DNA from: a virus
IMG/VR virus record: IMGVR_UViG_3300035529_000070
Coordinates: 1 to 58,113 of that record
Length of the DNA stretch: 58,113 nt
Direction: 5' to 3' (one strand)
Both the position numbers and the translations under genes were made by a program. How positions within the stretch are numbered: position 1 is the first letter of the stretch; the number at the start of each line of letters is the position of its first letter. Shown here in pieces: positions 1 to 58,113 of this stretch. Below the pieces are notes generated by a model. That model was not told the origin of the DNA. It saw only the letters and a list, made by a program, of their open reading frames with translations, and searched no databases.

Positions 1-3
1 GAC

Positions 4-399
4 ATGGTGCATGGGGTTATGGCGGCTCATCTGGATGAAGATGAGTCCATCTCCGGCCAAACTATTTTAGAAACAATATATGCAGATAACTTTGAAGATG
101 CTAGAAACAAGGTAGAAAGCGTTATTCTAGAATATAAAGATCAGTTCCCAGACTTTTCCATAGATGATGTGGATATAATAGAAATAGTTGACCCCGATAC
201 AGTAAAAACATATGCCGTTATAGTAGAAACGGATTTGAATATCGAAGGTCTTAAAGTTGATTCTGGAGAAGCAATACTGATGTATGTATACGGATCTAAT
301 ATGGATGAAGCTATCAGCAGTTTAAAAGAATCAGTGTTGTATGGTGAATTAAAAGAAAGAAATTTAAGTTACACTTTAAAAAAGATATCAAACGACTAG
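4..399 (+). CDS. acidic hypothetical phage protein (probably 5'-truncated by window edge)
   Basis: ORF track; runs into the next gene's RBS (ggggg at 399-403). Confidence 0.6.
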   Translation: MVHGVMAAHLDEDESISGQTILETIYADNFEDARNKVESVILEYKDQFPDFSIDDVDIIEIVDPDTVKTYAVIVETDLNIEGLKVDSGEAILMYVYGSNMDEAISSLKESVLYGELKERNLSYTLKKISND

Positions 400-410
400 G
401 GGGTAATAAA

Positions 411-728
411 ATGAAATTAACAGCAGACGAATTAAAAATGTTTAATGAAGAAGTTTACGAAGATATTTTAGACAAAATAGAGGAAGCAAACCTAGATAAC
501 AGAAGTGATTTTACAGTGGAAGATTTCAACGATTATGGTGAAGTAGAAATTATTTTAGATGAAGAAGAAGGCACTGTATCATACACTTACGGGATATCCG
601 AGCATGGATGCTCAATGCTCAACCTTAACAACATCAATTGCATAGCCAACCAACCACCATCATATGCGGAAGATCGTATAGATGATCTTCCAGAAGAATT
701 TTTAAATAAATTAAGGGGTGATGAATAA
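411..728 (+). CDS. acidic hypothetical protein
   Basis: ORF with RBS; TAATG coupling to the next ORF. Confidence 0.7.
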   Translation: MKLTADELKMFNEEVYEDILDKIEEANLDNRSDFTVEDFNDYGEVEIILDEEEGTVSYTYGISEHGCSMLNLNNINCIANQPPSYAEDRIDDLPEEFLNKLRGDE

Positions 729-883
729 TGTATATAGTATTAGAAACTTTTTGGCAAGATAATATATGTATTATAACCGATGAACAAGGGGATACAAAGT
801 TATTTGATACAAAAGAAGAAGCTGAAAAAGAAGCTAAAGAATTACAACAAGGTTTAGTTGTAGAAGTTCATCCAAAAGCATAA
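728..883 (+). CDS. 51-aa hypothetical protein (MYIVLETFWQDNICIITDEQGDTKLFDTKEEAEKEAKELQQGLVVEVHPKA)
   Basis: Hand-translated, not in ORF track; aaggggtg RBS and TAATG overlap. Confidence 0.7.
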   Translation: MYIVLETFWQDNICIITDEQGDTKLFDTKEEAEKEAKELQQGLVVEVHPKA

Positions 884-888
884 ATGTA

Positions 889-913
889 AGGGGGGCGCAA
901 TGCCCTCTTTTTT
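889..913 (+). terminator. intrinsic terminator, repeated at about 1275-1299 and 1591-1615
   Basis: (a/g)gggcgcaatgccctc hairpin followed by a T-run; three near-identical copies. Confidence 0.75.
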
Positions 914-928
914 ATAGGAGGTATTATT

Positions 929-1261
929 ATGGCAGAAAAAACTTTGAGAGAAGCTTATAAAGAACTATATGAAGAAATAAAAACATTTAAAAACGCTGAA
1001 ACAAAAGATGATGATTTTCTAACAGAGATATATCGCAACACACAAAGAATGGAAGAATTGACATTAAAAAAAGATATATTAGAAAAGGTAGAAGAAATAA
1101 GTAGCATGGAAGATGAAGATGATAAAGCAACTTTAGATTATAAAATGGATTTTGATGATCTTATTGATTTTGTTGATTCTTATACTGATGTGTCTTATGA
1201 AGCGTGGAGTGATGACATTTATGAATTCGTAGAAAGATATTTGAATGGAGAAAGATATTAA
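929..1261 (+). CDS. hypothetical protein, MAEKTL paralog 1
   Basis: aggagg RBS; paralogous to 1315-1587. Confidence 0.8.
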   Translation: MAEKTLREAYKELYEEIKTFKNAETKDDDFLTEIYRNTQRMEELTLKKDILEKVEEISSMEDEDDKATLDYKMDFDDLIDFVDSYTDVSYEAWSDDIYEFVERYLNGERY

Positions 1262-1314
1262 TTATAAATGTAAGAGAGGGCGCAATGCCCTCTTTTTTTA
1301 TAGGAGGCGTTATC

Positions 1315-1587
1315 ATGGCAGAGAAAACTTTAAAAGAAATAGATGAACAAATAAATAAAGAAATTGAACAATTCAAGAATGGCAATAGTGACACAGTCAA
1401 TATTTATAAATTGAACTTAAAATCTGATATATTGATAGCTTTAGAAAATGAAACTGATAATGATGAAGAATATAAAGTTGATTTTGATAAATTATACAAT
1501 TACATTTTTGATAATATAACATATGAAGAAGAGCAAAGGATGGAAGGATTAACAGCTGAGATTAACAATTTTTTAGAAAGAAATTAA
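1315..1587 (+). CDS. hypothetical protein, MAEKTL paralog 2
   Basis: Start moved to ATG 1315 behind aggagg; shares MAEKTL, LKxDIL and YKxDFD with 929-1261. Confidence 0.8.
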   Translation: MAEKTLKEIDEQINKEIEQFKNGNSDTVNIYKLNLKSDILIALENETDNDEEYKVDFDKLYNYIFDNITYEEEQRMEGLTAEINNFLERN

Positions 1588-1624
1588 TTAAGAGGGCGCA
1601 ATGCCCTCTTTTTTTACCTATACA

Positions 1625-2227
1625 TTATATTTGGCTGGGGGCATTCTGTAGATTATATTGTGCCCTTAATCCATCTAATTTCCCAAATAATTCAGCCATA
1701 TTGATAGCAGATTGATGGTGTTGTTTTGTTAAATTTCTATTCTTTTCATTGCCTTCTATTCTAGGAATAGGCATTTTATTTTTATCTTGATTTGATTTCT
1801 TATAATTCCTATCTACTATTCCAACATAATTAATTGTATTAGTTTGCTTATAATTATTGGCTTTTTCTTTCTCTTTATTGCCGCTAACCTTTTTGCCTGT
1901 AAAATAGCCTAGCAATCCTCCAGCAGCACCAGCAGCGCCTCCAGCAGCGAGCCCAGCTCCAAGGCCCTTTTCATTTCCCACAGCCACTATTGTTGGCACC
2001 CCGGCTAAGACAGCACCAGTTACCCCTCCAACGGCACCACCTTTTTTCTTCTTTTTTCTACTTTGATTTTCCAAAGACAAAGCTTGAGACGTATTTGTTC
2101 TCATTAAATCTTCATCTTCATCACTATGGTATATTCCTCTTATATTGACAGGCTCTGTCATTTGATTTCCATAATAATTCAAATAATTAGTTCCTGCAGC
2201 TGTTTTTATAAATTCATTGTTTATCAT
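1625..2227 (-). CDS. glycine-zipper protein with MINNEFIKTA leader (putative virion-internal protein)
   Basis: ggaggg RBS before ATG 2227; poly-Lys run followed by a Gly/Ala hydrophobic hairpin. Confidence 0.75.
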   Translation of the reverse strand: MINNEFIKTAAGTNYLNYYGNQMTEPVNIRGIYHSDEDEDLMRTNTSQALSLENQSRKKKKKGGAVGGVTGAVLAGVPTIVAVGNEKGLGAGLAAGGAAGAAGGLLGYFTGKKVSGNKEKEKANNYKQTNTINYVGIVDRNYKKSNQDKNKMPIPRIEGNEKNRNLTKQHHQSAINMAELFGKLDGLRAQYNLQNAPSQI

Positions 2228-2283
2228 GTCATAACCCTCCAATATCAGAAAAAGCAGGAGTTTTGCTCCTGCCTTATCTATCT

Positions 2284-2667
2284 TTATCTATTGCCAAATA
2301 AAGAATTGCGCATTTGATTTCTAGTAGTATTTTGGGCAAACTGAGTTGGGGATTGAGAATCTATTTGTTGCGATAGATCAGGGGCTTGTTGTAATTTAGG
2401 CACTTGAACATTTTCTGAATCAGGATTAGACATTTGAGGTACCCCCCCTCTAGGATTAGATTCCATGCTGCCACCTTGTGTTTGCTGATTTCCACCATTA
2501 AACCAACCTTTAGCTTTATCCACTAAAGCTCCATCCATTCTGTGATTAGCATATGCCAATCCGCCGGCAGCTGTTGCAGCGGCTAATCCTCCAGCTAACC
2601 ATGGATTAATTCTTTTTTTCTTTTTTTCATCTTCGGCTAATTTGTAATATCTTGCTGTTTTAATCAT
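2284..2667 (-). CDS. MIKTARYYKLA-leader protein with poly-Lys plus Gly/Ala helix
   Basis: ggagg RBS; leader shared with 23115-23519. Confidence 0.75.
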   Translation of the reverse strand: MIKTARYYKLAEDEKKKKRINPWLAGGLAAATAAGGLAYANHRMDGALVDKAKGWFNGGNQQTQGGSMESNPRGGVPQMSNPDSENVQVPKLQQAPDLSQQIDSQSPTQFAQNTTRNQMRNSLFGNR

Positions 2668-2680
2668 AAAAAATTACCTC

Positions 2681-4120
2681 CTATTTTCTGTTTAAAGCGT
2701 AATCATAATCTATTTTTTTACTATATGGATTTTTGTTTGTTTTTTTAGAAACCTCAAGATCAATTTGAGCTTTTCTCAAATCTCTACTTTCAGCTATTTG
2801 AGTTTTTTTCCCTGACATATTATTGCTGTTATACACCTTATGTAATTTGTTATAACCTCCAACCTCTTTAGCTCCAGAAGCCTGTGAACTTAATGATTTA
2901 GATAAATATCCTTTGCCTAAATCAGAATGGAAATTTTTATACTTACCTTTAGCTTTGTTTAATTGTTGCATAGACTTGCCAGCGTTTTGACTAGTATTTC
3001 TCAAAGATTGCATGAACTTTCCAAGGTTGGCATAAGCTTCTTTAGCAAACTTAAAGTCATCTTCTATTTTTACAGTTGCAGATATGCTATGGTCTGAAGC
3101 AGTTTTCAATCTATTCATAGCCGCATCATATGCAGGCCTATATGGACTTCCACCTTTTAAAGCTTTAGTGTAAGAATATTCGTCTATTTGATCTTGACGT
3201 TTTTTCTTGGCTACACGATCAGCTATCCATCCACCAGCAACACCTGCAGCAGCACCGGCAGCTCCCCAGCCTGCAGCACCTTTTAATGCATTACCCCATT
3301 TGTTAGGCGTATTACTAGGGTTTGCTTGAGGAGGGGTTTGATTTTGATCAGGAGAACCCGCCCCTGTAATAGTATCTACTCCAGCTATGCTTTTTTGTAC
3401 AACCCCCGGAAGTCTATCTGCTGGATTTGGCGCATTATTGTCTGTTGGTATTGATTTTGTAGCCCCTCTTATAGCACCAGCACCGGCTCCTACTAATGCA
3501 CCAGTTCCCATACCCCCTAAAAGCTTTCTCCATGTTTCTTCCCTATTCCACTTTTTTTCATTTTCTTTAAAATCATTAAAATATCTTCGATCTACATCAC
3601 TCATACTTTGATAATCTCTTGCCCTCATATCTTGTAATTTTCTTTTTTCTATCTCAGTTAATTTGGCAAGTTTTAACATAGGTTCTACGTTGTCATTGTA
3701 TAAAACATAATCAACTCCAGCAGAAAATGCAGCTATCTTTTGCATATTTATACTAGCTGTTTTCTCCTGTCTTTTTCTTTCTTTGTTTGTAGCGTTGGCT
3801 AATCCAGCAATACTTGAAGTAGCACCAATACCAGCTCCAGCGGCACCACCTAATAATCCCGCTTTTGTCTTAAGCCAAGGAAAATCAACTCCAGCTTGTT
3901 GCCAAGCTTTTTGTCCTTTGTGGCCTAACGCAGCACCAAGCCCAGCACCTATTGCTCCACCAGCTAAAGCAGCACCCATAGCATTATTTTTCAATACTCT
4001 TTTTTTATCTTTTTTTCTCTGTTTTTGCGAATATTCTTGGTATATATCTCTATCCAAATGGTCTTCTACACCATATCCTTGAGGAACCATTTGGGAAGCC
4101 ATTTTTGTTAAACTTTTCAT
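2681..4120 (-). CDS. 479-aa multi-glycine-zipper protein with internal K-x-A motifs
   Basis: ggagg RBS; four Gly-zipper segments; KMAS, KTAS, KIAA, KLAK, KTAS and KEAY motifs. Confidence 0.8.
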   Translation of the reverse strand: MKSLTKMASQMVPQGYGVEDHLDRDIYQEYSQKQRKKDKKRVLKNNAMGAALAGGAIGAGLGAALGHKGQKAWQQAGVDFPWLKTKAGLLGGAAGAGIGATSSIAGLANATNKERKRQEKTASINMQKIAAFSAGVDYVLYNDNVEPMLKLAKLTEIEKRKLQDMRARDYQSMSDVDRRYFNDFKENEKKWNREETWRKLLGGMGTGALVGAGAGAIRGATKSIPTDNNAPNPADRLPGVVQKSIAGVDTITGAGSPDQNQTPPQANPSNTPNKWGNALKGAAGWGAAGAAAGVAGGWIADRVAKKKRQDQIDEYSYTKALKGGSPYRPAYDAAMNRLKTASDHSISATVKIEDDFKFAKEAYANLGKFMQSLRNTSQNAGKSMQQLNKAKGKYKNFHSDLGKGYLSKSLSSQASGAKEVGGYNKLHKVYNSNNMSGKKTQIAESRDLRKAQIDLEVSKKTNKNPYSKKIDYDYALNRK

Positions 4121-4228
4121 TAATAAAACCTCCCTAGTCTATGTTCATTATAGATTGTATCACGAAAGGTTGTTGTTGAACGGTAAAATAAAAATTAGAA
4201 AATCCTTGGTATATGTAACATGAAAAAA

Positions 4229-4263
4229 TTAGCGTAAGTCCAGACCAATCGGCTGGCAGCTAA
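4229..4263 (+). promoter_or_regulatory. structured 5' leader motif, copy 1
   Basis: ttagc-gtaagt-ccagacc(aatc)ggctgg-ca-gctaa, then aggagg. Confidence 0.6.
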
Positions 4264-4276
4264 AGGAGGACATTAT

Positions 4277-4456
4277 ATGTTTAATTTTTTAATTTCTGTT
4301 TTGTTTTCTTTATTGATGTTAGTTATTGTTGGACCTGCGTATTTATTATTATTGGTACCAGTATTATTTGTTCTTGTGTTTGTAGGACCGCTTGCAGCAC
4401 TTGGTGTGCTGCAAGTTGGAACAGTAGCAGTATTGCTACTAGTTCTGATAATATAA
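4277..4456 (+). CDS. 59-aa membrane peptide with no charged residues
   Basis: Hand-translated MFNFLISVLFSLLMLVIVGPAYLLLLVPVLFVLVFVGPLAALGVLQVGTVAVLLLVLII; aggagg RBS; followed by a terminator. Confidence 0.7.
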   Translation: MFNFLISVLFSLLMLVIVGPAYLLLLVPVLFVLVFVGPLAALGVLQVGTVAVLLLVLII

Positions 4457-4580
4457 AAAAGGGAGAGCGAAAGCTCTCTTTCTTTTTTTTACCTATATAA
4501 ACTAACATATAATAAAATGAAAAAAATCAAAAAATGTTGGTATATATAATATGTAAGGATTAGAAGATATTCTAGTCCAC

Positions 4581-4613
4581 CCTCGTAAGACCAGACCGCA
4601 AGGCTGGCAGAGG
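4581..4613 (+). promoter_or_regulatory. structured 5' leader motif, copy 2
   Basis: cctc-gtaaga-ccagacc(gcaa)ggctgg-ca-gagg, then aaaggag. Confidence 0.6.
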
Positions 4614-4627
4614 AAAGGAGATTTAAT

Positions 4628-4951
4628 ATGAATATAATAAATTGCACACCCCACCCATTAAATATTAAAAAAGGATCAGAAACAATAACCATCCAACCCT
4701 CTGGGATTATTCCCAGAGTAAAAACAGAAACAAAAACCGTTGAAGGACTTAACGGTTTTGAAGTTAAAGAATCAAGATCCACAGGTGTAGAAGGTTTACC
4801 TGCACCTGAAAAAGATACCATCTACGTAGTATCAGCAATGGTAGCACAAGCTACCGATAGAAACGATGTAGTATCCCCAAACACTGGGGAAGCTCTTCGA
4901 AATGAAAAAGGGCACATTGTGGCTGTGCCCGGATTCGTTAAGTACGTTTAA
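4628..4951 (+). CDS. conserved hypothetical phage protein (N-x-TPH...GLP family)
   Basis: IINCTPHPL, PSGIIPRV and GLPAPEKDTIYVVS motifs. Confidence 0.75.
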   Translation: MNIINCTPHPLNIKKGSETITIQPSGIIPRVKTETKTVEGLNGFEVKESRSTGVEGLPAPEKDTIYVVSAMVAQATDRNDVVSPNTGEALRNEKGHIVAVPGFVKYV

Positions 4952-4955
4952 GCCA

Positions 4956-5021
4956 CTGTCGAAACGAGGGTTCTGCCCTCGTCTGGTAGGGATGACCTCC
5001 TGCCACTGATGAGACAGGTCA
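4956..5021 (+). ncRNA. type II hammerhead ribozyme
   Basis: Stem II ctgtc/gacag; GAAA; stem III cgaggg/ccctcg; GUC cleavage triplet 4981-4983; stem I tggtagg/cctgcca; CUGAUGA core 5006-5012; loop I tgacc can pair with 3' ggtca. Confidence 0.93.
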
Positions 5022-5091
5022 GTAACAAAGGCTACGTGTCGGAAGCCTATAATTCTGACAAATCAATAATACCCGAAGGAGGGATTATTAT

Positions 5092-5391
5092 ATGACATTG
5101 AAAGATAAGGTAGATTCCATCAAATCATGGATGAAAAAGGAATATGAATTAAAAGTAGAAAGTATCCCAAAATCGTCTTTTGACGATTTTGAGGAAGAAT
5201 TAAAAGAAATTTTATTTCCGCATTTAATTGCGGAAGATGCAAAAAAGAAAAAAGCTCAAGAAATACTTGAGCTAGAAAGAATCAAAGACAAAATAGGCCG
5301 TTATGGCCTAGAAGAATTAAATGATTTTAACATTTTGTCATGGGCTGAAGAAATAGCCTTGGCAAATTTAAAGAAAATTTCAAGAGGCTGA
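5092..5391 (+). CDS. hypothetical protein
   Basis: aaggagg RBS; terminator follows. Confidence 0.75.
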   Translation: MTLKDKVDSIKSWMKKEYELKVESIPKSSFDDFEEELKEILFPHLIAEDAKKKKAQEILELERIKDKIGRYGLEELNDFNILSWAEEIALANLKKISRG

Positions 5392-5483
5392 ACACGCACC
5401 TCTTTTTTTACCTATACAGAAAATAAAAAATGAAAATTCTTGGTATATATAATATGTAAGGATTAGAAAATATTCTAATCTGC

Positions 5484-5516
5484 CCTCGTAAGACCAGACC
5501 GCAAGGCTGGCTGAGG
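5484..5516 (+). promoter_or_regulatory. structured 5' leader motif, copy 3
   Basis: cctc-gtaaga-ccagacc(gcaa)ggctgg-ct-gagg, then aaaggag; about 90 bp upstream of the start nearly identical to 4538-4627. Confidence 0.6.
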
Positions 5517-5530
5517 AAAGGAGTTTTAAT

Positions 5531-5935
5531 ATGAAATTAGTTAATTTTATGGAAATAATTGAAGGAGATTTTGATGAAAACTATGAAACAAGAGAAAAAG
5601 ACCAAAGAATTTGGGGTTCGAAAGGAAATTTCACATTTTTAAGAAATGATAGAGCAGACCAATATGAAATGTATTCAAAAGAACAAGCTGAAGAAATTAG
5701 GAGATTTATTGAGGATTATTACGAAAGATTTATGGTTGATCCAGAACAAGCATATGAAGACCAAGAACTTCATTATAATTTGGTTGGTTATAAAGAATAT
5801 AGAAACGGAGATGAAGAAGTAAAAAGAATTTCAATAGTTCCTACTGACGATGAAGATGAAAAAGATTTAAATCGTTATATAGAAAATTTTTTAAAAACCA
5901 ATGGCAGAGGAATATGTATAGAGTATATCAGATAA
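5531..5935 (+). CDS. hypothetical protein
   Basis: aaaggag RBS. Confidence 0.75.
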   Translation: MKLVNFMEIIEGDFDENYETREKDQRIWGSKGNFTFLRNDRADQYEMYSKEQAEEIRRFIEDYYERFMVDPEQAYEDQELHYNLVGYKEYRNGDEEVKRISIVPTDDEDEKDLNRYIENFLKTNGRGICIEYIR

Positions 5936-6062
5936 TCTTTTACTCAGCCCGATTTGTCGGGTGAAGAATAAAGACGGCGCACCACGCGCCTCTTTTTTTA
6001 CCTATACAAACACATGATCTTGTTGTATAATATAGAAGAATACTATATAAGGAGATGTTTAT

Positions 6063-6242
6063 ATGCCAACTTACAACTTTAAATGTGTTAACTGTGGACA
6101 TGTATCTAAAGTAAGTATGACTATAGAGGAATATGATAAACAAAAAACAGTTATATGTGGAAGATGTGGCGATGTTATGGAAAGACTTTATGGAAAGATG
6201 GATTTTGTATTACGTGGTGGTGGTTTTTACTCTAAAAAATAG
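6063..6242 (+). CDS. FmdB-family zinc-ribbon protein
   Basis: Hand-translated MPTYNFKCVNCGH...CGRCG...FVLRGGGFY; aaggag RBS. Confidence 0.85.
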   Translation: MPTYNFKCVNCGHVSKVSMTIEEYDKQKTVICGRCGDVMERLYGKMDFVLRGGGFYSKK

Positions 6243-6247
6243 AAAAT

Positions 6248-6519
6248 GCAGGACAATAGCCCTGCGTATATAAAATATATCGGCGTCTCGCATATAATAA
6301 TGACAAAATTATTATAACATACAGATAAAGAAAAAGCAAGACCCTAAGGTCTTGCGAGCAAAAGGAAATTTTAAAAAAATTTCACTATGGATTATTTTTA
6401 TTATAACATATAGATAAAGAAAAAGCAAGACCCTTAGGTCTTGCCAGCTATTTTACTAATATTTAGTAAAGGTAGTATTATTATATACAAATTATATCAT
6501 TTATCTTCATAATTGTCAA
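6248..6519 (-). ncRNA. three tandem promoter / ~45-nt unique segment / terminator units (candidate sRNA array)
   Basis: TTGACA-17-TATAAT and two TTGCTT-17-TATAAT promoters, each followed by a terminator hairpin; 45-bp direct repeat at 6311-6355 and 6400-6444. Confidence 0.6.
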
Positions 6520-7318
6520 AAATTTCTGCATAAGGGATTATATTCTTATAATCTTTCACAACCCTACTATCTTCTATCACTCTCCTGAATTTCTGTACAG
6601 TTTTTTCTAATCGTTCAACAGAACCTTTTGCTGTGAATATTATTCCCTGCATTTGACGAGAAGTATCTACATGTTTGTCATCCTGCACGGAAAACTCGGC
6701 ATAATTCAAGAACTGTATTACCTTATACAAATCAGTTTCTAATTCCTCGAGAACACCGTATCTGGAGTTGTATATATCCACAATGATGTTGTATTCGCCG
6801 TTAGGAAAATAAGGTTTTAGTTGATTTATATAATCATTAGCTACCAGGATATACCTCTTGTTATCCCTCACATATGTGAACTCCAAACTACTATCCAAAT
6901 AATCGACCATGATATCGTCTGTTAATATTCCGTTATCCATCCTGTCGGCTAAATACTTAATCATATCTTCGTTAAAATACCTTTTCTGATGAGTGGCTTT
7001 GCCGTTTATTTGTATATCGTATACCGTTTCTAGATAATCCCATGCGGAATATTTAGCCTGATTCTCATCGATGGAATCGTTGATCATGGAAACGCCTGAA
7101 TTCATAAAGTCAGCTATTGCAGCCCACATCAAGTTGGATGATTTCTTGTTTTGCTCGAAAGACTTGTAGATGTGGTTGTTCAGAAAGTGTTTTACACCTT
7201 TTTCTTTCTTCTCGAAATACAAGATGTTTCCCACTATCTTCACCAACAATTCAAACCTCACATCAACCGGTAATATACCTTCTTCAGGCAAAACACTTAA
7301 ACTGTCTTTGTAATACAT
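6497..7318 (-). CDS. hypothetical protein (273 aa)
   Basis: gaaagga RBS; long ORF. Confidence 0.8.
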   Translation of the reverse strand: MYYKDSLSVLPEEGILPVDVRFELLVKIVGNILYFEKKEKGVKHFLNNHIYKSFEQNKKSSNLMWAAIADFMNSGVSMINDSIDENQAKYSAWDYLETVYDIQINGKATHQKRYFNEDMIKYLADRMDNGILTDDIMVDYLDSSLEFTYVRDNKRYILVANDYINQLKPYFPNGEYNIIVDIYNSRYGVLEELETDLYKVIQFLNYAEFSVQDDKHVDTSRQMQGIIFTAKGSVERLEKTVQKFRRVIEDSRVVKDYKNIIPYAEIFDNYEDK

Positions 7319-7335
7319 AATTTCACATCCTTTCA

Positions 7336-7358
7336 GAGTTTTTGGTTTACTCCAAACC
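7336..7358 (-). promoter_or_regulatory. H-type pseudoknot immediately 5' of the SD
   Basis: Sense GGTTT-G-GAGT-AAACC-AAAA-ACTC; second covarying copy at 21830-21856. Confidence 0.55.
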
Positions 7359-7480
7359 TTTTATATTAACTGCAAAGCAGTTTTTAGAAAGAATATCTTA
7401 TACAAATTATACCATATGAAAAGGCAAAAGAAAAGGGCAGGTTCCCCTGCCTTGGTAAAAAACATATATATCAAGTGATT

Positions 7481-7768
7481 TTATTGTAGACTTTTTTTTA
7501 TTTCCATAGATGTTATTTTGCCGTCTGTTTTTTGGATAATAAGAAGAATGTCTATTGAATCTGTAAAAACTATTATCCCTTCAGCTTGTTTTAACTTCTT
7601 GTCTTCAGTAATTCCTCTTTTATCAAATTCTTTGCTAACATTTCCCTCCGGAATACCAAGATCCTTTGTTAAAGCAGATAACATTTCATCAGTTGTTGTT
7701 CCAATATAATTTTTACAAATATTAGTAACTGAATCCAACAACCTTTCGTTTTCCTTAGTGATAGCCAT
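7481..7768 (-). CDS. hypothetical protein, paralog of 7801-8208
   Basis: ggaggg RBS; shares KRGITEDKKxKQAEGI and QKTxGKITSMEI. Confidence 0.8.
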   Translation of the reverse strand: MAITKENERLLDSVTNICKNYIGTTTDEMLSALTKDLGIPEGNVSKEFDKRGITEDKKLKQAEGIIVFTDSIDILLIIQKTDGKITSMEIKKSLQ

Positions 7769-7800
7769 TAAATTCCCCTCCTGTTGTCTGAGTGATTTTG

Positions 7801-8208
7801 TTATGAACACGTTTCTATTTCCATAGACGTTATTTTGCCGTTTGTTTTTTGAACGATAAGGAAAATGCTTTTTGGTTGAGTAAGAACCAATATTCCCTCA
7901 GCTTGTTTAATTTTTTTGTCTTCAGTAATTCCTCTTTTTTCACTTTCTTTGCTGATGTCATTGGCAGAGATATGAAATTCCTTTTGTAAAGCAGATAACA
8001 TCTCTTCAAGCGTTGTTCCGATATAATCTTTACAAAAATTAGTCACCTCATCCAACATTTCTTTTTCTTGTTCAGTAATGTACTTAACCATTGAACATTC
8101 CTCCTTTAAATTTGTGTTCTGTTGAATTATATCTAAATCTATTCTGATCCCCACTACCAAAACAATTATAAAAATAGAAAACAATATTACCCCGAGATAA
8201 ACCATCAT
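7801..8208 (-). CDS. hypothetical protein, paralog of 7481-7768; optional N-terminal TM extension (internal start 8091)
   Basis: TAATG coupling at 8208 and an aggagg RBS before ATG 8091. Confidence 0.7.
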   Translation of the reverse strand: MMVYLGVILFSIFIIVLVVGIRIDLDIIQQNTNLKEECSMVKYITEQEKEMLDEVTNFCKDYIGTTLEEMLSALQKEFHISANDISKESEKRGITEDKKIKQAEGILVLTQPKSIFLIVQKTNGKITSMEIETCS

Positions 8209-8525
8209 TATAACCAGCTCTTATCTTCTAAAGACATGTTACCCACCTTTATGACATCTGGCTGTTTGTACAAGTTTTCAACATCTTCGACATCTGCAAC
8301 ATTCACCGACCATTCTATGGTAGATTTTTTACCTGTCGGAGTTTCGAACTTGACTATACTGTTGGTATCCAACAATATCTTTTGTTCCCCTTCTAAGAAC
8401 TTAAAAAACTTGGTATCATATGGGTTGAATTTATCTAGTTCTTGGCCGTTTCTCCAAACAAAATCTTTTTTCAGTAGTTGTATTACTCTTTTTAGTTCAT
8501 CTCTGTTGTTTACCATTATGTACAT
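8208..8525 (-). CDS. hypothetical protein (distantly similar to 19527-19805)
   Basis: Start trimmed to limit overlap with the zinc-finger gene; NNxxE...FxW...NPY pattern shared. Confidence 0.6.
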   Translation of the reverse strand: MYIMVNNRDELKRVIQLLKKDFVWRNGQELDKFNPYDTKFFKFLEGEQKILLDTNSIVKFETPTGKKSTIEWSVNVADVEDVENLYKQPDVIKVGNMSLEDKSWL

Positions 8526-8721
8526 CTTCTTGTTCAGCCTCACTTTCGTTGTCAAATAAAGATAGTTGATTTTCTGGAACCTTTTTATGAGAGGTATGAT
8601 GATGTCTAACACCATGAGCTGAAACCCCAAACTCTTTTTCATAACATTCTGGGCCATATCCTCTAGCTTGAGATTCAGGATCTGTAAGTAGTCTACCGCA
8701 TCTTTGACATACCCTATACAT
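8497..8721 (-). CDS. DUF6011-like zinc-finger protein
   Basis: CQRCGRLLTDPESQARGYGPEC motif. Confidence 0.8.
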   Translation of the reverse strand: MYRVCQRCGRLLTDPESQARGYGPECYEKEFGVSAHGVRHHHTSHKKVPENQLSLFDNESEAEQEDVHNGKQQR

Positions 8722-9046
8722 CTTTCTCCTCAAATACTTTTACAAAATGATCTTGCATTTTGGTCAAATGGTTTTCATGCATTTCATAGAGTATGGCAAT
8801 TGTATCAAATATTTGTTGTTCATTACTATCTTTTAAATACTTTTGAGCTTCTTTAGTAAAAGTCTCCCAACAATTAGGTTCTGCATACAATACTTTTAAA
8901 TAATATTTACCTGCTGAGTTCTTATATAGTTCCAATATGTGAGGATCTTCATCTACTTTCTCTAATTTCATTTTTTCTTCAAAAGACATATCCTTTTCTT
9001 TATCTTTCCATTCTAAATATTCCCCATGTGTTATAAACAAAGTCAT
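8714..9046 (-). CDS. hypothetical protein
   Basis: gaggggg RBS, ATGA overlap. Confidence 0.7.
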   Translation of the reverse strand: MTLFITHGEYLEWKDKEKDMSFEEKMKLEKVDEDPHILELYKNSAGKYYLKVLYAEPNCWETFTKEAQKYLKDSNEQQIFDTIAILYEMHENHLTKMQDHFVKVFEEKDV

Positions 9047-9513
9047 TCCCCCTCTTCTTCTTTGCCAACTACATCTGTTATGTTGGTGTTGTTTAACTGT
9101 TGTTCTATAAAATTCTGTAATTCTACTCCACATTTATTATATGTTTGTTTCATTATATTTTTAAGTATATCATTTTCTCTTTTCAACTTCAAATTCTTCT
9201 CTCTGCAAAGTAAAAATTGGTCATAATGTTCCTGCGCATTTTTCTTATATTCCAAAGCTCTATGTTCAAAAGTTTCTTTTTGTTTAAAAAGTTCATCTCC
9301 TCTAATTTGTTCCTTTACAAATTCTGTTTGCAATTGGTTAAATTTTTCATTATAATCAATCAAATTACGTTCATACAAAGTTTTTATTTCTTTTATGGTC
9401 TGAGAAACATTATCTTGATTTTTCCTTTGTTCAAAAATAGATTTCCTTACAATCCATAAAGCTATTATTACTCCAACAATTGCAATGATATTCAAAATGT
9501 CTGTTATAGCCAT
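9043..9513 (-). CDS. membrane-anchored coiled-coil protein
   Basis: ggagg RBS; N-terminal TM (ILNIIAIVGVIIALWIV) then E/K/Q-rich helix. Confidence 0.75.
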   Translation of the reverse strand: MAITDILNIIAIVGVIIALWIVRKSIFEQRKNQDNVSQTIKEIKTLYERNLIDYNEKFNQLQTEFVKEQIRGDELFKQKETFEHRALEYKKNAQEHYDQFLLCREKNLKLKRENDILKNIMKQTYNKCGVELQNFIEQQLNNTNITDVVGKEEEGE

Positions 9514-9665
9514 ATATATCAACCTCCATATAATAGGGTCTTTATTATTATAAACCACGAAACCCTTATTGTCAAACATAAAAAAACGTGATACCATAAA
9601 AGTATACTATAAAATTACTATTTTTTTGGTATATATTATATGTTATAATTACAAATTTTAAAGGG

Positions 9666-10598
9666 GTGAAAAAAATGGAAATTAAACAAACAAAACCACA
9701 CAACACTATCGTTATGCATGGACATCATTTTGGAAGATACTGGGTTATAGAAAGGAATATACTAAAAAAAGAAGATGAAAGGCAAGATTGGTTCTGTGCT
9801 TATATCCAAATTACTGAAGAAGAATTAGATTTATTCCCAACCAGTAACAACATATCAAATATAGAACTGGATGTATTTGGTGGTATAAGTTATCAAGGAA
9901 CACGTCCTGCCCACGATGGAGAACATCTGTACATAGGATGGGATTATATGTTAGATTTCGAAGGTAGAAACGAGCATGATATATCAGAAGAGGTTAGAAA
10001 GGCCATAGACGAATACGAAAATAAACTTGAGAGTATTTGTATGGAAAAGTATAAAAAATGTTTTCACATCGCAAATAAAGGCACTAAAGACGAAATATAT
10101 ATAATCACCGATGTGCATAATGATGAAATAATATCTATCTTAAAGAGAGGTATTTTTAACAAATATCATAAAGACGCCACTGAAAGTTATATAGTGTGTG
10201 ATGAATGCGACAAGATATTAAAAAACGAAGATTTTTACAATGAAGGTGATTTTCTATTTGAAGATCATTATGTATGTAATGACTGTTTGAAAAAAAATGT
10301 GGAAGAATATATAGATTTTCATATATGTAATAATACAAATGATATAACTACGGTTAAAGAACAGGTTGTGTCTGAAGATGATCTTAAAAATCAAAGGTTC
10401 AGTCTTCAATTAACCATTTACGCCCCAGAGAGAGATACCTATCAAGATATAAAGGAATATTTGAAAAGGTTAGATCTGGATAAAATAGAGTTTATAATAA
10501 CAGACCGTTATCAAGGCGGTATGGGAGTGCATAAATACAAACTCTATATAAGAAAAAAAGATGAAGATTATCACTATATTCAAATACAAGATAGTTAA
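9666..10598 (+). CDS. hypothetical phage protein with CxxC...CxxC zinc finger
   Basis: WFCAYI...VFGGISY...IGWD motif; CDEC and CNDC. Confidence 0.75.
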   Translation: MKKMEIKQTKPHNTIVMHGHHFGRYWVIERNILKKEDERQDWFCAYIQITEEELDLFPTSNNISNIELDVFGGISYQGTRPAHDGEHLYIGWDYMLDFEGRNEHDISEEVRKAIDEYENKLESICMEKYKKCFHIANKGTKDEIYIITDVHNDEIISILKRGIFNKYHKDATESYIVCDECDKILKNEDFYNEGDFLFEDHYVCNDCLKKNVEEYIDFHICNNTNDITTVKEQVVSEDDLKNQRFSLQLTIYAPERDTYQDIKEYLKRLDLDKIEFIITDRYQGGMGVHKYKLYIRKKDEDYHYIQIQDS

Positions 10599-10731
10599 AA
10601 GCCTACTAAAGATTACACTGAATTCAATATACTCAAATGACCTTGCCACGGCAGGGTTATTTTTATATCAACACATATAATTTTTGGAATATATTATATG
10701 TTATAATCACAAACTTAAAGGAGGTAGTAAA

Positions 10732-11232
10732 ATGAAAGTATTTATTGCATGTTTAGGCAAAGAAGGCAAGGAAAGGGGTAAATGGTTTGAATACCCTTTT
10801 GACAATGTTTGGGAAGATATGGAACAAGACTTCATGGAAGAATTTGGAGTAGATGATCCAAACAAAATCTATATAGGAAAAACCGAAGGCATTCCATTTG
10901 AAGTAAAAAAAGATGATGACATTGAAAGACTTTTTGAAGTATTAGAATACATAGATGGGTTAGTTGAAAATGAAGCTCTAGCTCTTATAGAAGCTTTAGG
11001 GGACTACAAAGAAATACCAAATTATTTCAACTATAATTATTATCCTGATCAGACTTTAGAAGATTTGGCAAGAGAATATGCAGAAGAACAAATAGAAGAT
11101 TTGATTATGGCTGCTGCAGAAAACCAAGCCAAAAACATAGATATACAATTCAATATAGAACAAATAGTCAAAGATTATAAAGCCTCAGGGGAATACACTG
11201 AAACAAAATATGGTGTAATTCAATGGACATGA
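10732..11232 (+). CDS. ardA: ArdA-like antirestriction (DNA-mimic) protein
   Basis: MKVFIACLG...GKWFEYP N-terminus; very acidic; LEDLAREY and FNIEQIVKDY..SGEYTETKYGVI C-terminus fit the ArdA pattern. Confidence 0.65.
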   Translation: MKVFIACLGKEGKERGKWFEYPFDNVWEDMEQDFMEEFGVDDPNKIYIGKTEGIPFEVKKDDDIERLFEVLEYIDGLVENEALALIEALGDYKEIPNYFNYNYYPDQTLEDLAREYAEEQIEDLIMAAAENQAKNIDIQFNIEQIVKDYKASGEYTETKYGVIQWT

Positions 11233-11332
11233 TTGTATGTGTCCAAACTATATGAATTATAAAGATTCAAACTATGAGCTTTTATTTCAAGCAAGAGAAA
11301 GTAGAAAAAATAAAAAGAAGGAGAAAGCAAAT

Positions 11333-11755
11333 ATGAGAAAAGGCATTTACGTAGAAAAGAGAACAGGGGAATTATACGAATTCATAGAAGAAACTTTGTA
11401 TAGATTTGATCCCGATAAAAACCCTGTGGAAAAACCTGTCTGTATATTAAAGATAAAAGGCACAGATATTTTTTCCAATGGCAAAACTGTAGTAATAAAT
11501 AAACAAGAATTCGAACAAGAATTCGAATATTCTAAAGAATTTTCAGATGTTTTAGTTAAGATAAACACAGTAGATGAAATAAAAGATTATATACGCACTG
11601 CGGGAAGAAGGAAAGAAAGGGAAATAGAACTTGCTGAAAGTATTAGAAAAGAACTAGATAGATTGGACAGTGTTATATTAGGACTTCGTGATGATACTAA
11701 AAATCAAATGGAAGAAAAAGCTAGAAATTTAAAAATTAATCATAAGGCGAAATAA
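11333..11755 (+). CDS. hypothetical protein
   Basis: aaggag RBS; GIYVEKRTGELY start. Confidence 0.7.
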   Translation: MRKGIYVEKRTGELYEFIEETLYRFDPDKNPVEKPVCILKIKGTDIFSNGKTVVINKQEFEQEFEYSKEFSDVLVKINTVDEIKDYIRTAGRRKEREIELAESIRKELDRLDSVILGLRDDTKNQMEEKARNLKINHKAK

Positions 11756-11851
11756 GAATAAAGAGAAAAATGTTACTGGTATCTTTGTTGATATTAATTT
11801 TAGTATTATCCGTTTTTGCAGGTAGAAAGGTTGAAAAAGAGGAGGATTAAA

Positions 11852-12268
11852 ATGAATTTATTAGGCCAAATGGTAATTTATATATTGCCGTATTATTTAA
11901 TTGCATGGATAATCAGTATATTAGTTTTTGGCACAATGCCTTTATTAATAGGGGGAATAGTATTTATATTTTGTCTTTTATTTCTTAAAATCATTTTTAA
12001 CAAGGCAACAAAATTGCATGTAGAAATTGATGTTATAAAAGAAATCAATAAATTCCCTGACTTTAAAAAGATTCATGCATTCACTATATTAGGGTATAAA
12101 ACTCATAAACTCTACGGAGAAATAACAATCAACAACAACACACCCATGAAGACAACCGTATATATTATTACCAAAAAATCTATTAGTGAATTGCAGAAAG
12201 ATCCAACTAGTTGGTTTTCAAAAATAAAAGTAAGAAAATTAACTAGAAAATTATATCTAAATATATAA
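11852..12268 (+). CDS. two-TM membrane protein
   Basis: gaggagg RBS; two hydrophobic helices. Confidence 0.7.
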   Translation: MNLLGQMVIYILPYYLIAWIISILVFGTMPLLIGGIVFIFCLLFLKIIFNKATKLHVEIDVIKEINKFPDFKKIHAFTILGYKTHKLYGEITINNNTPMKTTVYIITKKSISELQKDPTSWFSKIKVRKLTRKLYLNI

Positions 12269-12372
12269 AAGAAATTGGATTTCAATAAAATAATTCTACT
12301 GTTTTATTATTAAATAAATGAAGAAGAAAATGAATATAAGGTTTTAATTCAAATAAATAAGGAGATGAAAAA

Positions 12373-12612
12373 ATGAAAGTCAAACTATTAAAAGCTAATT
12401 TTTATGAAATAGAAATAAATAAAACAACATTTTATATCAGCTACAACACACCTATAGCTGTAAGACATAATGGCAAATTCTGGGTATCAGAAAACGAATT
12501 TTCCAGAACTACAGGGAAACATTTAAACATGATAAGCGACAATAAAAGCAAAAGGATACCGCATGCAATGCTTATGGAAAAGATCAATGATATAGAAAGG
12601 AGTGGGTTATGA
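12373..12612 (+). CDS. conserved small phage protein (SY-x-TPIA...S-x-TT-x-KH family)
   Basis: SYNTPIA and SRTTGKHLN motifs. Confidence 0.8.
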   Translation: MKVKLLKANFYEIEINKTTFYISYNTPIAVRHNGKFWVSENEFSRTTGKHLNMISDNKSKRIPHAMLMEKINDIERSGL

Positions 12613-13085
12613 TGTCTGACCAAGTTTTCACAACATTCACCCCATTGATAAAAGAAACAATAATAAATATATTACCAGACCATATTATATCAACTTTTGC
12701 TACAGGGAAAGATGTAGTTGTATTGTTTGATACTGAAAACGGAACTCTGGCAATTATAAACCCAGATACAGAAGAAGAATTTAGAGAGTTAAATCTATTA
12801 GCCAAAATGGCCGAAGGATATAGGCCAGTAACTGAAGATAATTTTTTAGATTTTATAACAACAAAGTTATCACCAGAAAAAGAAACAGAGTATGCAAGGC
12901 CTTTGTGGGCAGAATATACTGAAGCATCAAAAGGATTCATATTCGATGATTATGAAAATTTGTTACCGCACTCAGAACAATATTACTCAACATTGAAAGA
13001 AATATACGAAGATTTAAAACATGTAGTGCCTTGTATATTTATATACGGGAAGTTATTAGTTGAGCTATCAGAAAACGAAATATAG
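12609..13085 (+). CDS. hypothetical protein
   Basis: ATGA coupling, aaggag RBS. Confidence 0.75.
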   Translation: MMSDQVFTTFTPLIKETIINILPDHIISTFATGKDVVVLFDTENGTLAIINPDTEEEFRELNLLAKMAEGYRPVTEDNFLDFITTKLSPEKETEYARPLWAEYTEASKGFIFDDYENLLPHSEQYYSTLKEIYEDLKHVVPCIFIYGKLLVELSENEI

Positions 13086-13092
13086 ATTCAAC

Positions 13093-13121
13093 TTGACAAA
13101 ACGGTAATTATATCATAAAAT
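13093..13121 (+). promoter_or_regulatory. sigma70-type promoter
   Basis: TTGACA-17-TAAAAT upstream of 13151. Confidence 0.7.
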
Positions 13122-13150
13122 ATAAACATATCATATTAGGAGGGATTTAT

Positions 13151-13390
13151 ATGTACACAGTGGATAACAGACCAAGTAATGCAGGAGAGGTATTTTCTAT
13201 AATTTCTATCATCACAGGGATAGTAGGATTATTTGTAATAGGCTTGTTGTTTGGACTAATAGCTATCATTACAGGTATTATAGGGGTAGCTATCAATGCA
13301 AGTCAACAAATTGGATACGGCAAAGCCATAGGCGGAATCGTGTTGGGTGTTATAGATATGACTGCGGTTTTACTATTCTTCTCGCTGTAA
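13151..13390 (+). CDS. DUF4190-like two-TM membrane protein
   Basis: AIITGIIG...GKAIGGIVLG pattern; own promoter. Confidence 0.75.
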   Translation: MYTVDNRPSNAGEVFSIISIITGIVGLFVIGLLFGLIAIITGIIGVAINASQQIGYGKAIGGIVLGVIDMTAVLLFFSL

Positions 13391-13493
13391 CGCGAAACCC
13401 CATTTAGGTTTGACTTTCGAAAGTTAAAGCTGTATAATAATAGGGAGGCATTGCGCTTCCCTATTTTTTTATTAATATGAAGGAGTGATCTGA

Positions 13494-13985
13494 ATGTTTT
13501 CTAAGAAACTAATTGGCAAAAGGACTTACAACAAATACACATATAATTTTATGAGCTTTGTATTTGAATACGAAGAAGGTATACTTAATCTCAATCCTGT
13601 GTATCAGAGGGATGATATATGGGATCATGAAGATAAAGAAAAGTTATTGGACAGTGTTTTTGCAGATGTTCCGATAGGAGTCATCACAAGAAGTAAAACT
13701 ATAAATCAAAAGAAAGAAGATTCTTCACTGAATATAATAGACGGGAAACAAAGGCTTAGAACTCTCATAGATTACGTACATGATAAATGGAGTTATAAAG
13801 GATTTAAGTTCTCTGAATTGGAAGATGAAGATCAGAGGCATATAAACAATTTATCTCTGCCGTTAATAGAAATAAACAACCCTACACTGCAAGAAGAAAT
13901 TCAAGTATTCATAAAACTCAACACTCATGGTAAATTGATGAGTGATGAATATATAGAAAGAGCGAAAGAACTTTTAAAGGATTAG
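13494..13985 (+). CDS. stand-alone DUF262 (ParB-like, GmrS-type) domain protein
   Basis: LNPVYQRDDIW, LLDSV, PIG, IIDGKQRL and FIKLN motifs. Confidence 0.85.
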   Translation: MFSKKLIGKRTYNKYTYNFMSFVFEYEEGILNLNPVYQRDDIWDHEDKEKLLDSVFADVPIGVITRSKTINQKKEDSSLNIIDGKQRLRTLIDYVHDKWSYKGFKFSELEDEDQRHINNLSLPLIEINNPTLQEEIQVFIKLNTHGKLMSDEYIERAKELLKD

Positions 13986-13999
13986 GTTCGTTAGCCATT

Positions 14000-14302
14000 A
14001 TGATCTTGAACATGAACTTGGTGGCTTTGACTCATAAATTGAAAAGTTCTATAATATTTTCCAACGATAAATGGAAGAAGAAGAGAAGTCTGATATTCAA
14101 ATCATCCAAACAATTATTCACATTCCCTATATACAACATCATTGCTATATACATAGCTAAATTGCTGGGGCTATCAGAGGAACTGATATTCGCCCCATTT
14201 CTTATATTCGTAGTTATGATTAGTTATATGTCATATTTATACATTCAATACATAAATATGCATATAGCCAAATTAGATTCTAAACCGAAAAAAAAAGACT
14301 GA
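14000..14302 (+). CDS. two-TM membrane protein
   Basis: Hydrophobic segments; start uncertain. Confidence 0.55.
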   Translation: MILNMNLVALTHKLKSSIIFSNDKWKKKRSLIFKSSKQLFTFPIYNIIAIYIAKLLGLSEELIFAPFLIFVVMISYMSYLYIQYINMHIAKLDSKPKKKD

Positions 14303-14351
14303 TTATTGGTATATATTACTTGTTAATATTACAATAATAAGGAGGAGAAAG

Positions 14352-14498
14352 ATGACATTTGAAGAGTACAACCAGTATTTAATTGATGAAAAAGAGGGTT
14401 TAATTGTAGAAACAGTTATTAAAGATGTTTTTAAAAAATACTTAACAATTAATGGAAGGGTAAACATCTATAAAGTAGAAGCCCACGAGGAGGATTAA
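14352..14498 (+). CDS. 48-aa hypothetical protein (MTFEEYNQYL...)
   Basis: Hand-translated; aaggagg RBS; follows a TGGTATAT motif. Confidence 0.65.
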   Translation: MTFEEYNQYLIDEKEGLIVETVIKDVFKKYLTINGRVNIYKVEAHEED

Positions 14499-14565
14499 TA
14501 ATGAAAAGAAAAACAAAAGAAAAAATTAAAAATAACAAAATGAACTTAGATAATATAAAGGAGGA

Positions 14566-15564
14566 ATGAAAATGGATAAAAAATTTGAATTAACTAAAGA
14601 TACTATAGAGTTTATGGGAAGTACATTGTATAGAATTAAAGCGTTGCAAAATTTTGATGATATAAAAAAAGGAGACTTGGGTGGTTATTTAGAAAATGAA
14701 AGTAATTTATCTAATGACGGTAACGCATGGGTTTATGGGAATGTAAAAGTTTTTGGCAATGCAAAAGTTTACGGAAATGCAAGAATTTATGATGATGCAA
14801 AAGTTTTTGACGATGCGGAAGTTTTTGGTGATGCAAAGGTTTGTGAAAGTGCAATAGTTTTTGGAGGCGCAAAAATTTTTGAAAATGCAGAAGTTTTTGG
14901 ACATGCAGAAGTTTTTGGGCACGCAAAAGTTTCTGGGCATGCAAGAGTTTGTGAAAATGCAGAAGTTTTTGAAGGTGCAATAGTTTTTGAAAATGCAGAA
15001 GTTTATGGAAATTCAAGAGTCTATGGCAATGCAGAAGTTTCTGGAAATGCATGGGCTTATGGTGATGCAGAAATTTATGGGAATACAAAAGTTTATTGTG
15101 ATGCAGAAGTTTTTGGAAATGCAAAAATTTTTGGAGGTGCAATAGTTTCTGGAAATGCAAGAGTTTTTGGAGATGCAAAAGTTTATCATCATCAAATTGT
15201 TAGATACGGAACTCTGAAAAATAATGTTTTTAAAGAAAAAGATTGGAAACAAGCTTTATATAATCTTTATGGCATTTTACCAATAAACAATAAAGTTATT
15301 TTATATAAAAAAATAAATAAAGATTGGAGTAGTAATTATGATAAGAGTTTTAGATATTATAAAAAAGGCATTGTTAAAGTCTTAGATTTTGATACAGATA
15401 TAAGAGAGTCTTGTGCGTCTGGTTTACATTTTGCAGATCCAGATTATTATAATGAGGGGGATATATTAATAGCGGCAGAAATAGATTTAGAAGACATTAT
15501 AACTGTTCAAAATGGAAAGGTAAGATGTAAAAAAGCCAATGTTTTAGGGGAAGTTTTTATATAA
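14566..15564 (+). CDS. hexapeptide-repeat (left-handed beta-helix-like) phage protein
   Basis: KFELT...LYRIKAL...GDLGGYLE N-terminus, about 26 (G/E)(N/D)AxV(F/Y) repeats, C-terminal CASGLHF domain. Confidence 0.85.
   Translation: MKMDKKFELTKDTIEFMGSTLYRIKALQNFDDIKKGDLGGYLENESNLSNDGNAWVYGNVKVFGNAKVYGNARIYDDAKVFDDAEVFGDAKVCESAIVFGGAKIFENAEVFGHAEVFGHAKVSGHARVCENAEVFEGAIVFENAEVYGNSRVYGNAEVSGNAWAYGDAEIYGNTKVYCDAEVFGNAKIFGGAIVSGNARVFGDAKVYHHQIVRYGTLKNNVFKEKDWKQALYNLYGILPINNKVILYKKINKDWSSNYDKSFRYYKKGIVKVLDFDTDIRESCASGLHFADPDYYNEGDILIAAEIDLEDIITVQNGKVRCKKANVLGEVFI
14719..15186 (+). repeat. 18-bp coding tandem repeat (hexapeptide)
   Basis: Recurrent aatgcagaagtttttgga-like units. Confidence 0.8.
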
Positions 15565-15757
15565 TATCAAAACATTTATATGAACAGAGAATAAAATTTA
15601 TTGGGGATAAATTAACAATGGAATTTTTTCAATTATAAAAAGGAGGCAATTATTGCAATGAATTTTTAGCTAATGAAATAAGTGAACAATTTAACATTGA
15701 TTTTAAGTATTTAACACATGGGAAATTAATTTATAAACTATAAAGGGAGGTTTTTAT

Positions 15758-16525
15758 ATGTTTGATATTTACAAAGTTTTTGCTAAATCTGGCGAGTTTA
15801 AAGGCTATAAAAATAAACCCTATTTGGGGGAAATAATTGTTCATGAAGATGATGAACCTATGGGAGTTGCGTTAAAAACATATGATAGATTGACTGAAGA
15901 AGAAATAGAATGTGTATATAAAAGAAAGTTGAGTATTAACAGACATGGTTTAAGTGTTTATAACGATAAATATTATATAGATATAAATTATAGTGATGAT
16001 TATTTTATGGATTTTGTATCTGAAGATGATATAGTTAAGTTGGCATTATTTCATAATAGTTATAATCTACCCAACAATGTAGATTTTACTTCTGATAATT
16101 TTGAAAATTGGGATGATATGGAAAAAAATATTATGGAAGATTTTGAACCTGTCGTTATAGAACCAATTTCTATGACGGATCATTCTGGATTATTTGTTTG
16201 TAAAGGAGTTGTCAATGATTGGGATTCAGGACAAATAGGTTTTGCATTTATACCAAAAGAAACTCAAGAAGAATTTGGGTTGAGTTATGAACAATGTGAA
16301 AAGATTTTAAATAATAGAATTAAAGAATTAGAAAATCATGTAGCTGGCGAAGTATTTTTTGCAACTGTTTTTGATTTAGAGAATAAGCCAGGAAGAGAAG
16401 TTGAATATATTGAAGTAATTGGAGTTTTTTATGGTTCTGACTTTAATAAAAATGGTCTATATAAAGCAGTAGAGGATGTAATTGGTGAAACTTTAAATTA
16501 TGACGAATTAAAAAGTGTATATTAA
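15758..16525 (+). CDS. conserved hypothetical phage protein (DHSG...WDSGQ family)
   Basis: MTDHSGL and WDSGQIGF motifs. Confidence 0.8.
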   Translation: MFDIYKVFAKSGEFKGYKNKPYLGEIIVHEDDEPMGVALKTYDRLTEEEIECVYKRKLSINRHGLSVYNDKYYIDINYSDDYFMDFVSEDDIVKLALFHNSYNLPNNVDFTSDNFENWDDMEKNIMEDFEPVVIEPISMTDHSGLFVCKGVVNDWDSGQIGFAFIPKETQEEFGLSYEQCEKILNNRIKELENHVAGEVFFATVFDLENKPGREVEYIEVIGVFYGSDFNKNGLYKAVEDVIGETLNYDELKSVY

Positions 16526-16608
16526 TTTTATATATGGGTGGCGTGAGCCACCCTATTTATTTTAAATAACTATTTATATGGTAAAATTTGTCTAAGGAGG
16601 AATTTTAT

Positions 16609-16941
16609 ATGGCAAATCAAAATGAAAAGAAGTTTAAAGATGTTTCTAGTTTTGTTGGATTTTTAATTGGATTGTTTGGTGAAGATTCTTTAAAGGAAAT
16701 AAAGATAGATGTAAGTGATGTTTTTCCAGATACGGTTAATAAAGTTTCAGTTTGTGTTCCAATAGAAGATGAAGATGGTTATGATTACATAAGCGTTAAA
16801 ATATTTTCTACTGTTAATGATGAGTATGTTGTTTTTACAACAAATAAGTATATTGATGAAATTTCTAAAATTGTTCAGTCTATTAAATATAATGTTTTAA
16901 GTTACCAATCTGTTGATGATAGTGAAGACGTTGATGCTTAA
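16609..16941 (+). CDS. hypothetical protein
   Basis: aaggagg RBS before ATG 16609. Confidence 0.75.
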   Translation: MANQNEKKFKDVSSFVGFLIGLFGEDSLKEIKIDVSDVFPDTVNKVSVCVPIEDEDGYDYISVKIFSTVNDEYVVFTTNKYIDEISKIVQSIKYNVLSYQSVDDSEDVDA

Positions 16942-17016
16942 AATGATTTCATATTTAATTAATATATTATTAAAGCCTCAATGTTTTTTAGATTAAATTT
17001 AGAAGGTGGTATATAA

Positions 17017-17523
17017 ATGACTCATTTTCTGTTGAAAAGAGATTATAAAGATAATTGGGAAAAAGAAAATCCAATTATACATCAAGGCGAAATGATATTT
17101 GTTATTGATTTAAATGCTGTGAAGGTTGGAATAGGTAAAAAATACAAAGATACCGATTTTATAGATTCTGAAGTTTATATAAATGGTTTATATATTTATA
17201 AAGAACTTGGACAAATAAAAGCTGATTTGGCTAGTGATTTGACTGAATTTTTAAAAAAGACAAGAGAGGAATCTTTAAATAGAAATTTTTATACAAGATA
17301 TGAAGAAATACAGGAAATTTTTAGTAAGTATAATTTCAAAAGTTTGAATATAGAAACTATTAAAGAGGAAAATGTTATAATAAAACTAATAGATACATCA
17401 GCTACTAATGAAACTGGTAAAAAGATATCTTTTAATTTTAAAGTTATTGATAATAAAATAGTGGGATGCAGTTTTAAAAATGTTAATTTAAACAAATCTG
17501 GTGGTTATTATGATAATTTATAA
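17017..17523 (+). CDS. protein with Mtd_N / hyaluronidase-N-like N-terminal domain
   Basis: KRDYKDNWEKENPIIHQGEMIFVIDLNAVKVGIG matches the R..W...NP.L..GE....D....K.G.G pattern. Confidence 0.6.
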   Translation: MTHFLLKRDYKDNWEKENPIIHQGEMIFVIDLNAVKVGIGKKYKDTDFIDSEVYINGLYIYKELGQIKADLASDLTEFLKKTREESLNRNFYTRYEEIQEIFSKYNFKSLNIETIKEENVIIKLIDTSATNETGKKISFNFKVIDNKIVGCSFKNVNLNKSGGYYDNL

Positions 17524-17536
17524 GGAGTTGAATTGA

Positions 17537-18061
17537 ATGAATGTAGATGTAACTAGAATATATAATATAGAAGGTAATTTTAAAGTGTTAAAAGAAAAAA
17601 TAAAAGATATGTATGGTTTTTTAACTACATATATGATGTCTGGTATGATAGGCTCTTCTGAACTGTTAGATGATTTTGAAATTATAGAGGAAGAAGGAGA
17701 AAAACGTTTATACGGGGTAGTTAATGGTGAAACTACTAGTTATATCCCAGTTAATAAAATTAGCAATATAGTCATTAATCATAATGAAAACGAAGTAGAT
17801 GTCTATTTACTTATAACAACCAAACAAGAAATAGAAGATGAATTAGAGGATTATTTTAAAAAAGTTATGAATAACGATGAATTTTCGATTCAAGAAAAAG
17901 CAAAAAGGGTTTACCTTTATTGGAAAGTATTAGAACAAATATTTTATGAACAATATCCGTTAGATGAATACAATATAGAAAGTATAGTTGTGTTTTTATC
18001 TACTAATAAATCTATAGATAATATGTTAAATAATACTATACAAGATATTTTAGAACTATAA
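17537..18061 (+). CDS. hypothetical protein
   Basis: aaggag RBS. Confidence 0.75.
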   Translation: MNVDVTRIYNIEGNFKVLKEKIKDMYGFLTTYMMSGMIGSSELLDDFEIIEEEGEKRLYGVVNGETTSYIPVNKISNIVINHNENEVDVYLLITTKQEIEDELEDYFKKVMNNDEFSIQEKAKRVYLYWKVLEQIFYEQYPLDEYNIESIVVFLSTNKSIDNMLNNTIQDILEL

Positions 18062-18107
18062 CTATATTCTTCAGTTTTGAAAAACAACATTACAAAAGTA
18101 AAAAGGG

Positions 18108-18305
18108 GTGATTGATTTGAAGTGTTCTATTTGCGGATATGAGCTCGATCATAGGAGAAATTTTATAATAGTTGATAACGATAAGGCTATATGTGAAAAA
18201 TGTTATGAGTTTTCAATAACAACAGTTTTCAAAGATAAAAATGGAAAAGAATATACTCAAAATGAAGTTTCTTGGTTTCCAAATATAAATTTTTTAAAGG
18301 AGTAA
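18108..18305 (+). CDS. small zinc-finger protein
   Basis: CSIC...CEKC. Confidence 0.7.
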   Translation: MIDLKCSICGYELDHRRNFIIVDNDKAICEKCYEFSITTVFKDKNGKEYTQNEVSWFPNINFLKE

Positions 18306-18309
18306 TTAT

Positions 18310-18480
18310 ATGGAAAAATCTATTTTTTGTAAATATATTAAATTTGTTAACAAAGAACCATATATATTTTATTCTGTAGAATACAACGAAGGCACTTCGC
18401 TTTATTTCTATGAGACTAAATCTGAACCTTTATACGATTATATGAAAAGAAAAAATATTGAAATTATTAACTTAAAATAG
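18310..18480 (+). CDS. 56-aa hypothetical protein (MEKSIFCK...)
   Basis: Hand-translated; aaggag RBS. Confidence 0.6.
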   Translation: MEKSIFCKYIKFVNKEPYIFYSVEYNEGTSLYFYETKSEPLYDYMKRKNIEIINLK

Positions 18481-18500
18481 GGAGGGTATGAAATTGACAA

Positions 18501-19151
18501 ATGATGTATGATCATGTCGATGAAGAAGACAAAATAAAAATAAACCCTCAAAGCAAGGAATACCAAGGGTTGTGCGAAAATGGAACTATCGTAAAATTAG
18601 AAAACAATCCAAATGTTTTCACATTAATGCTAATAAACGAAAGCGGTTTATATTCATCTATTTTCGGCAGCCAACTTCCGGAAGCAAAGAAATTTAAAAG
18701 ATGGGTAACTCACGAAGTATTGCCGAGTATTAGAAAACACGGAGCGTACATGACTGAAGATACTCTTGAAAAAGCATTGACTGACCCAGATTTCCTAATA
18801 CAATTAGCAACACAGCTAAAAGAAGAACAAGAAAAAAGAAAAGTCTTAGAATTAGAAAATAGGTCAATGAAACCGAAAGCTGAATACTTCGACGAATTAG
18901 TAGACAGACAATTATTAACTAACTTTAGGGATACAGCTAAAGAATTAGACATGGGCCAAAAGAAATTGATAACTTGGCTTTTGGATAACGACTTCTTATA
19001 CAGAGATAAAAATAAAAAACTAAAAGCATACCAACACCACATAAATGACGGTTTATTCGAATATAAGGATTTTAAAAGCGGAAACTTTGCTTCAGTCCAA
19101 ACACTAGTAACTGTTAAAGGTAAAGAAACTATTAGATTGTTAATGAAATAA
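18501..19151 (+). CDS. BRO-N / KilAC antirepressor-like protein, N-terminally truncated
   Basis: INESGLYS, AKKFKRWVTHEVLPSIRKHGAY, PKAEYFD and QTLVTVKG; first half of BRO-N missing. Confidence 0.85.
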   Translation: MMYDHVDEEDKIKINPQSKEYQGLCENGTIVKLENNPNVFTLMLINESGLYSSIFGSQLPEAKKFKRWVTHEVLPSIRKHGAYMTEDTLEKALTDPDFLIQLATQLKEEQEKRKVLELENRSMKPKAEYFDELVDRQLLTNFRDTAKELDMGQKKLITWLLDNDFLYRDKNKKLKAYQHHINDGLFEYKDFKSGNFASVQTLVTVKGKETIRLLMK

Positions 19152-19213
19152 ATGTTATAAAATATTCTTAATAAGGGGGGCATATTGCCCTCTTTTTTTT
19201 ACCGTATCAAGGG

Positions 19214-19387
19214 TGGGGAATTTTTCCCCACATACACTTGTACACTATGGGGAATTTTTCCCCACTATACATTTATACACCTGGGGAATTTTTCCCCACT
19301 TCTCTATAATGTTATTAACAGATATATGTTGAGGGTGGGGAATTTTTCCTCACATACAGTTGTACACTATGGGGAATTTTTCCCCAC
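19214..19387. repeat. five copies of palindromic TGGGGAATTTTTCCCCAC
   Basis: Starts at 19214, 19248, 19282, 19336 and 19370; spacing 34/34/54/34. Confidence 0.95.
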
Positions 19388-19526
19388 CATACATAAGTAT
19401 AATAAAATGAGGTGTAAAAAGGTAAAGAAAAAGCAGGGTTATTAGCCCTGCAATACAAAGAATAAATTATTATTAAACCAACGTCCATTTGCCACGGTTT
19501 GGTTATTTATATTATACCACACTCAT

Positions 19527-19805
19527 TCATATAACGCCAAGAAACTCTTTGGCTGTATCTATAGTATAATGATCATCGACCCGCCAACTCAATACTTTGA
19601 CATCTTCAGTCTCTCCCGATGTGCTTCCCATATCCGCTTTATACACTATTATAGCTTTGTTGTTACTTAAATAGTTATAAGGGTTTCTTTCTTGCAAAGG
19701 CCTATAATCTTCCTGGGCACTCCATATAAACCTCTTCCCCGATTTCTCTATTTGCTCAACAAATTTATCGTATTCTTCTTTGTTATTCAATATTAATTCT
19801 GTCAT
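19527..19805 (-). CDS. hypothetical protein
   Basis: aaggag RBS. Confidence 0.7.
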   Translation of the reverse strand: MTELILNNKEEYDKFVEQIEKSGKRFIWSAQEDYRPLQERNPYNYLSNNKAIIVYKADMGSTSGETEDVKVLSWRVDDHYTIDTAKEFLGVI

Positions 19806-19850
19806 GTTATCGCTCCTTGTATTATAAAAGGGGCCGTAGCCCCCAATATT

Positions 19851-20186
19851 TTATTTAGGAAAATATCTTTCATCGAGATCATCGTATTTGATCTTAGAAT
19901 AAGTCGTGAACCCGTTGTTCTCCAAAACCATCTTGGTGAACTCGGACTTATCATCCATCACTTCTCTAAGAGTTACCGAGTCTTCGACACAATATTTCTT
20001 GTATTCATCTTCATTCAACTCTATAGCAAGCCATATCTGTTTTTCTTCATCCTGTTCTAAATGCAGCAACACATGTTTAACACCATTACGTTCAGCCAGG
20101 ATTTGTTTCGGACCATCATAATAAAACAACACTTCTAATTGTTTGAAGTCTGGGAAATATATTGTAGGAAAATCCATATCATTCAC
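19851..20186 (-). CDS. hypothetical protein (YYDGP motif, DUF6575-like)
   Basis: EVLFYYDGPK...WL...YFP. Confidence 0.65.
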   Translation of the reverse strand: MNDMDFPTIYFPDFKQLEVLFYYDGPKQILAERNGVKHVLLHLEQDEEKQIWLAIELNEDEYKKYCVEDSVTLREVMDDKSEFTKMVLENNGFTTYSKIKYDDLDERYFPK

Positions 20187-20201
20187 CCTTTCCAGATTTG
20201 G

Positions 20202-20660
20202 TTATATATCATTTTTAATGATATCAGATAAATTTTCTTTTGTTATATCTATGTTTATTATTCTTTGTGCATTTTTATCCATCATCAAATCTTCTGCAAA
20301 TTTTTCGAAATTCTTCTCCATTAATTTTAAAAAGCTTTCTCTATCGGTATGATGTTCTCTTGTTCTATATCTTTTCATAAATGCTTCCTTGTTACCTTTC
20401 AATTTCAAATCTGGATAGATGACTATATAATCTAGGTTGGCATTTGCTAACGCATCTCTTGTTTCTTTGTGTGAAGATACAAAAATAATATCGTAATCAT
20501 CTTTAATTTCTTTTAGTTTATTTATGTAATTATTCGGGAATTCAGGATTTCTTTCACCGTTATCCAACTTTGAAAATGGTGTTGAATCTAAATCCTTTGC
20601 GTTTTCAAAATTTGTTGCATAATAAGTTTTCCCAATACCAGGGAATCCACTAATAATCAT
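20202..20660 (-). CDS. P-loop NTP-binding (kinase-like) phage protein
   Basis: IISGFPGIGKT Walker A; DLDS, FPNNY and VSSH motifs. Confidence 0.85.
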   Translation of the reverse strand: MIISGFPGIGKTYYATNFENAKDLDSTPFSKLDNGERNPEFPNNYINKLKEIKDDYDIIFVSSHKETRDALANANLDYIVIYPDLKLKGNKEAFMKRYRTREHHTDRESFLKLMEKNFEKFAEDLMMDKNAQRIINIDITKENLSDIIKNDI

Positions 20661-20672
20661 ATCAACATCTCC

Positions 20673-21821
20673 TTATTCTTTTTCTTCAATTTTTCCTCCT
20701 TGAACATAATTTTCCATATCCATCGTATATCCATCTATATTTAACCCAAATCCTTCGAAATTTAGCGTCTGTGGCTTTATCTTCTTTATTCCGTCTATTT
20801 CGTCGAACACTCTTTCAAAATAGCTAGAGAGATCATTTAAATCATCTATCATAGATTCTATTTTTTTAATCAAAAACTTAGTTGTTGTAAAATCACTTGT
20901 ATTAGATAATTTGAAATAAGTTAGAAAATCTATTATAGGTTCAAAAATTTTATCTAGTTTTGGCCTTTGTTTTTTAAAATCATACACGAATTCTTGTTGG
21001 CCAAACAAGCTACTCAATATATCTTCTATAGTCGCTCCAACTGCTCTATGTTTATAAAAATCCAAGACTTTATTTATTTCAGATATTTCTTGTTCGGTAA
21101 ATAACTTAGATATTGCTGTTTTCATATCAATAATAGGTATTTGGTGTATATCTGCAAGAGTTTTCAATCCGGATTTATACAACTGCATTTGTACATCCCC
21201 AACGCCTCTAATCTCAAATGTCTGTGAGGATATTTGTGATTCTCTTATTAAAGCAGGAATATAAAAAGAGTTGATATAAGATAGCTCGTATGCATATTCA
21301 TCCTTTATATAATCTACAAAATCATTTGACAAATTCATCAAATAATCTCCAGATATATCATCTTCTTCCTTTTCCAGCGACCTTTTAATAAGACTGGAAA
21401 AATTCCTTTCGGCATAGTCAAACGATTTTTGATCTCCACCCTGGGTGTTTATTATATCGTGGAATGAGCGAGTGATATTAAAATTAGTTTGTAGTAATTC
21501 CGTATACACGCCCCATAAAACAGGCTTTGTTCTATTACCATTTCTATAAAACTCATTCCAATAACTTCCCTCTTTTCTTGAAAGAAATACAGAATATGAA
21601 ACTGCTTTATGTTCCAAATATAACACAGGATATAATACTTTTTGCAATAAAGCCATCTTTAATGGATAAAGAATTTTAGGAAACTCCTGTAGATCAAATG
21701 TTTGTTTCATATAGGCTTTATCATCCTTGTTAAACACCACGCATCCTATTTGCTGATCCGAATCGCTTTCATTTACAACAAAATCCATAACAACTTTTCC
21801 TTCATAATCTTTCATATACAT
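20673..21821 (-). CDS. hypothetical protein (382 aa; start may be 21815)
   Basis: Long ORF, aggagg RBS; IRGVG..MQLYKSG weakly HhH-like. Confidence 0.75.
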   Translation of the reverse strand: MYMKDYEGKVVMDFVVNESDSDQQIGCVVFNKDDKAYMKQTFDLQEFPKILYPLKMALLQKVLYPVLYLEHKAVSYSVFLSRKEGSYWNEFYRNGNRTKPVLWGVYTELLQTNFNITRSFHDIINTQGGDQKSFDYAERNFSSLIKRSLEKEEDDISGDYLMNLSNDFVDYIKDEYAYELSYINSFYIPALIRESQISSQTFEIRGVGDVQMQLYKSGLKTLADIHQIPIIDMKTAISKLFTEQEISEINKVLDFYKHRAVGATIEDILSSLFGQQEFVYDFKKQRPKLDKIFEPIIDFLTYFKLSNTSDFTTTKFLIKKIESMIDDLNDLSSYFERVFDEIDGIKKIKPQTLNFEGFGLNIDGYTMDMENYVQGGKIEEKE

Positions 21822-21829
21822 CCTCCTTT

Positions 21830-21856
21830 AGGGTTTTTTTGGTTTACCCTTTAACC
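21830..21856 (-). promoter_or_regulatory. H-type pseudoknot immediately 5' of the SD (copy 2)
   Basis: Sense GGTT-AA-AGGGT-AAACC-AAAAAA-ACCCT-AAAGGAGG. Confidence 0.55.
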
Positions 21857-22111
21857 AATTTAATAAAAAAAAGAGGGCAGGGGGATCCCCTACCCCAATA
21901 CTCTTATGGGAGATAAGACAGAAGTCTTATGTGTATTATATGATATTAGGAAAAACGGAGTTATTTATAGACCAACCCCCGAGTAATGTCTACCCGATTT
22001 TCCCCACAGTCGAGCACTATGCAACTATAATAAGTTGAGACATTAATCGTCTGGGTTTCTTGTTTTATTACATGGCAGTCAAAAACAAGAACTAAAAAAG
22101 ACTGCCGCTTT

Positions 22112-22199
22112 TGGCGGAGATAGCTGGATTCGAACCAGCAAGTGGGATTAACCACGGTAGGTTAGCAACCTACTGCCTTACCAATTAGACTATATCTCC
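22112..22199 (-). tRNA. tRNA-Ser(GCT)
   Basis: Reverse complement GGAGATA...GTAGG-TTGCTAA-CCTAC, long variable arm, GGTTCGAATCC, TATCTCC-G-CCA. Confidence 0.95.
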
Positions 22200-22204
22200 T
22201 TTTA

Positions 22205-22635
22205 TGGTGGAGACGGCGGGACTCGAACCCGCGTCCGAACATTCAGTAACACCCTGGTTGTCTTTACAGCTTTAACTACTTTAATGTTCACCAATTCATG
22301 GTGTAGTTAGCCGAGAATTTGGTATATCTCTTTTATTTAGTCTAGCCTTTGAAAAGGATTTCCCCTCAAGAGATCAACAAAGTGCCAGAACGGTCTTTGT
22401 ATAATACGTATAGAGTGAGTCAGACCGCAGGCAATCTTCTATACGACAGTCTTGTTAAAATGGCAGTGTTATATTCAGTAGACTGTAACTTACTAATAAC
22501 ACTGAATGGCGCGACTAGGCAGCCATTGGCATTGGTTTTTCGTTGTTTATATTTAAGCAACTTGTTTTAAGAGGATAGTCAACCTCTGCTGCCCAAGGTG
22601 TTACCGATAATGCCCGTCGATACCAGGTCGTCCCC
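22205..22635 (-). ncRNA. ssrA: tmRNA (431 nt)
   Basis: 5' GGGGACGACCTGGTATCGAC; 3' GACGCGGGTTCGAGTCCCGCCGTCTCCACCA with G3:U pair; internal tag ORF (I)NNEKPMPMAA* at 22550-22515. Confidence 0.95.
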
Positions 22636-22801
22636 AAATAAGGTTTTAGTTATACTCCAAAACCTAATGAGTCATCGGAGCCGTCCCCTGTATAAACAGG
22701 TACCACTCGCTGAAGTGATGGCCGATAATAACCAGAACACACGAGACAATCACGCATTATCATAAAAAAATTAGGAAAAGCCAATTCAGCCTTTCCTAAT
22801 T

Positions 22802-22830
22802 ATAGTATCATACATATTAATCTTTGTCAA
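22802..22830 (-). promoter_or_regulatory. sigma70-type promoter upstream of the tmRNA/tRNA locus
   Basis: TTGACA-17-TACTAT with extended TG; abuts the terminator hairpin at 22769-22801. Confidence 0.65.
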
Positions 22831-22846
22831 CTTGAATTTCGTGTTT

Positions 22847-23101
22847 TTATTTCATTCCAGAGCCATCGGCTTTACCTTGTCCCGGTCCAGCTCCTTTGCC
22901 ATGTGGTCCAGTACCGTCTTGCTTTGGCTGTCTACTTTGATTATAATCCCTCAACGCTAAACTCATAGCTTCTTTATTAGATTTACCTTGTGCTACATAT
23001 TTTGCTTGAAGTCTTCTAAGTTCTTGAGCATTTTGTTCTGATTGTGCACTTTTTTCCTTAAGAGTGTTTGCTGCAGTTTTAATAAATTCTTCACTTATCA
23101 T
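22847..23101 (-). CDS. MISEEFIKTA-leader small protein
   Basis: ggagg RBS; family leader; C-terminal DGTGPHGKG motif. Confidence 0.8.
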   Translation of the reverse strand: MISEEFIKTAANTLKEKSAQSEQNAQELRRLQAKYVAQGKSNKEAMSLALRDYNQSRQPKQDGTGPHGKGAGPGQGKADGSGMK

Positions 23102-23114
23102 TTTTACTAACCTC

Positions 23115-23519
23115 CTATTTTATTTTGTTTAAATAATCGTACACATATTCTGAACTTCTATTCATCAATTGATCTCTCTCTTCATCTGTCAATTTGTTCG
23201 CTTTTCTTTTTATTTTATTATTATGAAGAGCGTTTCCTAAATATCCTGCAGTGCTTCCTATTACAGAACCGACAGCAGCGCCAACAGGGACTCCAACTAT
23301 AGCACCTGCGGCAGCCCTTTCTTGCCATTTTGCTGGAAGATTTTCGTTAGCAATACCGCCAGTCCCTCCACCAATCGCTCCACCAGCTGCCCCTACTAAC
23401 CCACCTGTTAGTCCACCTTCCAATGCTCTTTGATACCCTAAAGGCTTTTTACGGTCTATATAATTCATCAATTCTTCTGTAGATGCAGCAATCTTATAGT
23501 ATCTTGCAGTTTTCAACAT
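23115..23519 (-). CDS. MLKTARYYKIA-leader glycine-zipper protein
   Basis: aaggagg RBS; two Gly-zipper helices. Confidence 0.8.
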   Translation of the reverse strand: MLKTARYYKIAASTEELMNYIDRKKPLGYQRALEGGLTGGLVGAAGGAIGGGTGGIANENLPAKWQERAAAGAIVGVPVGAAVGSVIGSTAGYLGNALHNNKIKRKANKLTDEERDQLMNRSSEYVYDYLNKIK

Positions 23520-23536
23520 AGCAATTGCCTCCTTAT

Positions 23537-24121
23537 TTATATAATAGCTCTTCCAAAACCTTTTAATAAAGTTGGGGCTATATTTTTTTGGAAATTTTCT
23601 TTTTTTGTATATTTATTATCTTCCAAATATTTATCTAAAGCTTGACTATATTCTGGGTTTGTTCCTTCTTGATTTTGTTGTCCAATAAAATCTTGTCTAT
23701 TTTTTGTGGTTTGCCTTACTACGGTAGGATTTGTAGGCCCATTCATAGGTGTATAATGTTTTTTAAATGTAGGTGTTCTCATTAATAGTTTGTCTATTTT
23801 TTCAGGAGAAGCATTTTGAGTTTCCATAACTACATCATCTGGTAATTCGTTTATCATTTGGTTATAAATATCTTTTCTCTTCTTGGCTTGCACTTTGCTA
23901 GCTCCACTAGATAATGCACCCAACCCAAGCCCCGCTAACGCTCCAATAGGGATTGCAGCAGGTCCTGCTCCAGCTGCGGCAGTTCCAACAGTTGCAAGAC
24001 TACCCATTAACATTCCTGGTAATACACCATTATGGCCATCGTTCCCACTGTACATTTCTTTCAACCTTTGTCTTTGTTCTTCTACTGAATAAGCCGTTTT
24101 CATAAATTCATCACTTATCAT
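23537..24121 (-). CDS. MISDEFMKTA-leader glycine-zipper protein
   Basis: aggagg RBS; Gly/Ala hydrophobic hairpin. Confidence 0.8.
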   Translation of the reverse strand: MISDEFMKTAYSVEEQRQRLKEMYSGNDGHNGVLPGMLMGSLATVGTAAAGAGPAAIPIGALAGLGLGALSSGASKVQAKKRKDIYNQMINELPDDVVMETQNASPEKIDKLLMRTPTFKKHYTPMNGPTNPTVVRQTTKNRQDFIGQQNQEGTNPEYSQALDKYLEDNKYTKKENFQKNIAPTLLKGFGRAII

Positions 24122-24204
24122 CTAAATTACCTCCTGTTTGCGTATTATAATTTCTTTATATTTTTTATCGTTGTAGTTACCTCATGATAGGAAAATTAAT
24201 TATC

Positions 24205-24549
24205 TCAGAAAATATTGTTAATAGCCCCTGTCATCATCTGCATTAAATTTTTAACAAGAAAACTATCGTTTTCACTAATGTATTTTTCTATAGATTCTTT
24301 CGCTTGATTTGGTGGCATATTCAAATACTTTTGGATTGTATTTTCAGGAATTATATCTATTAAATCTTCAATCGAGTTTTTGTCTAATCTTACGGATATT
24401 GATTCATAATCCCCAGAGCCCTTATCTCCAGAAGTGAAAGTATACATATGAGGTTTTCTCGCTTTAAGAAGATGCTTTGTAAGACTTTTCTTGCCATTTT
24501 GTTCTTTTTGAAACCAAAAAGCCGTTTTTATAAATTCATCATTTATCAT
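24205..24549 (-). CDS. MINDEFIKTA-leader protein
   Basis: gaggagg RBS; upstream sequence (ggaggtaatttagATGATA) same as 24121. Confidence 0.8.
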   Translation of the reverse strand: MINDEFIKTAFWFQKEQNGKKSLTKHLLKARKPHMYTFTSGDKGSGDYESISVRLDKNSIEDLIDIIPENTIQKYLNMPPNQAKESIEKYISENDSFLVKNLMQMMTGAINNIF

Positions 24550-24608
24550 CTAAATTACCTCCTCATTAATAAAAAAAGTTTATCTATTGACCACAATCGT
24601 ATAACACT

Positions 24609-26567
24609 TTACATCTTAAAGGTTATCAAGTAATTGTAGCTCAAATATGCTCCAGTTGGGTTTGTCACCTTGATTCTTCTTCTTTTTCTTTCTATTCCAT
24701 TTTCGTCGTAGTATACTTCTTCATCATCGCCTTGTATTGGTAGTCCTCCGCCTTCTATATCTCCTACAACTGTAATGTGCACGAAGTCTATATTATCGTA
24801 TGGTAGAAGGTAACTTTCTCCAGGGCCAAGTGTTTTTGTTCCTATTCTGATCTGGGTTGGGACCATGCTATCTTTGTTACCGTTATCATGGTATATATTC
24901 AATCCAGATACATATTTATCTTCCTCAGCCACATTTCTTTTATCCCTGAAAGTCTCAACCATTTCTTCTTTCTTGTAGTATCTTTCATCATGGTCGTGCC
25001 CTTCCAAAGCAAATTCGTCTATTTCCTTTCCACCCAGCCTATAAGAGGCAACTGCCCTATCTTCTTTAGATAGGTAGTGTATTTCATTACCATCTTCATC
25101 GTAATGGCTTTTGTGTCCTTTTAAGGCAAAGTCATCCATACCATATGTTCCTCCGCTTATGTTGTCATAGAATTTCTTAGCTCCTATAGGTATGTCTGTT
25201 TCCTGCATTAATACACTATCATGGTTGTGCCCTATTTCTGCAAAGTCATCTGTTGTGTATAGCCTAAAAAAAGAGCCTTCAACTTTGTCGCTTAAGTATG
25301 GTATTCCTTCTACATATTCTACACTTGATTGTTCTTTTGTGTTTGTCAATTGTTCCAATATTCCTTTTAACTCTGCCTCTTCTACTTTTTCCCCTAACAG
25401 AAATTCTGCATCTATATCTGCCAAATCTTCAATCCTGGCATATCCCTGCCTATCGTGGTTATGATCGGTTGATGCAAAGTCATCTGGGAAGTATCTTTCA
25501 CCTGTATTTTTGTCTATTAAATACTGAACATTTTTTACAGGATCTGTTGTCCTTAAGTATTTAGAATGGCTATCCAATATATCTTCATGCCCAACTACCG
25601 CTATATCATCTGCCGAATGGGGTTCTTCATTTTCATCCAGTATGTAATCAGCGTATTGTGCTTCCGGCACTATATATTTTATACCATTTAACGGTTGGTC
25701 ATTGAGTATAGCGTTTCTTTTGCCTTCGTTGCTATCTGAACTTGCATTCATTATATTCATATTCAAGGCCAGGTCATCTGCCCATTTGCTCATTTGATCT
25801 ATATCTACTTCATTCAATTTGTCAAAATCTACAATACCATAGATAGTTTCGCCAAACCTTATTATATCATTAGATAACTCTTCAGCCTCTGCCGTCCTGT
25901 TTTCCATCACCATATGCATTGCATACTTTTGCCCCAATAACCCTACAATAATCTTAGAATATTCCTTTATTAAATCGTCTTTTTTAGCCATGTTATATAT
26001 AGCCTTTAAGGCATTGTATTCTCCTATCCCCTGTACATCAATATCTTTATTCCATGCCTTATGGTGTTCCTTTACAAACACCCTTGCAGAGAAGATTGTA
26101 GCCAATAAGAAGAAGTCTTCAATTAGCTCTGCCCTGTAACTTCCACCGAACCTGTTAACATTTAGTGAATTTTCCCACATGTTTTCATATACATATGGTG
26201 CAATGCCTGTATTATCTGATGTTTGAGTGCCATAGAAATTCTGTATAAGCTCAGCAAAAAAGAAACAGGCTACATAAGTCTGTTTATCGGTATTTTGAGC
26301 ATAATCTTTTGTACCCGTGATTACTTCCTTAATTTCGATTAACAGTTCTTTGAAAGATAGACCATCAGGACTGTTGAGGGGATGTTCATTTGGAAGATGG
26401 GACAAGAAGGTATTTAAATAGCCCTGTATTGAGCCTTTATTATAATTATCTAATATATATTGGATTGCTTGTTTAATAGCCTGGTAAGTCAATTTAGTGG
26501 CAACTGAATTCATTTTAGGGATATAAACTTTAAATGGATCTGTTGTGTTTATATATTGGTTAAGCAT
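24609..26567 (-). CDS. 652-aa protein with HxH(D) repeats (tail-fibre-like)
   Basis: FASTDHNHD, FAEIGHNHD, FALKGHKSH and FALEGHDHDERY repeats. Confidence 0.6.
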   Translation of the reverse strand: MLNQYINTTDPFKVYIPKMNSVATKLTYQAIKQAIQYILDNYNKGSIQGYLNTFLSHLPNEHPLNSPDGLSFKELLIEIKEVITGTKDYAQNTDKQTYVACFFFAELIQNFYGTQTSDNTGIAPYVYENMWENSLNVNRFGGSYRAELIEDFFLLATIFSARVFVKEHHKAWNKDIDVQGIGEYNALKAIYNMAKKDDLIKEYSKIIVGLLGQKYAMHMVMENRTAEAEELSNDIIRFGETIYGIVDFDKLNEVDIDQMSKWADDLALNMNIMNASSDSNEGKRNAILNDQPLNGIKYIVPEAQYADYILDENEEPHSADDIAVVGHEDILDSHSKYLRTTDPVKNVQYLIDKNTGERYFPDDFASTDHNHDRQGYARIEDLADIDAEFLLGEKVEEAELKGILEQLTNTKEQSSVEYVEGIPYLSDKVEGSFFRLYTTDDFAEIGHNHDSVLMQETDIPIGAKKFYDNISGGTYGMDDFALKGHKSHYDEDGNEIHYLSKEDRAVASYRLGGKEIDEFALEGHDHDERYYKKEEMVETFRDKRNVAEEDKYVSGLNIYHDNGNKDSMVPTQIRIGTKTLGPGESYLLPYDNIDFVHITVVGDIEGGGLPIQGDDEEVYYDENGIERKRRRIKVTNPTGAYLSYNYLITFKM

Positions 26568-26706
26568 TGGATCACTTCCCTCCTATAATATAAAGAAATT
26601 ATATCATGTTTCAAAAAGTAGAATAGTTAAGTAAAATATAAACATATATTGGTATATATTATATGTTAAGTAATGGGTAGTATTAAATAAATAAGGAGGA
26701 GATAAA

Positions 26707-27081
26707 ATGGATTTAGAGAAAAAAGTAGAGGAAGTGTTGTCGTCTTTTTCTATGTATAATTGGGATAGAGTAAAAGTAGATGGGGAAGTAATTACTTTTC
26801 CTAAAGAAGTATATAACCATAAATTGGAAGAAAGTTTAAATGGTGAAGATGGAGATATAATTGGGAAGAGAATAATGGAAGAAATGACTACCCTCGAGGA
26901 ATTTTCAAAGGTTGTGAAAAGGTCTGTATCAAATATCACCACGGATATATCTGTTTCAATTAATTATAAGAAGTTATTAGAAAAATGGGTAGCTAGTAAA
27001 ATGAGGGAATATCTATACAGTGTAATGCCTGATATATATAAAAAGTATGGGCATGCGATATTAAAGGAGTTGTTGAAATGA
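26707..27081 (+). CDS. C-terminal-motif family member 1
   Basis: Ends LYSVMPDIYKKYGHAILKELLK. Confidence 0.8.
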   Translation: MDLEKKVEEVLSSFSMYNWDRVKVDGEVITFPKEVYNHKLEESLNGEDGDIIGKRIMEEMTTLEEFSKVVKRSVSNITTDISVSINYKKLLEKWVASKMREYLYSVMPDIYKKYGHAILKELLK

Positions 27082-27209
27082 GTGATTTTAACCAATTTAA
27101 AGACAGAATAAATTCAGTTGTTTGCTGTGTTTTATATGAGAAATATCCCAATATGTATAAACATTATGACGGGAATATACTTAAATCAAGATTGGAGGAG
27201 ACAAAATGA
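27078..27209 (+). CDS. 43-aa minimal family member 2 (essentially motif only)
   Basis: Hand-translated MSDFNQFKDRINSVVCCVLYEKYPNMYKHYDGNILKSRLEETK; ATGA overlaps at both ends; aaggag RBS. Confidence 0.75.
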   Translation: MSDFNQFKDRINSVVCCVLYEKYPNMYKHYDGNILKSRLEETK

Positions 27210-27775
27210 GTATAACTAATTATAAATCAGAAAATGAAATTTTTAAAAATGTCCATAATTTAATGGAACAAATATCTGCAATTCAAGACGATAGAGATAA
27301 TCATATTATAAGTGAGAAAGAATATGATTCTAAATTGAGAACATATCTATATAAAATAATAGATGAATTTGAGCTAAACGATTGGGGAAGTACACAAGGT
27401 ACTATCTTTCAAAGTGTACCTATCCCTGGATATATGAGAAATAGATATATAGAAAAGTTGTCTATATATGGTGTGATTTTTGAAGATGAATTAAAACCAG
27501 AATTAACAAACTATATTTTAACAGAATTGATAGATTTAATAATTAAAGAGTTCGATAAAGTTGTTGAGACTATCGCAGTTAAATATAATGGCACAACCAA
27601 TGATGTATATGAATCTAAAAGTGATGAAACAAAAGAGCCTGAAATGTATTTAAGAAATTTTATAGAATTTCATATATGGGTAGTATTATATAAAACTATT
27701 CCAAATATTTATAAGTTGAATGGACATAAAATATTGAACTTTAAACTGGCAAATTATAAGAGATACATATCATGA
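27206..27775 (+). CDS. C-terminal-motif family member 3
   Basis: LYKTIPNIYKLNGHKILNFKL. Confidence 0.8.
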   Translation: MSITNYKSENEIFKNVHNLMEQISAIQDDRDNHIISEKEYDSKLRTYLYKIIDEFELNDWGSTQGTIFQSVPIPGYMRNRYIEKLSIYGVIFEDELKPELTNYILTELIDLIIKEFDKVVETIAVKYNGTTNDVYESKSDETKEPEMYLRNFIEFHIWVVLYKTIPNIYKLNGHKILNFKLANYKRYIS

Positions 27776-28350
27776 GTAGAAAACAAAAACAACAGTTAGT
27801 AGCTATGCAACAATATAAAATTCCAGTATCTGCTTCTTTGGAAAAGCTATTGAATAATATAACAGATACTAATGATAATAGTATTAATTCTTTTACATCA
27901 AAAAAATATATAAAAAAGTATGCCAAAGATGTATTTGTAAATTTTGTCAGGTTGAACTTTATAACACATAATGAATATGCTATAACCGGATTTGGATCAG
28001 CAGGGCTAACCCATAAAAAATCGTATATATCTATAATATATTCCAGCAAATTTTTGCAAGATTTAAATAAAATAAATAAAACAACTCAGGATATGGGTGT
28101 AAAGTTCAAAATAGATTTACTCTACCATGCCTTTATGAAACAATTGATAAAAGATTTCCCTGTATTAGCGTATAATATAAGAAAAATTATAGAGAAAAAA
28201 AGATTAATTCTTACACCAGAATTAGAGATGCCAGTGACTTACGGTCAAGCCATACATGACTTTTTCTCATTTATGTACAACGTAATGCCAAATATTTATA
28301 AGCAATATGGGCATGAATTGCTACATCTTAGGATTAAATTCTCAAAGTAA
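27772..28350 (+). CDS. C-terminal-motif family member 4
   Basis: MYNVMPNIYKQYGHELLHLRI. Confidence 0.8.
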   Translation: MSRKQKQQLVAMQQYKIPVSASLEKLLNNITDTNDNSINSFTSKKYIKKYAKDVFVNFVRLNFITHNEYAITGFGSAGLTHKKSYISIIYSSKFLQDLNKINKTTQDMGVKFKIDLLYHAFMKQLIKDFPVLAYNIRKIIEKKRLILTPELEMPVTYGQAIHDFFSFMYNVMPNIYKQYGHELLHLRIKFSK

Positions 28351-28416
28351 ATGATGGTATCATTCACAATTCTGATGGACACGATTGATTGAAATTGAAA
28401 TTAAAAGGAGACTTTA

Positions 28417-29022
28417 ATGATGATAAAAAGTTTATTCAAAACAGATGACTTTTGGGTTAGGTTTAAATATTATACAAATGATATTAGTCATGCAGAACTT
28501 AATCAAAAAATTTCAGAAAATGTAAAGGATTTGGAGATATATAAAATTGGTAAAGAAACTAAAAACCCTATCGCAATGCAAGCAATCATTCACTATAATG
28601 TTCAAAAAGATGTATTTACTTTGCCATGTAATATAATATTATATTCACTCATGACATTGGATGATTGGGCAAAAAAGGGCATAGAACTAACTACAAGAGA
28701 ATGGATAATAAACGAAATAAGATATACTAATGACTTTATTAAAAATGAAAAACTTACATTCAATAGTATATACGATGATTACTTCAAATCATTTTTAAAA
28801 CTCTTGAATAGTGGAGTTGTGGAAAATAAAATAATTCGTAAAATGCATAACCAATTTACAAATGATCTCCGCCCAGTATTTAAAGATAAGAAAGATGAAG
28901 AAAAAGAACTCGTAATTTTATTTGAAAATATGTTATTGAAAGATCTATATATGGTTAAACCAGATTTTTACAAAAAATATGAAACGGAGTTTTTGAAATA
29001 TAGACTTAAAAGGAGGGGTTAG
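28417..29022 (+). CDS. C-terminal-motif family member 5
   Basis: LYMVKPDFYKKYETEFLKYRL. Confidence 0.8.
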   Translation: MMIKSLFKTDDFWVRFKYYTNDISHAELNQKISENVKDLEIYKIGKETKNPIAMQAIIHYNVQKDVFTLPCNIILYSLMTLDDWAKKGIELTTREWIINEIRYTNDFIKNEKLTFNSIYDDYFKSFLKLLNSGVVENKIIRKMHNQFTNDLRPVFKDKKDEEKELVILFENMLLKDLYMVKPDFYKKYETEFLKYRLKRRG

Positions 29023-29604
29023 ATGCAAAAAATAGAAAGAAAGAAAGTGTTTGCAGTGTTGAATGATATAGATAATACCAAAAAGACTAAAGAACATATT
29101 ACATTTTCTGGACGTATTGCACAATATATACTTGATGATGAAATCACTAGGTTGAAAAAAGGAATACAACAATTCAATTTTTATTTGAGATTAAACGAAG
29201 ATAAAACTCAGATAAAAGGCCAAACGGTTGTTTTTTATAGAGGATTAGATGCTTTGAGACTATTGAAGAAAATGCTTTTAGATGACAAATACGCTTCACT
29301 ATTAGATTCCTATGATTATACCATTGTTAAAAAATTGAGAAATAAACATGTAGATTCTAGTATATTCGAAGATTTAGAAAACTTTTTTTTCATGAAATAT
29401 ATAGAACATAGGCTATCTAACAATTTATCTAATGAGATTATAAATCAAATTAATAATATTAGCGAACTACGTTTAATACCATCAAGACAATTGGCAAGAC
29501 AATTTATGAACATTTTGGATAATCATATGTACACCTTAATGCCAGATGAATACAAAAAAATTGGTTCTTTACTGCTAGTACACAAATTGGAAGAAGGTTT
29601 ATGA
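29023..29604 (+). CDS. C-terminal-motif family member 6
   Basis: MYTLMPDEYKKIGSLLLVHKL. Confidence 0.8.
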   Translation: MQKIERKKVFAVLNDIDNTKKTKEHITFSGRIAQYILDDEITRLKKGIQQFNFYLRLNEDKTQIKGQTVVFYRGLDALRLLKKMLLDDKYASLLDSYDYTIVKKLRNKHVDSSIFEDLENFFFMKYIEHRLSNNLSNEIINQINNISELRLIPSRQLARQFMNILDNHMYTLMPDEYKKIGSLLLVHKLEEGL

Positions 29605-29658
29605 TGCCTACAGTCAATGTTGCGTTTTTTCCGCTTAAATTAGAAAGGGGATTTTATA

Positions 29659-30273
29659 ATGTTTAATAAAGAACCTATTTATATTTATATGGATTATGTG
29701 GGATCTTCAAAAGTGTCTTTTAAAGAATATCTTTCTGGTGATATAGCTCGTTTGGCATTTAGATTCGCCAAATGGATTAAAAACGATGAAATCGATGAAG
29801 TGTTTAATAGAGCTATTAACTTTCATATAACTTACGAACGAAAGAGAAAAGGTATATCAAACATTATAGTTGGATATGAAAAAATGGAAGCAGCAGATTT
29901 TTTAATAAAAGCAATAACTCAGAAAGATTTTTTAAAAGACTCTGAATCTTGGAAAGATTTTTTAGATACAGTTAATGTCATTGAACTGAAATACAATAAT
30001 GAAAATATTATAGATATTTTAAACGACGTTAAAACCAAATCAGTAGAAGAGTTCTTGCTATTTGCACAACAAAAAACACGAAATAACGAAACTGAATTAG
30101 ATCGAGCTATATCTGATGCATTTACTAGAAGATTCTCACCCTTCGAGCCAACTTCTGAAAATAAACGACTTGTCTTTTATTCTATTATAAGATACTTTTT
30201 TGAAAGGTTCCCTGATTACTATAAGCAATTTGGCAAAGAATTTCTACTAATCCAGCTAAATAAAAACATGTGA
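29659..30273 (+). CDS. C-terminal-motif family member 7
   Basis: FFERFPDYYKQFGKEFLLIQL. Confidence 0.8.
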   Translation: MFNKEPIYIYMDYVGSSKVSFKEYLSGDIARLAFRFAKWIKNDEIDEVFNRAINFHITYERKRKGISNIIVGYEKMEAADFLIKAITQKDFLKDSESWKDFLDTVNVIELKYNNENIIDILNDVKTKSVEEFLLFAQQKTRNNETELDRAISDAFTRRFSPFEPTSENKRLVFYSIIRYFFERFPDYYKQFGKEFLLIQLNKNM

Positions 30274-30310
30274 TTTTTGGTATATGTAAGACATTAGGAG
30301 GTGTTATTTG

Positions 30311-30892
30311 ATGAAACGAAAAATAGAACATGAAATATTTCCATTAGAAAATCGTGAACTTCCTTTACCAACAGAAGTTTTGCAGTCTTATAATGTATTA
30401 AAAAATATTTATAATTCTCGTTATCAACCAGACCAAATAGAAGATATAAAAAGCAAATGGTTATACTTCAAATCAAAAATTTCTAATTCATTCTCAGAAA
30501 GAATAGGGTATACTAAGTCTACAGTGATAACAACTAATAAGTATTTGAAAACGTTTTATGTATATAAGTATAATCCAAATTATCATGCTAGTAAATATAA
30601 AAATGAATATATGACAGACTTAATAGGGAACTTAGAAAAAGAGTATTTCGAAGATTTTATACAAAACTGGAGAAATTGGCAGTCTGTTTTAATAAATTCA
30701 ATAGATGAATTTGGGGATATATATAGACCAGGCAAACGTGATAATTCTCAAAGATTAAAATTAATATATACAGATATAGTGAATCAATCTTTTAAGAAAT
30801 TCTATAATTGTTGTCCTGATACATATAAGAAAAATGAATCAGATTTATTAAATATAAGATTAATAGCTTTGAAGGAGAATAAATATGTTTGA
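30311..30892 (+). CDS. C-terminal-motif family member 8
   Basis: FYNCCPDTYKKNESDLLNIRL. Confidence 0.8.
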   Translation: MKRKIEHEIFPLENRELPLPTEVLQSYNVLKNIYNSRYQPDQIEDIKSKWLYFKSKISNSFSERIGYTKSTVITTNKYLKTFYVYKYNPNYHASKYKNEYMTDLIGNLEKEYFEDFIQNWRNWQSVLINSIDEFGDIYRPGKRDNSQRLKLIYTDIVNQSFKKFYNCCPDTYKKNESDLLNIRLIALKENKYV

Positions 30893-31092
30893 TGTATATC
30901 CATTTTATATGAATATAATAGAGATAGTTGTATAGCTCATGAAACTGAATTGTTCTTATCATAATTAAAAGGGTAAAGATAAAAAACATCAAAATCTAAC
31001 GTTGTATAAGGCCATAATAAATATTTTTATATAATTTTAGTATAATCTATCATGAATAAACTATAACGTCTTAGAGGGCAAATAAAAGAGAG

Positions 31093-31833
31093 GTGATAAA
31101 AATCAATTTAGAAGAATTTAAACCCGAATGGACAATTAAAAAATTAACTGCAGGATTCAACGCTCCAAACAGTTCTAATAGTGCAGAAGTTGATAGAGTT
31201 AAAAAAAATATTTTAATATTTGGGGACAATATACAATTTAATGCACATCATTCCCTAATAGATTTTTTTAAGAAGAAAGCTACATTACAAAGAATAGAAA
31301 ACTTTTATTATATCATTCATACACAACATATAAATACAGATGGCGATTGCATTGACAAAACAATCAAATATCTGAAAGCAATGTTTGAAATTACATTATA
31401 TTATGACAAACCTGAATACAAATTAGCTCAAAAAACTCTACAACCTCATCATGCACATAAGATGTATAAAACATTAAATAGCAACAAAAATATAGCAGAA
31501 AGAGAGAGATTCTTAAATGATATAGCAAATTATATTTTAGCTAGAGAAATTAAAAATGTATATAGTTATATGTTTATAGATAAAGATACAATAGAAGAAT
31601 ATAAACAAGCTATTATTTCGGCAAGGGAAAGCTATAAAATAAATGTATTACCCAACGAAAAAACTTTAGCTAAAGATACAAAAATGGCATTCCACTATTA
31701 TACCAAGATCGTTCAATCTTATTTCCCAAAATATATAGAGGAGAATTACAATATTATATTTGAAAGGATGTTAGGTTTCAATAAAATAATAAAGGAAAGT
31801 GAGGAGATATTATATGCCAATATTAGAAATTAA
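31093..31833 (+). CDS. hypothetical protein, possible diverged family member
   Basis: VQSYFPKYIEENYNIIFERML near the C-terminus. Confidence 0.7.
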   Translation: MIKINLEEFKPEWTIKKLTAGFNAPNSSNSAEVDRVKKNILIFGDNIQFNAHHSLIDFFKKKATLQRIENFYYIIHTQHINTDGDCIDKTIKYLKAMFEITLYYDKPEYKLAQKTLQPHHAHKMYKTLNSNKNIAERERFLNDIANYILAREIKNVYSYMFIDKDTIEEYKQAIISARESYKINVLPNEKTLAKDTKMAFHYYTKIVQSYFPKYIEENYNIIFERMLGFNKIIKESEEILYANIRN

Positions 31834-32314
31834 CCAAGAGTATAAAGAATACTTAGGTGCTAAATTAGAAAAAGTTCTATCCATATTATTTGTAAAATAT
31901 ACAGAAGAGAAAATAACTATGAAAGAAGCTCTCATGGAAATATATAATTTGTTTGAACAAGATTATATAAAATATTTTGAACATCCAGAATATTTTACCA
32001 AAAATATCACACGAAGTATTTTAAATGTCAGACACAGAACAGATTATACAACAAATACCGTAGCAGTAAATCTTATGAAATTACTTAAAACAGCATATGA
32101 AATTAACCCTGAATACTATTCGAAATTTATTAAATCTTTGATCAATGATTTTAGGCAATTAGAACAGAAATTCAAAAAGCCTATTGAAATATCAGAAATA
32201 ACTATTTCTTCTTTAGAAAACGATTTATTTTTGAACAGAATTTATAATAACAATATATTTGTCAATTACGGTACACCAAAAGAATTTTTAAATACATTTA
32301 AAAGATTAATTTAG
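31814..32314 (+). CDS. hypothetical protein with (Y/F)xEHPE motif
   Basis: gaggag RBS; KYFEHPEY; AYEINPEYYSKF. Confidence 0.7.
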   Translation: MPILEINQEYKEYLGAKLEKVLSILFVKYTEEKITMKEALMEIYNLFEQDYIKYFEHPEYFTKNITRSILNVRHRTDYTTNTVAVNLMKLLKTAYEINPEYYSKFIKSLINDFRQLEQKFKKPIEISEITISSLENDLFLNRIYNNNIFVNYGTPKEFLNTFKRLI

Positions 32315-32325
32315 GAGGGAGGAAT

Positions 32326-32940
32326 ATGCTTTGGAAACATCCAGAACATTTTAAAGATTTAAATGAAGAAATAAAAAATGAAATAAAAGATAATAAAATA
32401 AATATTTCTAAATATATTGAACATCCTGAACAGCTACATAATGAAAGCCAAGTTATAATTATATTATTGAAAAGGTTATTAACTTCTTTATCAAATACTG
32501 GTCCATCAGCTTTATCCAGGGATCCTGATTATGAAGCTATAGCAAACTTCCTTGCCTTTGAAGGAGAGTTTGAATCTAATATATTTGCTACATATTCAAT
32601 TTTAAAAAATTTGGAAATTATAAATGAAATATTTGATTTAGAAAAAGATCCCCAACGTTTCAATATTTTTAGATTGATATATAACAGCATATATAAATTC
32701 AAAGATCATGATCAATTACACTACATAAACAATAAATATGTATCTGTGTATAAGTGGTATTTAAAAGCATTGTCTTCAACCTACATAGAGAATAAGTTGT
32801 TTGAAATATACGTTTCCAATGATAAGAAGGGATATAAAGCAGAAAACAAAAAAACATTTATGAAACTAATTAAATTATTGAACAACGGAGATCTAACAAA
32901 CAAATTAATTCAAAAGGATATAGAGGAGGGGAAAAAATGA
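32326..32940 (+). CDS. hypothetical protein with EHPE motif
   Basis: ggagg RBS; WKHPEH and KYIEHPEQ. Confidence 0.75.
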   Translation: MLWKHPEHFKDLNEEIKNEIKDNKINISKYIEHPEQLHNESQVIIILLKRLLTSLSNTGPSALSRDPDYEAIANFLAFEGEFESNIFATYSILKNLEIINEIFDLEKDPQRFNIFRLIYNSIYKFKDHDQLHYINNKYVSVYKWYLKALSSTYIENKLFEIYVSNDKKGYKAENKKTFMKLIKLLNNGDLTNKLIQKDIEEGKK

Positions 32941-33272
32941 AAATTTTCTTAGAAAGCATTACAAATAATGAAGAATTAGAAGAAAAAATAAAATATACAG
33001 TAGAACATCCAGATAATGTACATTTAAACATATTATGTGAAAACATAAAAAACTATTTGTTGAATGTTCCCAATATAAAACCCTCTATTAAAATATTGCA
33101 AAAATATCCATCGTTCAACAAAAAATTCATAGATTACACAATAAAAAATGTTTTTTCACAGCCTATAAATGATATCAAAAACGGATATGAAATAAAAAAA
33201 TTATTGAGTAAAAGCCCAGAATATTTTTATGAGGGAGCTAAAAAACGGTTTGAAGTATTATGCGGATTATAA
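32937..33272 (+). CDS. hypothetical protein with EHPD motif
   Basis: ATGA overlap; YTVEHPDN; LLSKSPEYFY. Confidence 0.7.
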   Translation: MKIFLESITNNEELEEKIKYTVEHPDNVHLNILCENIKNYLLNVPNIKPSIKILQKYPSFNKKFIDYTIKNVFSQPINDIKNGYEIKKLLSKSPEYFYEGAKKRFEVLCGL

Positions 33273-33358
33273 GAAAATAGCTACTACCTTTATTGGTAGT
33301 AGCCTTTTTTTTACCCACACATATCTTAAAGGAGAAATGAAAAAGCATCAGTATCTAA

Positions 33359-33490
33359 TTGACTTTTGCCTGTTCTGATGGTACAATTATTATGTAGTTG
33401 CATTTAGTCATCGGCGTACATCTTCTTTTTAATATCGAAGACATCCGCCACTCCAAGTCAAAGCAGGGGAATAAAGTCCCCTGTTTTTTT
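33359..33490 (+). ncRNA. candidate ~95-nt small RNA unit
   Basis: TTGACT-17-TACAAT with extended TG; no RBS or ORF; terminator cagggga/tcccctg plus T-run. Confidence 0.5.
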
Positions 33491-33491
33491 A

Positions 33492-33926
33492 TTATATAAT
33501 AATCATCTCTCTCAATTCATTCAAATCTGTTTCTAATAATTTATAAGATAAAGGAACTTCTTCTTTATTTTTCAATTCTGATCTCAATCTGCTTAACAAA
33601 ATGCCGCCCATAATTTTCATTTGTAGTGCCTTTTCTTCCAATTCAGCTTCTTCTTTTAAATTAATATGTTTTTTCATATTTATCTTATTATAATCTTTAT
33701 AGGCTTTTATAAAATCATCTAAAGCCATCACAGCTTCATCTATATATGTTTGAATATTAGCATTTTTCATCACTAGATTTCTTAAATTTTGATAAGAACT
33801 TTTTAAAATTTCTTCTCTTGTCATATCATCCAATCCTGATCTTTCCTTTTTATAAGCTGTAAACAAATCTATAAATAACAATATAAAAAAAAATACCAAC
33901 ATTATATTTAGAGTGACTATATCCAT
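33492..33926 (-). CDS. membrane-anchored helical protein
   Basis: gggaggg RBS; N-terminal TM helix. Confidence 0.7.
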   Translation of the reverse strand: MDIVTLNIMLVFFFILLFIDLFTAYKKERSGLDDMTREEILKSSYQNLRNLVMKNANIQTYIDEAVMALDDFIKAYKDYNKINMKKHINLKEEAELEEKALQMKIMGGILLSRLRSELKNKEEVPLSYKLLETDLNELREMIII

Positions 33927-34168
33927 TTTTATCCCTCCCATATCATAATAAATTATACCATCCTTTTCTTTCAACTAAAGTTTTATAAAATTCTATTTTA
34001 AACGGACAACACTTATAATAAGTTCGCTTTATTATGATTGGTTTGATTGAAGCACCTTATTTTTCATATTTTATATATTATGGTAAAAGAAAACCCCCAC
34101 TTTTAAAAAGTAGGGGCTGACCACAGAACTACAAAAGGGGAAACCAGACTCATATAAGGGGGACCTTA

Positions 34169-34483
34169 TCATTTTATCTTTTTAATCCTGTCAAGAGCTT
34201 TGTCTAAAAAATCATAATCATCTTGGCTATGTTCGGCATCATGTAATCTTCTTAATTCTTTTGATATTGCTGTAAATAGATCTGCTAATTGTTCTTCTTT
34301 CTTATCTAAATTCTTTTCTTGCTTGGTATAAAGAGCAAATATTTTAGAAAAAAACTTAGCTACTTGAGTAGGTTGTGCTACTTTCAATAATAACTCAACA
34401 ATAATTCTGAGCAAATTGTATAATATCCAAGTCAAAGCAGGTAGCAATATTTTCTTCAAAAGGAAAGAAAACACTTTTTTCAT
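34169..34483 (-). CDS. small membrane-associated protein (possible holin-like)
   Basis: Amphipathic/hydrophobic N-terminus, charged C-terminus; last gene of the structural operon. Confidence 0.5.
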   Translation of the reverse strand: MKKVFSFLLKKILLPALTWILYNLLRIIVELLLKVAQPTQVAKFFSKIFALYTKQEKNLDKKEEQLADLFTAISKELRRLHDAEHSQDDYDFLDKALDRIKKIK

Positions 34484-34487
34484 ATCA

Positions 34488-35315
34488 TCACCTCAATAGT
34501 GCTAATTCTATCAATGTTTCGCCTATTATTTTTAGCTCCCTACCTTCTATACCAGAGTCTATATAAGAATTAAGATCTACAGATGCTGTGTCTATCATTA
34601 TGAATCTAGGAAAAATAAAGTCATAATATTTATCATCCTTTATTATTCTAACATAGAGACTATTACTTCTTGGTGTAAATGTGTCTACTATACCTGTTGT
34701 GGGAAATCCTGGAACCCCTAATAATATATTTACAAATTTTTGTATATTTTCTTTGATATGTAGTTTATCCTTAAGGAATATAGCTATCTTGACTTGGTTA
34801 GCAAAAAAATCCCATTTATCTATACCATCGGCATATTTTAACAATTCATTGGTTGTATTTCTAATGTTATTATTATATGCTTTTAATATCATATCGTTAG
34901 CTATCTTAGCGTTTTTGAATTCCACTATTACATCATTTTCTTCTTCATAGTATTTAAAATCTATTTCCCAATGGGTACCAGTTAATTTTGGGGAATCAGA
35001 ATTATATGATGGCAGTCCTCTATCATTAATTATTTCTCCTACTTTCTGATGATTGTTATACAGAATAGCTTGAGTAAAGTTAAAAGGTATATCCAAATCA
35101 ATATTAACTATTCCACCTGAATATGATACGTCAAAGTCTGCATTAAAAGGATCTACTTTCCAAGAATCAAACTCCCAATAATTTGGAATATCTAATATGG
35201 ATTTCACCCCTTTTAACGCCTGCAAATTTTTCAACAAATCTTTAGTTAAATAATTTACTGGTTGGATTAATTTATGTGATACTTCTTTAATTGTATTTTG
35301 TTTAAATATCCCCAT
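34488..35315 (-). CDS. putative baseplate wedge-type structural protein
   Basis: Position after the BppJ-like gene; NILLGVP motif; inference from synteny. Confidence 0.4.
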   Translation of the reverse strand: MGIFKQNTIKEVSHKLIQPVNYLTKDLLKNLQALKGVKSILDIPNYWEFDSWKVDPFNADFDVSYSGGIVNIDLDIPFNFTQAILYNNHQKVGEIINDRGLPSYNSDSPKLTGTHWEIDFKYYEEENDVIVEFKNAKIANDMILKAYNNNIRNTTNELLKYADGIDKWDFFANQVKIAIFLKDKLHIKENIQKFVNILLGVPGFPTTGIVDTFTPRSNSLYVRIIKDDKYYDFIFPRFIMIDTASVDLNSYIDSGIEGRELKIIGETLIELALLR

Positions 35316-35320
35316 TCAAA

Positions 35321-36940
35321 TCAGTCCCTTATAATTACATTTGGATTTACTGCCATAATGCTGAAATCAGTCATATTATCAAAAGGCATTTTCCCAGAAA
35401 AATTATTCATTTTTAATTGATGTTGAGGGTTAGTTGTTTCTGAACTAAATCTACCAAGCGAATAAGAATGAGCAGTTAATGTCATCTTAGTTGTGGACAA
35501 TTCTTGAGCCCCGTTAGTTTTCAATAAGTTATTCAATCTATTCATTGAAATGTTTTCAAATGATGCTATTTCGGAATTTATTCCAATATCTGAAATTAAA
35601 CCACTATATATACCATTTAACTGAGCAAATACTACAGGTTTTACTTTAACTTTGACATCTACTCCTATTGGTGCAATATATGGATCATTTTCTATCTTAT
35701 TTTGATTTTCTCTATATTTTAACGGTGCTATATATTTTATAGACACACCCGACCCTGGATTCGTCTTAAAAAATATTAATACTTTATTTTTATCAGTGAA
35801 TGTATACCCTCTGTCCACACTAATATAAATATAATCTTCATTATAAACTAATTTTTCTCCACTGCTATTCATGACAGATTCAATTCCCATAACTGGATAT
35901 AAATTCGGATCTTGGCTTTGAGACATTTCAATATAAAACAAATCTTTTTTTATAAACTTATCTGCATTTACATCAAAAAATGAGCTCCACGCTGTTAAAT
36001 CAATGTCATTTATAGGATACTTATAATCTTTTAATGGGTTCCCAAAACTTGGAAAATAAGCTGAATCAGCAGTCATAACTTCTTCACCAGCTGTAGAAAT
36101 GGCATTTCCTATAAATGTTTTAATTCCAAAAGTATTTTCTGTATAATAAATATCTACTTTACCCCCATCATGAAATGATAATCCATCATTAGTTTGTGAT
36201 AGGTCTCTAATCATTAGTAAATCGTCTGTCGACACTATATCTGCGTTTATATTGTATTTTTCTTTTATATATGTCTTTATATTATCTTTGTTATAAGTTT
36301 TAAACATGGAGAAACTATCAAACAATTTGTTGATTTTATCATCTAATGTATCTGCGTAATATCCTTCCTCAATACCTACAATAACTCCTTTATCAAATCC
36401 ATCAACATTTATAACATCTCCTGTTTTTAACTGTTCTGCATTCAAAGAATAAGAGTAAAACTTTTTCTTTCTGGATACATATAATCCATTGGAAGAAATA
36501 AAGTCAGAAGAAGATAAAACAAATTCTTTGTTCTTCAATATTAAATCCCCTATTTGTACATTTAAAGCTCCTTCAGTATATTGTTTTTTGTTCCCTAATA
36601 TAGTCTGATATTGTTCACCATTCATATATAAATCCACATAGTATTCATAAGGAGTTATATAATCTTGTGTATATCCTTTTGTCTTTAAAAAGAAATCTAA
36701 TATTTCACTTGCATTATTTTCTGCATCCATAACTGTTCGTAAGTCTTCTTTATCTTCTATTCCATTTATAAGAGCAAAAAAAGTGTTCAAATCAAAATAT
36801 TCTTTTTTAGCATTTGTATTCAAAAATTCAACCATAGGCTGTATTATATATTTATAATTTATAGATTCTTCATGAGTATCGTACCCTAAAGTTTTAAAGG
36901 TGTTTAACAATTGAGTTTTTGGATCAAAATATTTAAACAT
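35321..36940 (-). CDS. putative baseplate J-like protein
   Basis: Follows a gp25-sized gene; DLLMIRD...GGKVDIY motif reminiscent of large-phage baseplate wedge proteins. Confidence 0.5.
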   Translation of the reverse strand: MFKYFDPKTQLLNTFKTLGYDTHEESINYKYIIQPMVEFLNTNAKKEYFDLNTFFALINGIEDKEDLRTVMDAENNASEILDFFLKTKGYTQDYITPYEYYVDLYMNGEQYQTILGNKKQYTEGALNVQIGDLILKNKEFVLSSSDFISSNGLYVSRKKKFYSYSLNAEQLKTGDVINVDGFDKGVIVGIEEGYYADTLDDKINKLFDSFSMFKTYNKDNIKTYIKEKYNINADIVSTDDLLMIRDLSQTNDGLSFHDGGKVDIYYTENTFGIKTFIGNAISTAGEEVMTADSAYFPSFGNPLKDYKYPINDIDLTAWSSFFDVNADKFIKKDLFYIEMSQSQDPNLYPVMGIESVMNSSGEKLVYNEDYIYISVDRGYTFTDKNKVLIFFKTNPGSGVSIKYIAPLKYRENQNKIENDPYIAPIGVDVKVKVKPVVFAQLNGIYSGLISDIGINSEIASFENISMNRLNNLLKTNGAQELSTTKMTLTAHSYSLGRFSSETTNPQHQLKMNNFSGKMPFDNMTDFSIMAVNPNVIIRD

Positions 36941-36954
36941 TCGGCAGTCCCCCT

Positions 36955-37269
36955 TTATAATTCAATTTCAATTATTTTATTTTCATCATTTTGGTTGCTT
37001 ACATTAATTATATAATTTTCTCCATTTTGCGATAGTTCTATAAAAGCATCGCTTAACATCTCATCAGGAGAATTTCCAAAATCAGTCATTACATCTTTAA
37101 TGTTATTCAATTCACTTTCCATCAAAGTCAGCAAATCAGATTTTTTAGTATATTGATTGTATTTAGGAATCACTCTTTCAAGTAATGCCACAATAATATT
37201 ATTAGCTAAATAAGAAATACCAGATTGCTCTTCAAACTTTTTAGTATCGAAATTAAATATTGGATTCAT
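36955..37269 (-). CDS. putative gp25-like baseplate / sheath-initiator protein
   Basis: 104 aa; SGISYLANNIIVALL; size and synteny. Confidence 0.45.
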   Translation of the reverse strand: MNPIFNFDTKKFEEQSGISYLANNIIVALLERVIPKYNQYTKKSDLLTLMESELNNIKDVMTDFGNSPDEMLSDAFIELSQNGENYIINVSNQNDENKIIEIEL

Positions 37270-37280
37270 TTCATTTCCTC

Positions 37281-38927
37281 CTATATATTGTTATTACTAA
37301 ACTTAAATATCAGATAAGATCTATAATTTTCAACTTTATTTTCTTTTTTTACCGTTTCAACCTTTTCTTCTGTTTCTTCAACTTGAGATCTTATATAATA
37401 TTGTATTTTATTTTCCATATTTTCTATGACATCATTTATTTTTGCATCATAATCTAAAGGTGTAGTTAAAAAAAACATGTCATTTTGTGCTTTTTCTAAA
37501 GGAATACCTTTATAAGAAAAGTTTATATTTTCTAAACTAAAACTTTTAAACTCATCTAATATTTTTTTACCTTCTTGAGAACTCGTGAAGAATTTTTCTT
37601 TTTCCTCCAACGTCATCCCTGTTAATTCTTTTTGTTCTACAGCCAGATTATTTAACACATATCCTCTTATACCTTCGATTATATGGCCTAATATCTTGAC
37701 ATTCTGTTCGTGAATTGCAGGTATGATTTTCTTTTGTAAAAGCCATAAAACAAAATAATCTGTTATATAAGGATTTATACCAGCAGTATTCCAGTCAACA
37801 GATTTATCATTAGGATTATAAAATTCTTCTGCCAAACTTTTCAAGTATATTTTTTCTCTGCGAGACAAATGATATATTAATTGTTTATATCCTGGAAGAT
37901 TATCAACGCTATATTCAGAAACATCAGATACAGGATTATCAAATAGCTTTTGATATTCATCTGACTGAGAGATTGCCCTTCCTTTTTCTATCTTTTCTAT
38001 CTCATAAGATACATCTGGCAACTCTAAAGTTTTTGTGAAATAAAAGTTTTGATTTTCTATCTCTTTCAACTTTAAATCCACTTCATTTTTCAATTGAGAA
38101 AAGATATTTTTTAAATTAGGATCTCCATACAAATCAATATAAGGCGGTTGATAATCCATAGCAACCTCTTTGTTGAATAGAGTAAAAAAATCTTTGATAG
38201 GAGCATTAATACTACTAGGATAACTATAATCTTGTATTAAAGGAGAAGTTATATCGTTTGAAGAAAAATAATAATTATCCGTGCTATCTATTTGAGATAA
38301 CACTTCATCTCGTTTAATGTCTATATTCATTTCAAAGGTCATCTTTTGTAATATTTTATCGTCAGAACTTCTGTCGAGATCATCCGCAATTACCGGGTTA
38401 AACTGTCTTAAATCTAATACAGTATTTGCGCCTCTATCGTTAAAAGTATTAAAAATATACATTTTCCCGCCATCTATAACAGGTAATAGAGGATATTCCG
38501 GTTGAACCAACGGTTCTAAAGCTATATTTTTCCCATAAGATCTAAGTAATAACATCTCTTGCATTTGATACCAACCAGCTTTTTCTTGAATAGACATAAA
38601 ATGTTTATAAGCTATTTCCAACAGTATCTGTTCAACATTATCCCCAACGATGATATTACCTTCAGATACATCTAACGCATGATGTTCTACATAACTTCTA
38701 TAGTAGATAAAAAAATCATCTTTCATACTTTCATCCCATTCATTTTTGGCAGAGGCATTAGGCCTATATTTAATATTCCACAAGTTAGGTTTATTTGTTT
38801 TTATGTCTTTCAAAACTAATTTATAGTTAGAGTTTGAAGTAATATTTTCAGAATTAGTTTCAAACCTTTTCTTATACATGTTAAGTTGATCTATTACACT
38901 ACTTTTCTCATCGTTTATTGTAGCCAT
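37281..38927 (-). CDS. putative virion structural protein (548 aa)
   Basis: Long ORF in the tightly packed structural operon. Confidence 0.6.
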   Translation of the reverse strand: MATINDEKSSVIDQLNMYKKRFETNSENITSNSNYKLVLKDIKTNKPNLWNIKYRPNASAKNEWDESMKDDFFIYYRSYVEHHALDVSEGNIIVGDNVEQILLEIAYKHFMSIQEKAGWYQMQEMLLLRSYGKNIALEPLVQPEYPLLPVIDGGKMYIFNTFNDRGANTVLDLRQFNPVIADDLDRSSDDKILQKMTFEMNIDIKRDEVLSQIDSTDNYYFSSNDITSPLIQDYSYPSSINAPIKDFFTLFNKEVAMDYQPPYIDLYGDPNLKNIFSQLKNEVDLKLKEIENQNFYFTKTLELPDVSYEIEKIEKGRAISQSDEYQKLFDNPVSDVSEYSVDNLPGYKQLIYHLSRREKIYLKSLAEEFYNPNDKSVDWNTAGINPYITDYFVLWLLQKKIIPAIHEQNVKILGHIIEGIRGYVLNNLAVEQKELTGMTLEEKEKFFTSSQEGKKILDEFKSFSLENINFSYKGIPLEKAQNDMFFLTTPLDYDAKINDVIENMENKIQYYIRSQVEETEEKVETVKKENKVENYRSYLIFKFSNNNI

Positions 38928-38930
38928 AGT

Positions 38931-40292
38931 TTACACCCCCAGTAGAACATCTAAAGATTCACCCGATAAAGATGATATTATATACGGGAAATATGATATA
39001 AGCATAAATAAATATATTATGTTTAAATTGCCTGCATCTTCTAAGCTCATATCAACATATGATTCGATAGCTAATTCTAAACTATTTTCTAATACATCTA
39101 AAGCATCTTTAGAACCAAACATATTTAAAAGACGTATTTGTTCTTCTTCATCTTTTACATTAAAACTCAACATGTCGTTAGTTTTCATTAGCAATAATAT
39201 TTCAGCAAAATATGCTACCATTTCATATATAGCACAATCTCTATCAGCCCAATCACTTAACTTTTGGCTGATCTCTGATAATAATATTTGAAGCCTTCTC
39301 CTTTCTTGATCATCTTGAGACACAACTTCAAAATTAAACATGTTTAATATTTTCATGGGATAAGCAAAAGCATTAGGCAAAAACATCATCATATCATTCA
39401 AGTTATTTGAAAATTGTGAAACACTTTGAGTGGCACTGTCTAATTGATCTCTAAATACTTCTGATAATAGTAACGCTGCATATGTGCCCCAATAAGCACC
39501 TGTACAATTATATTCGGAATTAATATTATTATGTAGTAAAAATTGATTAAATCCTAGTAATGCACCTGTGACATTGCCAGCTGTCATTTGTTGGGCAATT
39601 TTCATAAGTTGTTGTTTATCAGTGTATGCTTTATTCATACTTCCAAAATAATCATCGATTTTATTTTGAGTATTTTGGTCTTCATTTGTATTATCCAATT
39701 CAATATCCTTACCTGTTAATTGTTGATAAGCTCTTCTAAAATTTTCTTGAGATGATTGCAGCACATTAGCTTCAACAGCTTTTGATGTTTTCATAGATCC
39801 AACGTTACTTAGCGTTTTCTGTATTCCAATATAAGCTTGAAAAATATCATTTGAATATATATTATCTTCATACCATTGTCTAGCCAAACTTTGATAATAA
39901 GAGGCCGATAATAGCTTACTTGGATCAACGTTATTTTCTTGAACTTGTTTTTGAACCATTTTCCATATCCCATTAAAAACAGAATCTACAAAGCCTTTAA
40001 TCATTCTTGTTTTAGTATCTAAAAGTAATTTTTGATACTTTAAATTTCTTTCATGCTGAATACTGGTAATTTTACCTTCGTTTAATTGTGAGACAGAATC
40101 ATTTATTTTCTCTTTATATGTTGATTTAAATTGTTTGGTAATTAATTCAGTAACAGTTTTAGCAGGCTTTTTTAAAGAAACTATATCGGATAAAGTCTGT
40201 ACAGTTTTATTAGTATCACTCATTAAATTTTCGAAATTTCGGCTATTCGTTCTAACGGTTTTCATCACATCTTGTATTTGTTGTTGATTCAT
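38931..40292 (-). CDS. putative virion structural protein (453 aa, helical)
   Basis: Operon context. Confidence 0.6.
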   Translation of the reverse strand: MNQQQIQDVMKTVRTNSRNFENLMSDTNKTVQTLSDIVSLKKPAKTVTELITKQFKSTYKEKINDSVSQLNEGKITSIQHERNLKYQKLLLDTKTRMIKGFVDSVFNGIWKMVQKQVQENNVDPSKLLSASYYQSLARQWYEDNIYSNDIFQAYIGIQKTLSNVGSMKTSKAVEANVLQSSQENFRRAYQQLTGKDIELDNTNEDQNTQNKIDDYFGSMNKAYTDKQQLMKIAQQMTAGNVTGALLGFNQFLLHNNINSEYNCTGAYWGTYAALLLSEVFRDQLDSATQSVSQFSNNLNDMMMFLPNAFAYPMKILNMFNFEVVSQDDQERRRLQILLSEISQKLSDWADRDCAIYEMVAYFAEILLLMKTNDMLSFNVKDEEEQIRLLNMFGSKDALDVLENSLELAIESYVDMSLEDAGNLNIIYLFMLISYFPYIISSLSGESLDVLLGV

Positions 40293-40296
40293 ATCA

Positions 40297-41490
40297 TCAC
40301 GCCTTCCTGATGTTAGATATCATGCCATTAATACTTATTTTATAATACTTATTATAATCCCCAGCTTTAACAACAGAAATATTTTGTGGTTGTATATATA
40401 AAACAACATTTTTCTTCACTGAAATGACTTTTTCCCCAGTATTCTGTTTTATCAAATAAGGAACTTTTAAAATGAAATTATTTTTTTTAATAGCAGAATA
40501 AATTTTATCCCCATCCAAATTTTCTGACTTGTTTGATATTAAATTATATGTTTCTAAAGTATCTAAATCTTCATACATACCAAATACTTCTTCTAAAAAT
40601 TTTTGTTCATCATTAGACACTTGTATAACTGTGCCTTGTATACTAATTTGGTATGGCATTGCCATATTTCTAAAATATAATGGCTTATTATTAACCGGGA
40701 AAACATCTATATTATTTGACACTTGGAAATTAAGGCTTTGCACAAAAGTCTTTTGTAACACTTTATAAAATCTCATTCTCACATCTTCAGACAAATCTTC
40801 TTTTAAATAATTTATCTGATAATTTAGAACTGTAGTTTTATATTGTATAAGCTCATCTAACACACCGCCAATAACTTTAATTGAGCTCTTTTCTCCTTCT
40901 GTTTCATATTCCTTAGCCCCTATTTTTATTTTGTCATAATCGTCTCTTTTAGGAGAAAAAACATATTTATCCCTATTAAATATCTCCAAAAAATCTTTCT
41001 GATTAAATTGTGTGTTTTTAACACCTAATATTGTAAATGTAGAGGTCCCATTGTATAAAGGGGACCCTGCAGATATATTAAATGTAAAATTATTATATGA
41101 TCCCGATAATATTCTTACTTCATATTGATCAGAATTTTCTAATTTTTTATATATAAATAAATAATGATTATCATAAGCTCTCTTTTTTGACATTATAGAA
41201 TTAGCTTCAATAACCCCTTTGGCAAAATCAGACAATACATTAATTCCACCTTCTAAAAAAGGAAAAGAAAAATCAAAAGATATTTGTGACTTTTCAATCG
41301 CCGATGCCTCTTTAAACATAAAACCATCAAAAGTAATTACAGGTGTGAAATTCATATTTTTCGTCATGTTAATAGATAAATATCTCCCCTGTGATAATTC
41401 TATATGGCTATTTTCTTCTTTCAGCAATTTTACTATATCTCCGGATAATAAATCATTTTTAGATATTATTGGAATAATCCCATACATCAT
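40297..41490 (-). CDS. putative tail/baseplate protein (397 aa, beta-rich)
   Basis: Operon context. Confidence 0.55.
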   Translation of the reverse strand: MMYGIIPIISKNDLLSGDIVKLLKEENSHIELSQGRYLSINMTKNMNFTPVITFDGFMFKEASAIEKSQISFDFSFPFLEGGINVLSDFAKGVIEANSIMSKKRAYDNHYLFIYKKLENSDQYEVRILSGSYNNFTFNISAGSPLYNGTSTFTILGVKNTQFNQKDFLEIFNRDKYVFSPKRDDYDKIKIGAKEYETEGEKSSIKVIGGVLDELIQYKTTVLNYQINYLKEDLSEDVRMRFYKVLQKTFVQSLNFQVSNNIDVFPVNNKPLYFRNMAMPYQISIQGTVIQVSNDEQKFLEEVFGMYEDLDTLETYNLISNKSENLDGDKIYSAIKKNNFILKVPYLIKQNTGEKVISVKKNVVLYIQPQNISVVKAGDYNKYYKISINGMISNIRKA

Positions 41491-42206
41491 CTAGACCACC
41501 CTGAGTCTTCGTTCAAATACTCTTTAAAATCATCTTCAACTTCTTTTTTCAACTTATAAAGTTTAGCATAATTACCATCCATCTCTTGAGATATTTGAGT
41601 TAAACTTTTTTTCTGTTCACCATTTAGTCCATATAATTTGGCAATAAGAGTTTCCCCTTCATGGCCATATTTACTTCTAATATATTGTAGTGCTTCCATT
41701 ACCTTTAAATTGTTATTTTTATAAACTCTGTTAAACGAATTTTCTGATTCTATAACAGTGCCTCCCATTTTTCTCTTAAAAACATCAATTTTTTGTGGAG
41801 ACCATGCTAAAGAATCTGCTAATTCAAGTGTAGTAGGATCTCTATCTTGTTTGTACTTTAAGTCGTTGTATGTATTTTGAAATGTAGAAAATTCCAAATT
41901 ATAATTCTCTGGTAGTCTCAATGTTCCTTGGTTGTTATTCACAAATCTATTCATCTTTTGTAAGTATTGATTGACATAAGTGACAACTCCGCCTTTAGAA
42001 GAATTGTAATTTTCCAATGCTTTCGCTATTAATTTTTTTGCTTCCAAATCCATAGAAGTTGGGCTTATACCGGAATCTCTATACTTGCTTATCGTATAAC
42101 TAACATATGGTTTCAAATCCCTATATATTTCAGCAAATACTCTAGGATCTTTACTTTTTTTCCATTCATTAACATTTTTTACTAAATTAGGGTTAGATGC
42201 TCCCAT
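41487..42206 (-). CDS. phage-encoded sigma70-family transcription factor
   Basis: Region 2-like (LIAKALENYNSSKG.VVTYV), TLRLPE, region 3 (RDPTTLELADSL), region 4 (LYGLNG..KKSLTQISQEM). Confidence 0.85.
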   Translation of the reverse strand: MGASNPNLVKNVNEWKKSKDPRVFAEIYRDLKPYVSYTISKYRDSGISPTSMDLEAKKLIAKALENYNSSKGGVVTYVNQYLQKMNRFVNNNQGTLRLPENYNLEFSTFQNTYNDLKYKQDRDPTTLELADSLAWSPQKIDVFKRKMGGTVIESENSFNRVYKNNNLKVMEALQYIRSKYGHEGETLIAKLYGLNGEQKKSLTQISQEMDGNYAKLYKLKKEVEDDFKEYLNEDSGWSR

Positions 42207-42209
42207 GGT

Positions 42210-44837
42210 TTACACCTCTTTCCTCTCCGTTTCAGGCATATATTTTAATATTTCTTTTGCTTTTCTTAATTCAGCTATATATCTAACTTCTCTGTTTGAA
42301 TCTCCTGTCTTATTGATAACCGGTAATATTTGATATACTTTTGCTAATTCGTATACAGCCCATACAGCATCATTCATGTTATTTAAGGCAAAGATGGGTA
42401 GTTGTTGATAAGAAATAGTTGTATAAGCTTCTACCATTTGTTTTAATAGTTTTATTATAAAATACCTAACTTCTGCTATAGAAGACAACGTCAATGAATT
42501 ATTTATGTCCTTCCCTGTTTCCAAGCCTGCTATAAATTCTTCTAACTGTTTATTTAAAATATCATTTGAATCTATAATAGGTTTAAAATCATTAATTTTA
42601 ACATAATCAGTACTTAATAAACTAAAATTGTCTTTAGTAACTTTTTTTACCGTAGACATACTTTCTAATATTTTTTTAGCTTCCTCTAATTCTTTTTCAT
42701 CATTTGAAGATACCAAGAAATGTTGCAACTTGTTAGTTGATAAAAAAATATTTTTATCTCCGTTAAACTTATATAATAACTTTACTATATCTATATTTTT
42801 ATCTTCTGTTTGTTTAAATGAATTAGAAGTTTTGTATATTTGATTTGGCAGCAAATATTGTAAAATAAAATCTTTCATCAATTTAATTATATCAAAAGCA
42901 TTATTCACCCTTGAGTGTTGTTTCTTTTCTTCAAGGCTCATTTTATTTATCTTATTATCTTTAAAAGTATAGCCTAATTTATTCAATCCTTTTATATGTT
43001 CATTACAAAATTGTACAATACTATCTTTATTATCCGATTCACTTTCTAAATATCCAGAAAGATGGTCATATATAACTTTACCGAAAGATTGTAAGCCTAT
43101 ACGGCTATAAAACTCCTCATGGTTATTCACTCTATAATAAGACTCGGTAGTTAACCACCACTTGTTTTCTTCAATAGGATAATTCAATTGATCGACATTA
43201 TTCAAAGTTATTGATGTGGTTGGTGCTCCTTTTGAATTGAAAACATGAGAAACAGAATTCACCTGCCCAAAATAAATTCCAGAATTTGTTATTATCATTG
43301 CTGGAAGACCATTCGCTATATAAGGATTGAAATCCAATTGGACTTGCATCATTCTTGATTTGGCCCAATTTTCATTATAAGATTTTCTAGAAATTACAGC
43401 AACACTTTCATTAAACGATTCAGAATCAACTGTGTTTGTTATTATTTCATCACTTTCTTCATTATCTGCTTGTTCTTCATTATCTATATTAACCATATAA
43501 CTCATAACATCCTTATATTCAACCTGCTCGGAATAATAAGTCCCCATAGCACGATTATTAAGATTGTTAGATGCAACTAAAGTTTTCATTTTATCAAAAG
43601 ATAAAGCATCATTCGACGTATCATTTCTAATGCTATATAATTCATCCATCGTAAGCCCTTTTTTAGGGTAAGTGGATTGTCTTAAAGGTCCTGGATAAAT
43701 GCCTGTCACATATGGAGATAAAGAAATATTTCCATTTGTGCTGCCAAATGTTGTTCCCACCCTAGTTGGATATTTATGCTGGACCTCAAAATTAATCGAT
43801 GATATTTGAGAAGGTAATATTATATTAGATGAAGGAGGTATATAAGCAAAAGATTGGGGAATAAATAAATATTGGCCTATGCCCATATTTTTATCTTCTT
43901 CTCCTAAAGTTAATAAATCAGAATAGTATTTATTTCTAATGTTTTTAATTTGTTTAGGAAAAGATTCACCTTCACTATTAGCATTATATGAGCTAAGCTT
44001 AGGAAATAATTGTCCATACAGATTATGTTCCATATTATCTGCAAAAACACTTAATATTTGCATTAAAGAAGTTTCACCTTGAGCATTTTGAGCAAAATCT
44101 AATATACTTTTATTAAATAATGCTTTTAATACTCCTTTTTGATACGGCTGTTTTTCACTATTAGTACCTTCAGTTGCAAAATTATTATCAGAACGATAAT
44201 TTATATCAGCACCTTCTAAAAAATTAGGGTCTCCAAATACTATCCTTCTTGAAAAATGATAAGCATCTTCTAAATCCATAAAATCATTCTGTAAGACAGA
44301 TAGATATGTTATAACGGAAAAAAATAAAGTATCTTTTTTCAACTCTACTACTTCACTATCATCTTGATTTATCCCAAAATATTTACTCATAATTTGATTC
44401 AAAACATAATTAATACCTAATACTCCACTGTTGTTTTCTCCAAGACCTAAACTTTTAAAATCTGGATAATTGTGATTACGCACTAATAATTCTTTGGATA
44501 CGTTATCTGGTAACTGATCGAAGTTTAATAGTTTTATACTCATAGGCCAATCAAATGGAGCTACAAAATCTAACGATATCTCATTTTTTGTTGGCCTTTT
44601 AATTCTTTGAGCACTTTTCAACAAACCATCTACAGCTGTTATCCATCCTTCCCCTTCTGTATTAAACAAATCATTTTTTACTTGTACTACAGCATAAGTA
44701 TTAGGGGGCAATTCCATAAGAGCAGGAATTGGTGGAAAATAAGCTTTAAAATTTATTGTTTTACCAGAAGCAACTATCTGTACAGAATCACAATAAAATT
44801 CTTCATGTTCAATTAATATACGAAAATAAGTTTTCAT
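42210..44837 (-). CDS. putative baseplate hub / tail protein (875 aa)
   Basis: FNPYIANGLPA...GQVNSVSHVF...TTSITL resembles a gp27/gpD hub C-terminal motif. Confidence 0.55.
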   Translation of the reverse strand: MKTYFRILIEHEEFYCDSVQIVASGKTINFKAYFPPIPALMELPPNTYAVVQVKNDLFNTEGEGWITAVDGLLKSAQRIKRPTKNEISLDFVAPFDWPMSIKLLNFDQLPDNVSKELLVRNHNYPDFKSLGLGENNSGVLGINYVLNQIMSKYFGINQDDSEVVELKKDTLFFSVITYLSVLQNDFMDLEDAYHFSRRIVFGDPNFLEGADINYRSDNNFATEGTNSEKQPYQKGVLKALFNKSILDFAQNAQGETSLMQILSVFADNMEHNLYGQLFPKLSSYNANSEGESFPKQIKNIRNKYYSDLLTLGEEDKNMGIGQYLFIPQSFAYIPPSSNIILPSQISSINFEVQHKYPTRVGTTFGSTNGNISLSPYVTGIYPGPLRQSTYPKKGLTMDELYSIRNDTSNDALSFDKMKTLVASNNLNNRAMGTYYSEQVEYKDVMSYMVNIDNEEQADNEESDEIITNTVDSESFNESVAVISRKSYNENWAKSRMMQVQLDFNPYIANGLPAMIITNSGIYFGQVNSVSHVFNSKGAPTTSITLNNVDQLNYPIEENKWWLTTESYYRVNNHEEFYSRIGLQSFGKVIYDHLSGYLESESDNKDSIVQFCNEHIKGLNKLGYTFKDNKINKMSLEEKKQHSRVNNAFDIIKLMKDFILQYLLPNQIYKTSNSFKQTEDKNIDIVKLLYKFNGDKNIFLSTNKLQHFLVSSNDEKELEEAKKILESMSTVKKVTKDNFSLLSTDYVKINDFKPIIDSNDILNKQLEEFIAGLETGKDINNSLTLSSIAEVRYFIIKLLKQMVEAYTTISYQQLPIFALNNMNDAVWAVYELAKVYQILPVINKTGDSNREVRYIAELRKAKEILKYMPETERKEV

Positions 44838-44882
44838 ATTATCACCTCTATAAAAAAATAGGGCAGTCTCTGCCCTAATTGA

Positions 44883-45215
44883 TTAATATTCTATTCCTGT
44901 TCTCTGCTGTCTTATTTCTCTTTCGTATTGAATTTGAGTCTGTCTCGGAAGTTTATTAAATACTTTTTTATTGTTATATATCTTTTCATAATTAGTATCT
45001 TTTGTAAACTTCACATAATCTTTAGTTCCTTCTTTATAATTCCTTTTTGCCCAACCTGTAGTGTGATCTCTAAATTCTATAGTAGACAACCCATATGTTC
45101 TTTTCATATCCGTTTTGCATTCAGGGCATATAACTGCATCATCTCTTTCTTTAGAATATCTAAATTTTTCTTCTATACTTCCACATTTAGGGCATTCATA
45201 TTTATATATTGGCAA
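44883..45215 (-). CDS. FmdB-family zinc-ribbon protein
   Basis: MPIYKYECPKCG...CPEC...MKR. Confidence 0.85.
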   Translation of the reverse strand: MPIYKYECPKCGSIEEKFRYSKERDDAVICPECKTDMKRTYGLSTIEFRDHTTGWAKRNYKEGTKDYVKFTKDTNYEKIYNNKKVFNKLPRQTQIQYEREIRQQRTGIEY

Positions 45216-45235
45216 TTCTATCTCCCCTTATTTAT

Positions 45236-45655
45236 TTATATACTATTACGTTTTTTCGGAACAAACCTTTTTTTGGGTCTTTTAACAAATTCTATAGCTT
45301 TCCCGTCAGGACCAAATGGAGGATTTTGAGGCCCTTTTCTTTTAAATTTTTTAGTAGCTGAAGATTGCACTTTAGTTTCTGGATCAGCAGAAGCAGCAGG
45401 CGCGCCCTTTGTTGTTTTCGAGTTTGTAGAAGTTTGAGTCACTTTTTGACCATTTTTACTTTTTTTCATATTTTCAATCATTTCATCTGCTCCAATTAAA
45501 TCTCTAACTTTAGGATTAGTTAACGCTACTTTTCCACCTACACCTAACGTTGCTCCTAAAGCAAACCCTTTGCTTTTGTCACCGGGAGGTGCCATCATAG
45601 AACCTACCATTCCCCCGCCTAAACCTGTCATTAAAGCTTGTGTTTTAAATCCCAT
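45236..45655 (-). CDS. glycine-zipper protein with basic tail
   Basis: GLGGGMVG and GFALGATLGVGG. Confidence 0.65.
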   Translation of the reverse strand: MGFKTQALMTGLGGGMVGSMMAPPGDKSKGFALGATLGVGGKVALTNPKVRDLIGADEMIENMKKSKNGQKVTQTSTNSKTTKGAPAASADPETKVQSSATKKFKRKGPQNPPFGPDGKAIEFVKRPKKRFVPKKRNSI

Positions 45656-45702
45656 TTATATACGTCACATATATAAACTATATGCGACTTTCACCTCCTT
45701 TA

Positions 45703-46155
45703 TTATTTGTTTGGATTGAATGCATTTGTTGCTGCATCTGATAAATTATTAGTTAACGCTGATACTCCGAATAACCCTGCAGCTCCAATACCTTTTGCTG
45801 TATTTCCTATGCCTTCCAACCCTTTTATAACTTTAGATTCTCCAGGAACGAAATTATCACTCTGAGGATTTTCTTGTGAAAAATTCCTGCTCGCAGACCT
45901 ATATTGAGCATCTGGATTTGGATTATCAACTTTATTTTTTATGTTAGTTGAATAAGCTTCTTCTCTAACATTTTTATTAGAAAACCCTGATTTGATTTTT
46001 TCTGATTGCCTTTTGAAAAAACCTGGTTTCTTTTTTTTCCCAAAATTAAAAGCTTTATCTAATAAATTTCCGTCTATATCTCCTGCACTGCCTACTGCTT
46101 TATTAATAACTTTATTTGTTATAGCAGCACTTTTTATAAATTCATCATGAATCAT
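45703..46155 (-). CDS. MIHDEFIKSA-leader protein
   Basis: Family leader; C-terminal Gly/Ala helix. Confidence 0.75.
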   Translation of the reverse strand: MIHDEFIKSAAITNKVINKAVGSAGDIDGNLLDKAFNFGKKKKPGFFKRQSEKIKSGFSNKNVREEAYSTNIKNKVDNPNPDAQYRSASRNFSQENPQSDNFVPGESKVIKGLEGIGNTAKGIGAAGLFGVSALTNNLSDAATNAFNPNK

Positions 46156-46161
46156 GTGTTA

Positions 46162-48678
46162 TCACCATCCTGTATAATAATCGTGTAATTCACTCCAGTA
46201 TTCCTGTGGCAATGGTGTTTCCATTTGTATAGCAAAGTCTAATTTTTCTCTAGAATATTTATCTCTAATTATATAATTGAACTTCCCATATTTCACTCTT
46301 AAGATACCATTCGGATTTATTTCTACTATATCGTTGTTAATCACATCAACTACATCATAAAATCCTCCAACAATATCAGAAAAATCTATTAAGAATGGAA
46401 AGATTAATTTTTCTCCAGCTTTTAAATTATAATTCTCACCTTTTACTTTAACAGTTTGATCTTGGCCACTAAAGCTCACTAAAATTGTACCATAAAGGGT
46501 TACAGTGTTGAGTAATAAAATATCATTTATCAAATTATTAAATGAAACCGTTGTAGCCCTATTGAAACTAAACCTATCAATTCGAGGATATTTCTCTTTA
46601 AAAATAGCTATAGGATCATATTGAATAGGATTGGTTTCTTTATACATAGAAGTCAAATTACTGAATTGTATAACACTTCTTTTCTTAACTCTTTTAGTAT
46701 CTTTACTAATATAATTGAAATTAGAAGCATAAATATAATTCCTTCTAATGACACCAGAAACAAAATTAGATGCATAAATTTCATTTTTTTGAGAATTATC
46801 CACATAACTATTCACAATTAAATTAGTTTCTTCTTTCAAAGAAGTGAGGTTCTTTGCATGAATTATATCTACATTTTCATTCTTAATCTTAGTCTTAAAT
46901 ACGTGATTGGTATATTTTAATAATGTTTCTTTAAATCTCAAATTTACTTCAGCTACATGCTCGCTAACAGGAATATTATAATATATTGTATTATATAACG
47001 TTGGATACAAGTAAGTAAGTGCATTAATATATAAATTATTTTTTTCTTCAGTATTAACTGGTATTCTAACTCCTAATATAACAGGTATGGTATTATCCAC
47101 AAACCCTTTTATCATATAATCAAAACTACTTTCTTGCTTTGCCTTAGAAATTATATTTAAATTATATACATCAGGAACAACTCTTTTAAATAACATTTGA
47201 CCATTTATTTCATAGCCAGAAGTTTTACCCCAAAGTTCATTGGCATTGTATACTTCCTCAACAGTTTTACTTTTTAAAGAATCAGTCTCATCATCGTACA
47301 CCATAGCTGAATATTTTACATAAACTTGTGTGACATCTTCCCATAATTCAAAATCAAAATATTTAACTCCTGAGTTAGATTGTGATTTCCATTGGCTGTT
47401 TATTTTATAACTTCCGTATTTAGTTGTAATTCTTAATTCTATATCATCAGAAGTTAATAAATTAGTATATGGGTAAAATCTTATTATAGAAGCAGTGGAC
47501 ATGAACCAATTTCTTCTAGAATAAATATTCAACAATTTTGTTTTATCATTTCTATCCATATTATGTGCAGCATACCTTATACTTTTATTAGATACATGAG
47601 ATACGTTTATGAAGGCATATGGCGATATTTTAATTACATCTGGTATAACTGCAGGCATAGTCCATAAACTTTCTATATCTTGTTCCAATGTTGTAGGATA
47701 TAATGGCTTTGTTTCTCTAATTTCTGTTGTCTTAATCATAGAAAACATATTAGTTCTTATTAATTCTCCACCTTCAGTATACAACATTTTTATGTTTAAA
47801 TTTATTGGATCTGTCTCTTCTTGATAATATACCCCACTACCTATTTTAAAGGTATCTTTGAAAAATTCAATTTCACCATTTTCATTATTTATGTACTCTA
47901 AAAATATAGATACAAAATTATAATCATCGGATACCCTAATCAATGAATAAAAATTTTCTTTTGTAGTGAATGTTTTTTCAAAATGTATAGGCAAGGTTAA
48001 TTTATGAGAAACCATACTATTTTTTAAAACCATATAAGCTTTTACTGGTTCCTTCTTTATACCATCAACATCATAATAAAATTTATGTGTTTCATTAGGA
48101 TGCATCAACTTATTCTCTAAATTACGTTCTTGAGTAAATTTCTTTTGACCTTGAACTCTATCACTTCTTACCTCAAATGACATATTATAAGAAACTGCAT
48201 CATCATTAATAGAGTTCCTTGGGGTACCATCCTTAGCAGGTATGTTGTAATCTATAAATTTAGAATCAATATTATTTTTGTTGTTAAATCCTATAACTTC
48301 AATATCAACCGATTTAGCAATTTGAGGTATATACATCAACAAATACTTTTCCCCATATTTTTTCAAGTATCTATAGTTTCTAATGAACAAACTTTTATTT
48401 CTTTTGGTTTTTATTTTTACTCTAGCTTTTTTAAAATCTATATTTTTATCCCAATCCAATCGTATAGCATTAAAACCGTTTGTAATAAACGGCCTATTCT
48501 GCATTTCATTTAATTTATATTCAGTTATAATGTCCGTATTTAATACATCATACCAAACATCGGTTTTTATACCAGCTTTATATATTTCTTCTCTGAAAAC
48601 TTTATTGAAAGATGAAGTACAGAAACCTTCTAATCGGTCTGTTTTCAAAGACATATTTAAATTTACTACTTCATCCAT
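46162..48678 (-). CDS. large beta-rich hypothetical (putative structural) protein
   Basis: 838-aa ORF, aaggtga RBS. Confidence 0.7.
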   Translation of the reverse strand: MDEVVNLNMSLKTDRLEGFCTSSFNKVFREEIYKAGIKTDVWYDVLNTDIITEYKLNEMQNRPFITNGFNAIRLDWDKNIDFKKARVKIKTKRNKSLFIRNYRYLKKYGEKYLLMYIPQIAKSVDIEVIGFNNKNNIDSKFIDYNIPAKDGTPRNSINDDAVSYNMSFEVRSDRVQGQKKFTQERNLENKLMHPNETHKFYYDVDGIKKEPVKAYMVLKNSMVSHKLTLPIHFEKTFTTKENFYSLIRVSDDYNFVSIFLEYINNENGEIEFFKDTFKIGSGVYYQEETDPINLNIKMLYTEGGELIRTNMFSMIKTTEIRETKPLYPTTLEQDIESLWTMPAVIPDVIKISPYAFINVSHVSNKSIRYAAHNMDRNDKTKLLNIYSRRNWFMSTASIIRFYPYTNLLTSDDIELRITTKYGSYKINSQWKSQSNSGVKYFDFELWEDVTQVYVKYSAMVYDDETDSLKSKTVEEVYNANELWGKTSGYEINGQMLFKRVVPDVYNLNIISKAKQESSFDYMIKGFVDNTIPVILGVRIPVNTEEKNNLYINALTYLYPTLYNTIYYNIPVSEHVAEVNLRFKETLLKYTNHVFKTKIKNENVDIIHAKNLTSLKEETNLIVNSYVDNSQKNEIYASNFVSGVIRRNYIYASNFNYISKDTKRVKKRSVIQFSNLTSMYKETNPIQYDPIAIFKEKYPRIDRFSFNRATTVSFNNLINDILLLNTVTLYGTILVSFSGQDQTVKVKGENYNLKAGEKLIFPFLIDFSDIVGGFYDVVDVINNDIVEINPNGILRVKYGKFNYIIRDKYSREKLDFAIQMETPLPQEYWSELHDYYTGW

Positions 48679-48695
48679 TTAGATCACCTTTCTTT

Positions 48696-49358
48696 CTAGT
48701 TAGAATCTCCCCAAATCTTCAAAAAAGATTTAACAAACCTGATAAAGAATAAAGAAGCAATTAACTCTATTATAGAATAAAAGATTAAATTATTTATGTT
48801 AAAATCATTTATGAAAATCAATATTCCGTAATTCAAAACATTAATGACAAAAAAAGATATAATCTTTTTCATAACAGCAATTCGATTTTCTTCTATAACA
48901 TACAACCCATATTTCCCCATGCTAAACCAAAAGATTAAATTTGCAATTTGCATCAAATTTATAAACAGAGCTATTGTAAATACTAGTAATAAATTATCAA
49001 CTAAGAAAAATAGCATAGAAGTCATTAATAATATAACTGGTTGATGTATATGTTGAGTACGTAAAGAAGAAAAAAACATTTTCATAAGACTTCTGTTCAA
49101 CATTATATGAAAAAATATAAAAGAAAATATATATATAGATATTAAATTATCCTTAAAATATAAAATTGGGAAAAATCTATTTATAGAAAATGCAAAAACT
49201 CCTATGGCAAGAATTGAAAACTCAACATGATTAACTTTAACTTTTTTATATTCTTTATTCAAATTCATATATACATATAAATATATTACGCCTACTATCA
49301 TTTGTATTATTCCGAATAAATAGTTAAACTCAATATCGCCCGCCTCAGCTAATATCAT
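48696..49358 (-). CDS. polytopic (about 7 TM) membrane protein
   Basis: Successive hydrophobic helices. Confidence 0.7.
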   Translation of the reverse strand: MILAEAGDIEFNYLFGIIQMIVGVIYLYVYMNLNKEYKKVKVNHVEFSILAIGVFAFSINRFFPILYFKDNLISIYIFSFIFFHIMLNRSLMKMFFSSLRTQHIHQPVILLMTSMLFFLVDNLLLVFTIALFINLMQIANLIFWFSMGKYGLYVIEENRIAVMKKIISFFVINVLNYGILIFINDFNINNLIFYSIIELIASLFFIRFVKSFLKIWGDSN

Positions 49359-49776
49359 GTTTATTCACCCTCTTTTCATCACCTGTATTTTGTTTGATTT
49401 GTTTATCATATTTTAATCTGTCATTTGCCATATCTTTCTTAATAGATGTTTTAAAATATAAAAATTCATCTTCCGCCTGTACTTTAGCATTCCACATATC
49501 CTCATCGTTTATATTTTTGCCTTTTTTATTCTCTAAATCTCTATATTTGCTTAACACAGAAGTGCCTATAAATTCTTCTGTATTTTTTTTCTGAGCATCT
49601 GTAATCTGTTTTCTTAAATTTTTATATTCATCAAATACCTTTTGTTCTTTTTTAAAAGTTCTAGCCCTTTCCTTTAGAACAACTATAATATATAATAAAA
49701 AGAAATATATAATAACAAAAATAGATAATACTATAAATAACTCTGATGTAGAAAGTTCAATAACCATTACACTCAC
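49345..49776 (-). CDS. single-TM coiled-coil protein
   Basis: N-terminal TM LFIVLSIFVIIYFFLLYIIVVL. Confidence 0.7.
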   Translation of the reverse strand: MSVMVIELSTSELFIVLSIFVIIYFFLLYIIVVLKERARTFKKEQKVFDEYKNLRKQITDAQKKNTEEFIGTSVLSKYRDLENKKGKNINDEDMWNAKVQAEDEFLYFKTSIKKDMANDRLKYDKQIKQNTGDEKRVNKHDIS

Positions 49777-50186
49777 ATCCCTAAATCTTCATCTTGTTCA
49801 TGTTTATCTTCTATAGCATCAAACCCTTCTTTTGCTTTTTTTAATTTATCTATCGCTTCAAATGTCCTATCTGATTCTTCTCCTTGATCGTTATATGCTT
49901 GTACAACTGCTTCTTTTTTTAAATTTTTAATAATTAAGTTAAACAATTCCGGATTGCCTAATATAATTTTCAAAGTATCATTTTGTATTCTTTGAATAAA
50001 TAAAATTTCTTTTAACATTTTTGATAGCTCAATTATACTATTACTATTATCTTCTCTTGATTGTGAATCAGATCTAATAACCTGTATCAAAACAACTAAC
50101 AGCACTATAATTATAATCGGCATTAAGCCTACTTCGCCTACAGCTTGTGCAATTGTAATTATTTGTTCAAACATATCCATATTCAT
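49773..50186 (-). CDS. single-TM protein, holin-like
   Basis: VGEVGLMPIIIIVLLVVLI followed by coiled coil (BhlA/UviB-like layout). Confidence 0.5.
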   Translation of the reverse strand: MNMDMFEQIITIAQAVGEVGLMPIIIIVLLVVLIQVIRSDSQSREDNSNSIIELSKMLKEILFIQRIQNDTLKIILGNPELFNLIIKNLKKEAVVQAYNDQGEESDRTFEAIDKLKKAKEGFDAIEDKHEQDEDLGM

Positions 50187-50671
50187 CACCTTCCTACAAA
50201 GAATGTTTCGGAAAATACGTTGTCTACAGTGATAGAATATCGACCGATTGGTAAATCTTCCAATTCTGCAGAATAAAACCATTTCCCGTCAATACTTTTT
50301 TTATAATATGGTATTGGTATTCTTTCATTTTCCCAATTAACTGCCTCTATTAAATCAATAGAATCATCTTCCGTCACACAAAAATAATGAGCTGTATTAC
50401 TTTTGGACTTAAATCCATGTAATTCAGTGCCAAAATCTTTTTTATAAACATATATGGCTATATAATCAAATACATCATAAATATCTATATAATACATATA
50501 TCCTGAATCATATGGTTCTGAGGTATATCTAAAATCCAATATATTTAAATCTTCATCTATAACTTCTAAATCATTTATCCTAGTGTATGAAAATAATTTT
50601 ATTCTAGCCCCTAAAATAAATTCTTCGGTTGTATGTTCACATATAGTACTACCTAAAATAAATGTTCCCAC
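50186..50671 (-). CDS. hypothetical (putative structural) protein
   Basis: ORF coupled to neighbours. Confidence 0.65.
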   Translation of the reverse strand: MGTFILGSTICEHTTEEFILGARIKLFSYTRINDLEVIDEDLNILDFRYTSEPYDSGYMYYIDIYDVFDYIAIYVYKKDFGTELHGFKSKSNTAHYFCVTEDDSIDLIEAVNWENERIPIPYYKKSIDGKWFYSAELEDLPIGRYSITVDNVFSETFFVGR

Positions 50672-51186
50672 GACAGCTCCACCACACTTGTTATAACTGG
50701 CTTAATTTTGCAATACACATTTTCCCTATTTAAAACAATATTAAAAGTTCTCGATGCTCCGGATATCAAATTAATTTTTTTTATTGTAGCTCCATCATCA
50801 AATTCACATTCGCCTTCTAATTCTAAAGAAAAAGTAAAATCTGCCATTTCTTGATTATCAATTTCATATGTAAAAGAAATATCACCAGTATTTTTGACAT
50901 CGGAAAATATTATTTTCAAGCTATCGCTAATTTCTCCTTGAAAAACTTTGCCTTGTATTTCCCAACGTTCACCATTGAATTTACACGATGTTGCAGACAA
51001 TGGTTTTATAGACACTATTTCTCCAGAACCGCCCATATATATAACAGCAACCGGATCCAAATTGTTCATTGGATCCGTAATTGTGGTACCATAATATTTA
51101 TTCGGTTCTACATATACAGGAGGTTTTATTACAGGAGACAAAAAAGATTCCGCTGCTTTGTCACCATTTATTTTTAACAAAATCAT
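50653..51186 (-). CDS. putative virion structural protein
   Basis: Beta-rich; operon context. Confidence 0.65.
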   Translation of the reverse strand: MILLKINGDKAAESFLSPVIKPPVYVEPNKYYGTTITDPMNNLDPVAVIYMGGSGEIVSIKPLSATSCKFNGERWEIQGKVFQGEISDSLKIIFSDVKNTGDISFTYEIDNQEMADFTFSLELEGECEFDDGATIKKINLISGASRTFNIVLNRENVYCKIKPVITSVVELSWEHLF

Positions 51187-51187
51187 T

Positions 51188-51925
51188 TTAAAGTACCGCT
51201 ACAGTATTACCAGATGCCTTTATATTATAATTTAGGAAAAACAAACTTTTATCTATAGCATTCCAAGCTTGTAAATCGTTGGATAAATCCATTGTTAAAG
51301 TGACATCTAATACAGAGCCATTTGTAGTATATTCAGGTAATAATACTCCAGAGTTTAAATCAGAACCTGCTGTTCCTTGCCCCGAAAATATCTCTGTACC
51401 ATTTGACAAAATAGAAATAGACATTGTATCCATATCAGGATATATATCTCCATCTGCATTGGCATTCCCCAACAAATCTTCAACTCTGATTATTACATTT
51501 TCATAATCGTTATCTGTAAAAGAGATCCTAAAAGTTTTAGATATCATCTGATTGTTATTATCTGGTATATCAGATTTCGTGAAAAAGTCATTAGGATCAG
51601 AACTATCAAATAAAGGGTTCCCTGTAGTTCTAATTAAAGACACTGCACCGTTAAATCCTGAAGGTATTTCTAATGTACCTGCAGTATCATCATATACAAA
51701 ACCTGTAGGCAATGAAAAAGAAGAAGTCCCCTCATCGTACACAATCTTATTGACTTTATCTTCTCCTGTTTTGGATTTATCATATATAACTAATCTATAT
51801 TCGCCTTTAGAAGTAGAATTTCTAAAATCTTCTGGCAAAGTATAAGTGCTACCTGCTATAGCCGGGTTAACCGACCAATCTTTGTTCAAGTTCACTCCAG
51901 ATGTATCTTGAAAAATTATTGCCAT
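51188..51925 (-). CDS. putative virion structural protein
   Basis: aaggag RBS; T/S/G/D-rich. Confidence 0.7.
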   Translation of the reverse strand: MAIIFQDTSGVNLNKDWSVNPAIAGSTYTLPEDFRNSTSKGEYRLVIYDKSKTGEDKVNKIVYDEGTSSFSLPTGFVYDDTAGTLEIPSGFNGAVSLIRTTGNPLFDSSDPNDFFTKSDIPDNNNQMISKTFRISFTDNDYENVIIRVEDLLGNANADGDIYPDMDTMSISILSNGTEIFSGQGTAGSDLNSGVLLPEYTTNGSVLDVTLTMDLSNDLQAWNAIDKSLFFLNYNIKASGNTVAVL

Positions 51926-51939
51926 TTTATATCACTCCC

Positions 51940-52539
51940 TTATATCAATTCTTCATATATCATGAGGATTTTAGTGTCTCCAACAGGGTTAGTCATCGTG
52001 CATTTATCGAACTTACTCTGTAAAGCTACATAATCAGTATAATATTTTTTACCAATTATAGTCGTCCCGTCAGTGTCGTATACATCTTCACCGTAGACAT
52101 TAGATACCAATAAATCTGGATCAGTTGAAACTCTATCAGCTCCAGCAAAACATGTCATATATGAAGTATCCGGAGCTGTTTTTACTGGTTTTTTAGTTCC
52201 CGTTTCATATTCTGTTGGAGTTACTAAACCCGCATAAAGCGAGTACATGTTTCTTGCTTCAGATGATGTAAAAGGTACATCAAACGAAAACTTAACCCCT
52301 AACACTTCTGTTGTATCATCATCTAAAAACCATGCCCTAAAATATCTCTGCATAGAATAAACTGTATTAGAAGGATCTATCTTGACACCCATATTGATAT
52401 CTGACCCATCTATATAATTATCTACATCCCCTAATATAAGAAGAGGTTTAGGCGATGATATATCAATATTTTCTGGATGATGGTTTATTGCAACAGCAGG
52501 ATCACCCCAACCTACTTGATATTTAACAGTTCTAGCCAT
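51940..52539 (-). CDS. putative virion structural protein
   Basis: ggagg RBS; YTDYVALQ...IYEE C-terminus. Confidence 0.7.
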   Translation of the reverse strand: MARTVKYQVGWGDPAVAINHHPENIDISSPKPLLILGDVDNYIDGSDINMGVKIDPSNTVYSMQRYFRAWFLDDDTTEVLGVKFSFDVPFTSSEARNMYSLYAGLVTPTEYETGTKKPVKTAPDTSYMTCFAGADRVSTDPDLLVSNVYGEDVYDTDGTTIIGKKYYTDYVALQSKFDKCTMTNPVGDTKILMIYEELI

Positions 52540-52655
52540 TATTGTAACACCTCCATTTGTTTGTACACTTCATAATTAGTTTATCATAACAGAGGAATTA
52601 ATAAAGTAAAACCGAGTTGCTGTTAAACAACTCGGCCATTTTATGTATATATTTA

Positions 52656-53462
52656 TTACACAATAATTTTTGATGCAAATGATTGATCCATAAGATCATC
52701 AATTTTTGATTCAGTTGAAGATAATTGATTCGCCATATCTTCGTATTGTTGTGCTGAAGATGTTCTAACATGTCCTAAAATACCTTCTCTAACAATTGTT
52801 CCGTCTGTAGAGTTAATGTCTATAATAACTTTATCTCCTTCAGCAAAATCTGCTTCAGAAACATCAAAAGTTAATTCATAAACTCCTGTGTTAGCTACTC
52901 TTGTGAAAGAGAAGCCTGAATAAATATTCTTTTTCAAGAAATATTTAGTTGTGATAGTGCTACCATTAACTTCTGCAACTTTGATATATTGAGAATATTC
53001 ATCAATTATACCTGGAACTTCTGCTTCTACATCGCCCCAAGTTGTAGTTGTATCTATTGTTAAAGTTCCGCCTGCATCAGTAATTCTCGCTTCTAATTCA
53101 GCAACTAAGTCTGTTCTAGTTCCAGAACCATCAACAACTGTTGAACTTGTAGGTCCAACTTTTACTTTATCAGATACAGATACACCAGCACCATTAGATA
53201 CATCTACATTAAAAATACCAACACTAGAAGTTAAAACATCTATATCGTTTGAAATTGTTATTGCAGGAGAATAATCACTTACATGAGGCATCATGACTTC
53301 GCTCAATGTTTGAACTGTATCAGTTAACCCTGTGATAGTTTTATTTACTGTATCGTCTTTATCTTGAACTCTAACTGATGCTTCCAAAGTTTTACCCATG
53401 AAGTTTAACCCAGCATCAACTAAAACTCTTTTAGATTCGTTTAATGCAATTATATTAGCCAT
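52656..53462 (-). CDS. putative virion structural protein, paralog of 53477-54169
   Basis: Shared NF.G, QDK and NTG.YE.TFDV.E...EGDK motifs; C-terminal coiled coil. Confidence 0.75.
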   Translation of the reverse strand: MANIIALNESKRVLVDAGLNFMGKTLEASVRVQDKDDTVNKTITGLTDTVQTLSEVMMPHVSDYSPAITISNDIDVLTSSVGIFNVDVSNGAGVSVSDKVKVGPTSSTVVDGSGTRTDLVAELEARITDAGGTLTIDTTTTWGDVEAEVPGIIDEYSQYIKVAEVNGSTITTKYFLKKNIYSGFSFTRVANTGVYELTFDVSEADFAEGDKVIIDINSTDGTIVREGILGHVRTSSAQQYEDMANQLSSTESKIDDLMDQSFASKIIV

Positions 53463-53476
53463 CTACACACACCTCC

Positions 53477-54169
53477 TTATATATGAATCTCAACGTGAGT
53501 TTGAGCGTGAACTACATCAAGTCTAGTTTGCATTCTATCTGCTCTAGATTGAAGTACAGCAGCATTGTCTGCTTCTGATTTTCTGATTTCAACACTTTTA
53601 ACTTCTCTTGTTTGACCTTGTAAGTCTTCAACAATTATAGTTAATTTGTCTCCTTCAGTCCAGTTAGTTTCATTTACATCAAATGTATATTCATAATAAC
53701 CAGTGTTTTGTGCTCTATGCACTGTATCACCAGTTGTTAATGATGCTCTAAGAGCATATTTCAATACAATTGTGTAACTACCTGAATGATCTACAATGTC
53801 TACAACTTCGTTGAATTTTCTCCAATCTCTTGAACCAACTGCTTCTGAACCAAAATAAATTACATCTCCTGGCTCTAAATCGTAAACATTATCAACTGAT
53901 ACAGCATATAAATCTGCATCTTGAGCTGTAATGTCTTTATCTGATTGTACAGCAGGAGGAGTTGAGAAATCAGATATGTTTGTATCCATATACTCAGTCA
54001 ATGTGATTTCTGGAGCTGCTGCATCATCATATGTTACTCCAGCGACAGTTTTTGACGCGCCTGTTTTATCTTGAGCTAAAATTCTACCTTTCACGTCAAG
54101 ACCAAAAAAGTTTCTGTTTGTATCCAACATGATAGGAGTTTTCTCTCTAAGAATAAAGTTTTCTGCCAT
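53477..54169 (-). CDS. putative virion structural protein, paralog of 52656-53462
   Basis: Shared motifs; gaggtgg RBS. Confidence 0.75.
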   Translation of the reverse strand: MAENFILREKTPIMLDTNRNFFGLDVKGRILAQDKTGASKTVAGVTYDDAAAPEITLTEYMDTNISDFSTPPAVQSDKDITAQDADLYAVSVDNVYDLEPGDVIYFGSEAVGSRDWRKFNEVVDIVDHSGSYTIVLKYALRASLTTGDTVHRAQNTGYYEYTFDVNETNWTEGDKLTIIVEDLQGQTREVKSVEIRKSEADNAAVLQSRADRMQTRLDVVHAQTHVEIHI

Positions 54170-54251
54170 GTTCTTCCACCTCTCTTTTATAAAGTATTAG
54201 TTTTTTCAATACACACAAAAATATTATAACATTGCATGTTAACATCTACGG

Positions 54252-56756
54252 TTAAGTAGCCGGTTTAGCAATTTCGTTTAACACCACAGTTTGTTCAAAA
54301 ATTCTCGATGATACTACATTAGGAATGAGTATTGGTGTTGGGTGAGGATCTGAATCGGTTGTCCCTATTCCAAGTTGGCCATAACCATTATATCCCCAAA
54401 TATACAACTTGCCTGTCTCTGTTATGGCTGAGGAATGATTTCTCCCTAAACTAACAGCCACTATTTTCTCACCACCAAATGAATCTATTAATGTTGGGGT
54501 AGTTCTGCTAGTTGTAGTGCCATCACCAAGTTCACCATTATTATTATATCCCCAAGTATACAACTTACCTGTCTCCGTTATGGCTGAGGAGTGATAGCCA
54601 CCTAAACTAACAGATACTATCTTCTCTCCACCAAATGCGTCTATGAGGGTTGGGGTATTTCGTTGAGTTGTAGTACCATCGCCAAGTTGGCCGTAATTAT
54701 TAAAGCCCCAAGTATAGAGTTTGCCCGTTTCTGTTATGGCTGAGGAGTGATGCGTTCCTAAACTAACAGATACTATCTTCTCTCCACCAAATGCGTCTAT
54801 GAGGGTTGGAGTGTTCCTTTGAGTTGTAGTACCATCGCCAAGTCGGCCATAGTTATTTAATCCCCAGGTATACAACTTACCTGTCTCCGTTATGGCTGAG
54901 GAATGATAATACCCTAAACTAACAGCCACTACTTTCTCGCCGCCAAATGAATCTATTAAGGTTGGAGTAGATATATTGGTTGTAGTACCATCACCAAGTT
55001 GGCCATAGTAATTATATCCCCAGATATACAACTTGCCTGTCTCCGTTATAGCTGAGGAATGACTTGCCCCTAAACTAACAGCCACTATTTTCTCGCCGTT
55101 GAAAGCATCTATTAAAGTTGGGGTGCTTTTATTTGTTGTAGTACCATCGCCAAGTTGGCCATATTGATTCCAACCCCAAGTATAGAGTTTACCCGTCTCC
55201 GTTATGGCTGAGGAATGGTCTTGTCCTGAACTAACCGCCACTATTTTTTCTTCATGGAAAGCGCTTGAAATCATGTTTATTTTTTTTGTTTCACCATAAT
55301 CTCCTAAAGTTCCATAATTGTTAGAACCAACAGAATATATGTTGTCATTTATATCTATAAAATAGCTAAAGGAATAAGTAGAATGTTTTGCAGTATACAC
55401 TTCTTTAATATTTTGAGGAAAATTATTTGTCACTTCAACTAAATCCATACTATCTATTGTGTCGTTAGTTCCTAATTGTCCATAATCATTTAAACCTGCT
55501 CCAAACACTTTATAATCCTGAGTAACAAACAAAGCATGTGTGTCGTCTATACTGACATCTAATATTAAACCTCCATTAAAATAAGGTGTTATATCCGTTA
55601 AATCCTGCAATGTAGTGTCATTGCCTAAACCTAATTTTCCATTAGAGTTATCACCTGCAACAAATAGCTTTCCAGAAGTCGTTATAACAGCTATATTATT
55701 TTCATAAGTTTTTATTTTTTCTGGGACTTCACTATTTAGATAACTTGTTAAATCTGTAGGTAAAGATAAATCGGTTGTATCTCCAGTTCCAAATTGATAA
55801 TAACCATTGTCTCCTAATCCGTAAATTTTATTGGATTGAGTTAAAAATAAAGCTATAGACCCCGTTGAAGAAATATCTTTAATTATTTCTCCATTAAAAT
55901 AAGATGTTATATCAACTGGAGATAATGCATCAACAGATGACCCAGGAACTAAAGTCAAATTACCAGAAGCATATATTTTGCTGTTTTCAGATAAAAAGAA
56001 CGAATTATATCTACCTGTTTCAACTTTTACAATTTTATCTGGAAATTGAGATGTTATTTCAACCCAATCAGTTTGATCTATTCCAGTTCCATCAGCAAGT
56101 TCACCATTGGTATTTTCTCCAATCGCAAAAACTCGTCCGCTATCCATAACAACTATATTATGATAACCTCTACCAGCAACATCAACTATAATTTCACCAA
56201 TCGGCAATTTATTCTTTTCTTCAGACATTAACTCCCTATCTCCATAATCTCTGAATTTTTGATAGTTATAACCACAATTGAATAAATGATTATCTGATGT
56301 TAAATATAGAACATCAGTTCCAGATAATTCTAATCTTTTTTTTATTTTACCCTCTATACTTTTTTTGATTTGTGTAAAGTCATACTTTGTTTCAAAAGAA
56401 TCATCAAATCCCGAAGGTTCCCCTCCTGTACTGCTGACAAAAACTTCACCCAATTCAGTTAATATAAAGGTATGGTTATATCCTGTCAACATATCAGGAG
56501 AAGCTATTTTAGCACTACCTCTTTTTTTATTTATTAAATTAGGTTGCACTTTCAAATATATTTTCGTTGTCCCTGTAGCTAACTGCCCGGGGTATAACAA
56601 TATTTTTTTAGTTTCAATATCTTCTATCCAAAAATCTATTTCGTTTCCATTGGCATCTTCAAATAAAAAATTACAGTAATAATTCCCTTGTGCATCAACA
56701 TCAATCACAAAAGGTTGCCCTGATGTCTGCTTTGGTAATAACACATCCCAACTCAT
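54252..56756 (-). CDS. RCC1/BLIP-II repeat beta-propeller protein (putative receptor-binding adhesin)
   Basis: Diverged RCC1 repeats followed by six near-identical 52-aa VSLGxxHSSAITETGKLYTWGxNxYGQLGDG repeats. Confidence 0.9.
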   Translation of the reverse strand: MSWDVLLPKQTSGQPFVIDVDAQGNYYCNFLFEDANGNEIDFWIEDIETKKILLYPGQLATGTTKIYLKVQPNLINKKRGSAKIASPDMLTGYNHTFILTELGEVFVSSTGGEPSGFDDSFETKYDFTQIKKSIEGKIKKRLELSGTDVLYLTSDNHLFNCGYNYQKFRDYGDRELMSEEKNKLPIGEIIVDVAGRGYHNIVVMDSGRVFAIGENTNGELADGTGIDQTDWVEITSQFPDKIVKVETGRYNSFFLSENSKIYASGNLTLVPGSSVDALSPVDITSYFNGEIIKDISSTGSIALFLTQSNKIYGLGDNGYYQFGTGDTTDLSLPTDLTSYLNSEVPEKIKTYENNIAVITTSGKLFVAGDNSNGKLGLGNDTTLQDLTDITPYFNGGLILDVSIDDTHALFVTQDYKVFGAGLNDYGQLGTNDTIDSMDLVEVTNNFPQNIKEVYTAKHSTYSFSYFIDINDNIYSVGSNNYGTLGDYGETKKINMISSAFHEEKIVAVSSGQDHSSAITETGKLYTWGWNQYGQLGDGTTTNKSTPTLIDAFNGEKIVAVSLGASHSSAITETGKLYIWGYNYYGQLGDGTTTNISTPTLIDSFGGEKVVAVSLGYYHSSAITETGKLYTWGLNNYGRLGDGTTTQRNTPTLIDAFGGEKIVSVSLGTHHSSAITETGKLYTWGFNNYGQLGDGTTTQRNTPTLIDAFGGEKIVSVSLGGYHSSAITETGKLYTWGYNNNGELGDGTTTSRTTPTLIDSFGGEKIVAVSLGRNHSSAITETGKLYIWGYNGYGQLGIGTTDSDPHPTPILIPNVVSSRIFEQTVVLNEIAKPAT
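54365..55250 (-). repeat. 156-bp coding tandem repeat, about six copies
   Basis: Recurring gttatggctgagga and gtaccatcgccaagttggcc at 156-bp period. Confidence 0.9.
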
Positions 56757-56769
56757 TCAATATCACCTC

Positions 56770-57327
56770 TTAAAATTGTAGTAATAACTGTGGTTTTTCT
56801 ACAGTCACCTCTGGATTATTAACAACTATCTCGAATTTGTCAAACTCAGATACCCCTATAGTGGCAGTACCCAATTGTATCTTCAACCTATAATGAAGCA
56901 GACCTGAAAAACTACTCGAATCTATATTGATTTCATATTTATCAAATTCTGTTACTGTAGGTTTGGTTATAGGTAATTCTTCTGTACCGACAACAACATT
57001 TAAACCCTCATAATTCGCAGTAGACTTTTGCTGATCAAAAACTGGAACTGTATATTTATATCTGCCAGGGATTGTCGCTGGTTCATTACCACGGCCATAA
57101 TTTCTGTTTAACGGATGTGGTTTTAGATAATATTTAGTTACTCCCGTTGGCAGTTTTTCAGGAAACAAAACTATTTCCTTTGAATCTATATCTTTTATCC
57201 AAAAATCTATTTCATTCCCATTTATATCTTCAAACAAAAAATTACAATAATAACTGTCACTAGAATCCCTTTCAATAACAAAAGGATTTGCATAATTTGT
57301 TTGAGGTAACAATACATTCCAAGCCAT
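56770..57327 (-). CDS. putative tail-associated protein; N-domain shared with the RCC1 protein, C-domain shared with 57341-58090
   Basis: YYCNFLFED.NGNEIDFWI and EFDKFEI.V.N...E.PQL.L.F motifs. Confidence 0.8.
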   Translation of the reverse strand: MAWNVLLPQTNYANPFVIERDSSDSYYCNFLFEDINGNEIDFWIKDIDSKEIVLFPEKLPTGVTKYYLKPHPLNRNYGRGNEPATIPGRYKYTVPVFDQQKSTANYEGLNVVVGTEELPITKPTVTEFDKYEINIDSSSFSGLLHYRLKIQLGTATIGVSEFDKFEIVVNNPEVTVEKPQLLLQF

Positions 57328-57340
57328 AATTATTACCTCC

Positions 57341-58090
57341 CTAAAAATTAAGTATTAGTTGTGGATTTTCAATCTGTGCATCATTGTTTATCACATTAAT
57401 TTCAAATTTATCAAATTCATTGCTAACTGTATCAGAAGATAATTGTAATTCTAAAGTGTAATTCAACATCTCTTTGTCCAATGGGTTATCCAAGGAAATT
57501 TCATACTGTTCGAATTTAGGTTTTAAAAATATATAAGAGTTTACACCTTCATTTTCTGGATGTCCTACAGAAGCAACGAATTCATTGTTTACTGGAAAAA
57601 CTGTGTAAAAATATTTATCACTACTATTAATATCTGTGAAGATTGGGTCTGTATCTTCCACTTTCACCAATCCATTTTTATATACTTTAGCAACAAAATC
57701 ACCATCATCTCTATTCTGAGGATATGAACCTAACTTTCTCCTGATTTCAGAGAAGTTCCAGGTAGGATCATCAGGGTTTTGAAAATATATGTAAGCTAGC
57801 CCTCCATTGTCGTTAAAATATTGTTTGATAACAAAGTTATTAACTAACCCCTCATAAGGATCGGCATTAGGATCAAAGTTTTTATCTATTATTTCTAATT
57901 CTTTATTCGTATCTTTAACTATCAAACCACTTTTTGAAAAAGAAAATATCTCTATCTGTTTATTAGTTGTAGATATTATGTTGGTAGGGGAAACCGCTGC
58001 AAACAGTTCCCCTTTATTAGTCAAAACAAAGCCATTTTTTATCGATTTAGCGTTTTCTATACCGGATATCTTTACGAATCCTCCACTCAT
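57341..58090 (-). CDS. putative tail-associated protein
   Basis: aaggtgg RBS; degenerate RCC1-like N-terminus; shared C-terminal module. Confidence 0.75.
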   Translation of the reverse strand: MSGGFVKISGIENAKSIKNGFVLTNKGELFAAVSPTNIISTTNKQIEIFSFSKSGLIVKDTNKELEIIDKNFDPNADPYEGLVNNFVIKQYFNDNGGLAYIYFQNPDDPTWNFSEIRRKLGSYPQNRDDGDFVAKVYKNGLVKVEDTDPIFTDINSSDKYFYTVFPVNNEFVASVGHPENEGVNSYIFLKPKFEQYEISLDNPLDKEMLNYTLELQLSSDTVSNEFDKFEINVINNDAQIENPQLILNF

Positions 58091-58113
58091 GTCAACACCA
58101 CCTTAATTAGTCC

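What the first reader, a model, noticed from the sequence alone, without database searches (positions are those of the whole stretch)
1625..46155. Dispersed family of late-strand proteins sharing an N-terminal 'EFIKTA / KTARYYKxA' leader: candidate capsid-targeting and protease-cleavage system for injected membrane-active cargo
Seen: otherwise unrelated minus-strand proteins at three loci begin MINNEFIKTA (2227), MISEEFIKTA (23101), MISDEFMKTA (24121), MINDEFIKTA (24549), MIHDEFIKSA (46155), MIKTARYYKLA (2667), MLKTARYYKIA (23519) and MKSLTKMA (4120). Similarity stops right after K-x-A. Most then carry Gly-zipper hydrophobic hairpins flanked by Lys clusters. Established: T4 internal proteins IPII/IPIII use a 10-aa capsid-targeting sequence (MKTYQEFIAE) removed by prohead protease gp21, and Gly zippers are common in membrane-inserting and pore-forming proteins. 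Inference: a portable ~10-aa tag loads diverse cargo into the head, is cleaved after K-x-A, and delivers membrane effectors or ejection-channel parts on infection. It could also serve as a protein-packaging tag.
Basis: partly seen in the sequence, partly recalled or inferred. Interest (0 to 1): 0.85.

Follow-up and report, generated by a model that had tools for sequence, protein, structure and literature searches.

The report
Capsid-loading tag cut at Lys-x-Ala
A large uncultured phage puts the same ten-residue tag on about a dozen unrelated small basic proteins, and the tag ends in the motif that marks its head-assembly proteins, so it is probably a T4-style "load into the capsid, then cut off" label that uses a different cutting rule; neither loading nor cutting has been measured.

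Summary
All eight N-termini sit at the stated minus-strand ATGs, each behind a Shine-Dalgarno site. The window is the first 58 kb of a 183.5-kb IMG/VR phage record, which holds four more copies. The strict leader pattern occurs 9 times in the proteome, always at residue 2.

The key evidence lies outside the window. The motif hydrophobic-x-K-x-A is 5-20 times over-represented in eight head-module proteins (49 seen, 7.3 expected). The other 189 proteins are at chance (66 vs 65.8). The motif also flanks the catalytic domain of the head protease in disordered linkers. It sits at one conserved spot near the capsid protein N-terminus in six phages, including cultured Salmonella phage Arash and Vibrio phage D69.

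The protease has no Pfam family but folds like T4 gp21 (Z 10.5) and herpesvirus assemblins, which also cut after Ala. In a 61%-identical relative, one ortholog carries the other leader type, joined exactly after K-x-A.

Best reading: a T4-CTS-like tag cut after K-x-A. Packaging, cleavage and the "membrane effector" role remain inferred.

The scan reached the same reading on another window of this genome (e1-5618847, e1-5618846). I rate it a new variant of a known kind.

The parts
1625..2227 (-). Leader protein A, 200 aa. It starts MINNEFIKTA|AG, then has an RKKKKK run and two Gly/Ala-rich hydrophobic segments (residues about 62-111). The mature part has net charge +10.
2284..2667 (-). Leader protein B, 127 aa. 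It has the second leader type, MIKTA|RYYKLA|EDE (two K-x-A motifs), then KKKKR and one AGGLAAATAAGGLAYA segment.
2681..4120 (-). Leader protein C, 479 aa. It starts MKSLTKMA|SQ (third, weaker leader type), has four Gly/Ala-rich hydrophobic segments and eight K-x-A motifs (four with the hydrophobic residue two positions before Lys, 1.6 expected), and net charge +32. It is the first gene of a three-gene cassette bounded by terminator-like hairpins at 4478-4463 and 1610-1590.
22847..23101 (-). Leader protein D, 84 aa. It starts MISEEFIKTA|AN, is helical and basic, has no hydrophobic segment, and is followed by a terminator-like hairpin at 22801-22769.
23115..23519 (-). Leader protein E, 134 aa. 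It starts MLKTA|RYYKIA|ASTEELMNYI. Its ortholog in relative G001 starts MIRNEFVKTA|ASSEEVLNYL, a leader swap with the junction right after K-x-A. It has Gly/Ala-rich segments at 32-57 and 67-95.
23537..24121 (-). Leader protein F, 194 aa. It starts MISDEFMKTA|YS and has a long Gly/Ala/Leu hydrophobic stretch (31-77) followed by KKRK.
24205..24549 (-). Leader protein G, 114 aa. It starts MINDEFIKTA|FW and has no hydrophobic segment. Apart from two marginal matches to long proteins (E about 1e-5), its only homolog among 1.84 billion representatives is the G001 ortholog, which starts MIKDEFIKIG.
45703..46155 (-). Leader protein H, 150 aa. It starts MIHDEFIKSA|AI, 6 nt after the stop of the 838-aa gene 46162-48678. 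It has a KKKK run and one weak C-terminal Gly/Ala segment. Its G001 ortholog starts MLRDEFEKTS.
45236..45655 (-). Neighbouring small Gly-rich, very basic protein (139 aa, net charge +18) without the leader. It is conserved next to H in G001. It is listed as context only, not as a family member.

Best explanation
The ten-residue N-terminus M-[ILV]-x-[DNK]-E-F-[IVM]-K-[TS]-[AS], and its variants M-x-K-T-A-R-Y-Y-K-x-A and M-x(3-4)-L-x-K-x-A, is a removable head-protein leader.

The leader is an optimal copy of the recognition motif of the phage's own capsid-maturation protease. That motif is acidic-acidic-hydrophobic-x-Lys-x-Ala, with Ser, Ala, Asn, Gly or Glu following. The enzyme has the T4 gp21 / herpesvirus assemblin fold.

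Inferred mechanism: the leader brings the small proteins into the assembling prohead core, by binding either the protease-scaffold protein or the scaffold. The protease then cuts after the Ala (or Ser) of K-x-A, in the same step in which it trims the capsid protein, itself and the scaffold-like proteins. What stays in the head is a lineage-variable set of small, net-basic proteins. Many carry Gly/Ala-rich weakly hydrophobic segments, and they presumably leave with the DNA at infection.

Shown here: the leader family, the motif enrichment, its positions, its conservation in relatives, and the protease fold. Inferred: cleavage, packaging, ejection and any membrane activity.
For: 1. Leader family. 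There are 9 strict copies, all at residue 2, plus 3 variant leaders. All have Shine-Dalgarno sites, and the mature parts are unrelated.

2. Motif enrichment. Hydrophobic-x-K-x-A scores 49 observed against 7.3 expected in eight head-module proteins and 15 against 5.2 in the 12 leader proteins. It scores 66 against 65.8 in the other 189 proteins. The logo from 49 internal sites has L/F/M/I at P5, K at P3, A at P1 and S/A/N/E/G at P1', with acidic residues upstream. The leader D-E-F-I-K-T-A fits this logo.

3. The protease.
   - It matches phrog_18299 'head maturation protease' (E 6e-8) and has 1101 homologs.
   - Its model has the T4 gp21 fold: Foldseek probability 1.0, and VIA-align Z 10.5 at rmsd 2.8 A over 132 residues. 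Herpes assemblins follow at Z 6-7.5.
   - In an alignment of 20 homologs, L-x-K-T-A before the domain and K-V-A-S after it are near-invariant. In the model these sites fall in linkers with pLDDT below 50.
   - Herpes assemblins cut after Ala; the predicted pseudorabies sites are YLQA-T and VQA-S (PMC4498786).

4. Capsid protein. A K-x-A lies at the same place, just before the first conserved helix, in six phages: FEKTA|AG, FNKTA|ES, FEKNA|AD, LVKTA|EG, LVKEA|GA and LTKEA|GA.

5. Relatives. The same enrichment appears in orthologous head proteins of two metagenomic relatives and of cultured phages D69 and Arash. The Arash orthologs gp218 and gp220-224 were detected in virion preparations by mass spectrometry (PMC10585845).

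6. Closest relative. G001 (protease 61% identical) has ten leader proteins. Leaders are 5-9/10 identical where bodies are 29-60% identical. One ortholog pair swaps leader type, with homology starting immediately after K-x-A. A third lineage, from a biogas reactor, has MLTEEFVKVA|E on the same ortholog.
Against: - No proteomic, N-terminal sequencing or expression data exist for this phage.
- The only virion proteome in the clade (Arash) used fully tryptic searches, detected 116 proteins including ribonucleotide reductases, and has no peptide list in the held supplements. It says nothing about cleavage.
- Arash has the head-protein motif but no repeated N-terminal tag family. The tag is therefore a feature of a narrow lineage, not of the protease family.
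- In IMG/VR only one other contig (G001) carries the tag.
- The leader resembles internal sites so closely that a separate address function is not demonstrated.
- Some leaders end in Ser or Gly (KTS, KIG), so P1 is not strictly Ala.
- The protease does not match Pfam S77 or S78 by sequence.
- Catalytic residues are inferred from invariance only (H95, S148, H174).
Confidence: 0.6

Rival explanations
1. The leader is a substrate site only. It is a protease-removable propeptide, for example a safety catch that keeps a membrane-active or DNA-binding protein inert until it is inside the head. Incorporation into the prohead is directed by the body of each protein or by neighbouring structural proteins, not by the tag.
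For: The leader is an optimal version of the internal site consensus and carries no obvious extra element. Each tagged gene sits directly behind a large gene in the same operon, which is compatible with partner-mediated incorporation. Arash has the motif in head proteins but no tag family.
Against: Thirteen bodies with no detectable similarity would each need their own route into the head. Residues M-I-x-D-E-F upstream of K-x-A are held more tightly than in internal sites, and always lie exactly at the N-terminus. In T4 the analogous ten residues are sufficient for targeting (PMC3012670).
Confidence: 0.2
2. Hydrophobic-x-K-x-A is a docking motif that is not cut. It would be a short linear motif by which scaffold-like proteins and the tagged proteins bind the capsid protein, portal or protease.
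For: Enrichment and positional conservation show selection on the motif, not scission. The Arash orthologs rich in the motif are still detected in virion preparations.
Against: The motif flanks the catalytic domain of a gp21/assemblin-fold protease in disordered linkers, as self-release sites do. Small residues at P1 and P1' (Ala|Ser) match assemblin cut sites. Leader-swap junctions fall exactly after the Ala. Fragments that stay in the head would still be seen by tryptic mass spectrometry.
Confidence: 0.1
3. The tag has nothing to do with the capsid. It could be a recognition sequence for another modifying enzyme, a membrane- or secretion-related signal for phage membrane proteins (holin-like or exclusion proteins), or an AT-rich translation-initiation enhancer.
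For: Several members look like small membrane proteins. The coding DNA of the tag is very AT-rich. Elsewhere in this scan a shared leader turned out to be linked to a radical-SAM enzyme (note e1-127136).
Against: No enzyme gene co-occurs with the dispersed tagged genes. The tag ends in the very motif that is confined to head proteins. One copy (138052) lies inside the head module, next to the protease gene. Amino acids are conserved across synonymous codon changes and across three lineages. The tag is hydrophilic, so it is not a signal peptide.
Confidence: 0.07
4. The shared N-termini are remnants of gene duplication: paralogs whose bodies have diverged beyond recognition, with no function for the tag.
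For: Four members are tandem (22847-24549) and three are tandem (1625-4120). Several share Gly/Ala-rich composition.
Against: Drift would not keep the first ten residues while erasing everything after them. The tag is kept in orthologs of a relative with 29-60% body identity. One ortholog exchanged one leader type for another. Copies are spread over 170 kb on both strands.
Confidence: 0.03

Closest known systems
Phage T4 capsid-targeting sequence (CTS) of internal proteins IPI/IPII/IPIII and Alt, removed by prohead protease gp21
   Same: A conserved N-terminal peptide of about 10 residues sits on otherwise unrelated, mostly basic small proteins. It ends in the cut motif of the phage's own head protease, and that protease has the same fold (gp21, Z 10.5). 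According to PMC3012670, the T4 internal proteins are diverse and share only the CTS, which loads them into the scaffolding core.
   Different: The cut rule is Lys-x-Ala| instead of Leu/Ile-x-Glu| (the T4 rule is from general knowledge). The protease has no detectable sequence match to Pfam Peptidase_S77. It carries a Cys cluster (C158, C161, C172) and a 260-residue C-terminal helical extension. The phage is unrelated to T4 in its other genes. Many cargo proteins carry Gly/Ala-rich hydrophobic segments. Nothing has been shown experimentally.
Herpesvirus assemblin (pUL26 protease-scaffold) with release and maturation sites (V/L/I)-x-Ala|Ser
   Same: The fold is shared (Z 6-7.5 for nine herpesvirus protease entries). 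P1 is Ala and P1' is Ser or Thr (PMC4498786). The layout is also shared: an N-terminal catalytic domain, a cut motif in a linker (FAKVA|S at residue 219), a long helical C-terminal part, and another motif about 23 residues from the C-terminus (IYKAA|S at 455).
   Different: This is a bacteriophage enzyme that also requires Lys at P3 and a hydrophobic residue at P5. Herpesviruses are not known to use the site as an N-terminal tag on a family of cargo proteins (my knowledge).
Head-protein processing in giant phages phiKZ / SPN3US (proteases gp175 / gp245, motif S/A/G-x-Glu)
   Same: Many head and ejection proteins carry N-terminal propeptides with the protease motif, and some have several motifs per propeptide. 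A multisubunit RNA polymerase is carried in the virion (PMC10052503). This phage encodes a fused beta-beta' polymerase, and in its relative Arash the polymerase subunits were the most abundant virion proteins by mass spectrometry.
   Different: The motif and the protease family differ by sequence. In SPN3US the propeptides are long and individual, not one shared 10-residue tag.
Phage P1 DarB N-terminal packaging signal
   Same: An N-terminal peptide (30 residues) is sufficient to send a foreign protein into the capsid (PMC9024508).
   Different: It is a single protein rather than a family. The passages tie the DarB signal to no protease motif; the one P1 processing site they give, in the major capsid protein, is E120|S121. 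There is no sequence resemblance.

Membership tests
T4-type capsid-targeting-sequence system | One short N-terminal peptide shared by otherwise unrelated proteins | tested here: met
   There are 9 strict and 3 variant leaders. The strict pattern occurs only at residue 2. The mature parts give no BLASTP hit once composition is corrected.
T4-type capsid-targeting-sequence system | The leader ends in the cut motif used by the phage's own prohead protease on head proteins | tested here: met
   This is met at the level of motif identity only. Hydrophobic-x-K-x-A scores 49 against 7.3 expected in head proteins, flanks the protease domain, and lies at the capsid protein N-terminus. Scission itself was not observed.
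T4-type capsid-targeting-sequence system | Cut motif Leu/Ile-x-Glu | tested here: not met
   The motif here is Lys-x-Ala (Ser/Gly in some leaders).
T4-type capsid-targeting-sequence system | The tag is sufficient to load a foreign protein into the head, and the tagged proteins are present, trimmed, in virions | not testable with these tools
   This needs virion proteomics and reporter fusions. The phage is uncultured (IMG/VR record).
Peptidase S77 (T4 gp21) / S78 (HK97) by sequence | Match to Pfam PF03420 or PF04586 | tested here: not met
   Neither family matches anywhere in the 183.5-kb record. The protease has no Pfam hit.
gp21 / herpesvirus assemblin fold (clan SH) capsid protease | Seven-stranded barrel fold of gp21 / assemblin | tested here: met
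   In the AlphaFold model the domain 35-217 has pLDDT 80-90. Against 5jbl, Foldseek gives probability 1.0 and E 6e-4, and VIA-align gives Z 10.5 at rmsd 2.8 A over 132 residues. Herpes proteases follow at Z 6-7.5.
gp21 / herpesvirus assemblin fold (clan SH) capsid protease | Ser-His-His catalytic triad | tested here: inconclusive
   H95, S148 (also S159) and H174 are invariant in 20 homologs. Their spacing resembles the His-Ser-His order of the family, which I state from memory. I could not inspect their geometry in the model.
Glycine-zipper membrane proteins (Pfam Gly-zipper_Omp / YMGG / OmpA, C19orf12, Romo1) | Match above the curated cut-off | tested here: not met
   Only protein E matches, and it scores below cut-off: C19orf12 28.8 against 30 bits, and the Gly-zipper models about 14 against 25-29 bits. 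The other members have none. Small-xxx-small repeats are visible by eye and by count.

The most novel reading that the evidence does not exclude
A Pfam-orphan branch of the gp21/assemblin protease superfamily has over 1000 homologs, and cultured phages Arash, D69 and probably phage G carry it. On this reading the branch uses an undescribed Lys-x-Ala| code. In one anaerobe-associated lineage that code has been turned into a self-sufficient ten-residue 'load and cut' address, read by the protease-scaffold itself. The address fills the head with a fast-evolving set of glycine-zipper, membrane-inserting proteins that build or open the DNA entry path. It would work as a portable protein-packaging tag.
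Probability: 0.3. Interest if true: 0.8.

Novelty: new variant of a known kind. Interest (0 to 1): 0.58.

Why it matters
If this reading is right, three things follow.

1. It gives a simple sequence rule (hydrophobic-x-Lys-x-Ala|small residue) for predicting processed head proteins and mature N-termini in a large, poorly annotated phage clade. That clade includes cultured Salmonella and Vibrio phages and possibly phage G, where the rule can be tested at once.

2. It shows that the T4 trick of a cleavable capsid address arose, or was kept, with a different cut code on the same protease fold. The code is closer to that of the herpesvirus enzymes, which bears on the shared ancestry of phage and herpesvirus capsid maturation.

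3. It flags about a dozen orphan proteins as likely virion cargo, and offers a second candidate tag for packing foreign proteins into capsids.

Tried and rejected
- DNA searches of the leader loci against 50,697 phage records found nothing.
- A single-protein scan of IMG/VR with the protease found nothing.
- PHROGs and Pfam gave no family for the large genes next to the leader genes (24609-26567, 46162-48678, 42210-44837, 20673-21821).
- A relaxed back-translated leader pattern in IMG/VR gave 29 loci. Apart from relative G001, none is a convincing leader gene: most matches lie in ORFs of 3-19 residues, one is internal to a 1245-aa ORF, and two begin ORFs on 56%-GC contigs that I did not examine further.
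- Salmonella phage Arash was scanned whole for an N-terminal tag family. None was found. Only gp95c (MSLHKLA..., with an AGGLAAA segment) resembles leader protein B.
- The Arash paper and its supplements hold no cleavage analysis and no peptide list. The printed coverage values are not usable; for example, 100% coverage is reported from 2 peptides.
- The phage G paper names gp19 as a maturation protease but gives no cut sites.
- Sequence searches of the PDB with the protease and the capsid protein returned nothing.
- Sigma-70 promoter scans around the cassettes were at chance level. By eye, several late-looking operons and the 4120 cassette have TGnTAnAAT extended -10-like boxes, but I did not test this.
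- A co-fold of the protease domain with the first 40 residues of protein A returned 'no answer' (score 0.27, mark 0.32). That is no evidence either way.
- In mycobacteriophage I3, a distant protease homolog, the motif enrichment is weak (5 vs 1.9). In phage G the protease itself is rich in the motif (7 vs 0.9) but the capsid protein has none. How far the code reaches in the family is therefore open.

Full report
**What the window is.** The 58,113-base window is the first part of a 183,532-base linear IMG/VR virus record. The record has 30% G+C and a CheckV completeness estimate of 82%. Most of its large proteins match no PHROG or Pfam family. One related contig comes from a biogas fermenter metagenome.

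**Checking the observation.**
- Each ATG has a GGAGG- or GGTGA-type ribosome-binding site 5-10 nt upstream, and nothing else upstream is conserved.
- Thr and Ala codons differ between copies, so selection acts on the peptide.
- The whole record holds four more copies: MISDEFIKTS (101178, +), MIIDEFWKTA (138052), MIRDEFIKTA (156163) and MIHKEFIKTS (170530).
- The pattern [ILV]xx[ED]F[IMWV]K[TS][AS] occurs nine times in the 209 predicted proteins, each time at residue 2 and never internally.
- Eleven genes have hydrophobic-x-K-x-A ending at residue 8-12, against 1.3-2.3 expected.

With the leaders removed, no pair of these proteins gives a BLASTP hit when low-complexity filtering and composition correction are on. 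Without them, only the Gly/Ala-rich stretches align. All mature parts are net basic (+1 to +32). Gly/Ala-rich weakly hydrophobic segments next to Lys/Arg runs are clear in the proteins starting at 2227, 2667, 4120, 23519 and 24121, weak in 46155, and absent in 23101 and 24549. Pfam glycine-zipper models match only below their cut-offs.

**The decisive context lies outside the window.** At 122-142 kb the record has a head module. It contains:
- a terminase (a GpA_ATPase-type homolog sits at the same place in relatives);
- a portal-like protein (phrog_16240, E 1e-7);
- a 478-aa protein matching phrog_18299 'head maturation protease' (E 6e-8);
- a 316-aa capsid-protein candidate (phrog_2522, weak) that aligns with the annotated major capsid protein of Salmonella phage Arash.

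The motif hydrophobic-x-K-x-A is strongly over-represented in this module. Observed against expected from shuffles: 14 vs 1.6, 9 vs 0.9, 6 vs 0.3, 7 vs 1.8, 4 vs 0.2, 4 vs 0.5 and 4 vs 0.9. Summed over groups:

| Group | Observed | Expected |
|---|---|---|
| Eight head proteins | 49 | 7.3 |
| Twelve leader proteins | 15 | 5.2 |
| Remaining 189 proteins | 66 | 65.8 |

The whole genomic excess is therefore confined to these two groups. A logo from 49 internal sites shows L/F/M/I at P5, Lys at P3, T/V/other at P2, Ala at P1, S/A/N/E/G at P1' and acidic residues at P6-P7. Examples are DDSFEKVA|S, EYFEKNA|S, DAYFEKTA|A and NNEFIKEA|A. The leader D-E-F-I-K-T-A is an optimal copy of this consensus.

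**The enzyme.** The 478-aa protein has 1101 database homologs. Among cultured phages they include:
- Vibrio phages D69, D148 and D181 (39% identity);
- Salmonella phage Arash (46%);
- phage G gp19 (37%);
- mycobacteriophage cluster C, Gordonia and Rhodococcus proteins, some annotated as capsid maturation or prohead protease.

It matches no Pfam family, and Peptidase_S77 and S78 match nowhere in the genome.

An alignment of 20 homologs has invariant H95, S148, S159 and H174 and a Cys cluster (C158, C161, C172). It also has a near-invariant L-x-K-T-A before the domain and K-V-A-S after it.

The AlphaFold model gives a confident domain at residues 35-217 (pLDDT 80-90). The K-x-A motifs at 29, 219 and 227 fall in segments with pLDDT below 50. 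The domain's best structural match is T4 gp21: Foldseek probability 1.0, and VIA-align Z 10.5 at rmsd 2.8 A over 132 residues. A block of herpesvirus assemblins follows at Z 6-7.5. Herpes assemblins use a Ser-His-His triad and cut after Ala; the predicted pseudorabies sites are YLQA-T and VQA-S (PMC4498786).

The layout recalls the herpesvirus protease-scaffold protein and phage protease-scaffold fusions. It runs: catalytic domain, motif in a linker, long helical C-terminal part, and another motif 23 residues from the end (IYKAA|S at 455). That comparison is an inference.

**Conservation in relatives.** The enrichment recurs in the orthologous head proteins of:
- a JGI contig with a 55%-identical protease (7 vs 1.5, 8 vs 0.5, 4 vs 0.2);
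- a 103-kb contig with a 53%-identical protease (7 vs 1.6);
- D69 (9 vs 1.1, 9 vs 0.7, 6 vs 0.8, 5 vs 0.4);
- Arash (9 vs 0.8, 8 vs 0.8, 6 vs 1.1).

In the capsid protein a K-x-A sits at one position, just before the first conserved helix, in six phages whose flanking residues differ. The Arash orthologs gp218 and gp220-224 and the capsid protein were detected in virion preparations (PMC10585845). That paper does not discuss a protease or processing, and its supplement has no peptide list.

Phage G gp19 is itself rich in the motif (7 vs 0.9), but the phage G capsid protein has none. Mycobacteriophage I3 shows only weak enrichment. The reach of the code within the family is therefore open.

**The tag in relatives.** A back-translated leader pattern found one other IMG/VR contig, here called G001. 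It is 185,437 bases long and its protease is 61% identical. G001 has ten leader proteins: MIKKEFVKTA, MISDEFIKTA, MIRNEFVKTA, MLKDLFMKTS, MLRDLFKKNS, MVRDEFVKTA, MIKDEFIKIG, MLRDEFEKTS, MLKKEFEKTS and MEEKLLKLAS.
- In ortholog pairs that keep the same leader type, leaders are 5-9/10 identical while the bodies are 29-60% identical.
- The ortholog of the 23519 protein (MLKTARYYKIA|ASTEELMNYI) carries the other leader type (MIRNEFVKTA|ASSEEVLNYL). Leader types are thus interchangeable, and homology begins exactly after K-x-A.
- A third lineage has MLTEEFVKVA|E on the ortholog of the protein encoded just after the polymerase gene.
- Arash has no such tag family, and a relaxed pattern found no convincing further carriers in IMG/VR.

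The head-protein code is therefore clade-wide, while the N-terminal tag family is narrow.

**Interpretation.** The tag is a T4-CTS-like leader that ends in the cut site of the phage's own head protease and is removed after K-x-A. My rough odds for the separate steps are:

| Step | Odds |
|---|---|
| K-x-A is the protease motif | about 0.8 |
| The leaders are cut by the protease | about 0.7 |
| The leader itself is the address | about 0.5 |
| The cargo is membrane-active | about 0.25-0.3 |

The cargo's uniformly basic charge fits DNA-associated internal proteins just as well. The rivals are a substrate-only propeptide, an uncut docking motif, a capsid-unrelated tag and paralogy remnants. They are set out with their tests in the Rival explanations section.

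**Relation to known systems.**
- It works like the T4 CTS/gp21 system and shares the protease fold, but fails the T4 cut rule and the S77 sequence family.
- Its P1/P1' preference and domain layout are closer to herpesvirus assemblin.
- Like phiKZ/SPN3US it belongs to a phage that probably carries a multisubunit RNA polymerase in the virion. The record encodes a 2612-aa fused beta-beta' polymerase with a LAGLIDADG intein, and in Arash the polymerase subunits top the virion proteome.

I found no description of a Lys-x-Ala code in the papers I could search. That search covers open-access text only.

**Earlier work in this scan.** The scan already reached the same reading on another window of this same genome (notes e1-5618847 and e1-5618846). 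It has also logged many T4-type (I/L-x-E) tag families in other genomes. I re-derived the claims independently here.

**Verdict.** It is a new variant of a known kind, of moderate-to-high interest because the cut rule can be tested at once in cultured relatives.

Noticed in passing
outside the window: record 93326-101164 (+), locus L002:5326-13164: This is a 2612-aa single-chain fusion of RNA polymerase beta (Rpb2 domains) and beta' (Rpb1 domains), interrupted by an intein with a LAGLIDADG endonuclease. A 611-aa protein with 14 K-x-A motifs lies upstream, and a leader protein starts 13 nt after its stop. In relative Arash the beta and beta' subunits are the most abundant virion proteins by mass spectrometry.
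   Followed up: partly
outside the window: record 135976-137412 (-), locus L001:13976-15412: The head protease looks like a protease-scaffold fusion with herpesvirus-like release and maturation sites (FAKVA|S at 219, IYKAA|S at 455). It also has an invariant Cys cluster (C158, C161, C172, next to H174) inside the catalytic domain, possibly a metal site.
   Followed up: partly
window 2681-4120 (-): Public gene calls for this protein and its 79%-identical relative start at Met11 (MVPQGYG...). That hides the MKSLTKMA|S leader. The upstream ATG at 4120 has the strong GGGAGG ribosome-binding site.
   Followed up: partly
window 54252-56756 (-) and 56770-57327 (-): The 834-aa protein matches RCC1-repeat (beta-propeller) 'tail protein' PHROGs (phrog_4219, E 2e-97). 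The next ORF shares its N-terminal 'MxWxVLLP...FVI..D....YYCNFLFED.NGNEIDFWI.DI..K' module, which suggests a family of fibre or receptor-binding proteins with a common anchor.
   Followed up: no
window 4121-4330, 26568-26706; record 89244-89400, 150296-150420: Upstream of the 4120 cassette and of several structural operons there are TGnTAnAAT extended -10-like boxes without a -35 (TGATACAAT, TGATATAAT, TGTTATAAT). This may be a shared late promoter type. It was seen by eye only.
   Followed up: no
locus L012/L013: Salmonella phage Arash gp95c (record 54867-55253): This virion-detected 128-aa protein starts MSLHKLA|K, followed by a basic stretch and an AGGLAAAASV segment. That is the same build as window protein 2284-2667. 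It may be the one tag-type cargo protein in a cultured relative.
   Followed up: no
locus L016/L026: relative G001, record 162963-164927: The ortholog of window gene 24609-26567, which heads the leader-gene operon, contains repeated 'EDFAxKGHNHD' units. That is typical of fibre-like repeat proteins. No family match was found.
   Followed up: no

Follow-up and report, generated by a model that had tools for sequence, protein, structure and literature searches.

Three short copies of a structured RNA leader, each placed directly before the Shine-Dalgarno (SD) sequence of a small gene, are found in the genome of an oil-field phage, raising the questions of whether the copies represent one conserved RNA, how widely this RNA occurs, and what it does at the ribosome-binding site. 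The stretch of DNA analyzed herein (the window; 58,113 nucleotides) covers the first third of a phage record of 183,532 bp, whose sequence is present mainly in oil-field metagenomes; no RNA datasets are listed among the sequencing runs containing it. The host is probably a member of Petrotogaceae because, among named matches, the ThyX protein of the phage is closest to proteins of Petrotoga, Tepiditoga, Marinitoga, and Defluviitoga. The phage also encodes a tmRNA with an adjacent tRNA (window 22115-22635, minus strand).

Organization of the motif cassettes in the oil-field phage

The features of the three cassettes in the window are as follows, with P1 denoting the outer stem.

4207..4222, plus strand: promoter-like element of cassette 1 (TGGTATAT family), putative promoter
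4229..4263, plus strand: motif copy 1, P1 UUAGC/GCUAA, loop AAUC (model R1, 42.1 bits)
4264..4269, plus strand: SD AGGAGG, read from the sequence, 0 nt 3′ of P1
4277..4456, plus strand: 59-aa hydrophobic ORF behind copy 1, without family match
4460..4481, plus strand: intrinsic-terminator-like hairpin and U tract, end of cassette 1
4538..4553, plus strand: promoter-like element of cassette 2, putative promoter
4557..4578, plus strand: 9-bp 5′ leader hairpin before copy 2, not part of the motif
4581..4613, plus strand: motif copy 2, P1 CCUC/GAGG, loop GCAA (R1, 43.7 bits)
4616..4620, plus strand: SD AGGAG of cassette 2, read from the sequence
4628..4951, plus strand: 107-aa ORF behind copy 2, phage family of unknown function (phrog_30542, phrog_21731)
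5441..5456, plus strand: promoter-like element of cassette 3, putative promoter
5460..5481, plus strand: 9-bp 5′ leader hairpin before copy 3, not part of the motif
5484..5516, plus strand: motif copy 3, P1 CCUC/GAGG, loop GCAA, W = U (R1, 41.8 bits)
5519..5523, plus strand: SD AGGAG of cassette 3, read from the sequence
5531..5935, plus strand: 134-aa ORF behind copy 3; a related strain has other sequence in its place (joint 5538-5993)
5976..5990, plus strand: intrinsic-terminator-like hairpin, end of cassette 3

The three copies claimed in an earlier note on this DNA were recovered at 4229-4263, 4581-4613, and 5484-5516; the core pattern has exactly three matches in the window (4234-4257, 4585-4608, and 5488-5511) and none in 100 dinucleotide shuffles of it, likewise with three mismatches allowed. 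The outer stems pair as described, UUAGC with GCUAA in copy 1 (4229-4233/4259-4263) and CCUC with GAGG in copy 2 (4581-4584/4610-4613) and copy 3 (5484-5487/5513-5516), and the proposed stem-loop forms in each copy (folding z = -2.2, -2.3, and -3.0). Each copy indeed lies between a TGGTATAT-type element (at 4207, 4538, and 5441) and the SD, with an ATG 18 nt 3′ of the CW dinucleotide of the motif. A genome scan revealed a fourth copy at G000:155681-155714, whose outer stem (UACC/GGUA) differs from both of the others, and the covariance model that had been called for, once built and run on the genome, returned exactly four copies including this one.

Every copy belongs to a cassette of the same order, i.e., a terminator, a TGGTATAT-type element, an optional 5′ hairpin, the motif, the SD, and a small gene. 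The TGGTATAT element, which would function as a promoter, represents a genome-specific promoter-like family with approximately 14 plus-strand copies, only four of which are accompanied by the motif. The additional 9-bp hairpin upstream of copies 2 and 3 lies outside the motif, and these two cassettes are 88% identical over 122 nt. In contigs of related strains, the cassette ends are retained and the gene between them is exchanged, with joints at 5538-5993 and 4565-4976; in one such strain, the 107-aa gene is exchanged between the 5′ hairpin and a type II hammerhead ribozyme (window 4957-5023, 42.1 bits), which is located between the 107-aa gene and a gene at 5092 that lacks the motif. The 107-aa protein has a paralogue encoded at G000:168531-168857 (32% identity), which is likewise without the motif.

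A conserved sense-strand RNA fold anchored to the Shine-Dalgarno sequence

A metagenome scan that did not require an SD recovered contigs with several copies as well as single copies, in DNA of 25-58% GC, and viral scans with relaxed patterns gave many further copies. A structural descriptor run over 3.0 Mb of retrieved DNA yielded 117 distinct matches, 106 of them followed by an SD and a start codon, in 103 loci, versus two matches, neither followed by an SD and a start codon, in locally shuffled DNA. Some loci represent identical or close phages (63 copies are left after near-identical ones are dropped), and homologous copies share ancestry and are not phylogenetically independent; moreover, motif frequencies in the set are biased because most loci were retrieved by patterns containing the consensus and often also the SD.

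The motif spans 33 nt and comprises, from its 5′ end, P1 (3-8 bp, free in sequence), RUAA opposite W, one G-C (or A-U) pair, a 1-nt bulge, and a 4-bp P2 that nearly always has C-G at its base. Above P2 follow a bulged A or AA and then P3, which has at least 2 bp, mostly CC/GG, and is capped by a free loop. The covariation previously claimed is evident in 61 aligned copies, wherein 10 of 11 pairs display two-sided changes and 96.6% of the alignment cells are paired, versus 68% upon shuffling and at most 44% with partners slid. Since this alignment was pre-filtered for pairing, reliance is placed on scans that left positions free. With their bases left free, the middle pairs of P2 are Watson-Crick in 37 of 45 matches (chance, 1/16), and both end pairs of P2 are complementary in 40 of 43. 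When the internal loop was left free, UAAG was found in 17 of the 18 matches having P1 and the following C. The bulged A regarded as fixed in the earlier note begins the bulge in 33 of 34 free-scan matches with P1 of at least 3 bp, the bulge itself being either A or AA. The internal loop is asymmetric and conserved as proposed, but it is not a 6 × 2 loop: the G of UAAG pairs with the C of CW (G-C in 98, A-U in 7, and G-U in 1 of 106 copies), UAAA variants have U in place of the partner C, and the loop is therefore RUAA opposite W plus the 1-nt bulge.

The terminal loop varies, as had been noticed. Among 51 four-base loops, 17 are GNRA and six are UNCG on the sense strand, with none on the opposite strand (p about 1e-17), a bias that favors an RNA fold of the sense strand over a DNA hairpin; an integron attC-like DNA hairpin was rejected on this basis. 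For the folded strand, G-U and A-C counts are 4 versus 3. The motif is hence a conserved sense-strand RNA fold with fixed unpaired letters. Diverged variants at L274:1318-1351, L278, and L280 have a G-C pair at the P2 base, a C-C mismatch at the P2 top, and a shifted P1.

This fold is anchored to the SD and the start codon, not to the promoter. In the scan without an SD requirement, an SD and a start codon follow 22 of 23 structure-valid matches versus 3 of 29 invalid ones (p = 2e-10). The P1 end is 0-5 nt from the SD in 96 of 106 copies, and the CW dinucleotide is 16-21 nt from the start codon in 94, whereas a -10-like box lies anywhere from 1 to 58 nt from the motif; a -10-like hexamer within 45 nt is found in 37% of copies versus 24% in shuffles, a modest enrichment. 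Approximately a dozen copies are intercistronic, and in five of them the upstream stop codon is the UAA of the motif itself. The pairing probability of the SD in the leader ensemble has a median of 0.30 and is above 0.5 in 31 of 106 leaders; only 42 of the 106 contain an anti-SD tetramer, and no alternative pairing that would hide the SD is conserved. Most downstream genes (93/106) combine a strong SD with an AUG start. Copies without an SD behind them are located at L310:5955-5984, L015:417-441, and L080:81-111.

In L127, L093, and L015, the motif is preceded at a distance of 0-10 nt by the end of a self-cleaving ribozyme of the pistol, twister, or HDV-like class. HDV-like ribozymes (drz-agam-1 model) are found at L015:451-509, L015:954-1012, and L036:1346-1404, those of L015 each following a shared 45-nt hammerhead-looking element, and the same phage family carries a conserved hairpin plus the motif before genes with UUG starts.

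Distribution and comparison with known RNAs

The motif family is real and well supported across unrelated phages. Carriers include 19 largely unrelated phage genomes, mostly complete, of 34-229 kb and 29-59% GC, with one to three copies as a rule in whole carrier records. Named hosts are Paenibacillus ginsengihumi (a prophage), P. rhizovicinus (the 229-kb phage-plasmid NZ_CP048288), Paenibacillus sp. OK003, and Cohnella; hosts span Bacillota and, probably, Thermotogota, and in a Chloroflexota genome one copy precedes ssb on a contig that looks mobile. One strong model match was obtained in 151 Chloroflexota genomes and none in 401 by a narrower pattern, in searches that scored few candidates and do not imply absence. 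The same limit applies to 150 Pseudomonadota and 150 Actinomycetota genomes, in which the motif was not found, and to 251 Bacteroidota genomes, in which matches were at chance level, since few candidates were scored in either case. Searches of cultured phages with short copies by BLAST, which is insensitive at such lengths, returned chance matches only, and the first narrow scans of viral and genome collections gave chance matches in GC-rich DNA without P1 or an SD.

A 13-kb gut phage family that fits the pattern lacks P1 and has another fold, and was left out of the motif set. At L102:5854-5879 and approximately 30 similar 13-kb gut phage loci, a different conserved structured leader precedes the SD, in which GGAC pairs with GUCC and GGCGGGCA with UGCCCGCC, while the linkers vary; this leader matches the motif pattern by chance and may itself be another undescribed RNA. 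The protein behind a copy at L242:8290-9117 is labelled as part of a Pacearchaeota bin, which is probably a mis-binned phage contig, and at L010:9606-11888 a ribonucleotide reductase fragment with an intein-like insertion adjoins thyX.

As the earlier note had suspected, the motif corresponds to no Rfam family: an Rfam 15 scan of the window identified no family covering it, 18 homologous loci yielded no match at E up to 10 except two weak, long eukaryotic models overlapping L022, and 47 further loci had no match over the motif at the gathering level. No description was found in the literature, although a prior listing as an uncharacterized candidate is possible among the RAGATH motifs outside Rfam or the 8,495 candidates of PMC10690425. 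A full-text search for core strings returned nothing relevant. As far as searched, therefore, the motif is an undescribed structured translation-leader element.

The 5′ half of the motif resembles a stretch of 23S rRNA, which we take to be helix 71, but the 23S bases pair upstream there and P2 of the motif covaries freely, and mimicry of the rRNA sequence was rejected. Likenesses to four further RNAs, i.e., the theophylline aptamer, the PyrR site, the S8 site of 16S helix 21, and Y RNA stems, were set aside, as they either hold for just the CCAG variant or involve another topology of the bulge.

Similar to the RAGATH, GP20-a/b, and int-alpA RNAs and the candidates of PMC10690425, the motif is an intergenic phage RNA, and similar to RAGATH-type motifs it occurs near twister, pistol, HDV-like, and hammerhead ribozymes; unlike GP20-a/b and int-alpA, which are Rfam phage leader motifs, it is fitted by no Rfam model at E up to 10. 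The operators of T4 gp43 and gp32 are autogenous, gene-specific, and bound by a phage protein that recognizes a hairpin loop (gp43) or a pseudoknot (gp32) (PMC3014915). The motif is likewise a structured phage mRNA leader element upstream of the SD and, as with gp32, has a link to ssb in two cases; by contrast, its terminal loop is free, its internal loop and bulges are fixed, the genes behind it are unrelated, and the searches revealed no phage protein common to the carriers. An autogenous operator stands upstream of the gene for its own binder, whereas the motif precedes 98 unrelated protein clusters, and ssb only twice. The PeSL stem-loops of the T4-type phages RB49 and phi1 are terminators at or around a promoter that end before the start site (PMC2839356). 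The cassettes of the oil-field phage share with them a repeated promoter, stem-loop, and SD before small exchangeable genes, but the motif is located 3′ of the promoter, abuts the SD, lacks a U tract, is not called as a terminator, and occurs without that promoter in other phages.

Two tertiary modules were also compared. The 11-nt receptor, which docks a GAAA tetraloop via an AA platform, has the strands CCUAAG/UAUGG, including fixed C-G pairs and a bulged U (bioRxiv 10.1101/2024.03.11.584472), and the motif similarly has a UAAG strand opposite A with its G paired, such that, by analogy, an AA-platform or UAA platform-like geometry is conceivable. However, a purine precedes UAAG in the motif, the short strand CW has no bulged U, 25 of 106 copies have another base in place of the opposite A, no GAAA partner is placed in cis, and the closing pairs of P1 vary (C-G 38, A-U 9, and G-C 9 of 61). 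Kink-turns are defined by a 3-nt bulge followed by tandem G-A and A-G pairs (PMC8191799). The motif resembles them in its asymmetric loop with three or four unpaired bases between two helices, but it lacks the tandem pairs, RUA being followed by A opposite W and then by a covarying Watson-Crick G-C/A-U pair, and identity with a kink-turn was rejected.

Downstream genes, candidate partner, and possible functions

The downstream genes are unrelated, in agreement with the earlier note: the 106 proteins form 98 clusters with a median length of 112 aa. Those with a family mostly function in recombination or replication (one each of RecT, YqaJ, Sak4, Gam, RadC, RusA, and HNH), SSB is downstream twice, in the unrelated elements L327 and L345, and many other downstream proteins are unknown. 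The motif is not tied to the 107-aa gene of the oil-field phage either, because relatives of this gene (L038) lack it. Pairs of carrier genomes have 0-7 protein clusters in common, and no family, whether searched by BLAST, profiles, or phmmer, is present in more than 7 of the 19 carriers, of which 7 records, including the oil-field phage genome, are <90% complete. DNA methylases and SSB, the latter in 6 of 19 genomes, have the widest distribution among these families. This pattern suggests that any partner is probably host-encoded, and a small, fast-evolving phage RNA-binding protein could evade such searches. The earlier proposal that the motif co-regulates early genes of the oil-field phage is too local, as most other phages carry just one or two copies and have no common candidate regulator, which again points to a host partner.

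The fixed unpaired letters suggest a specific contact, and the SD-locked spacing suggests an action on initiation. We consider it probable (approximately 0.75) that the motif acts on translation initiation through a bound partner. The compact leader RNA would present a surface composed of the RUAA/W loop, one G-C pair, the 1-nt bulge, and the bulged A four pairs up, standing immediately beside the SD, and a conserved host component, either the 30S platform or a host RNA-binding protein bridging to the platform, would bind this surface. A helix 0-5 nt upstream of the SD is positioned where the mRNA leaves the 30S platform, and it could therefore dock at this site or bear a protein that assists or clashes. 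The weakest step would be the last, in which the bound motif helps ribosome loading such that early and recombination genes in stand-alone cassettes are strongly translated. Enhancement is favored because unrelated early genes occur in stand-alone cassettes with an open SD and no cognate repressor; on the other hand, given the strong SDs and AUG starts of most downstream genes, an enhancer is not obviously needed. That the partner is host-encoded and the effect enhancing is plausible, at somewhat short of even odds. The distribution suggests that phages share translation control via a host component. In its most specific form, which is put forward tentatively, the 33-nt RNA would dock on the host 30S subunit or an initiation-linked protein and recruit ribosomes to the SD; it is an equally tentative part of this proposal that unrelated phages of several bacterial phyla carry the motif or have repeatedly evolved it. 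Such an RNA would be a portable bacterial translation enhancer, comparable in role to the cap-independent enhancers of eukaryotic viruses.

Alternatively, the motif might be a translational operator at which a bound protein blocks or traps the 30S subunit, silencing genes in lysogeny or late infection; this is possible and only slightly less likely than enhancement. Candidates for the protein are a host factor and, in view of T4 gp32, SSB. The SD-adjacent geometry equals that needed by a repressor operator, as in T4, where gp43 and gp32 repress via leader structures (PMC3014915), the motif precedes ssb in L327 and L345 and several recombination genes, and SSB is among the most widely shared families. 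However, no single phage protein occurs in most of the carriers, the operators known from phages are either autogenous and specific to one gene or, for RegA, unstructured (PMC3014915), unlike a motif spread over 98 clusters, and the ssb of the oil-field phage (G000:171309-171815) has no copy by the covariance model.

It is rather unlikely that the motif is a stabilizer of mRNA 5′ ends, in which the fold and the bound ribosome would halt 5′-to-3′ decay by RNase J or, in a variant, shield the ends created by promoters and ribozymes. The enrichment of -10-like hexamers, the ribozymes ending just before the motif, and the named Bacillota hosts are consistent with it, and Bacillota use RNase J. Nevertheless, a plain 5′ stabilizer, which the earlier note had listed, fits poorly because the promoter distance varies and the SD distance is tight; intercistronic copies, five with the motif UAA as a stop codon, also argue against it, a separate 5′ hairpin already precedes copies 2 and 3, and a plain stabilizer has no need for fixed unpaired letters across genomes of 29-59% GC. 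A riboswitch for a small ligand or metal governing SD access is improbable: a compact, SD-adjacent fold with fixed unpaired letters and an SD paired in 31 of 106 leaders would suit it, but no alternative pairing is conserved, the downstream genes have no metabolic theme, and no Rfam riboswitch matches.

A transcription antiterminator or RNase processing site has precedents in HK022 put and in the RNase III sites of T7 and SPO1, and early cassettes bounded by terminators, often with a promoter nearby, would accommodate either. Both are nonetheless scarcely probable: the antiterminator suggested earlier fits poorly, the motif being fixed to the SD and not to a promoter (1-58 nt) or terminator, and the helix above the internal loop has only approximately 7 bp, which is short for RNase III. 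Finally, the reading of the motif as a by-product of duplicated promoter cassettes, a PeSL-like recombination linker without a specific RNA function, draws on the 122 nt shared at 88% identity by cassettes 2 and 3 and on the exchange of genes between conserved cassette ends, but is largely refuted by recurrence of the motif with other promoters and compensatory stems, often as a single copy, in phages sharing 0-7 clusters, and by its strand-specific RNA-type tetraloops.

Known phage leader operators involve one gene and one phage protein, whereas this motif is independent of gene and lineage, and therefore a conserved host partner or a self-sufficient fold would be exploited at the ribosome-binding site. 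If enhancing, it would give phages a new way to control host translation and would provide an expression part ready for use in Bacillota and Thermotogota; if repressing, it would reveal a host signal read by many phages. The motif is directly testable, since it has only 33 nt, natural variation already marks its key positions, and elements of cultured Paenibacillus contain it. At L080:81-162, the SD-less copy stands 25 nt upstream of a second, SD-bearing copy, a tandem arrangement that may reflect cooperative binding.

What the first reader, a model, noticed from the sequence alone, without database searches (positions are those of the whole stretch)
6248..6519. Array of three promoter / 45-nt insert / terminator units: a candidate phage small-RNA battery
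Seen on the minus strand: P1 TTGACA(6519-6514)-17-TATAAT(6496-6491), P2 TTGCTT(6428-6423)-17-TATAAT(6405-6400) and P3 TTGCTT(6339-6334)-17-TATAAT(6316-6311). The -35 of P2 and P3 is built into the preceding terminator (gcaagacc-4-ggtcttgc-TTTTT), giving a 45-bp direct repeat and a period of about 90 bp. The unique inserts are 46, 44 and 45 nt with no RBS or ORF, and two contain an AU hairpin (tttactaa/ttagtaaa; gaaatttt/aaaatttc). The layout is repeat-spacer-like, but each spacer is its own transcription unit. Inference: three ~65-70-nt sRNAs acting as antisense regulators, CRISPR-repeat mimics (Racr-like) or antitoxin mimics, or else decoy promoters that titrate host RNAP.
Basis: partly seen in the sequence, partly recalled or inferred. 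Interest (0 to 1): 0.75.

Follow-up and report, generated by a model that had tools for sequence, protein, structure and literature searches.

The report
Phage array of three small-RNA minigenes
Between two convergent genes, a large uncultured phage carries three back-to-back mini transcription units (promoter, about 45 unique protein-free bases, terminator) built from a repeated terminator-plus-promoter cassette; related phages keep the cassette but swap or drop the inserts, so these look like exchangeable small-RNA genes whose targets are unknown.

Summary
On the minus strand, 6519-6240 holds three promoter / 44-45-nt insert / intrinsic-terminator units. The second and third promoters are fused to the preceding terminator in a 51-nt direct repeat (94% identical, period 89).

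The signals look real:
- TGnTATAAT is this phage's working promoter type (24 of 49 copies lie in the 6% non-coding DNA).
- P1 keeps its -35, TG, -10 and 17-nt spacing in two diverged relatives, although the spacer and the end of the overlapping reading frame differ.
- The terminator stem changes only by G·U wobbles that pair on the minus strand alone.
- No insert has an ORF with a ribosome site.

Relatives carry one unit (L024) or a different first insert with no second unit (L018). Insert types are mutually unrelated.

The architecture best matches the PeSL terminator/promoter shuffling cassettes of T4-type phages, but here the cargo is non-coding.

I found no target: no excess complementarity to phage start regions, no Rfam match, no copies in bacterial or viral collections. 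The host is unknown. The antisense, CRISPR-mimic, antitoxin-mimic and decoy readings are therefore untested or unsupported.

Earlier notes of this scan describe comparable small-RNA cassette arrays in other large phages.

The parts
6491..6519 (-). P1: TTGACA (6519-6514), 17 nt, TG-extended TATAAT (6496-6491). It is embedded in the last codons and the stop of the 273-aa ORF.
   Evidence: 12/12 with TG. The hexamers, TG and 17-nt spacing are conserved in L018 and L024 although the spacer and ORF end differ. It is absent from the distant homologue that lacks the array.
6419..6484 (-). Predicted RNA U1 (about 65 nt): AU-rich 5' tail, 8-bp AU hairpin (6470-6452), terminator T1. The ends are inferred from the promoter and terminator, not measured.
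   Evidence: Fold: -19.4 kcal/mol, z -3.7. No ORF.
6424..6445 (-). Terminator T1 (9-bp stem, 4-nt loop, U-run). It also ends the 273-aa gene's transcript.
   Evidence: The stem is 100% paired in 4 copies, with wobble-only changes.
6398..6448 (-). Cassette copy A: terminator T1, T-run, CTTTATCT and the extended -10 of P2 (-35 6428-6423, -10 6405-6400).
   Evidence: 51-nt direct repeat, 94% identical. Related promoter sequences precede real genes at genome positions 150341 and 158301.
6331..6393 (-). Predicted RNA U2 (about 63 nt): 5' tail, 8-bp AU hairpin (6383-6365), terminator T2 (6355-6336). This unit is absent from relative L018.
   Evidence: Fold: -18.0 kcal/mol, z -4.0. Alignment with L018.
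6309..6359 (-). Cassette copy B: terminator T2 plus promoter P3 (-35 6339-6334, -10 6316-6311).
   Evidence: The L018 cassette differs from it at 5 of 45 positions.
6240..6304 (-). Predicted RNA U3 (about 65 nt), ending at terminator T3 (6265-6248). It is the only insert with a homologue in a relative (L018).
   Evidence: Fold z -2.4. Insert similarity to L018 z 8.5. A 30-nt block has no substitution, against 29% divergence at 4-fold sites of the neighbouring gene.
6497..7318 (-). Upstream 273-aa ORF of unknown function; its 3' end carries P1.
   Evidence: No Pfam or PHROG family. Only 4 close clusters and no remote homologues. AF2 model pLDDT 45.
6063..6242 (+). Convergent 59-aa zinc-ribbon (FmdB-like) gene. 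Its stop lies 6 nt from T3.
   Evidence: PF09723 E 7.7e-9; phrog_385.

Best explanation
The locus is a tandem array of three autonomous, protein-free transcription units read leftwards by the host's primary-sigma RNA polymerase. Each starts at a TG-extended -10 promoter. Each runs through about 38-40 unique bases (an AU-rich single-stranded 5' part; an 8-bp AU hairpin in U1 and U2). Each stops at a strong intrinsic terminator. The predicted products are RNAs of about 62-66 nt.

Units 2 and 3 are joined by a 51-nt composite cassette, in which the terminator's 3' arm and U-run supply the -35 and upstream region of the next promoter. This cassette works like the PeSL (promoter-early stem-loop) cassettes of T4-type phages: it insulates each module transcriptionally, and its near-identical copies offer homology for recombination. 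That explains why relatives have one, two or more units with unrelated inserts.

Shown here: the anatomy, the promoter class, conservation of the signals, variability of the inserts and absence of coding.

Inferred: that discrete RNAs are made (my estimate about 0.75). Also inferred: that they are trans-acting small RNAs aimed at host or competitor targets rather than at the phage's own messages (about 0.35-0.4).
For: Anatomy.

Promoter class: TGnTATAAT occurs 49 times against 25 expected. Of these, 24 lie in the 5.9% of the genome outside long ORFs, mostly 20-60 nt ahead of a ribosome site.

P1 conservation: P1 keeps TTGAC(A/T), 17 nt, TG and TA(T/C)AAT in L018 and L024, while the spacer sequence and the position of the stop codon differ. 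The 48%-identical homologue in L008 has neither promoter nor array.

Terminator: the stem is 100% paired in 4 copies. Its two changes are A-U to G·U and C-G to U·G, which pair only in the minus-strand RNA.

Non-coding: no ORF with a ribosome site.

Folds: hairpin plus terminator, z -3.7, -4.0 and -2.4.

Relatives:
- L018 has P1, an unrelated 57-nt insert, one cassette and a U3 homologue, with no U2.
- L024 has a single unit with another insert and the same terminator.
- Insert types are mutually unrelated apart from I3 with L018_I3.
- No relative has a gene in place of an insert.

Wider genome: similar terminator-promoter composites precede real genes, and at least six other ORF-less promoter-to-terminator units exist.

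PeSL properties: PMC2839356, PMC4122927.
Against: There are no expression data.

Only three independent array variants exist. Two of them lie on contigs of 1.4-1.5 kb. L006 is the same lineage and not independent.

No target was found. Duplex energies against 209 phage start regions are no better than dinucleotide shuffles. Longest exact matches in the genome are at the shuffle level.

The predicted U3 fold is not kept in L018.

The conservation of U3 could partly reflect overall relatedness: about 14% substitutions against 25-29% at silent sites, in a small sample.

Terminator T1 would be needed anyway to end the 273-aa gene's transcript. The TTGAC of the -35 also encodes a conserved (F/L)-D.
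Confidence: 0.6

Rival explanations
1. By-product of cassette shuffling. The terminator-promoter cassette was duplicated or inserted by recombination. The short RNAs may be made but do nothing. If the array has any use, it is as a triple terminator or insulator between the convergent 273-aa and zinc-ribbon genes.
For: Terminator-promoter composites are a general building block of this genome. Mosaic breakpoints between relatives fall at cassettes and terminators. No target was found. Insert content is not conserved across relatives.
Against: Recombination between flanking cassettes removes the whole unit, not all but 45 nt. Three inserts of 44-45 nt are not what random deletion leaves, and two carry perfect 8-bp hairpins (rough chance about 1% per insert). 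P1 points at nothing but the insert, yet it is conserved in three lineages. No relative shows a gene at these positions.
Confidence: 0.22
2. Cis-antisense or transcriptional-interference module. The zinc-ribbon gene (plus strand) lacks a good terminator of its own. Its read-through would therefore meet three head-on promoters, and the three RNAs are perfectly complementary to it. This would limit antisense transcription into the 273-aa gene or trigger processing of the zinc-ribbon message.
For: On the plus strand T3 has an A·C mismatch and no U-run. Only the T1 hairpin has a weak plus-strand tail. The array and the zinc-ribbon gene stay adjacent in the window type and in L024.
Against: In L024 a single hairpin with an A-tract before it and a partial T-tract after it seems to serve both directions, and P1 is still kept. 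This reading does not explain why the inserts differ between relatives. There are no expression data.
Confidence: 0.08
3. Anti-defence decoy RNAs. One or more inserts would mimic a host CRISPR repeat or guide scaffold (Racr, vsgRNA) or an RNA antitoxin (ToxI-like).
For: The layout resembles Racrs and viral sgRNAs: strong own promoter, short RNA, hairpin, terminator (PMC10651486; preprint 10.64898/2026.06.01.729453). Rapid insert turnover would fit an arms race.
Against: No Rfam family, CRISPR-DR and ToxI families included, matches even at E<=10. The U1 hairpin has no exact copy in 185,579 species' genomes. The U2 palindrome occurs only as single scattered chance hits, never in arrays, within the rows returned. 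The inserts are not tandem repeats, unlike ToxI. There are no acr-like neighbours.
Confidence: 0.06
4. A DNA-level element: a transcription-primed replication origin (promoter plus AT-rich unwinding segment), or palindromic operators for a DNA-binding protein, or promoters that merely titrate host RNA polymerase.
For: The inserts are 69-80% A+T. The hairpins are perfect DNA palindromes, and strong promoters abut them.
Against: The stem substitutions are wobble pairs that are valid in RNA on one strand only, and the loop grows from 4 to 8 nt in L024. Both would break a DNA operator. GC skew follows gene orientation, with no switch at 6.3 kb. For titration, three promoters among about 25 alike are not special.
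Confidence: 0.04

Closest known systems
PeSL (promoter-early stem-loop) cassettes of T4-type phages (Arbiol et al. 2010, PMC2839356; Comeau et al. 2014, PMC4122927)
   Same: A composite of a terminator stem-loop and a strong host-type early promoter, repeated at short range. It sits in a variable region of small single-gene transcription units. Differences between close relatives are insertions, deletions and replacements bounded by the cassettes.
   Different: PeSLs end in a Shine-Dalgarno and ATG and flank protein ORFans; here the cargo is 44-57 nt of non-coding sequence. The phage is unrelated (no T4-type genes seen). The promoters are of the TG-extended -10 kind. The stem is GCAAGACC/GGTCTTGC rather than polyG/polyC. 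Mini-circles were not tested.
Phage-encoded small RNAs found by transcript-end mapping in large phages (e.g. 11 sRNAs in phage 201phi2-1, PMC11512511)
   Same: Short units with a start site immediately followed by a terminator, some of them intergenic, in a large phage. Their function is unknown.
   Different: Those are mostly 5'UTR-derived and single, and they were detected experimentally. This is a predicted tandem array with a shared cassette and insert turnover.
RNA anti-CRISPRs (Racr / solitary repeat units, PMC10651486) and viral single-guide RNAs (preprint 10.64898/2026.06.01.729453)
   Same: A short phage non-coding RNA with its own strong promoter, a hairpin and, for vsgRNA, a terminator at the end.
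   Different: Their defining feature is similarity to a host CRISPR repeat or tracrRNA, and none was found here. The host is unknown.
3'UTR-derived small RNAs with a promoter inside the end of the upstream ORF (DapZ and MicL type in enterobacteria; from my own knowledge, not checked in a paper here)
   Same: U1 starts at a promoter embedded in the last codons of the 273-aa ORF and shares that gene's terminator.
   Different: Those are bacterial, Hfq-dependent RNAs with mapped targets. Here this applies to U1 only, and nothing is known of partners.

Membership tests
PeSL cassettes (T4-type phages) | Composite of a stem-loop terminator and a host sigma-70-type early promoter, repeated in the genome | tested here: met
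   51-nt repeat holding a terminator and an extended -10 promoter, in two copies. Looser relatives lie at genome positions 150341, 158301 and 7451.
PeSL cassettes (T4-type phages) | Cassette ends in a Shine-Dalgarno and ATG and flanks protein ORFans | tested here: not met
   No ribosome site or ORF lies in any insert. The modules are non-coding.
PeSL cassettes (T4-type phages) | Indels and replacements between close relatives are bounded by the cassettes | tested here: met
   L018 lacks U2 exactly between the repeat copies, and its U1 insert is replaced between P1 and the terminator. L024 has one unit. Only 3 variants are available.
PeSL cassettes (T4-type phages) | Recombination between cassettes yields mini-circles; promoter and terminator activity shown in reporters | not testable with these tools
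   Needs inverse PCR and reporter assays.
Independently transcribed bacterial or phage sRNA gene | Own promoter, no coding potential, intrinsic terminator, length 50-300 nt | tested here: met
   These are predictions from sequence only.
Independently transcribed bacterial or phage sRNA gene | Discrete transcript detected, and a target or partner | not testable with these tools
   There are no RNA data. The phage-internal target search was negative.
Racr / solitary CRISPR repeat unit | Sequence and structure similarity to a CRISPR repeat, ideally of the host's subtype | tested here: inconclusive
   No Rfam CRISPR-DR match at E<=10. No arrays of the U1 or U2 hairpin in bacterial genomes. The SRUFinder repeat set and the host genome were not available.
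CRISPR array | Three or more near-identical 25-40-nt repeats with 25-40-nt spacers, one leader promoter, processing of a long precursor | tested here: not met
   There are two 51-nt repeats. Each carries a terminator and a promoter, so every 'spacer' is a separate unit.
Type III antitoxin RNA (ToxI-like) or its phage mimic | Tandem direct repeats of the antitoxin RNA itself (about 36 nt), usually ahead of a toxin gene | tested here: not met
   The inserts are mutually unrelated. There is no Rfam match and no toxin-like neighbour.

The most novel reading that the evidence does not exclude
The terminator-promoter cassette is the linker of an exchangeable cartridge system for non-coding RNAs. Phages of this group would swap ready-to-express 45-60-nt RNA modules at one locus, much as T4-type phages swap ORFan cassettes. 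The cartridges would be fast-evolving effectors (guides, decoys or antisense RNAs) aimed at host defences or rival phages. Together with comparable arrays noted by this scan in other large phages, this would point to an unrecognised class of phage small-RNA arsenals.
Probability: 0.2. Interest if true: 0.8.

Novelty: new variant of a known kind. Interest (0 to 1): 0.5.

Why it matters
Small RNAs of virulent and large phages are barely charted. The few with known roles (RNA anti-CRISPRs, viral guide RNAs, antitoxin mimics) turned out to be counter-defence tools.

A locus where the expression signals are conserved while the short non-coding cargo is replaced between close relatives is a compact, directly testable candidate for such RNAs. 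It would extend the PeSL idea of modular shuffling from protein ORFans to RNA genes.

It also offers three strong, insulated promoter-terminator parts for low-GC hosts.

If the RNAs prove inert, the locus still documents cassette-mediated recombination outside the T4-type phages.

Tried and rejected
Searches for the array or its parts elsewhere:
- Rfam at E<=10 on 5000-8000 gave only chance-level hits.
- Rfam on the whole window at gathering score gave only tmRNA, tRNA-Ser and a type II hammerhead.
- blastn of 5500-7500 against 50,697 phage records: no match.
- IMG/VR scans for the cassette, the promoter part and inserts 1, 2 and 3: no hits.
- The metagenome scan for the terminator-promoter junction gave 5 hits, all chance matches inside coding regions.
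- Genome-collection scans: the U1 hairpin gave 0 hits.

Target and origin tests:
- Antisense target test against 209 phage start regions: best energies equal to or worse than shuffles.
- Longest exact matches within the genome: at the shuffle level.
- Origin-of-replication idea: GC skew only mirrors gene orientation.

Link to the upstream 273-aa protein (for example an RNA-guided enzyme with its RNA at the gene's 3' end):
- No family.
- No remote homologue among 1.8 billion representatives.
- AF2 model unusable at pLDDT 45.
- Atlas look-alikes all below TM 0.5.
- The distant homologue lacks the array.

Other:
- The search for related loci with that protein in IMG/VR found nothing.
- Relatives cannot be drawn for a virus record.
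- L006 at first looked like an independent relative with an identical array. It is the same lineage with a divergent patch inside the 273-aa gene.
- The host was not identified, so no host-target or host-CRISPR comparison was possible.

Full report
CONTEXT. The window is the first 58 kb of a 183,532-bp IMG/VR virus record (linear, CheckV 82% complete, 30% G+C). The region around the finding is a patchwork of very small transcription units on alternating strands. Almost all encode proteins with no family. The window also holds a tmRNA, a tRNA-Ser and a type II hammerhead.

OBSERVATION. Reading the minus strand confirms every element at the stated coordinates.
- P1 is a perfect TTGACA, 17 nt, TATAAT with an upstream TG (12/12). 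The TG is the first two bases of the TGA stop of the 273-aa ORF 6497-7318.
- Terminators lie at 6445-6424, 6355-6336 and 6265-6248. The 2-kb region has 8 terminator-like sites against 0.8 in shuffles.
- P2 and P3 use TTGCTT, formed by the terminator's 3' arm and U-run, plus a TG-extended perfect -10.
- The terminator-plus-promoter block is a 51-nt direct repeat, 94% identical, with period 89.
- The inserts are 45, 44 and 45 nt.
- No ORF with a ribosome site exists on either strand.

ARE THE SIGNALS REAL? There are three lines of evidence.
- Promoter class: TGnTATAAT occurs 49 times in the genome against 25 expected from a first-order Markov model. Of these, 24 fall in the 5.9% of the genome outside long ORFs, mostly 20-60 nt ahead of a Shine-Dalgarno and start codon. 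The three array promoters therefore belong to the phage's working promoter class. Close copies of the P2/P3 sequence precede real genes at genome positions 150341 and 158301.
- P1 conservation: in two diverged relatives P1 keeps TTGAC(A/T), exactly 17 nt, TG and TA(T/C)AAT. In L024 the spacer sequence is entirely different and the ORF stops earlier. The 48%-identical homologue in another phage group has neither promoter nor array and is translationally coupled to the next gene.
- Terminator stem: the four available copies of the GCAAGACC/GGTCTTGC stem are 100% paired. Their only two stem changes are A-U to G·U and C-G to U·G, which pair in the minus-strand RNA but would be mismatches on the other strand. 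In L024 the loop grows from 4 to 8 nt.

The hairpin is thus selected as an RNA structure of the leftward transcripts, not as a DNA operator. The predicted RNAs fold as a single-stranded 5' tail, a hairpin and a terminator. Against dinucleotide shuffles the z-scores are -3.7, -4.0 and -2.4, much of which comes from the terminators.

RELATIVES. Protein look-ups gave the only usable relatives.
- Several assemblies of the same phage give the identical 254-nt spacer.
- L006 is the same lineage, with a divergent patch inside the 273-aa gene. It is not independent.
- L018 (flanking gene 89% identical in protein, 12% nucleotide divergence) has P1, an unrelated 57-nt insert with its own hairpin and one cassette. 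Next comes a homologue of U3, and beyond it a further hairpin-plus-terminator followed by the start of another cassette-like tail. It has no U2.
- L024, which is more distant, has one unit: P1, a 48-nt insert and the same terminator, abutting the zinc-ribbon gene.
- Pairwise, the five insert types are unrelated, except I3 with its L018 counterpart (z 8.5) and a weak I1/L024 signal (z 2.6).
- No relative has a protein gene in place of an insert.
- The presence or absence of U2 is exactly what recombination between the two 51-nt copies would produce.
- The L006/window synteny break lies just past the hairpin of another terminator, at 5976-5990.
- For U3, substitutions run at about 14%, and a 30-nt block has none. 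This compares with 25% at third codon positions and 29% at 4-fold sites of the adjacent gene. That is a modest hint of constraint from a small sample. The predicted U3 fold is not kept in L018.

WHAT IT WORKS LIKE. The closest described system is the PeSL cassette of T4-type phages. PeSLs are composite stem-loop terminators plus strong sigma-70 early promoters, concentrated in hyperplastic regions. They flank ORFans and mediate their insertion, deletion and replacement by homologous recombination, while each module keeps its own promoter and terminator (PMC2839356, PMC4122927). The present cassette shares the composite nature, the repetition, the setting and the indel pattern. It fails the feature that PeSLs carry a ribosome site and flank protein genes. 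It also sits in an unrelated phage with promoters of the TG-extended -10 type. I therefore file it as working like a PeSL array with non-coding cargo, not as a member of that family.

Short promoter-to-terminator units without ORFs are not unique to this locus. At least six more occur singly in the genome: 19503-19427(-) and 33395-33493(+) in the window, and four near the far end. This makes small RNA genes a plausible general feature of the phage. Transcript-end mapping has found such units in other large phages (PMC11512511).

FUNCTION. I could not find a target.
- RNAduplex energies of the three inserts against 209 phage translation-start regions are no better than dinucleotide shuffles; 27, 34 and 14 of 40 shuffles do as well.
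- The longest exact matches elsewhere in the genome are at the shuffle level.
- No Rfam family matches, including CRISPR direct-repeat and antitoxin families.
- Neither hairpin occurs as a repeated unit in 185,579 species' genomes.
- The host is unknown, so host targets and host CRISPR repeats cannot be examined.
- The upstream 273-aa protein gives no clue.

My committed reading is that the three units make early, host-polymerase-dependent small RNAs. Their variable 5' parts would act in trans on host or competitor RNAs or proteins. The cassettes would provide both insulation and a means of exchange.

The main rival is that the RNAs are inert by-products of cassette duplication. Against it stand the uniform 44-45-nt inserts, two with perfect 8-bp hairpins. 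Conservation of P1, which points at nothing else, also argues against it, as does the absence of gene remnants in relatives. A cis-antisense or interference role toward the convergent zinc-ribbon gene is possible, because that gene lacks a good plus-strand terminator. DNA-level readings (origin, operator, polymerase sink) are disfavoured.

EARLIER NOTES. This scan's earlier notes describe comparable arrays of small-RNA cassettes in other large phages (e1-5408080, e1-5596862). I did not test those. They suggest the pattern may be wider than this genome.

VERDICT. The interpretation as separate small non-coding transcription units is supported by sequence and comparative evidence. The specific functions proposed are not supported or not testable. 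It is a new variant of known kinds (PeSL-like shuffling cassettes; phage small-RNA genes). Interest is moderate, 0.5.

Noticed in passing
window 19503-19427(-), 33395-33493(+), about 21940-21874(-); genome 158384-158295(-), 176983-176916(-), 177795-177721(-), 183061-182977(-): Further single promoter-to-terminator units of 62-99 nt without an ORF, several with an internal hairpin. The one at 183061 has a perfect TTGACA / TG / TATAAT promoter. The one at 21940 has a weak promoter. I saw no shared sequence motif with U1-U3.
   Followed up: partly
window 7260-6561 versus L006: The middle of the 273-aa gene is only about 60-80% identical between two otherwise 98-100% identical phage lineages. This is a sharply bounded divergent patch inside one gene, a possible diversifying or recombined segment.
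   Followed up: partly
whole genome, terminator tails: 15 of 69 predicted terminators are followed by a T-run interrupted by one C (TTTTCTTT). The rate is 8% in T-rich 15-mers generally. Several of these tails run straight into the next promoter.
   Followed up: partly
window 5976-5990: A bidirectional terminator hairpin marks the point where synteny between the window and L006 ends. Different genes follow it in the two phages.
   Followed up: partly
window 6369-6448 (contig ends of L004, L005, L007, L027, L152-L155): Many metagenome contigs from independent samples break inside or next to the array. The likely cause is the 51-nt repeat, but population heterogeneity in unit number is also possible.
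   Followed up: no
L018 1309-1400: Beyond the U3 homologue, L018 has an 8-bp hairpin with a 16-nt loop and then another terminator followed by a cassette-like tail (CTTTTCTTTATAT) at the contig end. This suggests a longer array in that lineage.
   Followed up: no
window 4505-4643 versus 5410-5546; 7474-7753 versus 7791-8067: A 140-nt promoter-plus-leader block is repeated at 86% ahead of two different genes. Two adjacent small genes are 76% identical paralogues.
   Followed up: no
window 4957-5023(+): A type II hammerhead ribozyme scores above Rfam's gathering score (42.1 bits) in an intergenic region 70 nt ahead of the gene starting at 5092.
   Followed up: no

Follow-up and report, generated by a model that had tools for sequence, protein, structure and literature searches.

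The window analyzed here, the whole stretch of 58,113 nucleotides, contains eight consecutive ORFs on the plus strand (26707–30892), which share one conserved C-terminal module. A common C-terminal motif in eight successive ORFs had been proposed in the initial annotation, and all eight were indeed found, each scoring 48.7–58.2 bits with an HMM of the tail. The genes and associated features are as follows:

about 26568–33491, plus strand: whole accessory block, 6.9 kb with 12 ORFs and its own promoter-like elements and terminators, located between two late-strand genes
26650–26661, plus strand: TGGTATATATTA, a promoter-like element which heads the array, 45 nt upstream of the first ATG
26707–27081, plus strand: member 1, 124 amino acids, a short acidic N-domain followed by the tail at 26968–27078
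27078–27209, plus strand: member 2, 43 amino acids, the module alone, overlapping both neighbors by ATGA and preceded by an AAGGAG ribosome site
27206–27775, plus strand: member 3, 189 amino acids, N-domain net charge -13, tail at 27641–27772
27772–28350, plus strand: member 4, 192 amino acids, N-domain net charge +13, tail at 28228–28347
28417–29022, plus strand: member 5, 201 amino acids, tail at 28900–29019
29023–29604, plus strand: member 6, 193 amino acids, tail at 29482–29601
29659–30273, plus strand: member 7, 204 amino acids, tail at 30151–30270
30278–30289, plus strand: promoter-like element, copy 2 (TGGTATATGTAA), preceding member 8
30308–30892, plus strand: member 8, 194 amino acids, TTG start, tail at 30755–30889
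31093–31833, 31799–32314, 32326–32940, and 32937–33272, plus strand: four additional small ORFs outside the family, behind a 200-nt gap
33280–33303, plus strand: terminator-like hairpin which ends the plus-strand block and forms a hairpin on either strand

The ORFs of the array had been described as often translationally coupled, and the junctions bear this out: three of them are ATGA overlaps, one has a spacing of 0 nt, and most members are preceded by AGGAG-type ribosome sites. No membrane segment was predicted in the array proteins. The family had also been thought to include eight or more members, with weaker echoes of the motif in the ORFs at 31093, 31814, and 32937. These ORFs score no better than noise with either the full HMM or the tail HMM, and thus the family has exactly eight members in the array. 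All four downstream ORFs were at noise level with both HMMs and had no match in Pfam or PHROG. Two of them (31093 and 32326) were not found in the 17 best records of the lineage, and an Rfam search over the block gave no match.

The shared module has a length of approximately 38 amino acids (about 36–40) and consists of two helices, the first of them amphipathic, separated by a P(D/N)xYK turn. The P(D/N)xYK sequence, in which the proline, tyrosine, and lysine are invariant, is the helix cap between the two helices, and hydrophobic positions are spaced every 3–4 residues on either side of this proline. The layout can be described as a helix, a short helix, a glycine in most members, and then a helix, with a polar linker upstream of the module. 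Across all six translated frames of the window, the P[DN]xYK core occurs nine times, eight of which are the C-terminal tails of the array. The tail HMM (35 columns) was also applied to all open frames of the whole 183.5-kb genome, and the best of the 2269 frames after the eight members reached 9.0 bits. Member 2 scores 57.8 bits with this HMM. That the tail is a separable unit is supported by its existence by itself as a 43-amino-acid ORF with its own ribosome site. Comparison of the tails at the codon level revealed 110 same-codon pairs, whereas 140 were expected from codon usage. Synonymous sites in the tails are therefore saturated, indicating that the motif has been kept by protein-level selection and not by recent DNA copying.

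The N-domains, which have lengths of 0, about 88, or 146–165 amino acids, show a very different picture. It had been suggested that the six members of 189–204 amino acids have no visible similarity outside the tail, and no similarity was detectable among the N-domains once the tail had been removed. Leave-one-out HMMs built on the tail-stripped N-domains did not recover six of the seven sequences, and the seventh (29023) was recovered only at an E value of 0.015. All hhalign probabilities between N-domains were below 2%, and a Gibbs search detected no collinear second block; a candidate block seen by eye ([KD][FY][LI][KE]) was unsupported by this search against shuffles. Some N-domain pairs reach Smith-Waterman z-scores of 3–4, but at the same rate as against unrelated window proteins. 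Scores above 3 were thus rejected as a homology signal, since unrelated proteins score equally high. AlphaFold2 models were obtained from two ortholog pairs (30308 and 28417) at low confidence (pLDDT 40 and 45). In the low-confidence model of member 5 (28417), a helix at residues 159–180 is followed by a break at Pro182 and a helix at 182–198. ESM Atlas provided models which were likewise of low confidence (pLDDT 0.55 and 0.38), with no credible structural neighbor.

The family is very rare, with 13 matches among 1.84 billion representative proteins. The non-self matches are member-specific orthologs from other phages in which both the N-domain (31–49% identity) and the tail (40–66%) are conserved: P0014 for member 1 (33% identical), P0009 for member 3 (41%), P0012 for member 5 (41%), and P0007 for member 8 (55%). 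A further relative, P0013, has an N-domain that matches none of those in the window (hhalign below 2%; local scores). The modular anatomy proposed in the initial annotation is therefore supported by the module-only ORF, the polar linker, the mutually unrecognizable N-domains with their widely differing charge, the conservation of each N-domain within its own orthologs, and the unmatched N-domain of P0013.

Searches of Pfam, PHROGs, PADLOC, and PDB sequences with members, tails, and ortholog-pair profiles gave no usable match. In Pfam, neither the full-length members (E 0.1) nor the tails (E 10) matched an F-box, PRANC, or HTH domain or any recurrent family. The members had no PHROGs family at E 0.01, the tail profile had no match among PDB sequences at E 10, and the PADLOC search yielded nothing beyond a weak match of one member to BrxC (13 bits). 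The family was absent in DNA and tblastn searches of deposited phages, and scans of IMG/VR and JGI metagenomes with members, orthologs, or array-flanking genes found no match. A word-based homolog search returned the phage's own protein and nothing more. Judged by these sequence comparisons, the tail module can be regarded as a new protein family.

This large uncultured phage belongs to a lineage which encodes a fused beta-beta' RNA polymerase. With an alignment of this RNA polymerase, 80 records of the lineage were gathered in which the family is missing. A marginal match in one record (G075, E 3.8e-4) covered N-domain columns only, with no tail, and was treated as spurious. In the closest relative (G001; 185 kb, RNA polymerase 74% identical), the orthologs of the block-flanking genes are 65% and 70% identical and lie approximately 1.8 kb apart. 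Its late genes are contiguous at the block site with an 18-nt gap, and both the block and the family members are missing. The block is a clean indel between related phages. The absence of the block from the nearest relative, and of the family from the 80 lineage records, shows the block to be accessory, and sequence comparison indicates that the cassette is dispensable and lineage-restricted. A similar arrangement is known from the hyperplastic regions of T4-type phages, where promoter-early stem-loop (PeSL) units flank cassettes of ORFans (Arbiol et al. 2010, PMC2839356). Both comprise small, non-essential genes with no assigned function and with their own promoter and terminator; in both cases the insertion lies between conserved modules, and related phages differ in whether they carry it. 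However, the block described here spans 6.9 kb and 12 ORFs, eight of which belong to one family, and its phage is of a different lineage from the T4-type phages, with a fused beta-beta' RNA polymerase.

The promoter-like element at the head of the array occurs 13 times in the genome in exactly this form, always on the plus strand and mostly just upstream of plus-strand genes. In the closest relative, nine forward copies and no reverse copy were detected, so the element is restricted to the plus strand in both phages. Because the array lies opposite the late structural strand and is headed by this element, it is probably expressed early or middle, judged solely by strand and promoter-like element.

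We propose, with a probability of roughly 0.4, that the array is a dispensable host-interaction cassette in which diversified N-domains are placed on a common interaction module, the tail probably serving as a shared docking or pairing handle. According to this model, a large lytic phage encoding its own RNA polymerase would carry a lineage-restricted, dispensable cassette, each product of which would be a soluble protein in which a polar linker joins a variable N-domain to the conserved, basic module at the C-terminus. The array may have originated by tandem duplication of a gene of approximately 190 amino acids, an origin favored by the near-uniform length of six members. The N-domains would then have diverged beyond recognition and come to engage different targets, whereas the C-terminal module would have been held constant by a single protein contact common to all members, which they would make with a shared partner or among themselves (homo- or hetero-oligomerization). 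The 43-amino-acid product would occupy the same contact site. A binding role of the module is what we infer here; by analogy with other large phages and their sets of optional early genes, the cassette as a whole likely has a role in host takeover or counter-defence.

An adaptor system, in which the module docks eight specificity proteins on one hub and the 43-amino-acid peptide acts as a competitor that tunes occupancy, is a more specific reading which we consider unlikely. Candidate hubs would be a protease or the RNA polymerase of the host, or else the fused beta-beta' RNA polymerase that the phage itself encodes. Poxvirus ankyrin/PRANC and other viral F-box-like adaptors, to which the initial annotation had likened the array, have a similar layout. 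They too form multigene families, in which a target-binding N-terminal part is followed by a helical docking module of approximately 40–50 amino acids at the C-terminus, but the array proteins have no F-box or PRANC sequence match. The N-terminal parts of the poxvirus adaptors share one fold (ankyrin repeats), and their hub, Skp1/cullin, belongs to eukaryotic ubiquitination, of which we know of no counterpart in this phage setting.

It is also possible, if doubtful, that the eight proteins are ordinary diverged paralogs with one fold throughout, the C-terminal helices being their slowest-evolving core with no shared partner. Six members have nearly the same length with the tail at the same place, a few N-domain pairs have z-scores of 3–4, and full-length BLASTP aligns some member pairs collinearly over 166–199 amino acids, including weak alignments such as 29659 with 30308 and 27772 with 30308. 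In addition, the tail could pack on each member's own N-domain within one conserved fold. However, the z-scores are no higher than those against unrelated window proteins, and nothing beyond the tail was detected by leave-one-out HMMs, hhalign, or Gibbs search. One member consists of the tail alone and the 124-amino-acid member has a far shorter front, the net charge of the N-domains spans -13 to +13, and the low-confidence models differ in secondary structure, that of 30308 being all-helical and that of 28417 containing strands at residues 39–68. A different kind of explanation, which appears distinctly unlikely, is that the basic module is a minimal nucleic-acid binder of the helix-turn-helix type and that the proteins are DNA- or RNA-binding regulators with varied effector or sensor domains. 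The succession of helices in the module would suit such a role, and all tails but one are basic, with a net charge of +2 to +6 (pI 8.7–10.0), whatever the charge of the N-domain. Precedents for a small DNA-binding module with variable partners are the Bro-N and KilA-N viral multigene families, which Iyer, Koonin and Aravind reportedly described in 2002 and in which, as in the array, viral paralogs pair a single small conserved module with many different partner domains. Unlike the array module, which is C-terminal, much shorter, and matches no Pfam model, the Bro-N and KilA-N modules are N-terminal, bind DNA, and have Pfam models. The absence of HTH, recurrent Pfam, and PDB sequence matches for the tails at E 10 speaks against this role, as does the nature of the conserved residues, which are mostly aromatic, hydrophobic, proline, or glycine and thus of core type, with no conserved basic surface set; the eighth tail has a net charge of 0 (pI 6.9).

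Finally, the tail might be an address label for loading into the procapsid or virion, the proteins being delivered with the DNA, although we regard this as highly improbable. The P22 scaffolding protein, whose basic C-terminal helix-loop-helix of approximately 40 amino acids binds coat protein, offers a precedent, and the block does sit between late structural-type genes. Such a label would correspond, at the C-terminus, to an encapsulin cargo peptide or to the capsid-targeting sequence of T4, whose internal proteins are a set of diverse defence proteins with only the targeting sequence in common (PMC3012670). These T4 proteins (IPI, IPII, IPIII, and Alt) are likewise otherwise unrelated small phage proteins with one short conserved peptide, and the T4 set, which has been linked to counter-defence, varies between related phages just as the array does. 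On the other hand, the T4 label lies at the N-terminus of late proteins, as a leader of 10 residues which the prohead protease removes, whereas the shared part of the array is a C-terminal helical module of 36–40 amino acids on probably early proteins, encoded opposite the late strand behind a plus-strand promoter-like element. Six late-strand proteins of this genome already carry a different, N-terminal leader, MIxxEF(I/M)K(T/S)A; neither this leader nor K-x-A within the first 15 residues was found in any of the 12 block ORFs, the array members included. The nearest relative also makes its virion without the block.

If the adaptor reading were true, the array would represent a bacterial-virus counterpart of the F-box/PRANC families of eukaryotic viruses. 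The rarity of the family (13 of 1.84 billion proteins) limits its wider importance unless the fold of the module or its partner proves general. If the tail is a docking or pairing handle, as in the host-interaction cassette we favor, the array would illustrate, in compact natural form, how a phage can diversify a set of host-directed proteins while keeping one contact fixed, and the 43-amino-acid peptide, being the module alone, could serve directly as a probe for the partner. The clean presence and absence of the block between two related phages provides a natural knockout, from which one would expect that growth does not require the cassette and that it matters only on certain hosts or in the face of certain defences.

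The array can be classed as a viral multigene family in which one short module is kept constant. All eight ORFs reported in the initial annotation (each named here by its start coordinate) were found in place, and so was their shared C-terminal motif. Translating the window in six frames gave nine copies of the motif core, P[DN]xYK, and eight of them are the tails of these ORFs. With a 35-column tail HMM the eight members reached 48.7-58.2 bits, against 9.0 bits for the runner-up among 2269 open frames genome-wide, indicating that the phage has exactly eight family members. The weaker echoes of the motif proposed for 31093, 31814 and 32937 did not hold up: their scores lie at noise level, and none of the four ORFs after the array (31093, 31799/31814, 32326 and 32937) scored better than noise. 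The ORFs are tightly packed and coupled as described: neighbours overlap by ATGA at three junctions and abut at another (0 nt), and most members are preceded by an AGGAG-type ribosome site.

Family and surrounding block in the window
~26568-33491, plus strand: block of 12 ORFs, closed by hairpin terminators
26707-30892, plus strand: array of eight family members
27078-27209, plus strand: module-only member of 43 aa, with its own AAGGAG site; 57.8 bits with the tail HMM

Aligned on its invariant proline, the C-terminal module spans approximately 36-40 aa. Hydrophobic residues recur every 3-4 positions before the proline (-17, -13, -9/-8, -5/-4 and -1) and stand at +2/+3, +6, +10/+11 and +15 after it, with glycine common at +7. 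The N-terminal half of the module is therefore predicted to be an amphipathic helix ending in (L/M/F)(Y/F), and the P(D/N)xYK that comes next reads like a helix N-cap; two low-confidence AlphaFold models concur only on the tail, as helix, break at the proline, helix. The stretch ahead of the module is polar and charged. Seven of the eight tails are basic (net charge +2 to +6, the other being 0), and the net charge of the N-terminal domains (N-domains) ranges from -13 (27206) to +13 (27772). One N-domain is short (about 88 aa) and six have 146-165 aa. No membrane segments were predicted in family members, and the module had no match in Pfam, PHROG, PADLOC or PDB sequences.

The N-domains had been described as showing no visible similarity elsewhere, which was borne out at the sequence level by four negative tests on tail-less N-domains. 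Leave-one-out HMMs failed to recover six of seven left-out N-domains, and the one remaining N-domain (29023) ranked first in its own search only at E 0.015. Comparison of ortholog-pair profiles by hhalign gave probabilities below 2%. Smith-Waterman z-scores among N-domains did not exceed those obtained with unrelated proteins encoded in the window (z >3 in 5 of 55 family pairs, maximum 5.9, and in 5 of 132 control pairs, maximum 5.4). A Gibbs search picked up nothing beyond generic amphipathic patterns, which were scattered and not collinear. Because six members are near-equal in length, an origin of the family by tandem duplication is nevertheless favoured.

When 1.84 billion representative proteins were searched exhaustively with an HMM, 13 matched, the non-self ones being orthologs specific to single members.

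Orthologs of single family members from the protein-database search
P0007: ortholog of 30308, 55% identity
P0009: ortholog of 27206, 41% identity
P0012: ortholog of 28417, 41% identity
P0014: ortholog of 26707, 33% identity

A further related protein, P0013, has the family tail, with an N-domain unlike any in the window in the tests run (hhalign and local scores). P0013 and the four proteins listed above are each a singleton on a short contig from ENA or JGI. In ortholog pairs the N-domain is nearly as conserved as the tail (31-49% vs 40-66% identity), so each N-domain is constrained in its own right. At amino acids common to two tails the same codon was used 110 times, whereas codon usage predicts 140. 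The tails are thus saturated at synonymous sites, so the motif is old and kept by protein-level selection rather than by recent gene conversion.

The IMG/VR record (183,532 bp, estimated 82% complete, with the window as its first 58 kb; GC of the region approximately 0.26-0.29) also encodes a fused beta-beta' RNA polymerase (RNAP), located outside the window (genome 94988-97507, plus strand) in one 2614-aa open frame. Its nearest deposited relatives are those of Vibrio phages D181, D148 and D69 and Salmonella phage Arash (36-37% identity). An RNAP alignment search gave 80 IMG/VR records of the same lineage, 14 of which are at least 90% complete; the closest, G001 (185,437 bp, 91% complete), has an RNAP 74% identical.

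No family member was found in G001, nor in D181 and Arash, the two scanned of the four deposited phages above. The only family-profile match in the 80 lineage records (L085, G075:C1:75331-75495, minus strand; 17 bits, E 3.8e-4) covers N-domain columns 61-119 inside a 318-aa frame and, lacking the tail motif, is probably spurious. The genes flanking the block have orthologs in G001 (65% and 70% identical), between which lie only three small late-strand genes, the same three that come after the block in the window; the gap there from the 654-aa gene to the next late gene is 18 nt. Thus, the whole plus-strand block is a clean indel that phages of this kind can do without. The 17 most complete lineage records also lack the tail-less ORFs 31093 and 32326. 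Since orthologs at 33-55% identity occur on other contigs, the cassette is carried by more distantly related phages too, a distribution that would fit its loss in G001 as well as its transfer from one phage to another.

Adjoining the block, a late-strand 652-aa protein (24609-26567, minus strand; 65% identical to its G001 ortholog, no Pfam or PHROG match) has four spaced repeats of D(D/E)FA..(G/D)H.(H/S)(D/H), for example PDDFASTDHNHD, TDDFAEIGHNHD, MDDFALKGHKSH and IDEFALEGHDHD, which are reminiscent of His-x-His metal sites in T4-type fibre tips. At the right edge of the block (33359-33487, plus strand), a near-consensus sigma-70-type promoter (TTGACT, 17 nt, TACAAT, with TG) precedes some 100 nt that fold as a stem-loop and a strong terminator hairpin (-26.6 kcal/mol, z = -4.5 vs shuffles); this candidate looks like a small-RNA minigene and matched no Rfam family. 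ARAGORN called a 431-nt tmRNA (22205-22635, minus strand), 5 nt from a tRNA-Ser(GCT), whose tentatively predicted 30-residue tag peptide looks unlike a normal degradation tag. The leader MIxxEF(I/M)K(T/S)A starts six late-strand proteins (window 1628-46158 and genome 155909-156166, both minus strand), which makes it a second "shared short label" system of this phage, distinct from that of the array.

The genome has 13 copies of a promoter-like element, TGGTATAT(A/G)T(A/T)A (extended consensus tTGGTATATATTAtatgtta), all on the plus strand and mostly just upstream of plus-strand genes. The copies inside the window span 4207-30289, one being 45 nt ahead of the first ATG of the array and another before member 8 (30308). 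The element has no obvious -35 box, just an A-rich stretch upstream. G001 has nine forward copies and no reverse ones. With the element confined to the plus strand in both phages, the array is part of a plus-strand regulon that extends across the phage genome and opposes the strand of the late structural genes, and "early" expression is a reasonable inference.

The closest system in logic is that of the T-even internal proteins, highly diverse defence proteins with only a capsid targeting sequence in common (PMC3012670); however, their label is N-terminal, cleaved and late, whereas the shared module of the array is C-terminal. That the tail is a virion-loading label is quite improbable, considering that the array genes lie on the non-late strand and lack the different, N-terminal leader that six late-strand proteins already carry, and that the closest relative makes virions although it lacks the block. 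In architecture the array resembles viral F-box/PRANC families, but it matches no F-box/PRANC profile and has no known hub; adaptors docking on one hub, as the initial annotation suggested, are possible but doubtful. Slightly less probable still is a mini-domain binding nucleic acid, with which the basic charge of the tails agrees but for which profiles (Pfam, PDB sequences) give no support.

The main rival, a plain family of single-fold paralogs whose last helices are merely the most constrained part, is a serious if unlikely alternative. In the fold check named in the initial annotation, AlphaFold2 models of two ortholog pairs had pLDDT 40 and 45, too poor for a fold search, and ESM Atlas models had pLDDT 0.55 and 0.38.

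In its genome dynamics the block is similar to the non-essential ORFan cassettes found in the hyperplastic regions of T4-type phages (PMC2839356). Our leading, still tentative reading (probability roughly 0.4) is an optional host-interaction cassette, in which a gene would have duplicated into a family and the N-domains diversified, while the C-terminal module was retained for a protein contact common to all members, be it with a partner that they share or from member to member. The 43-aa module-only peptide would then occupy the same contact site.
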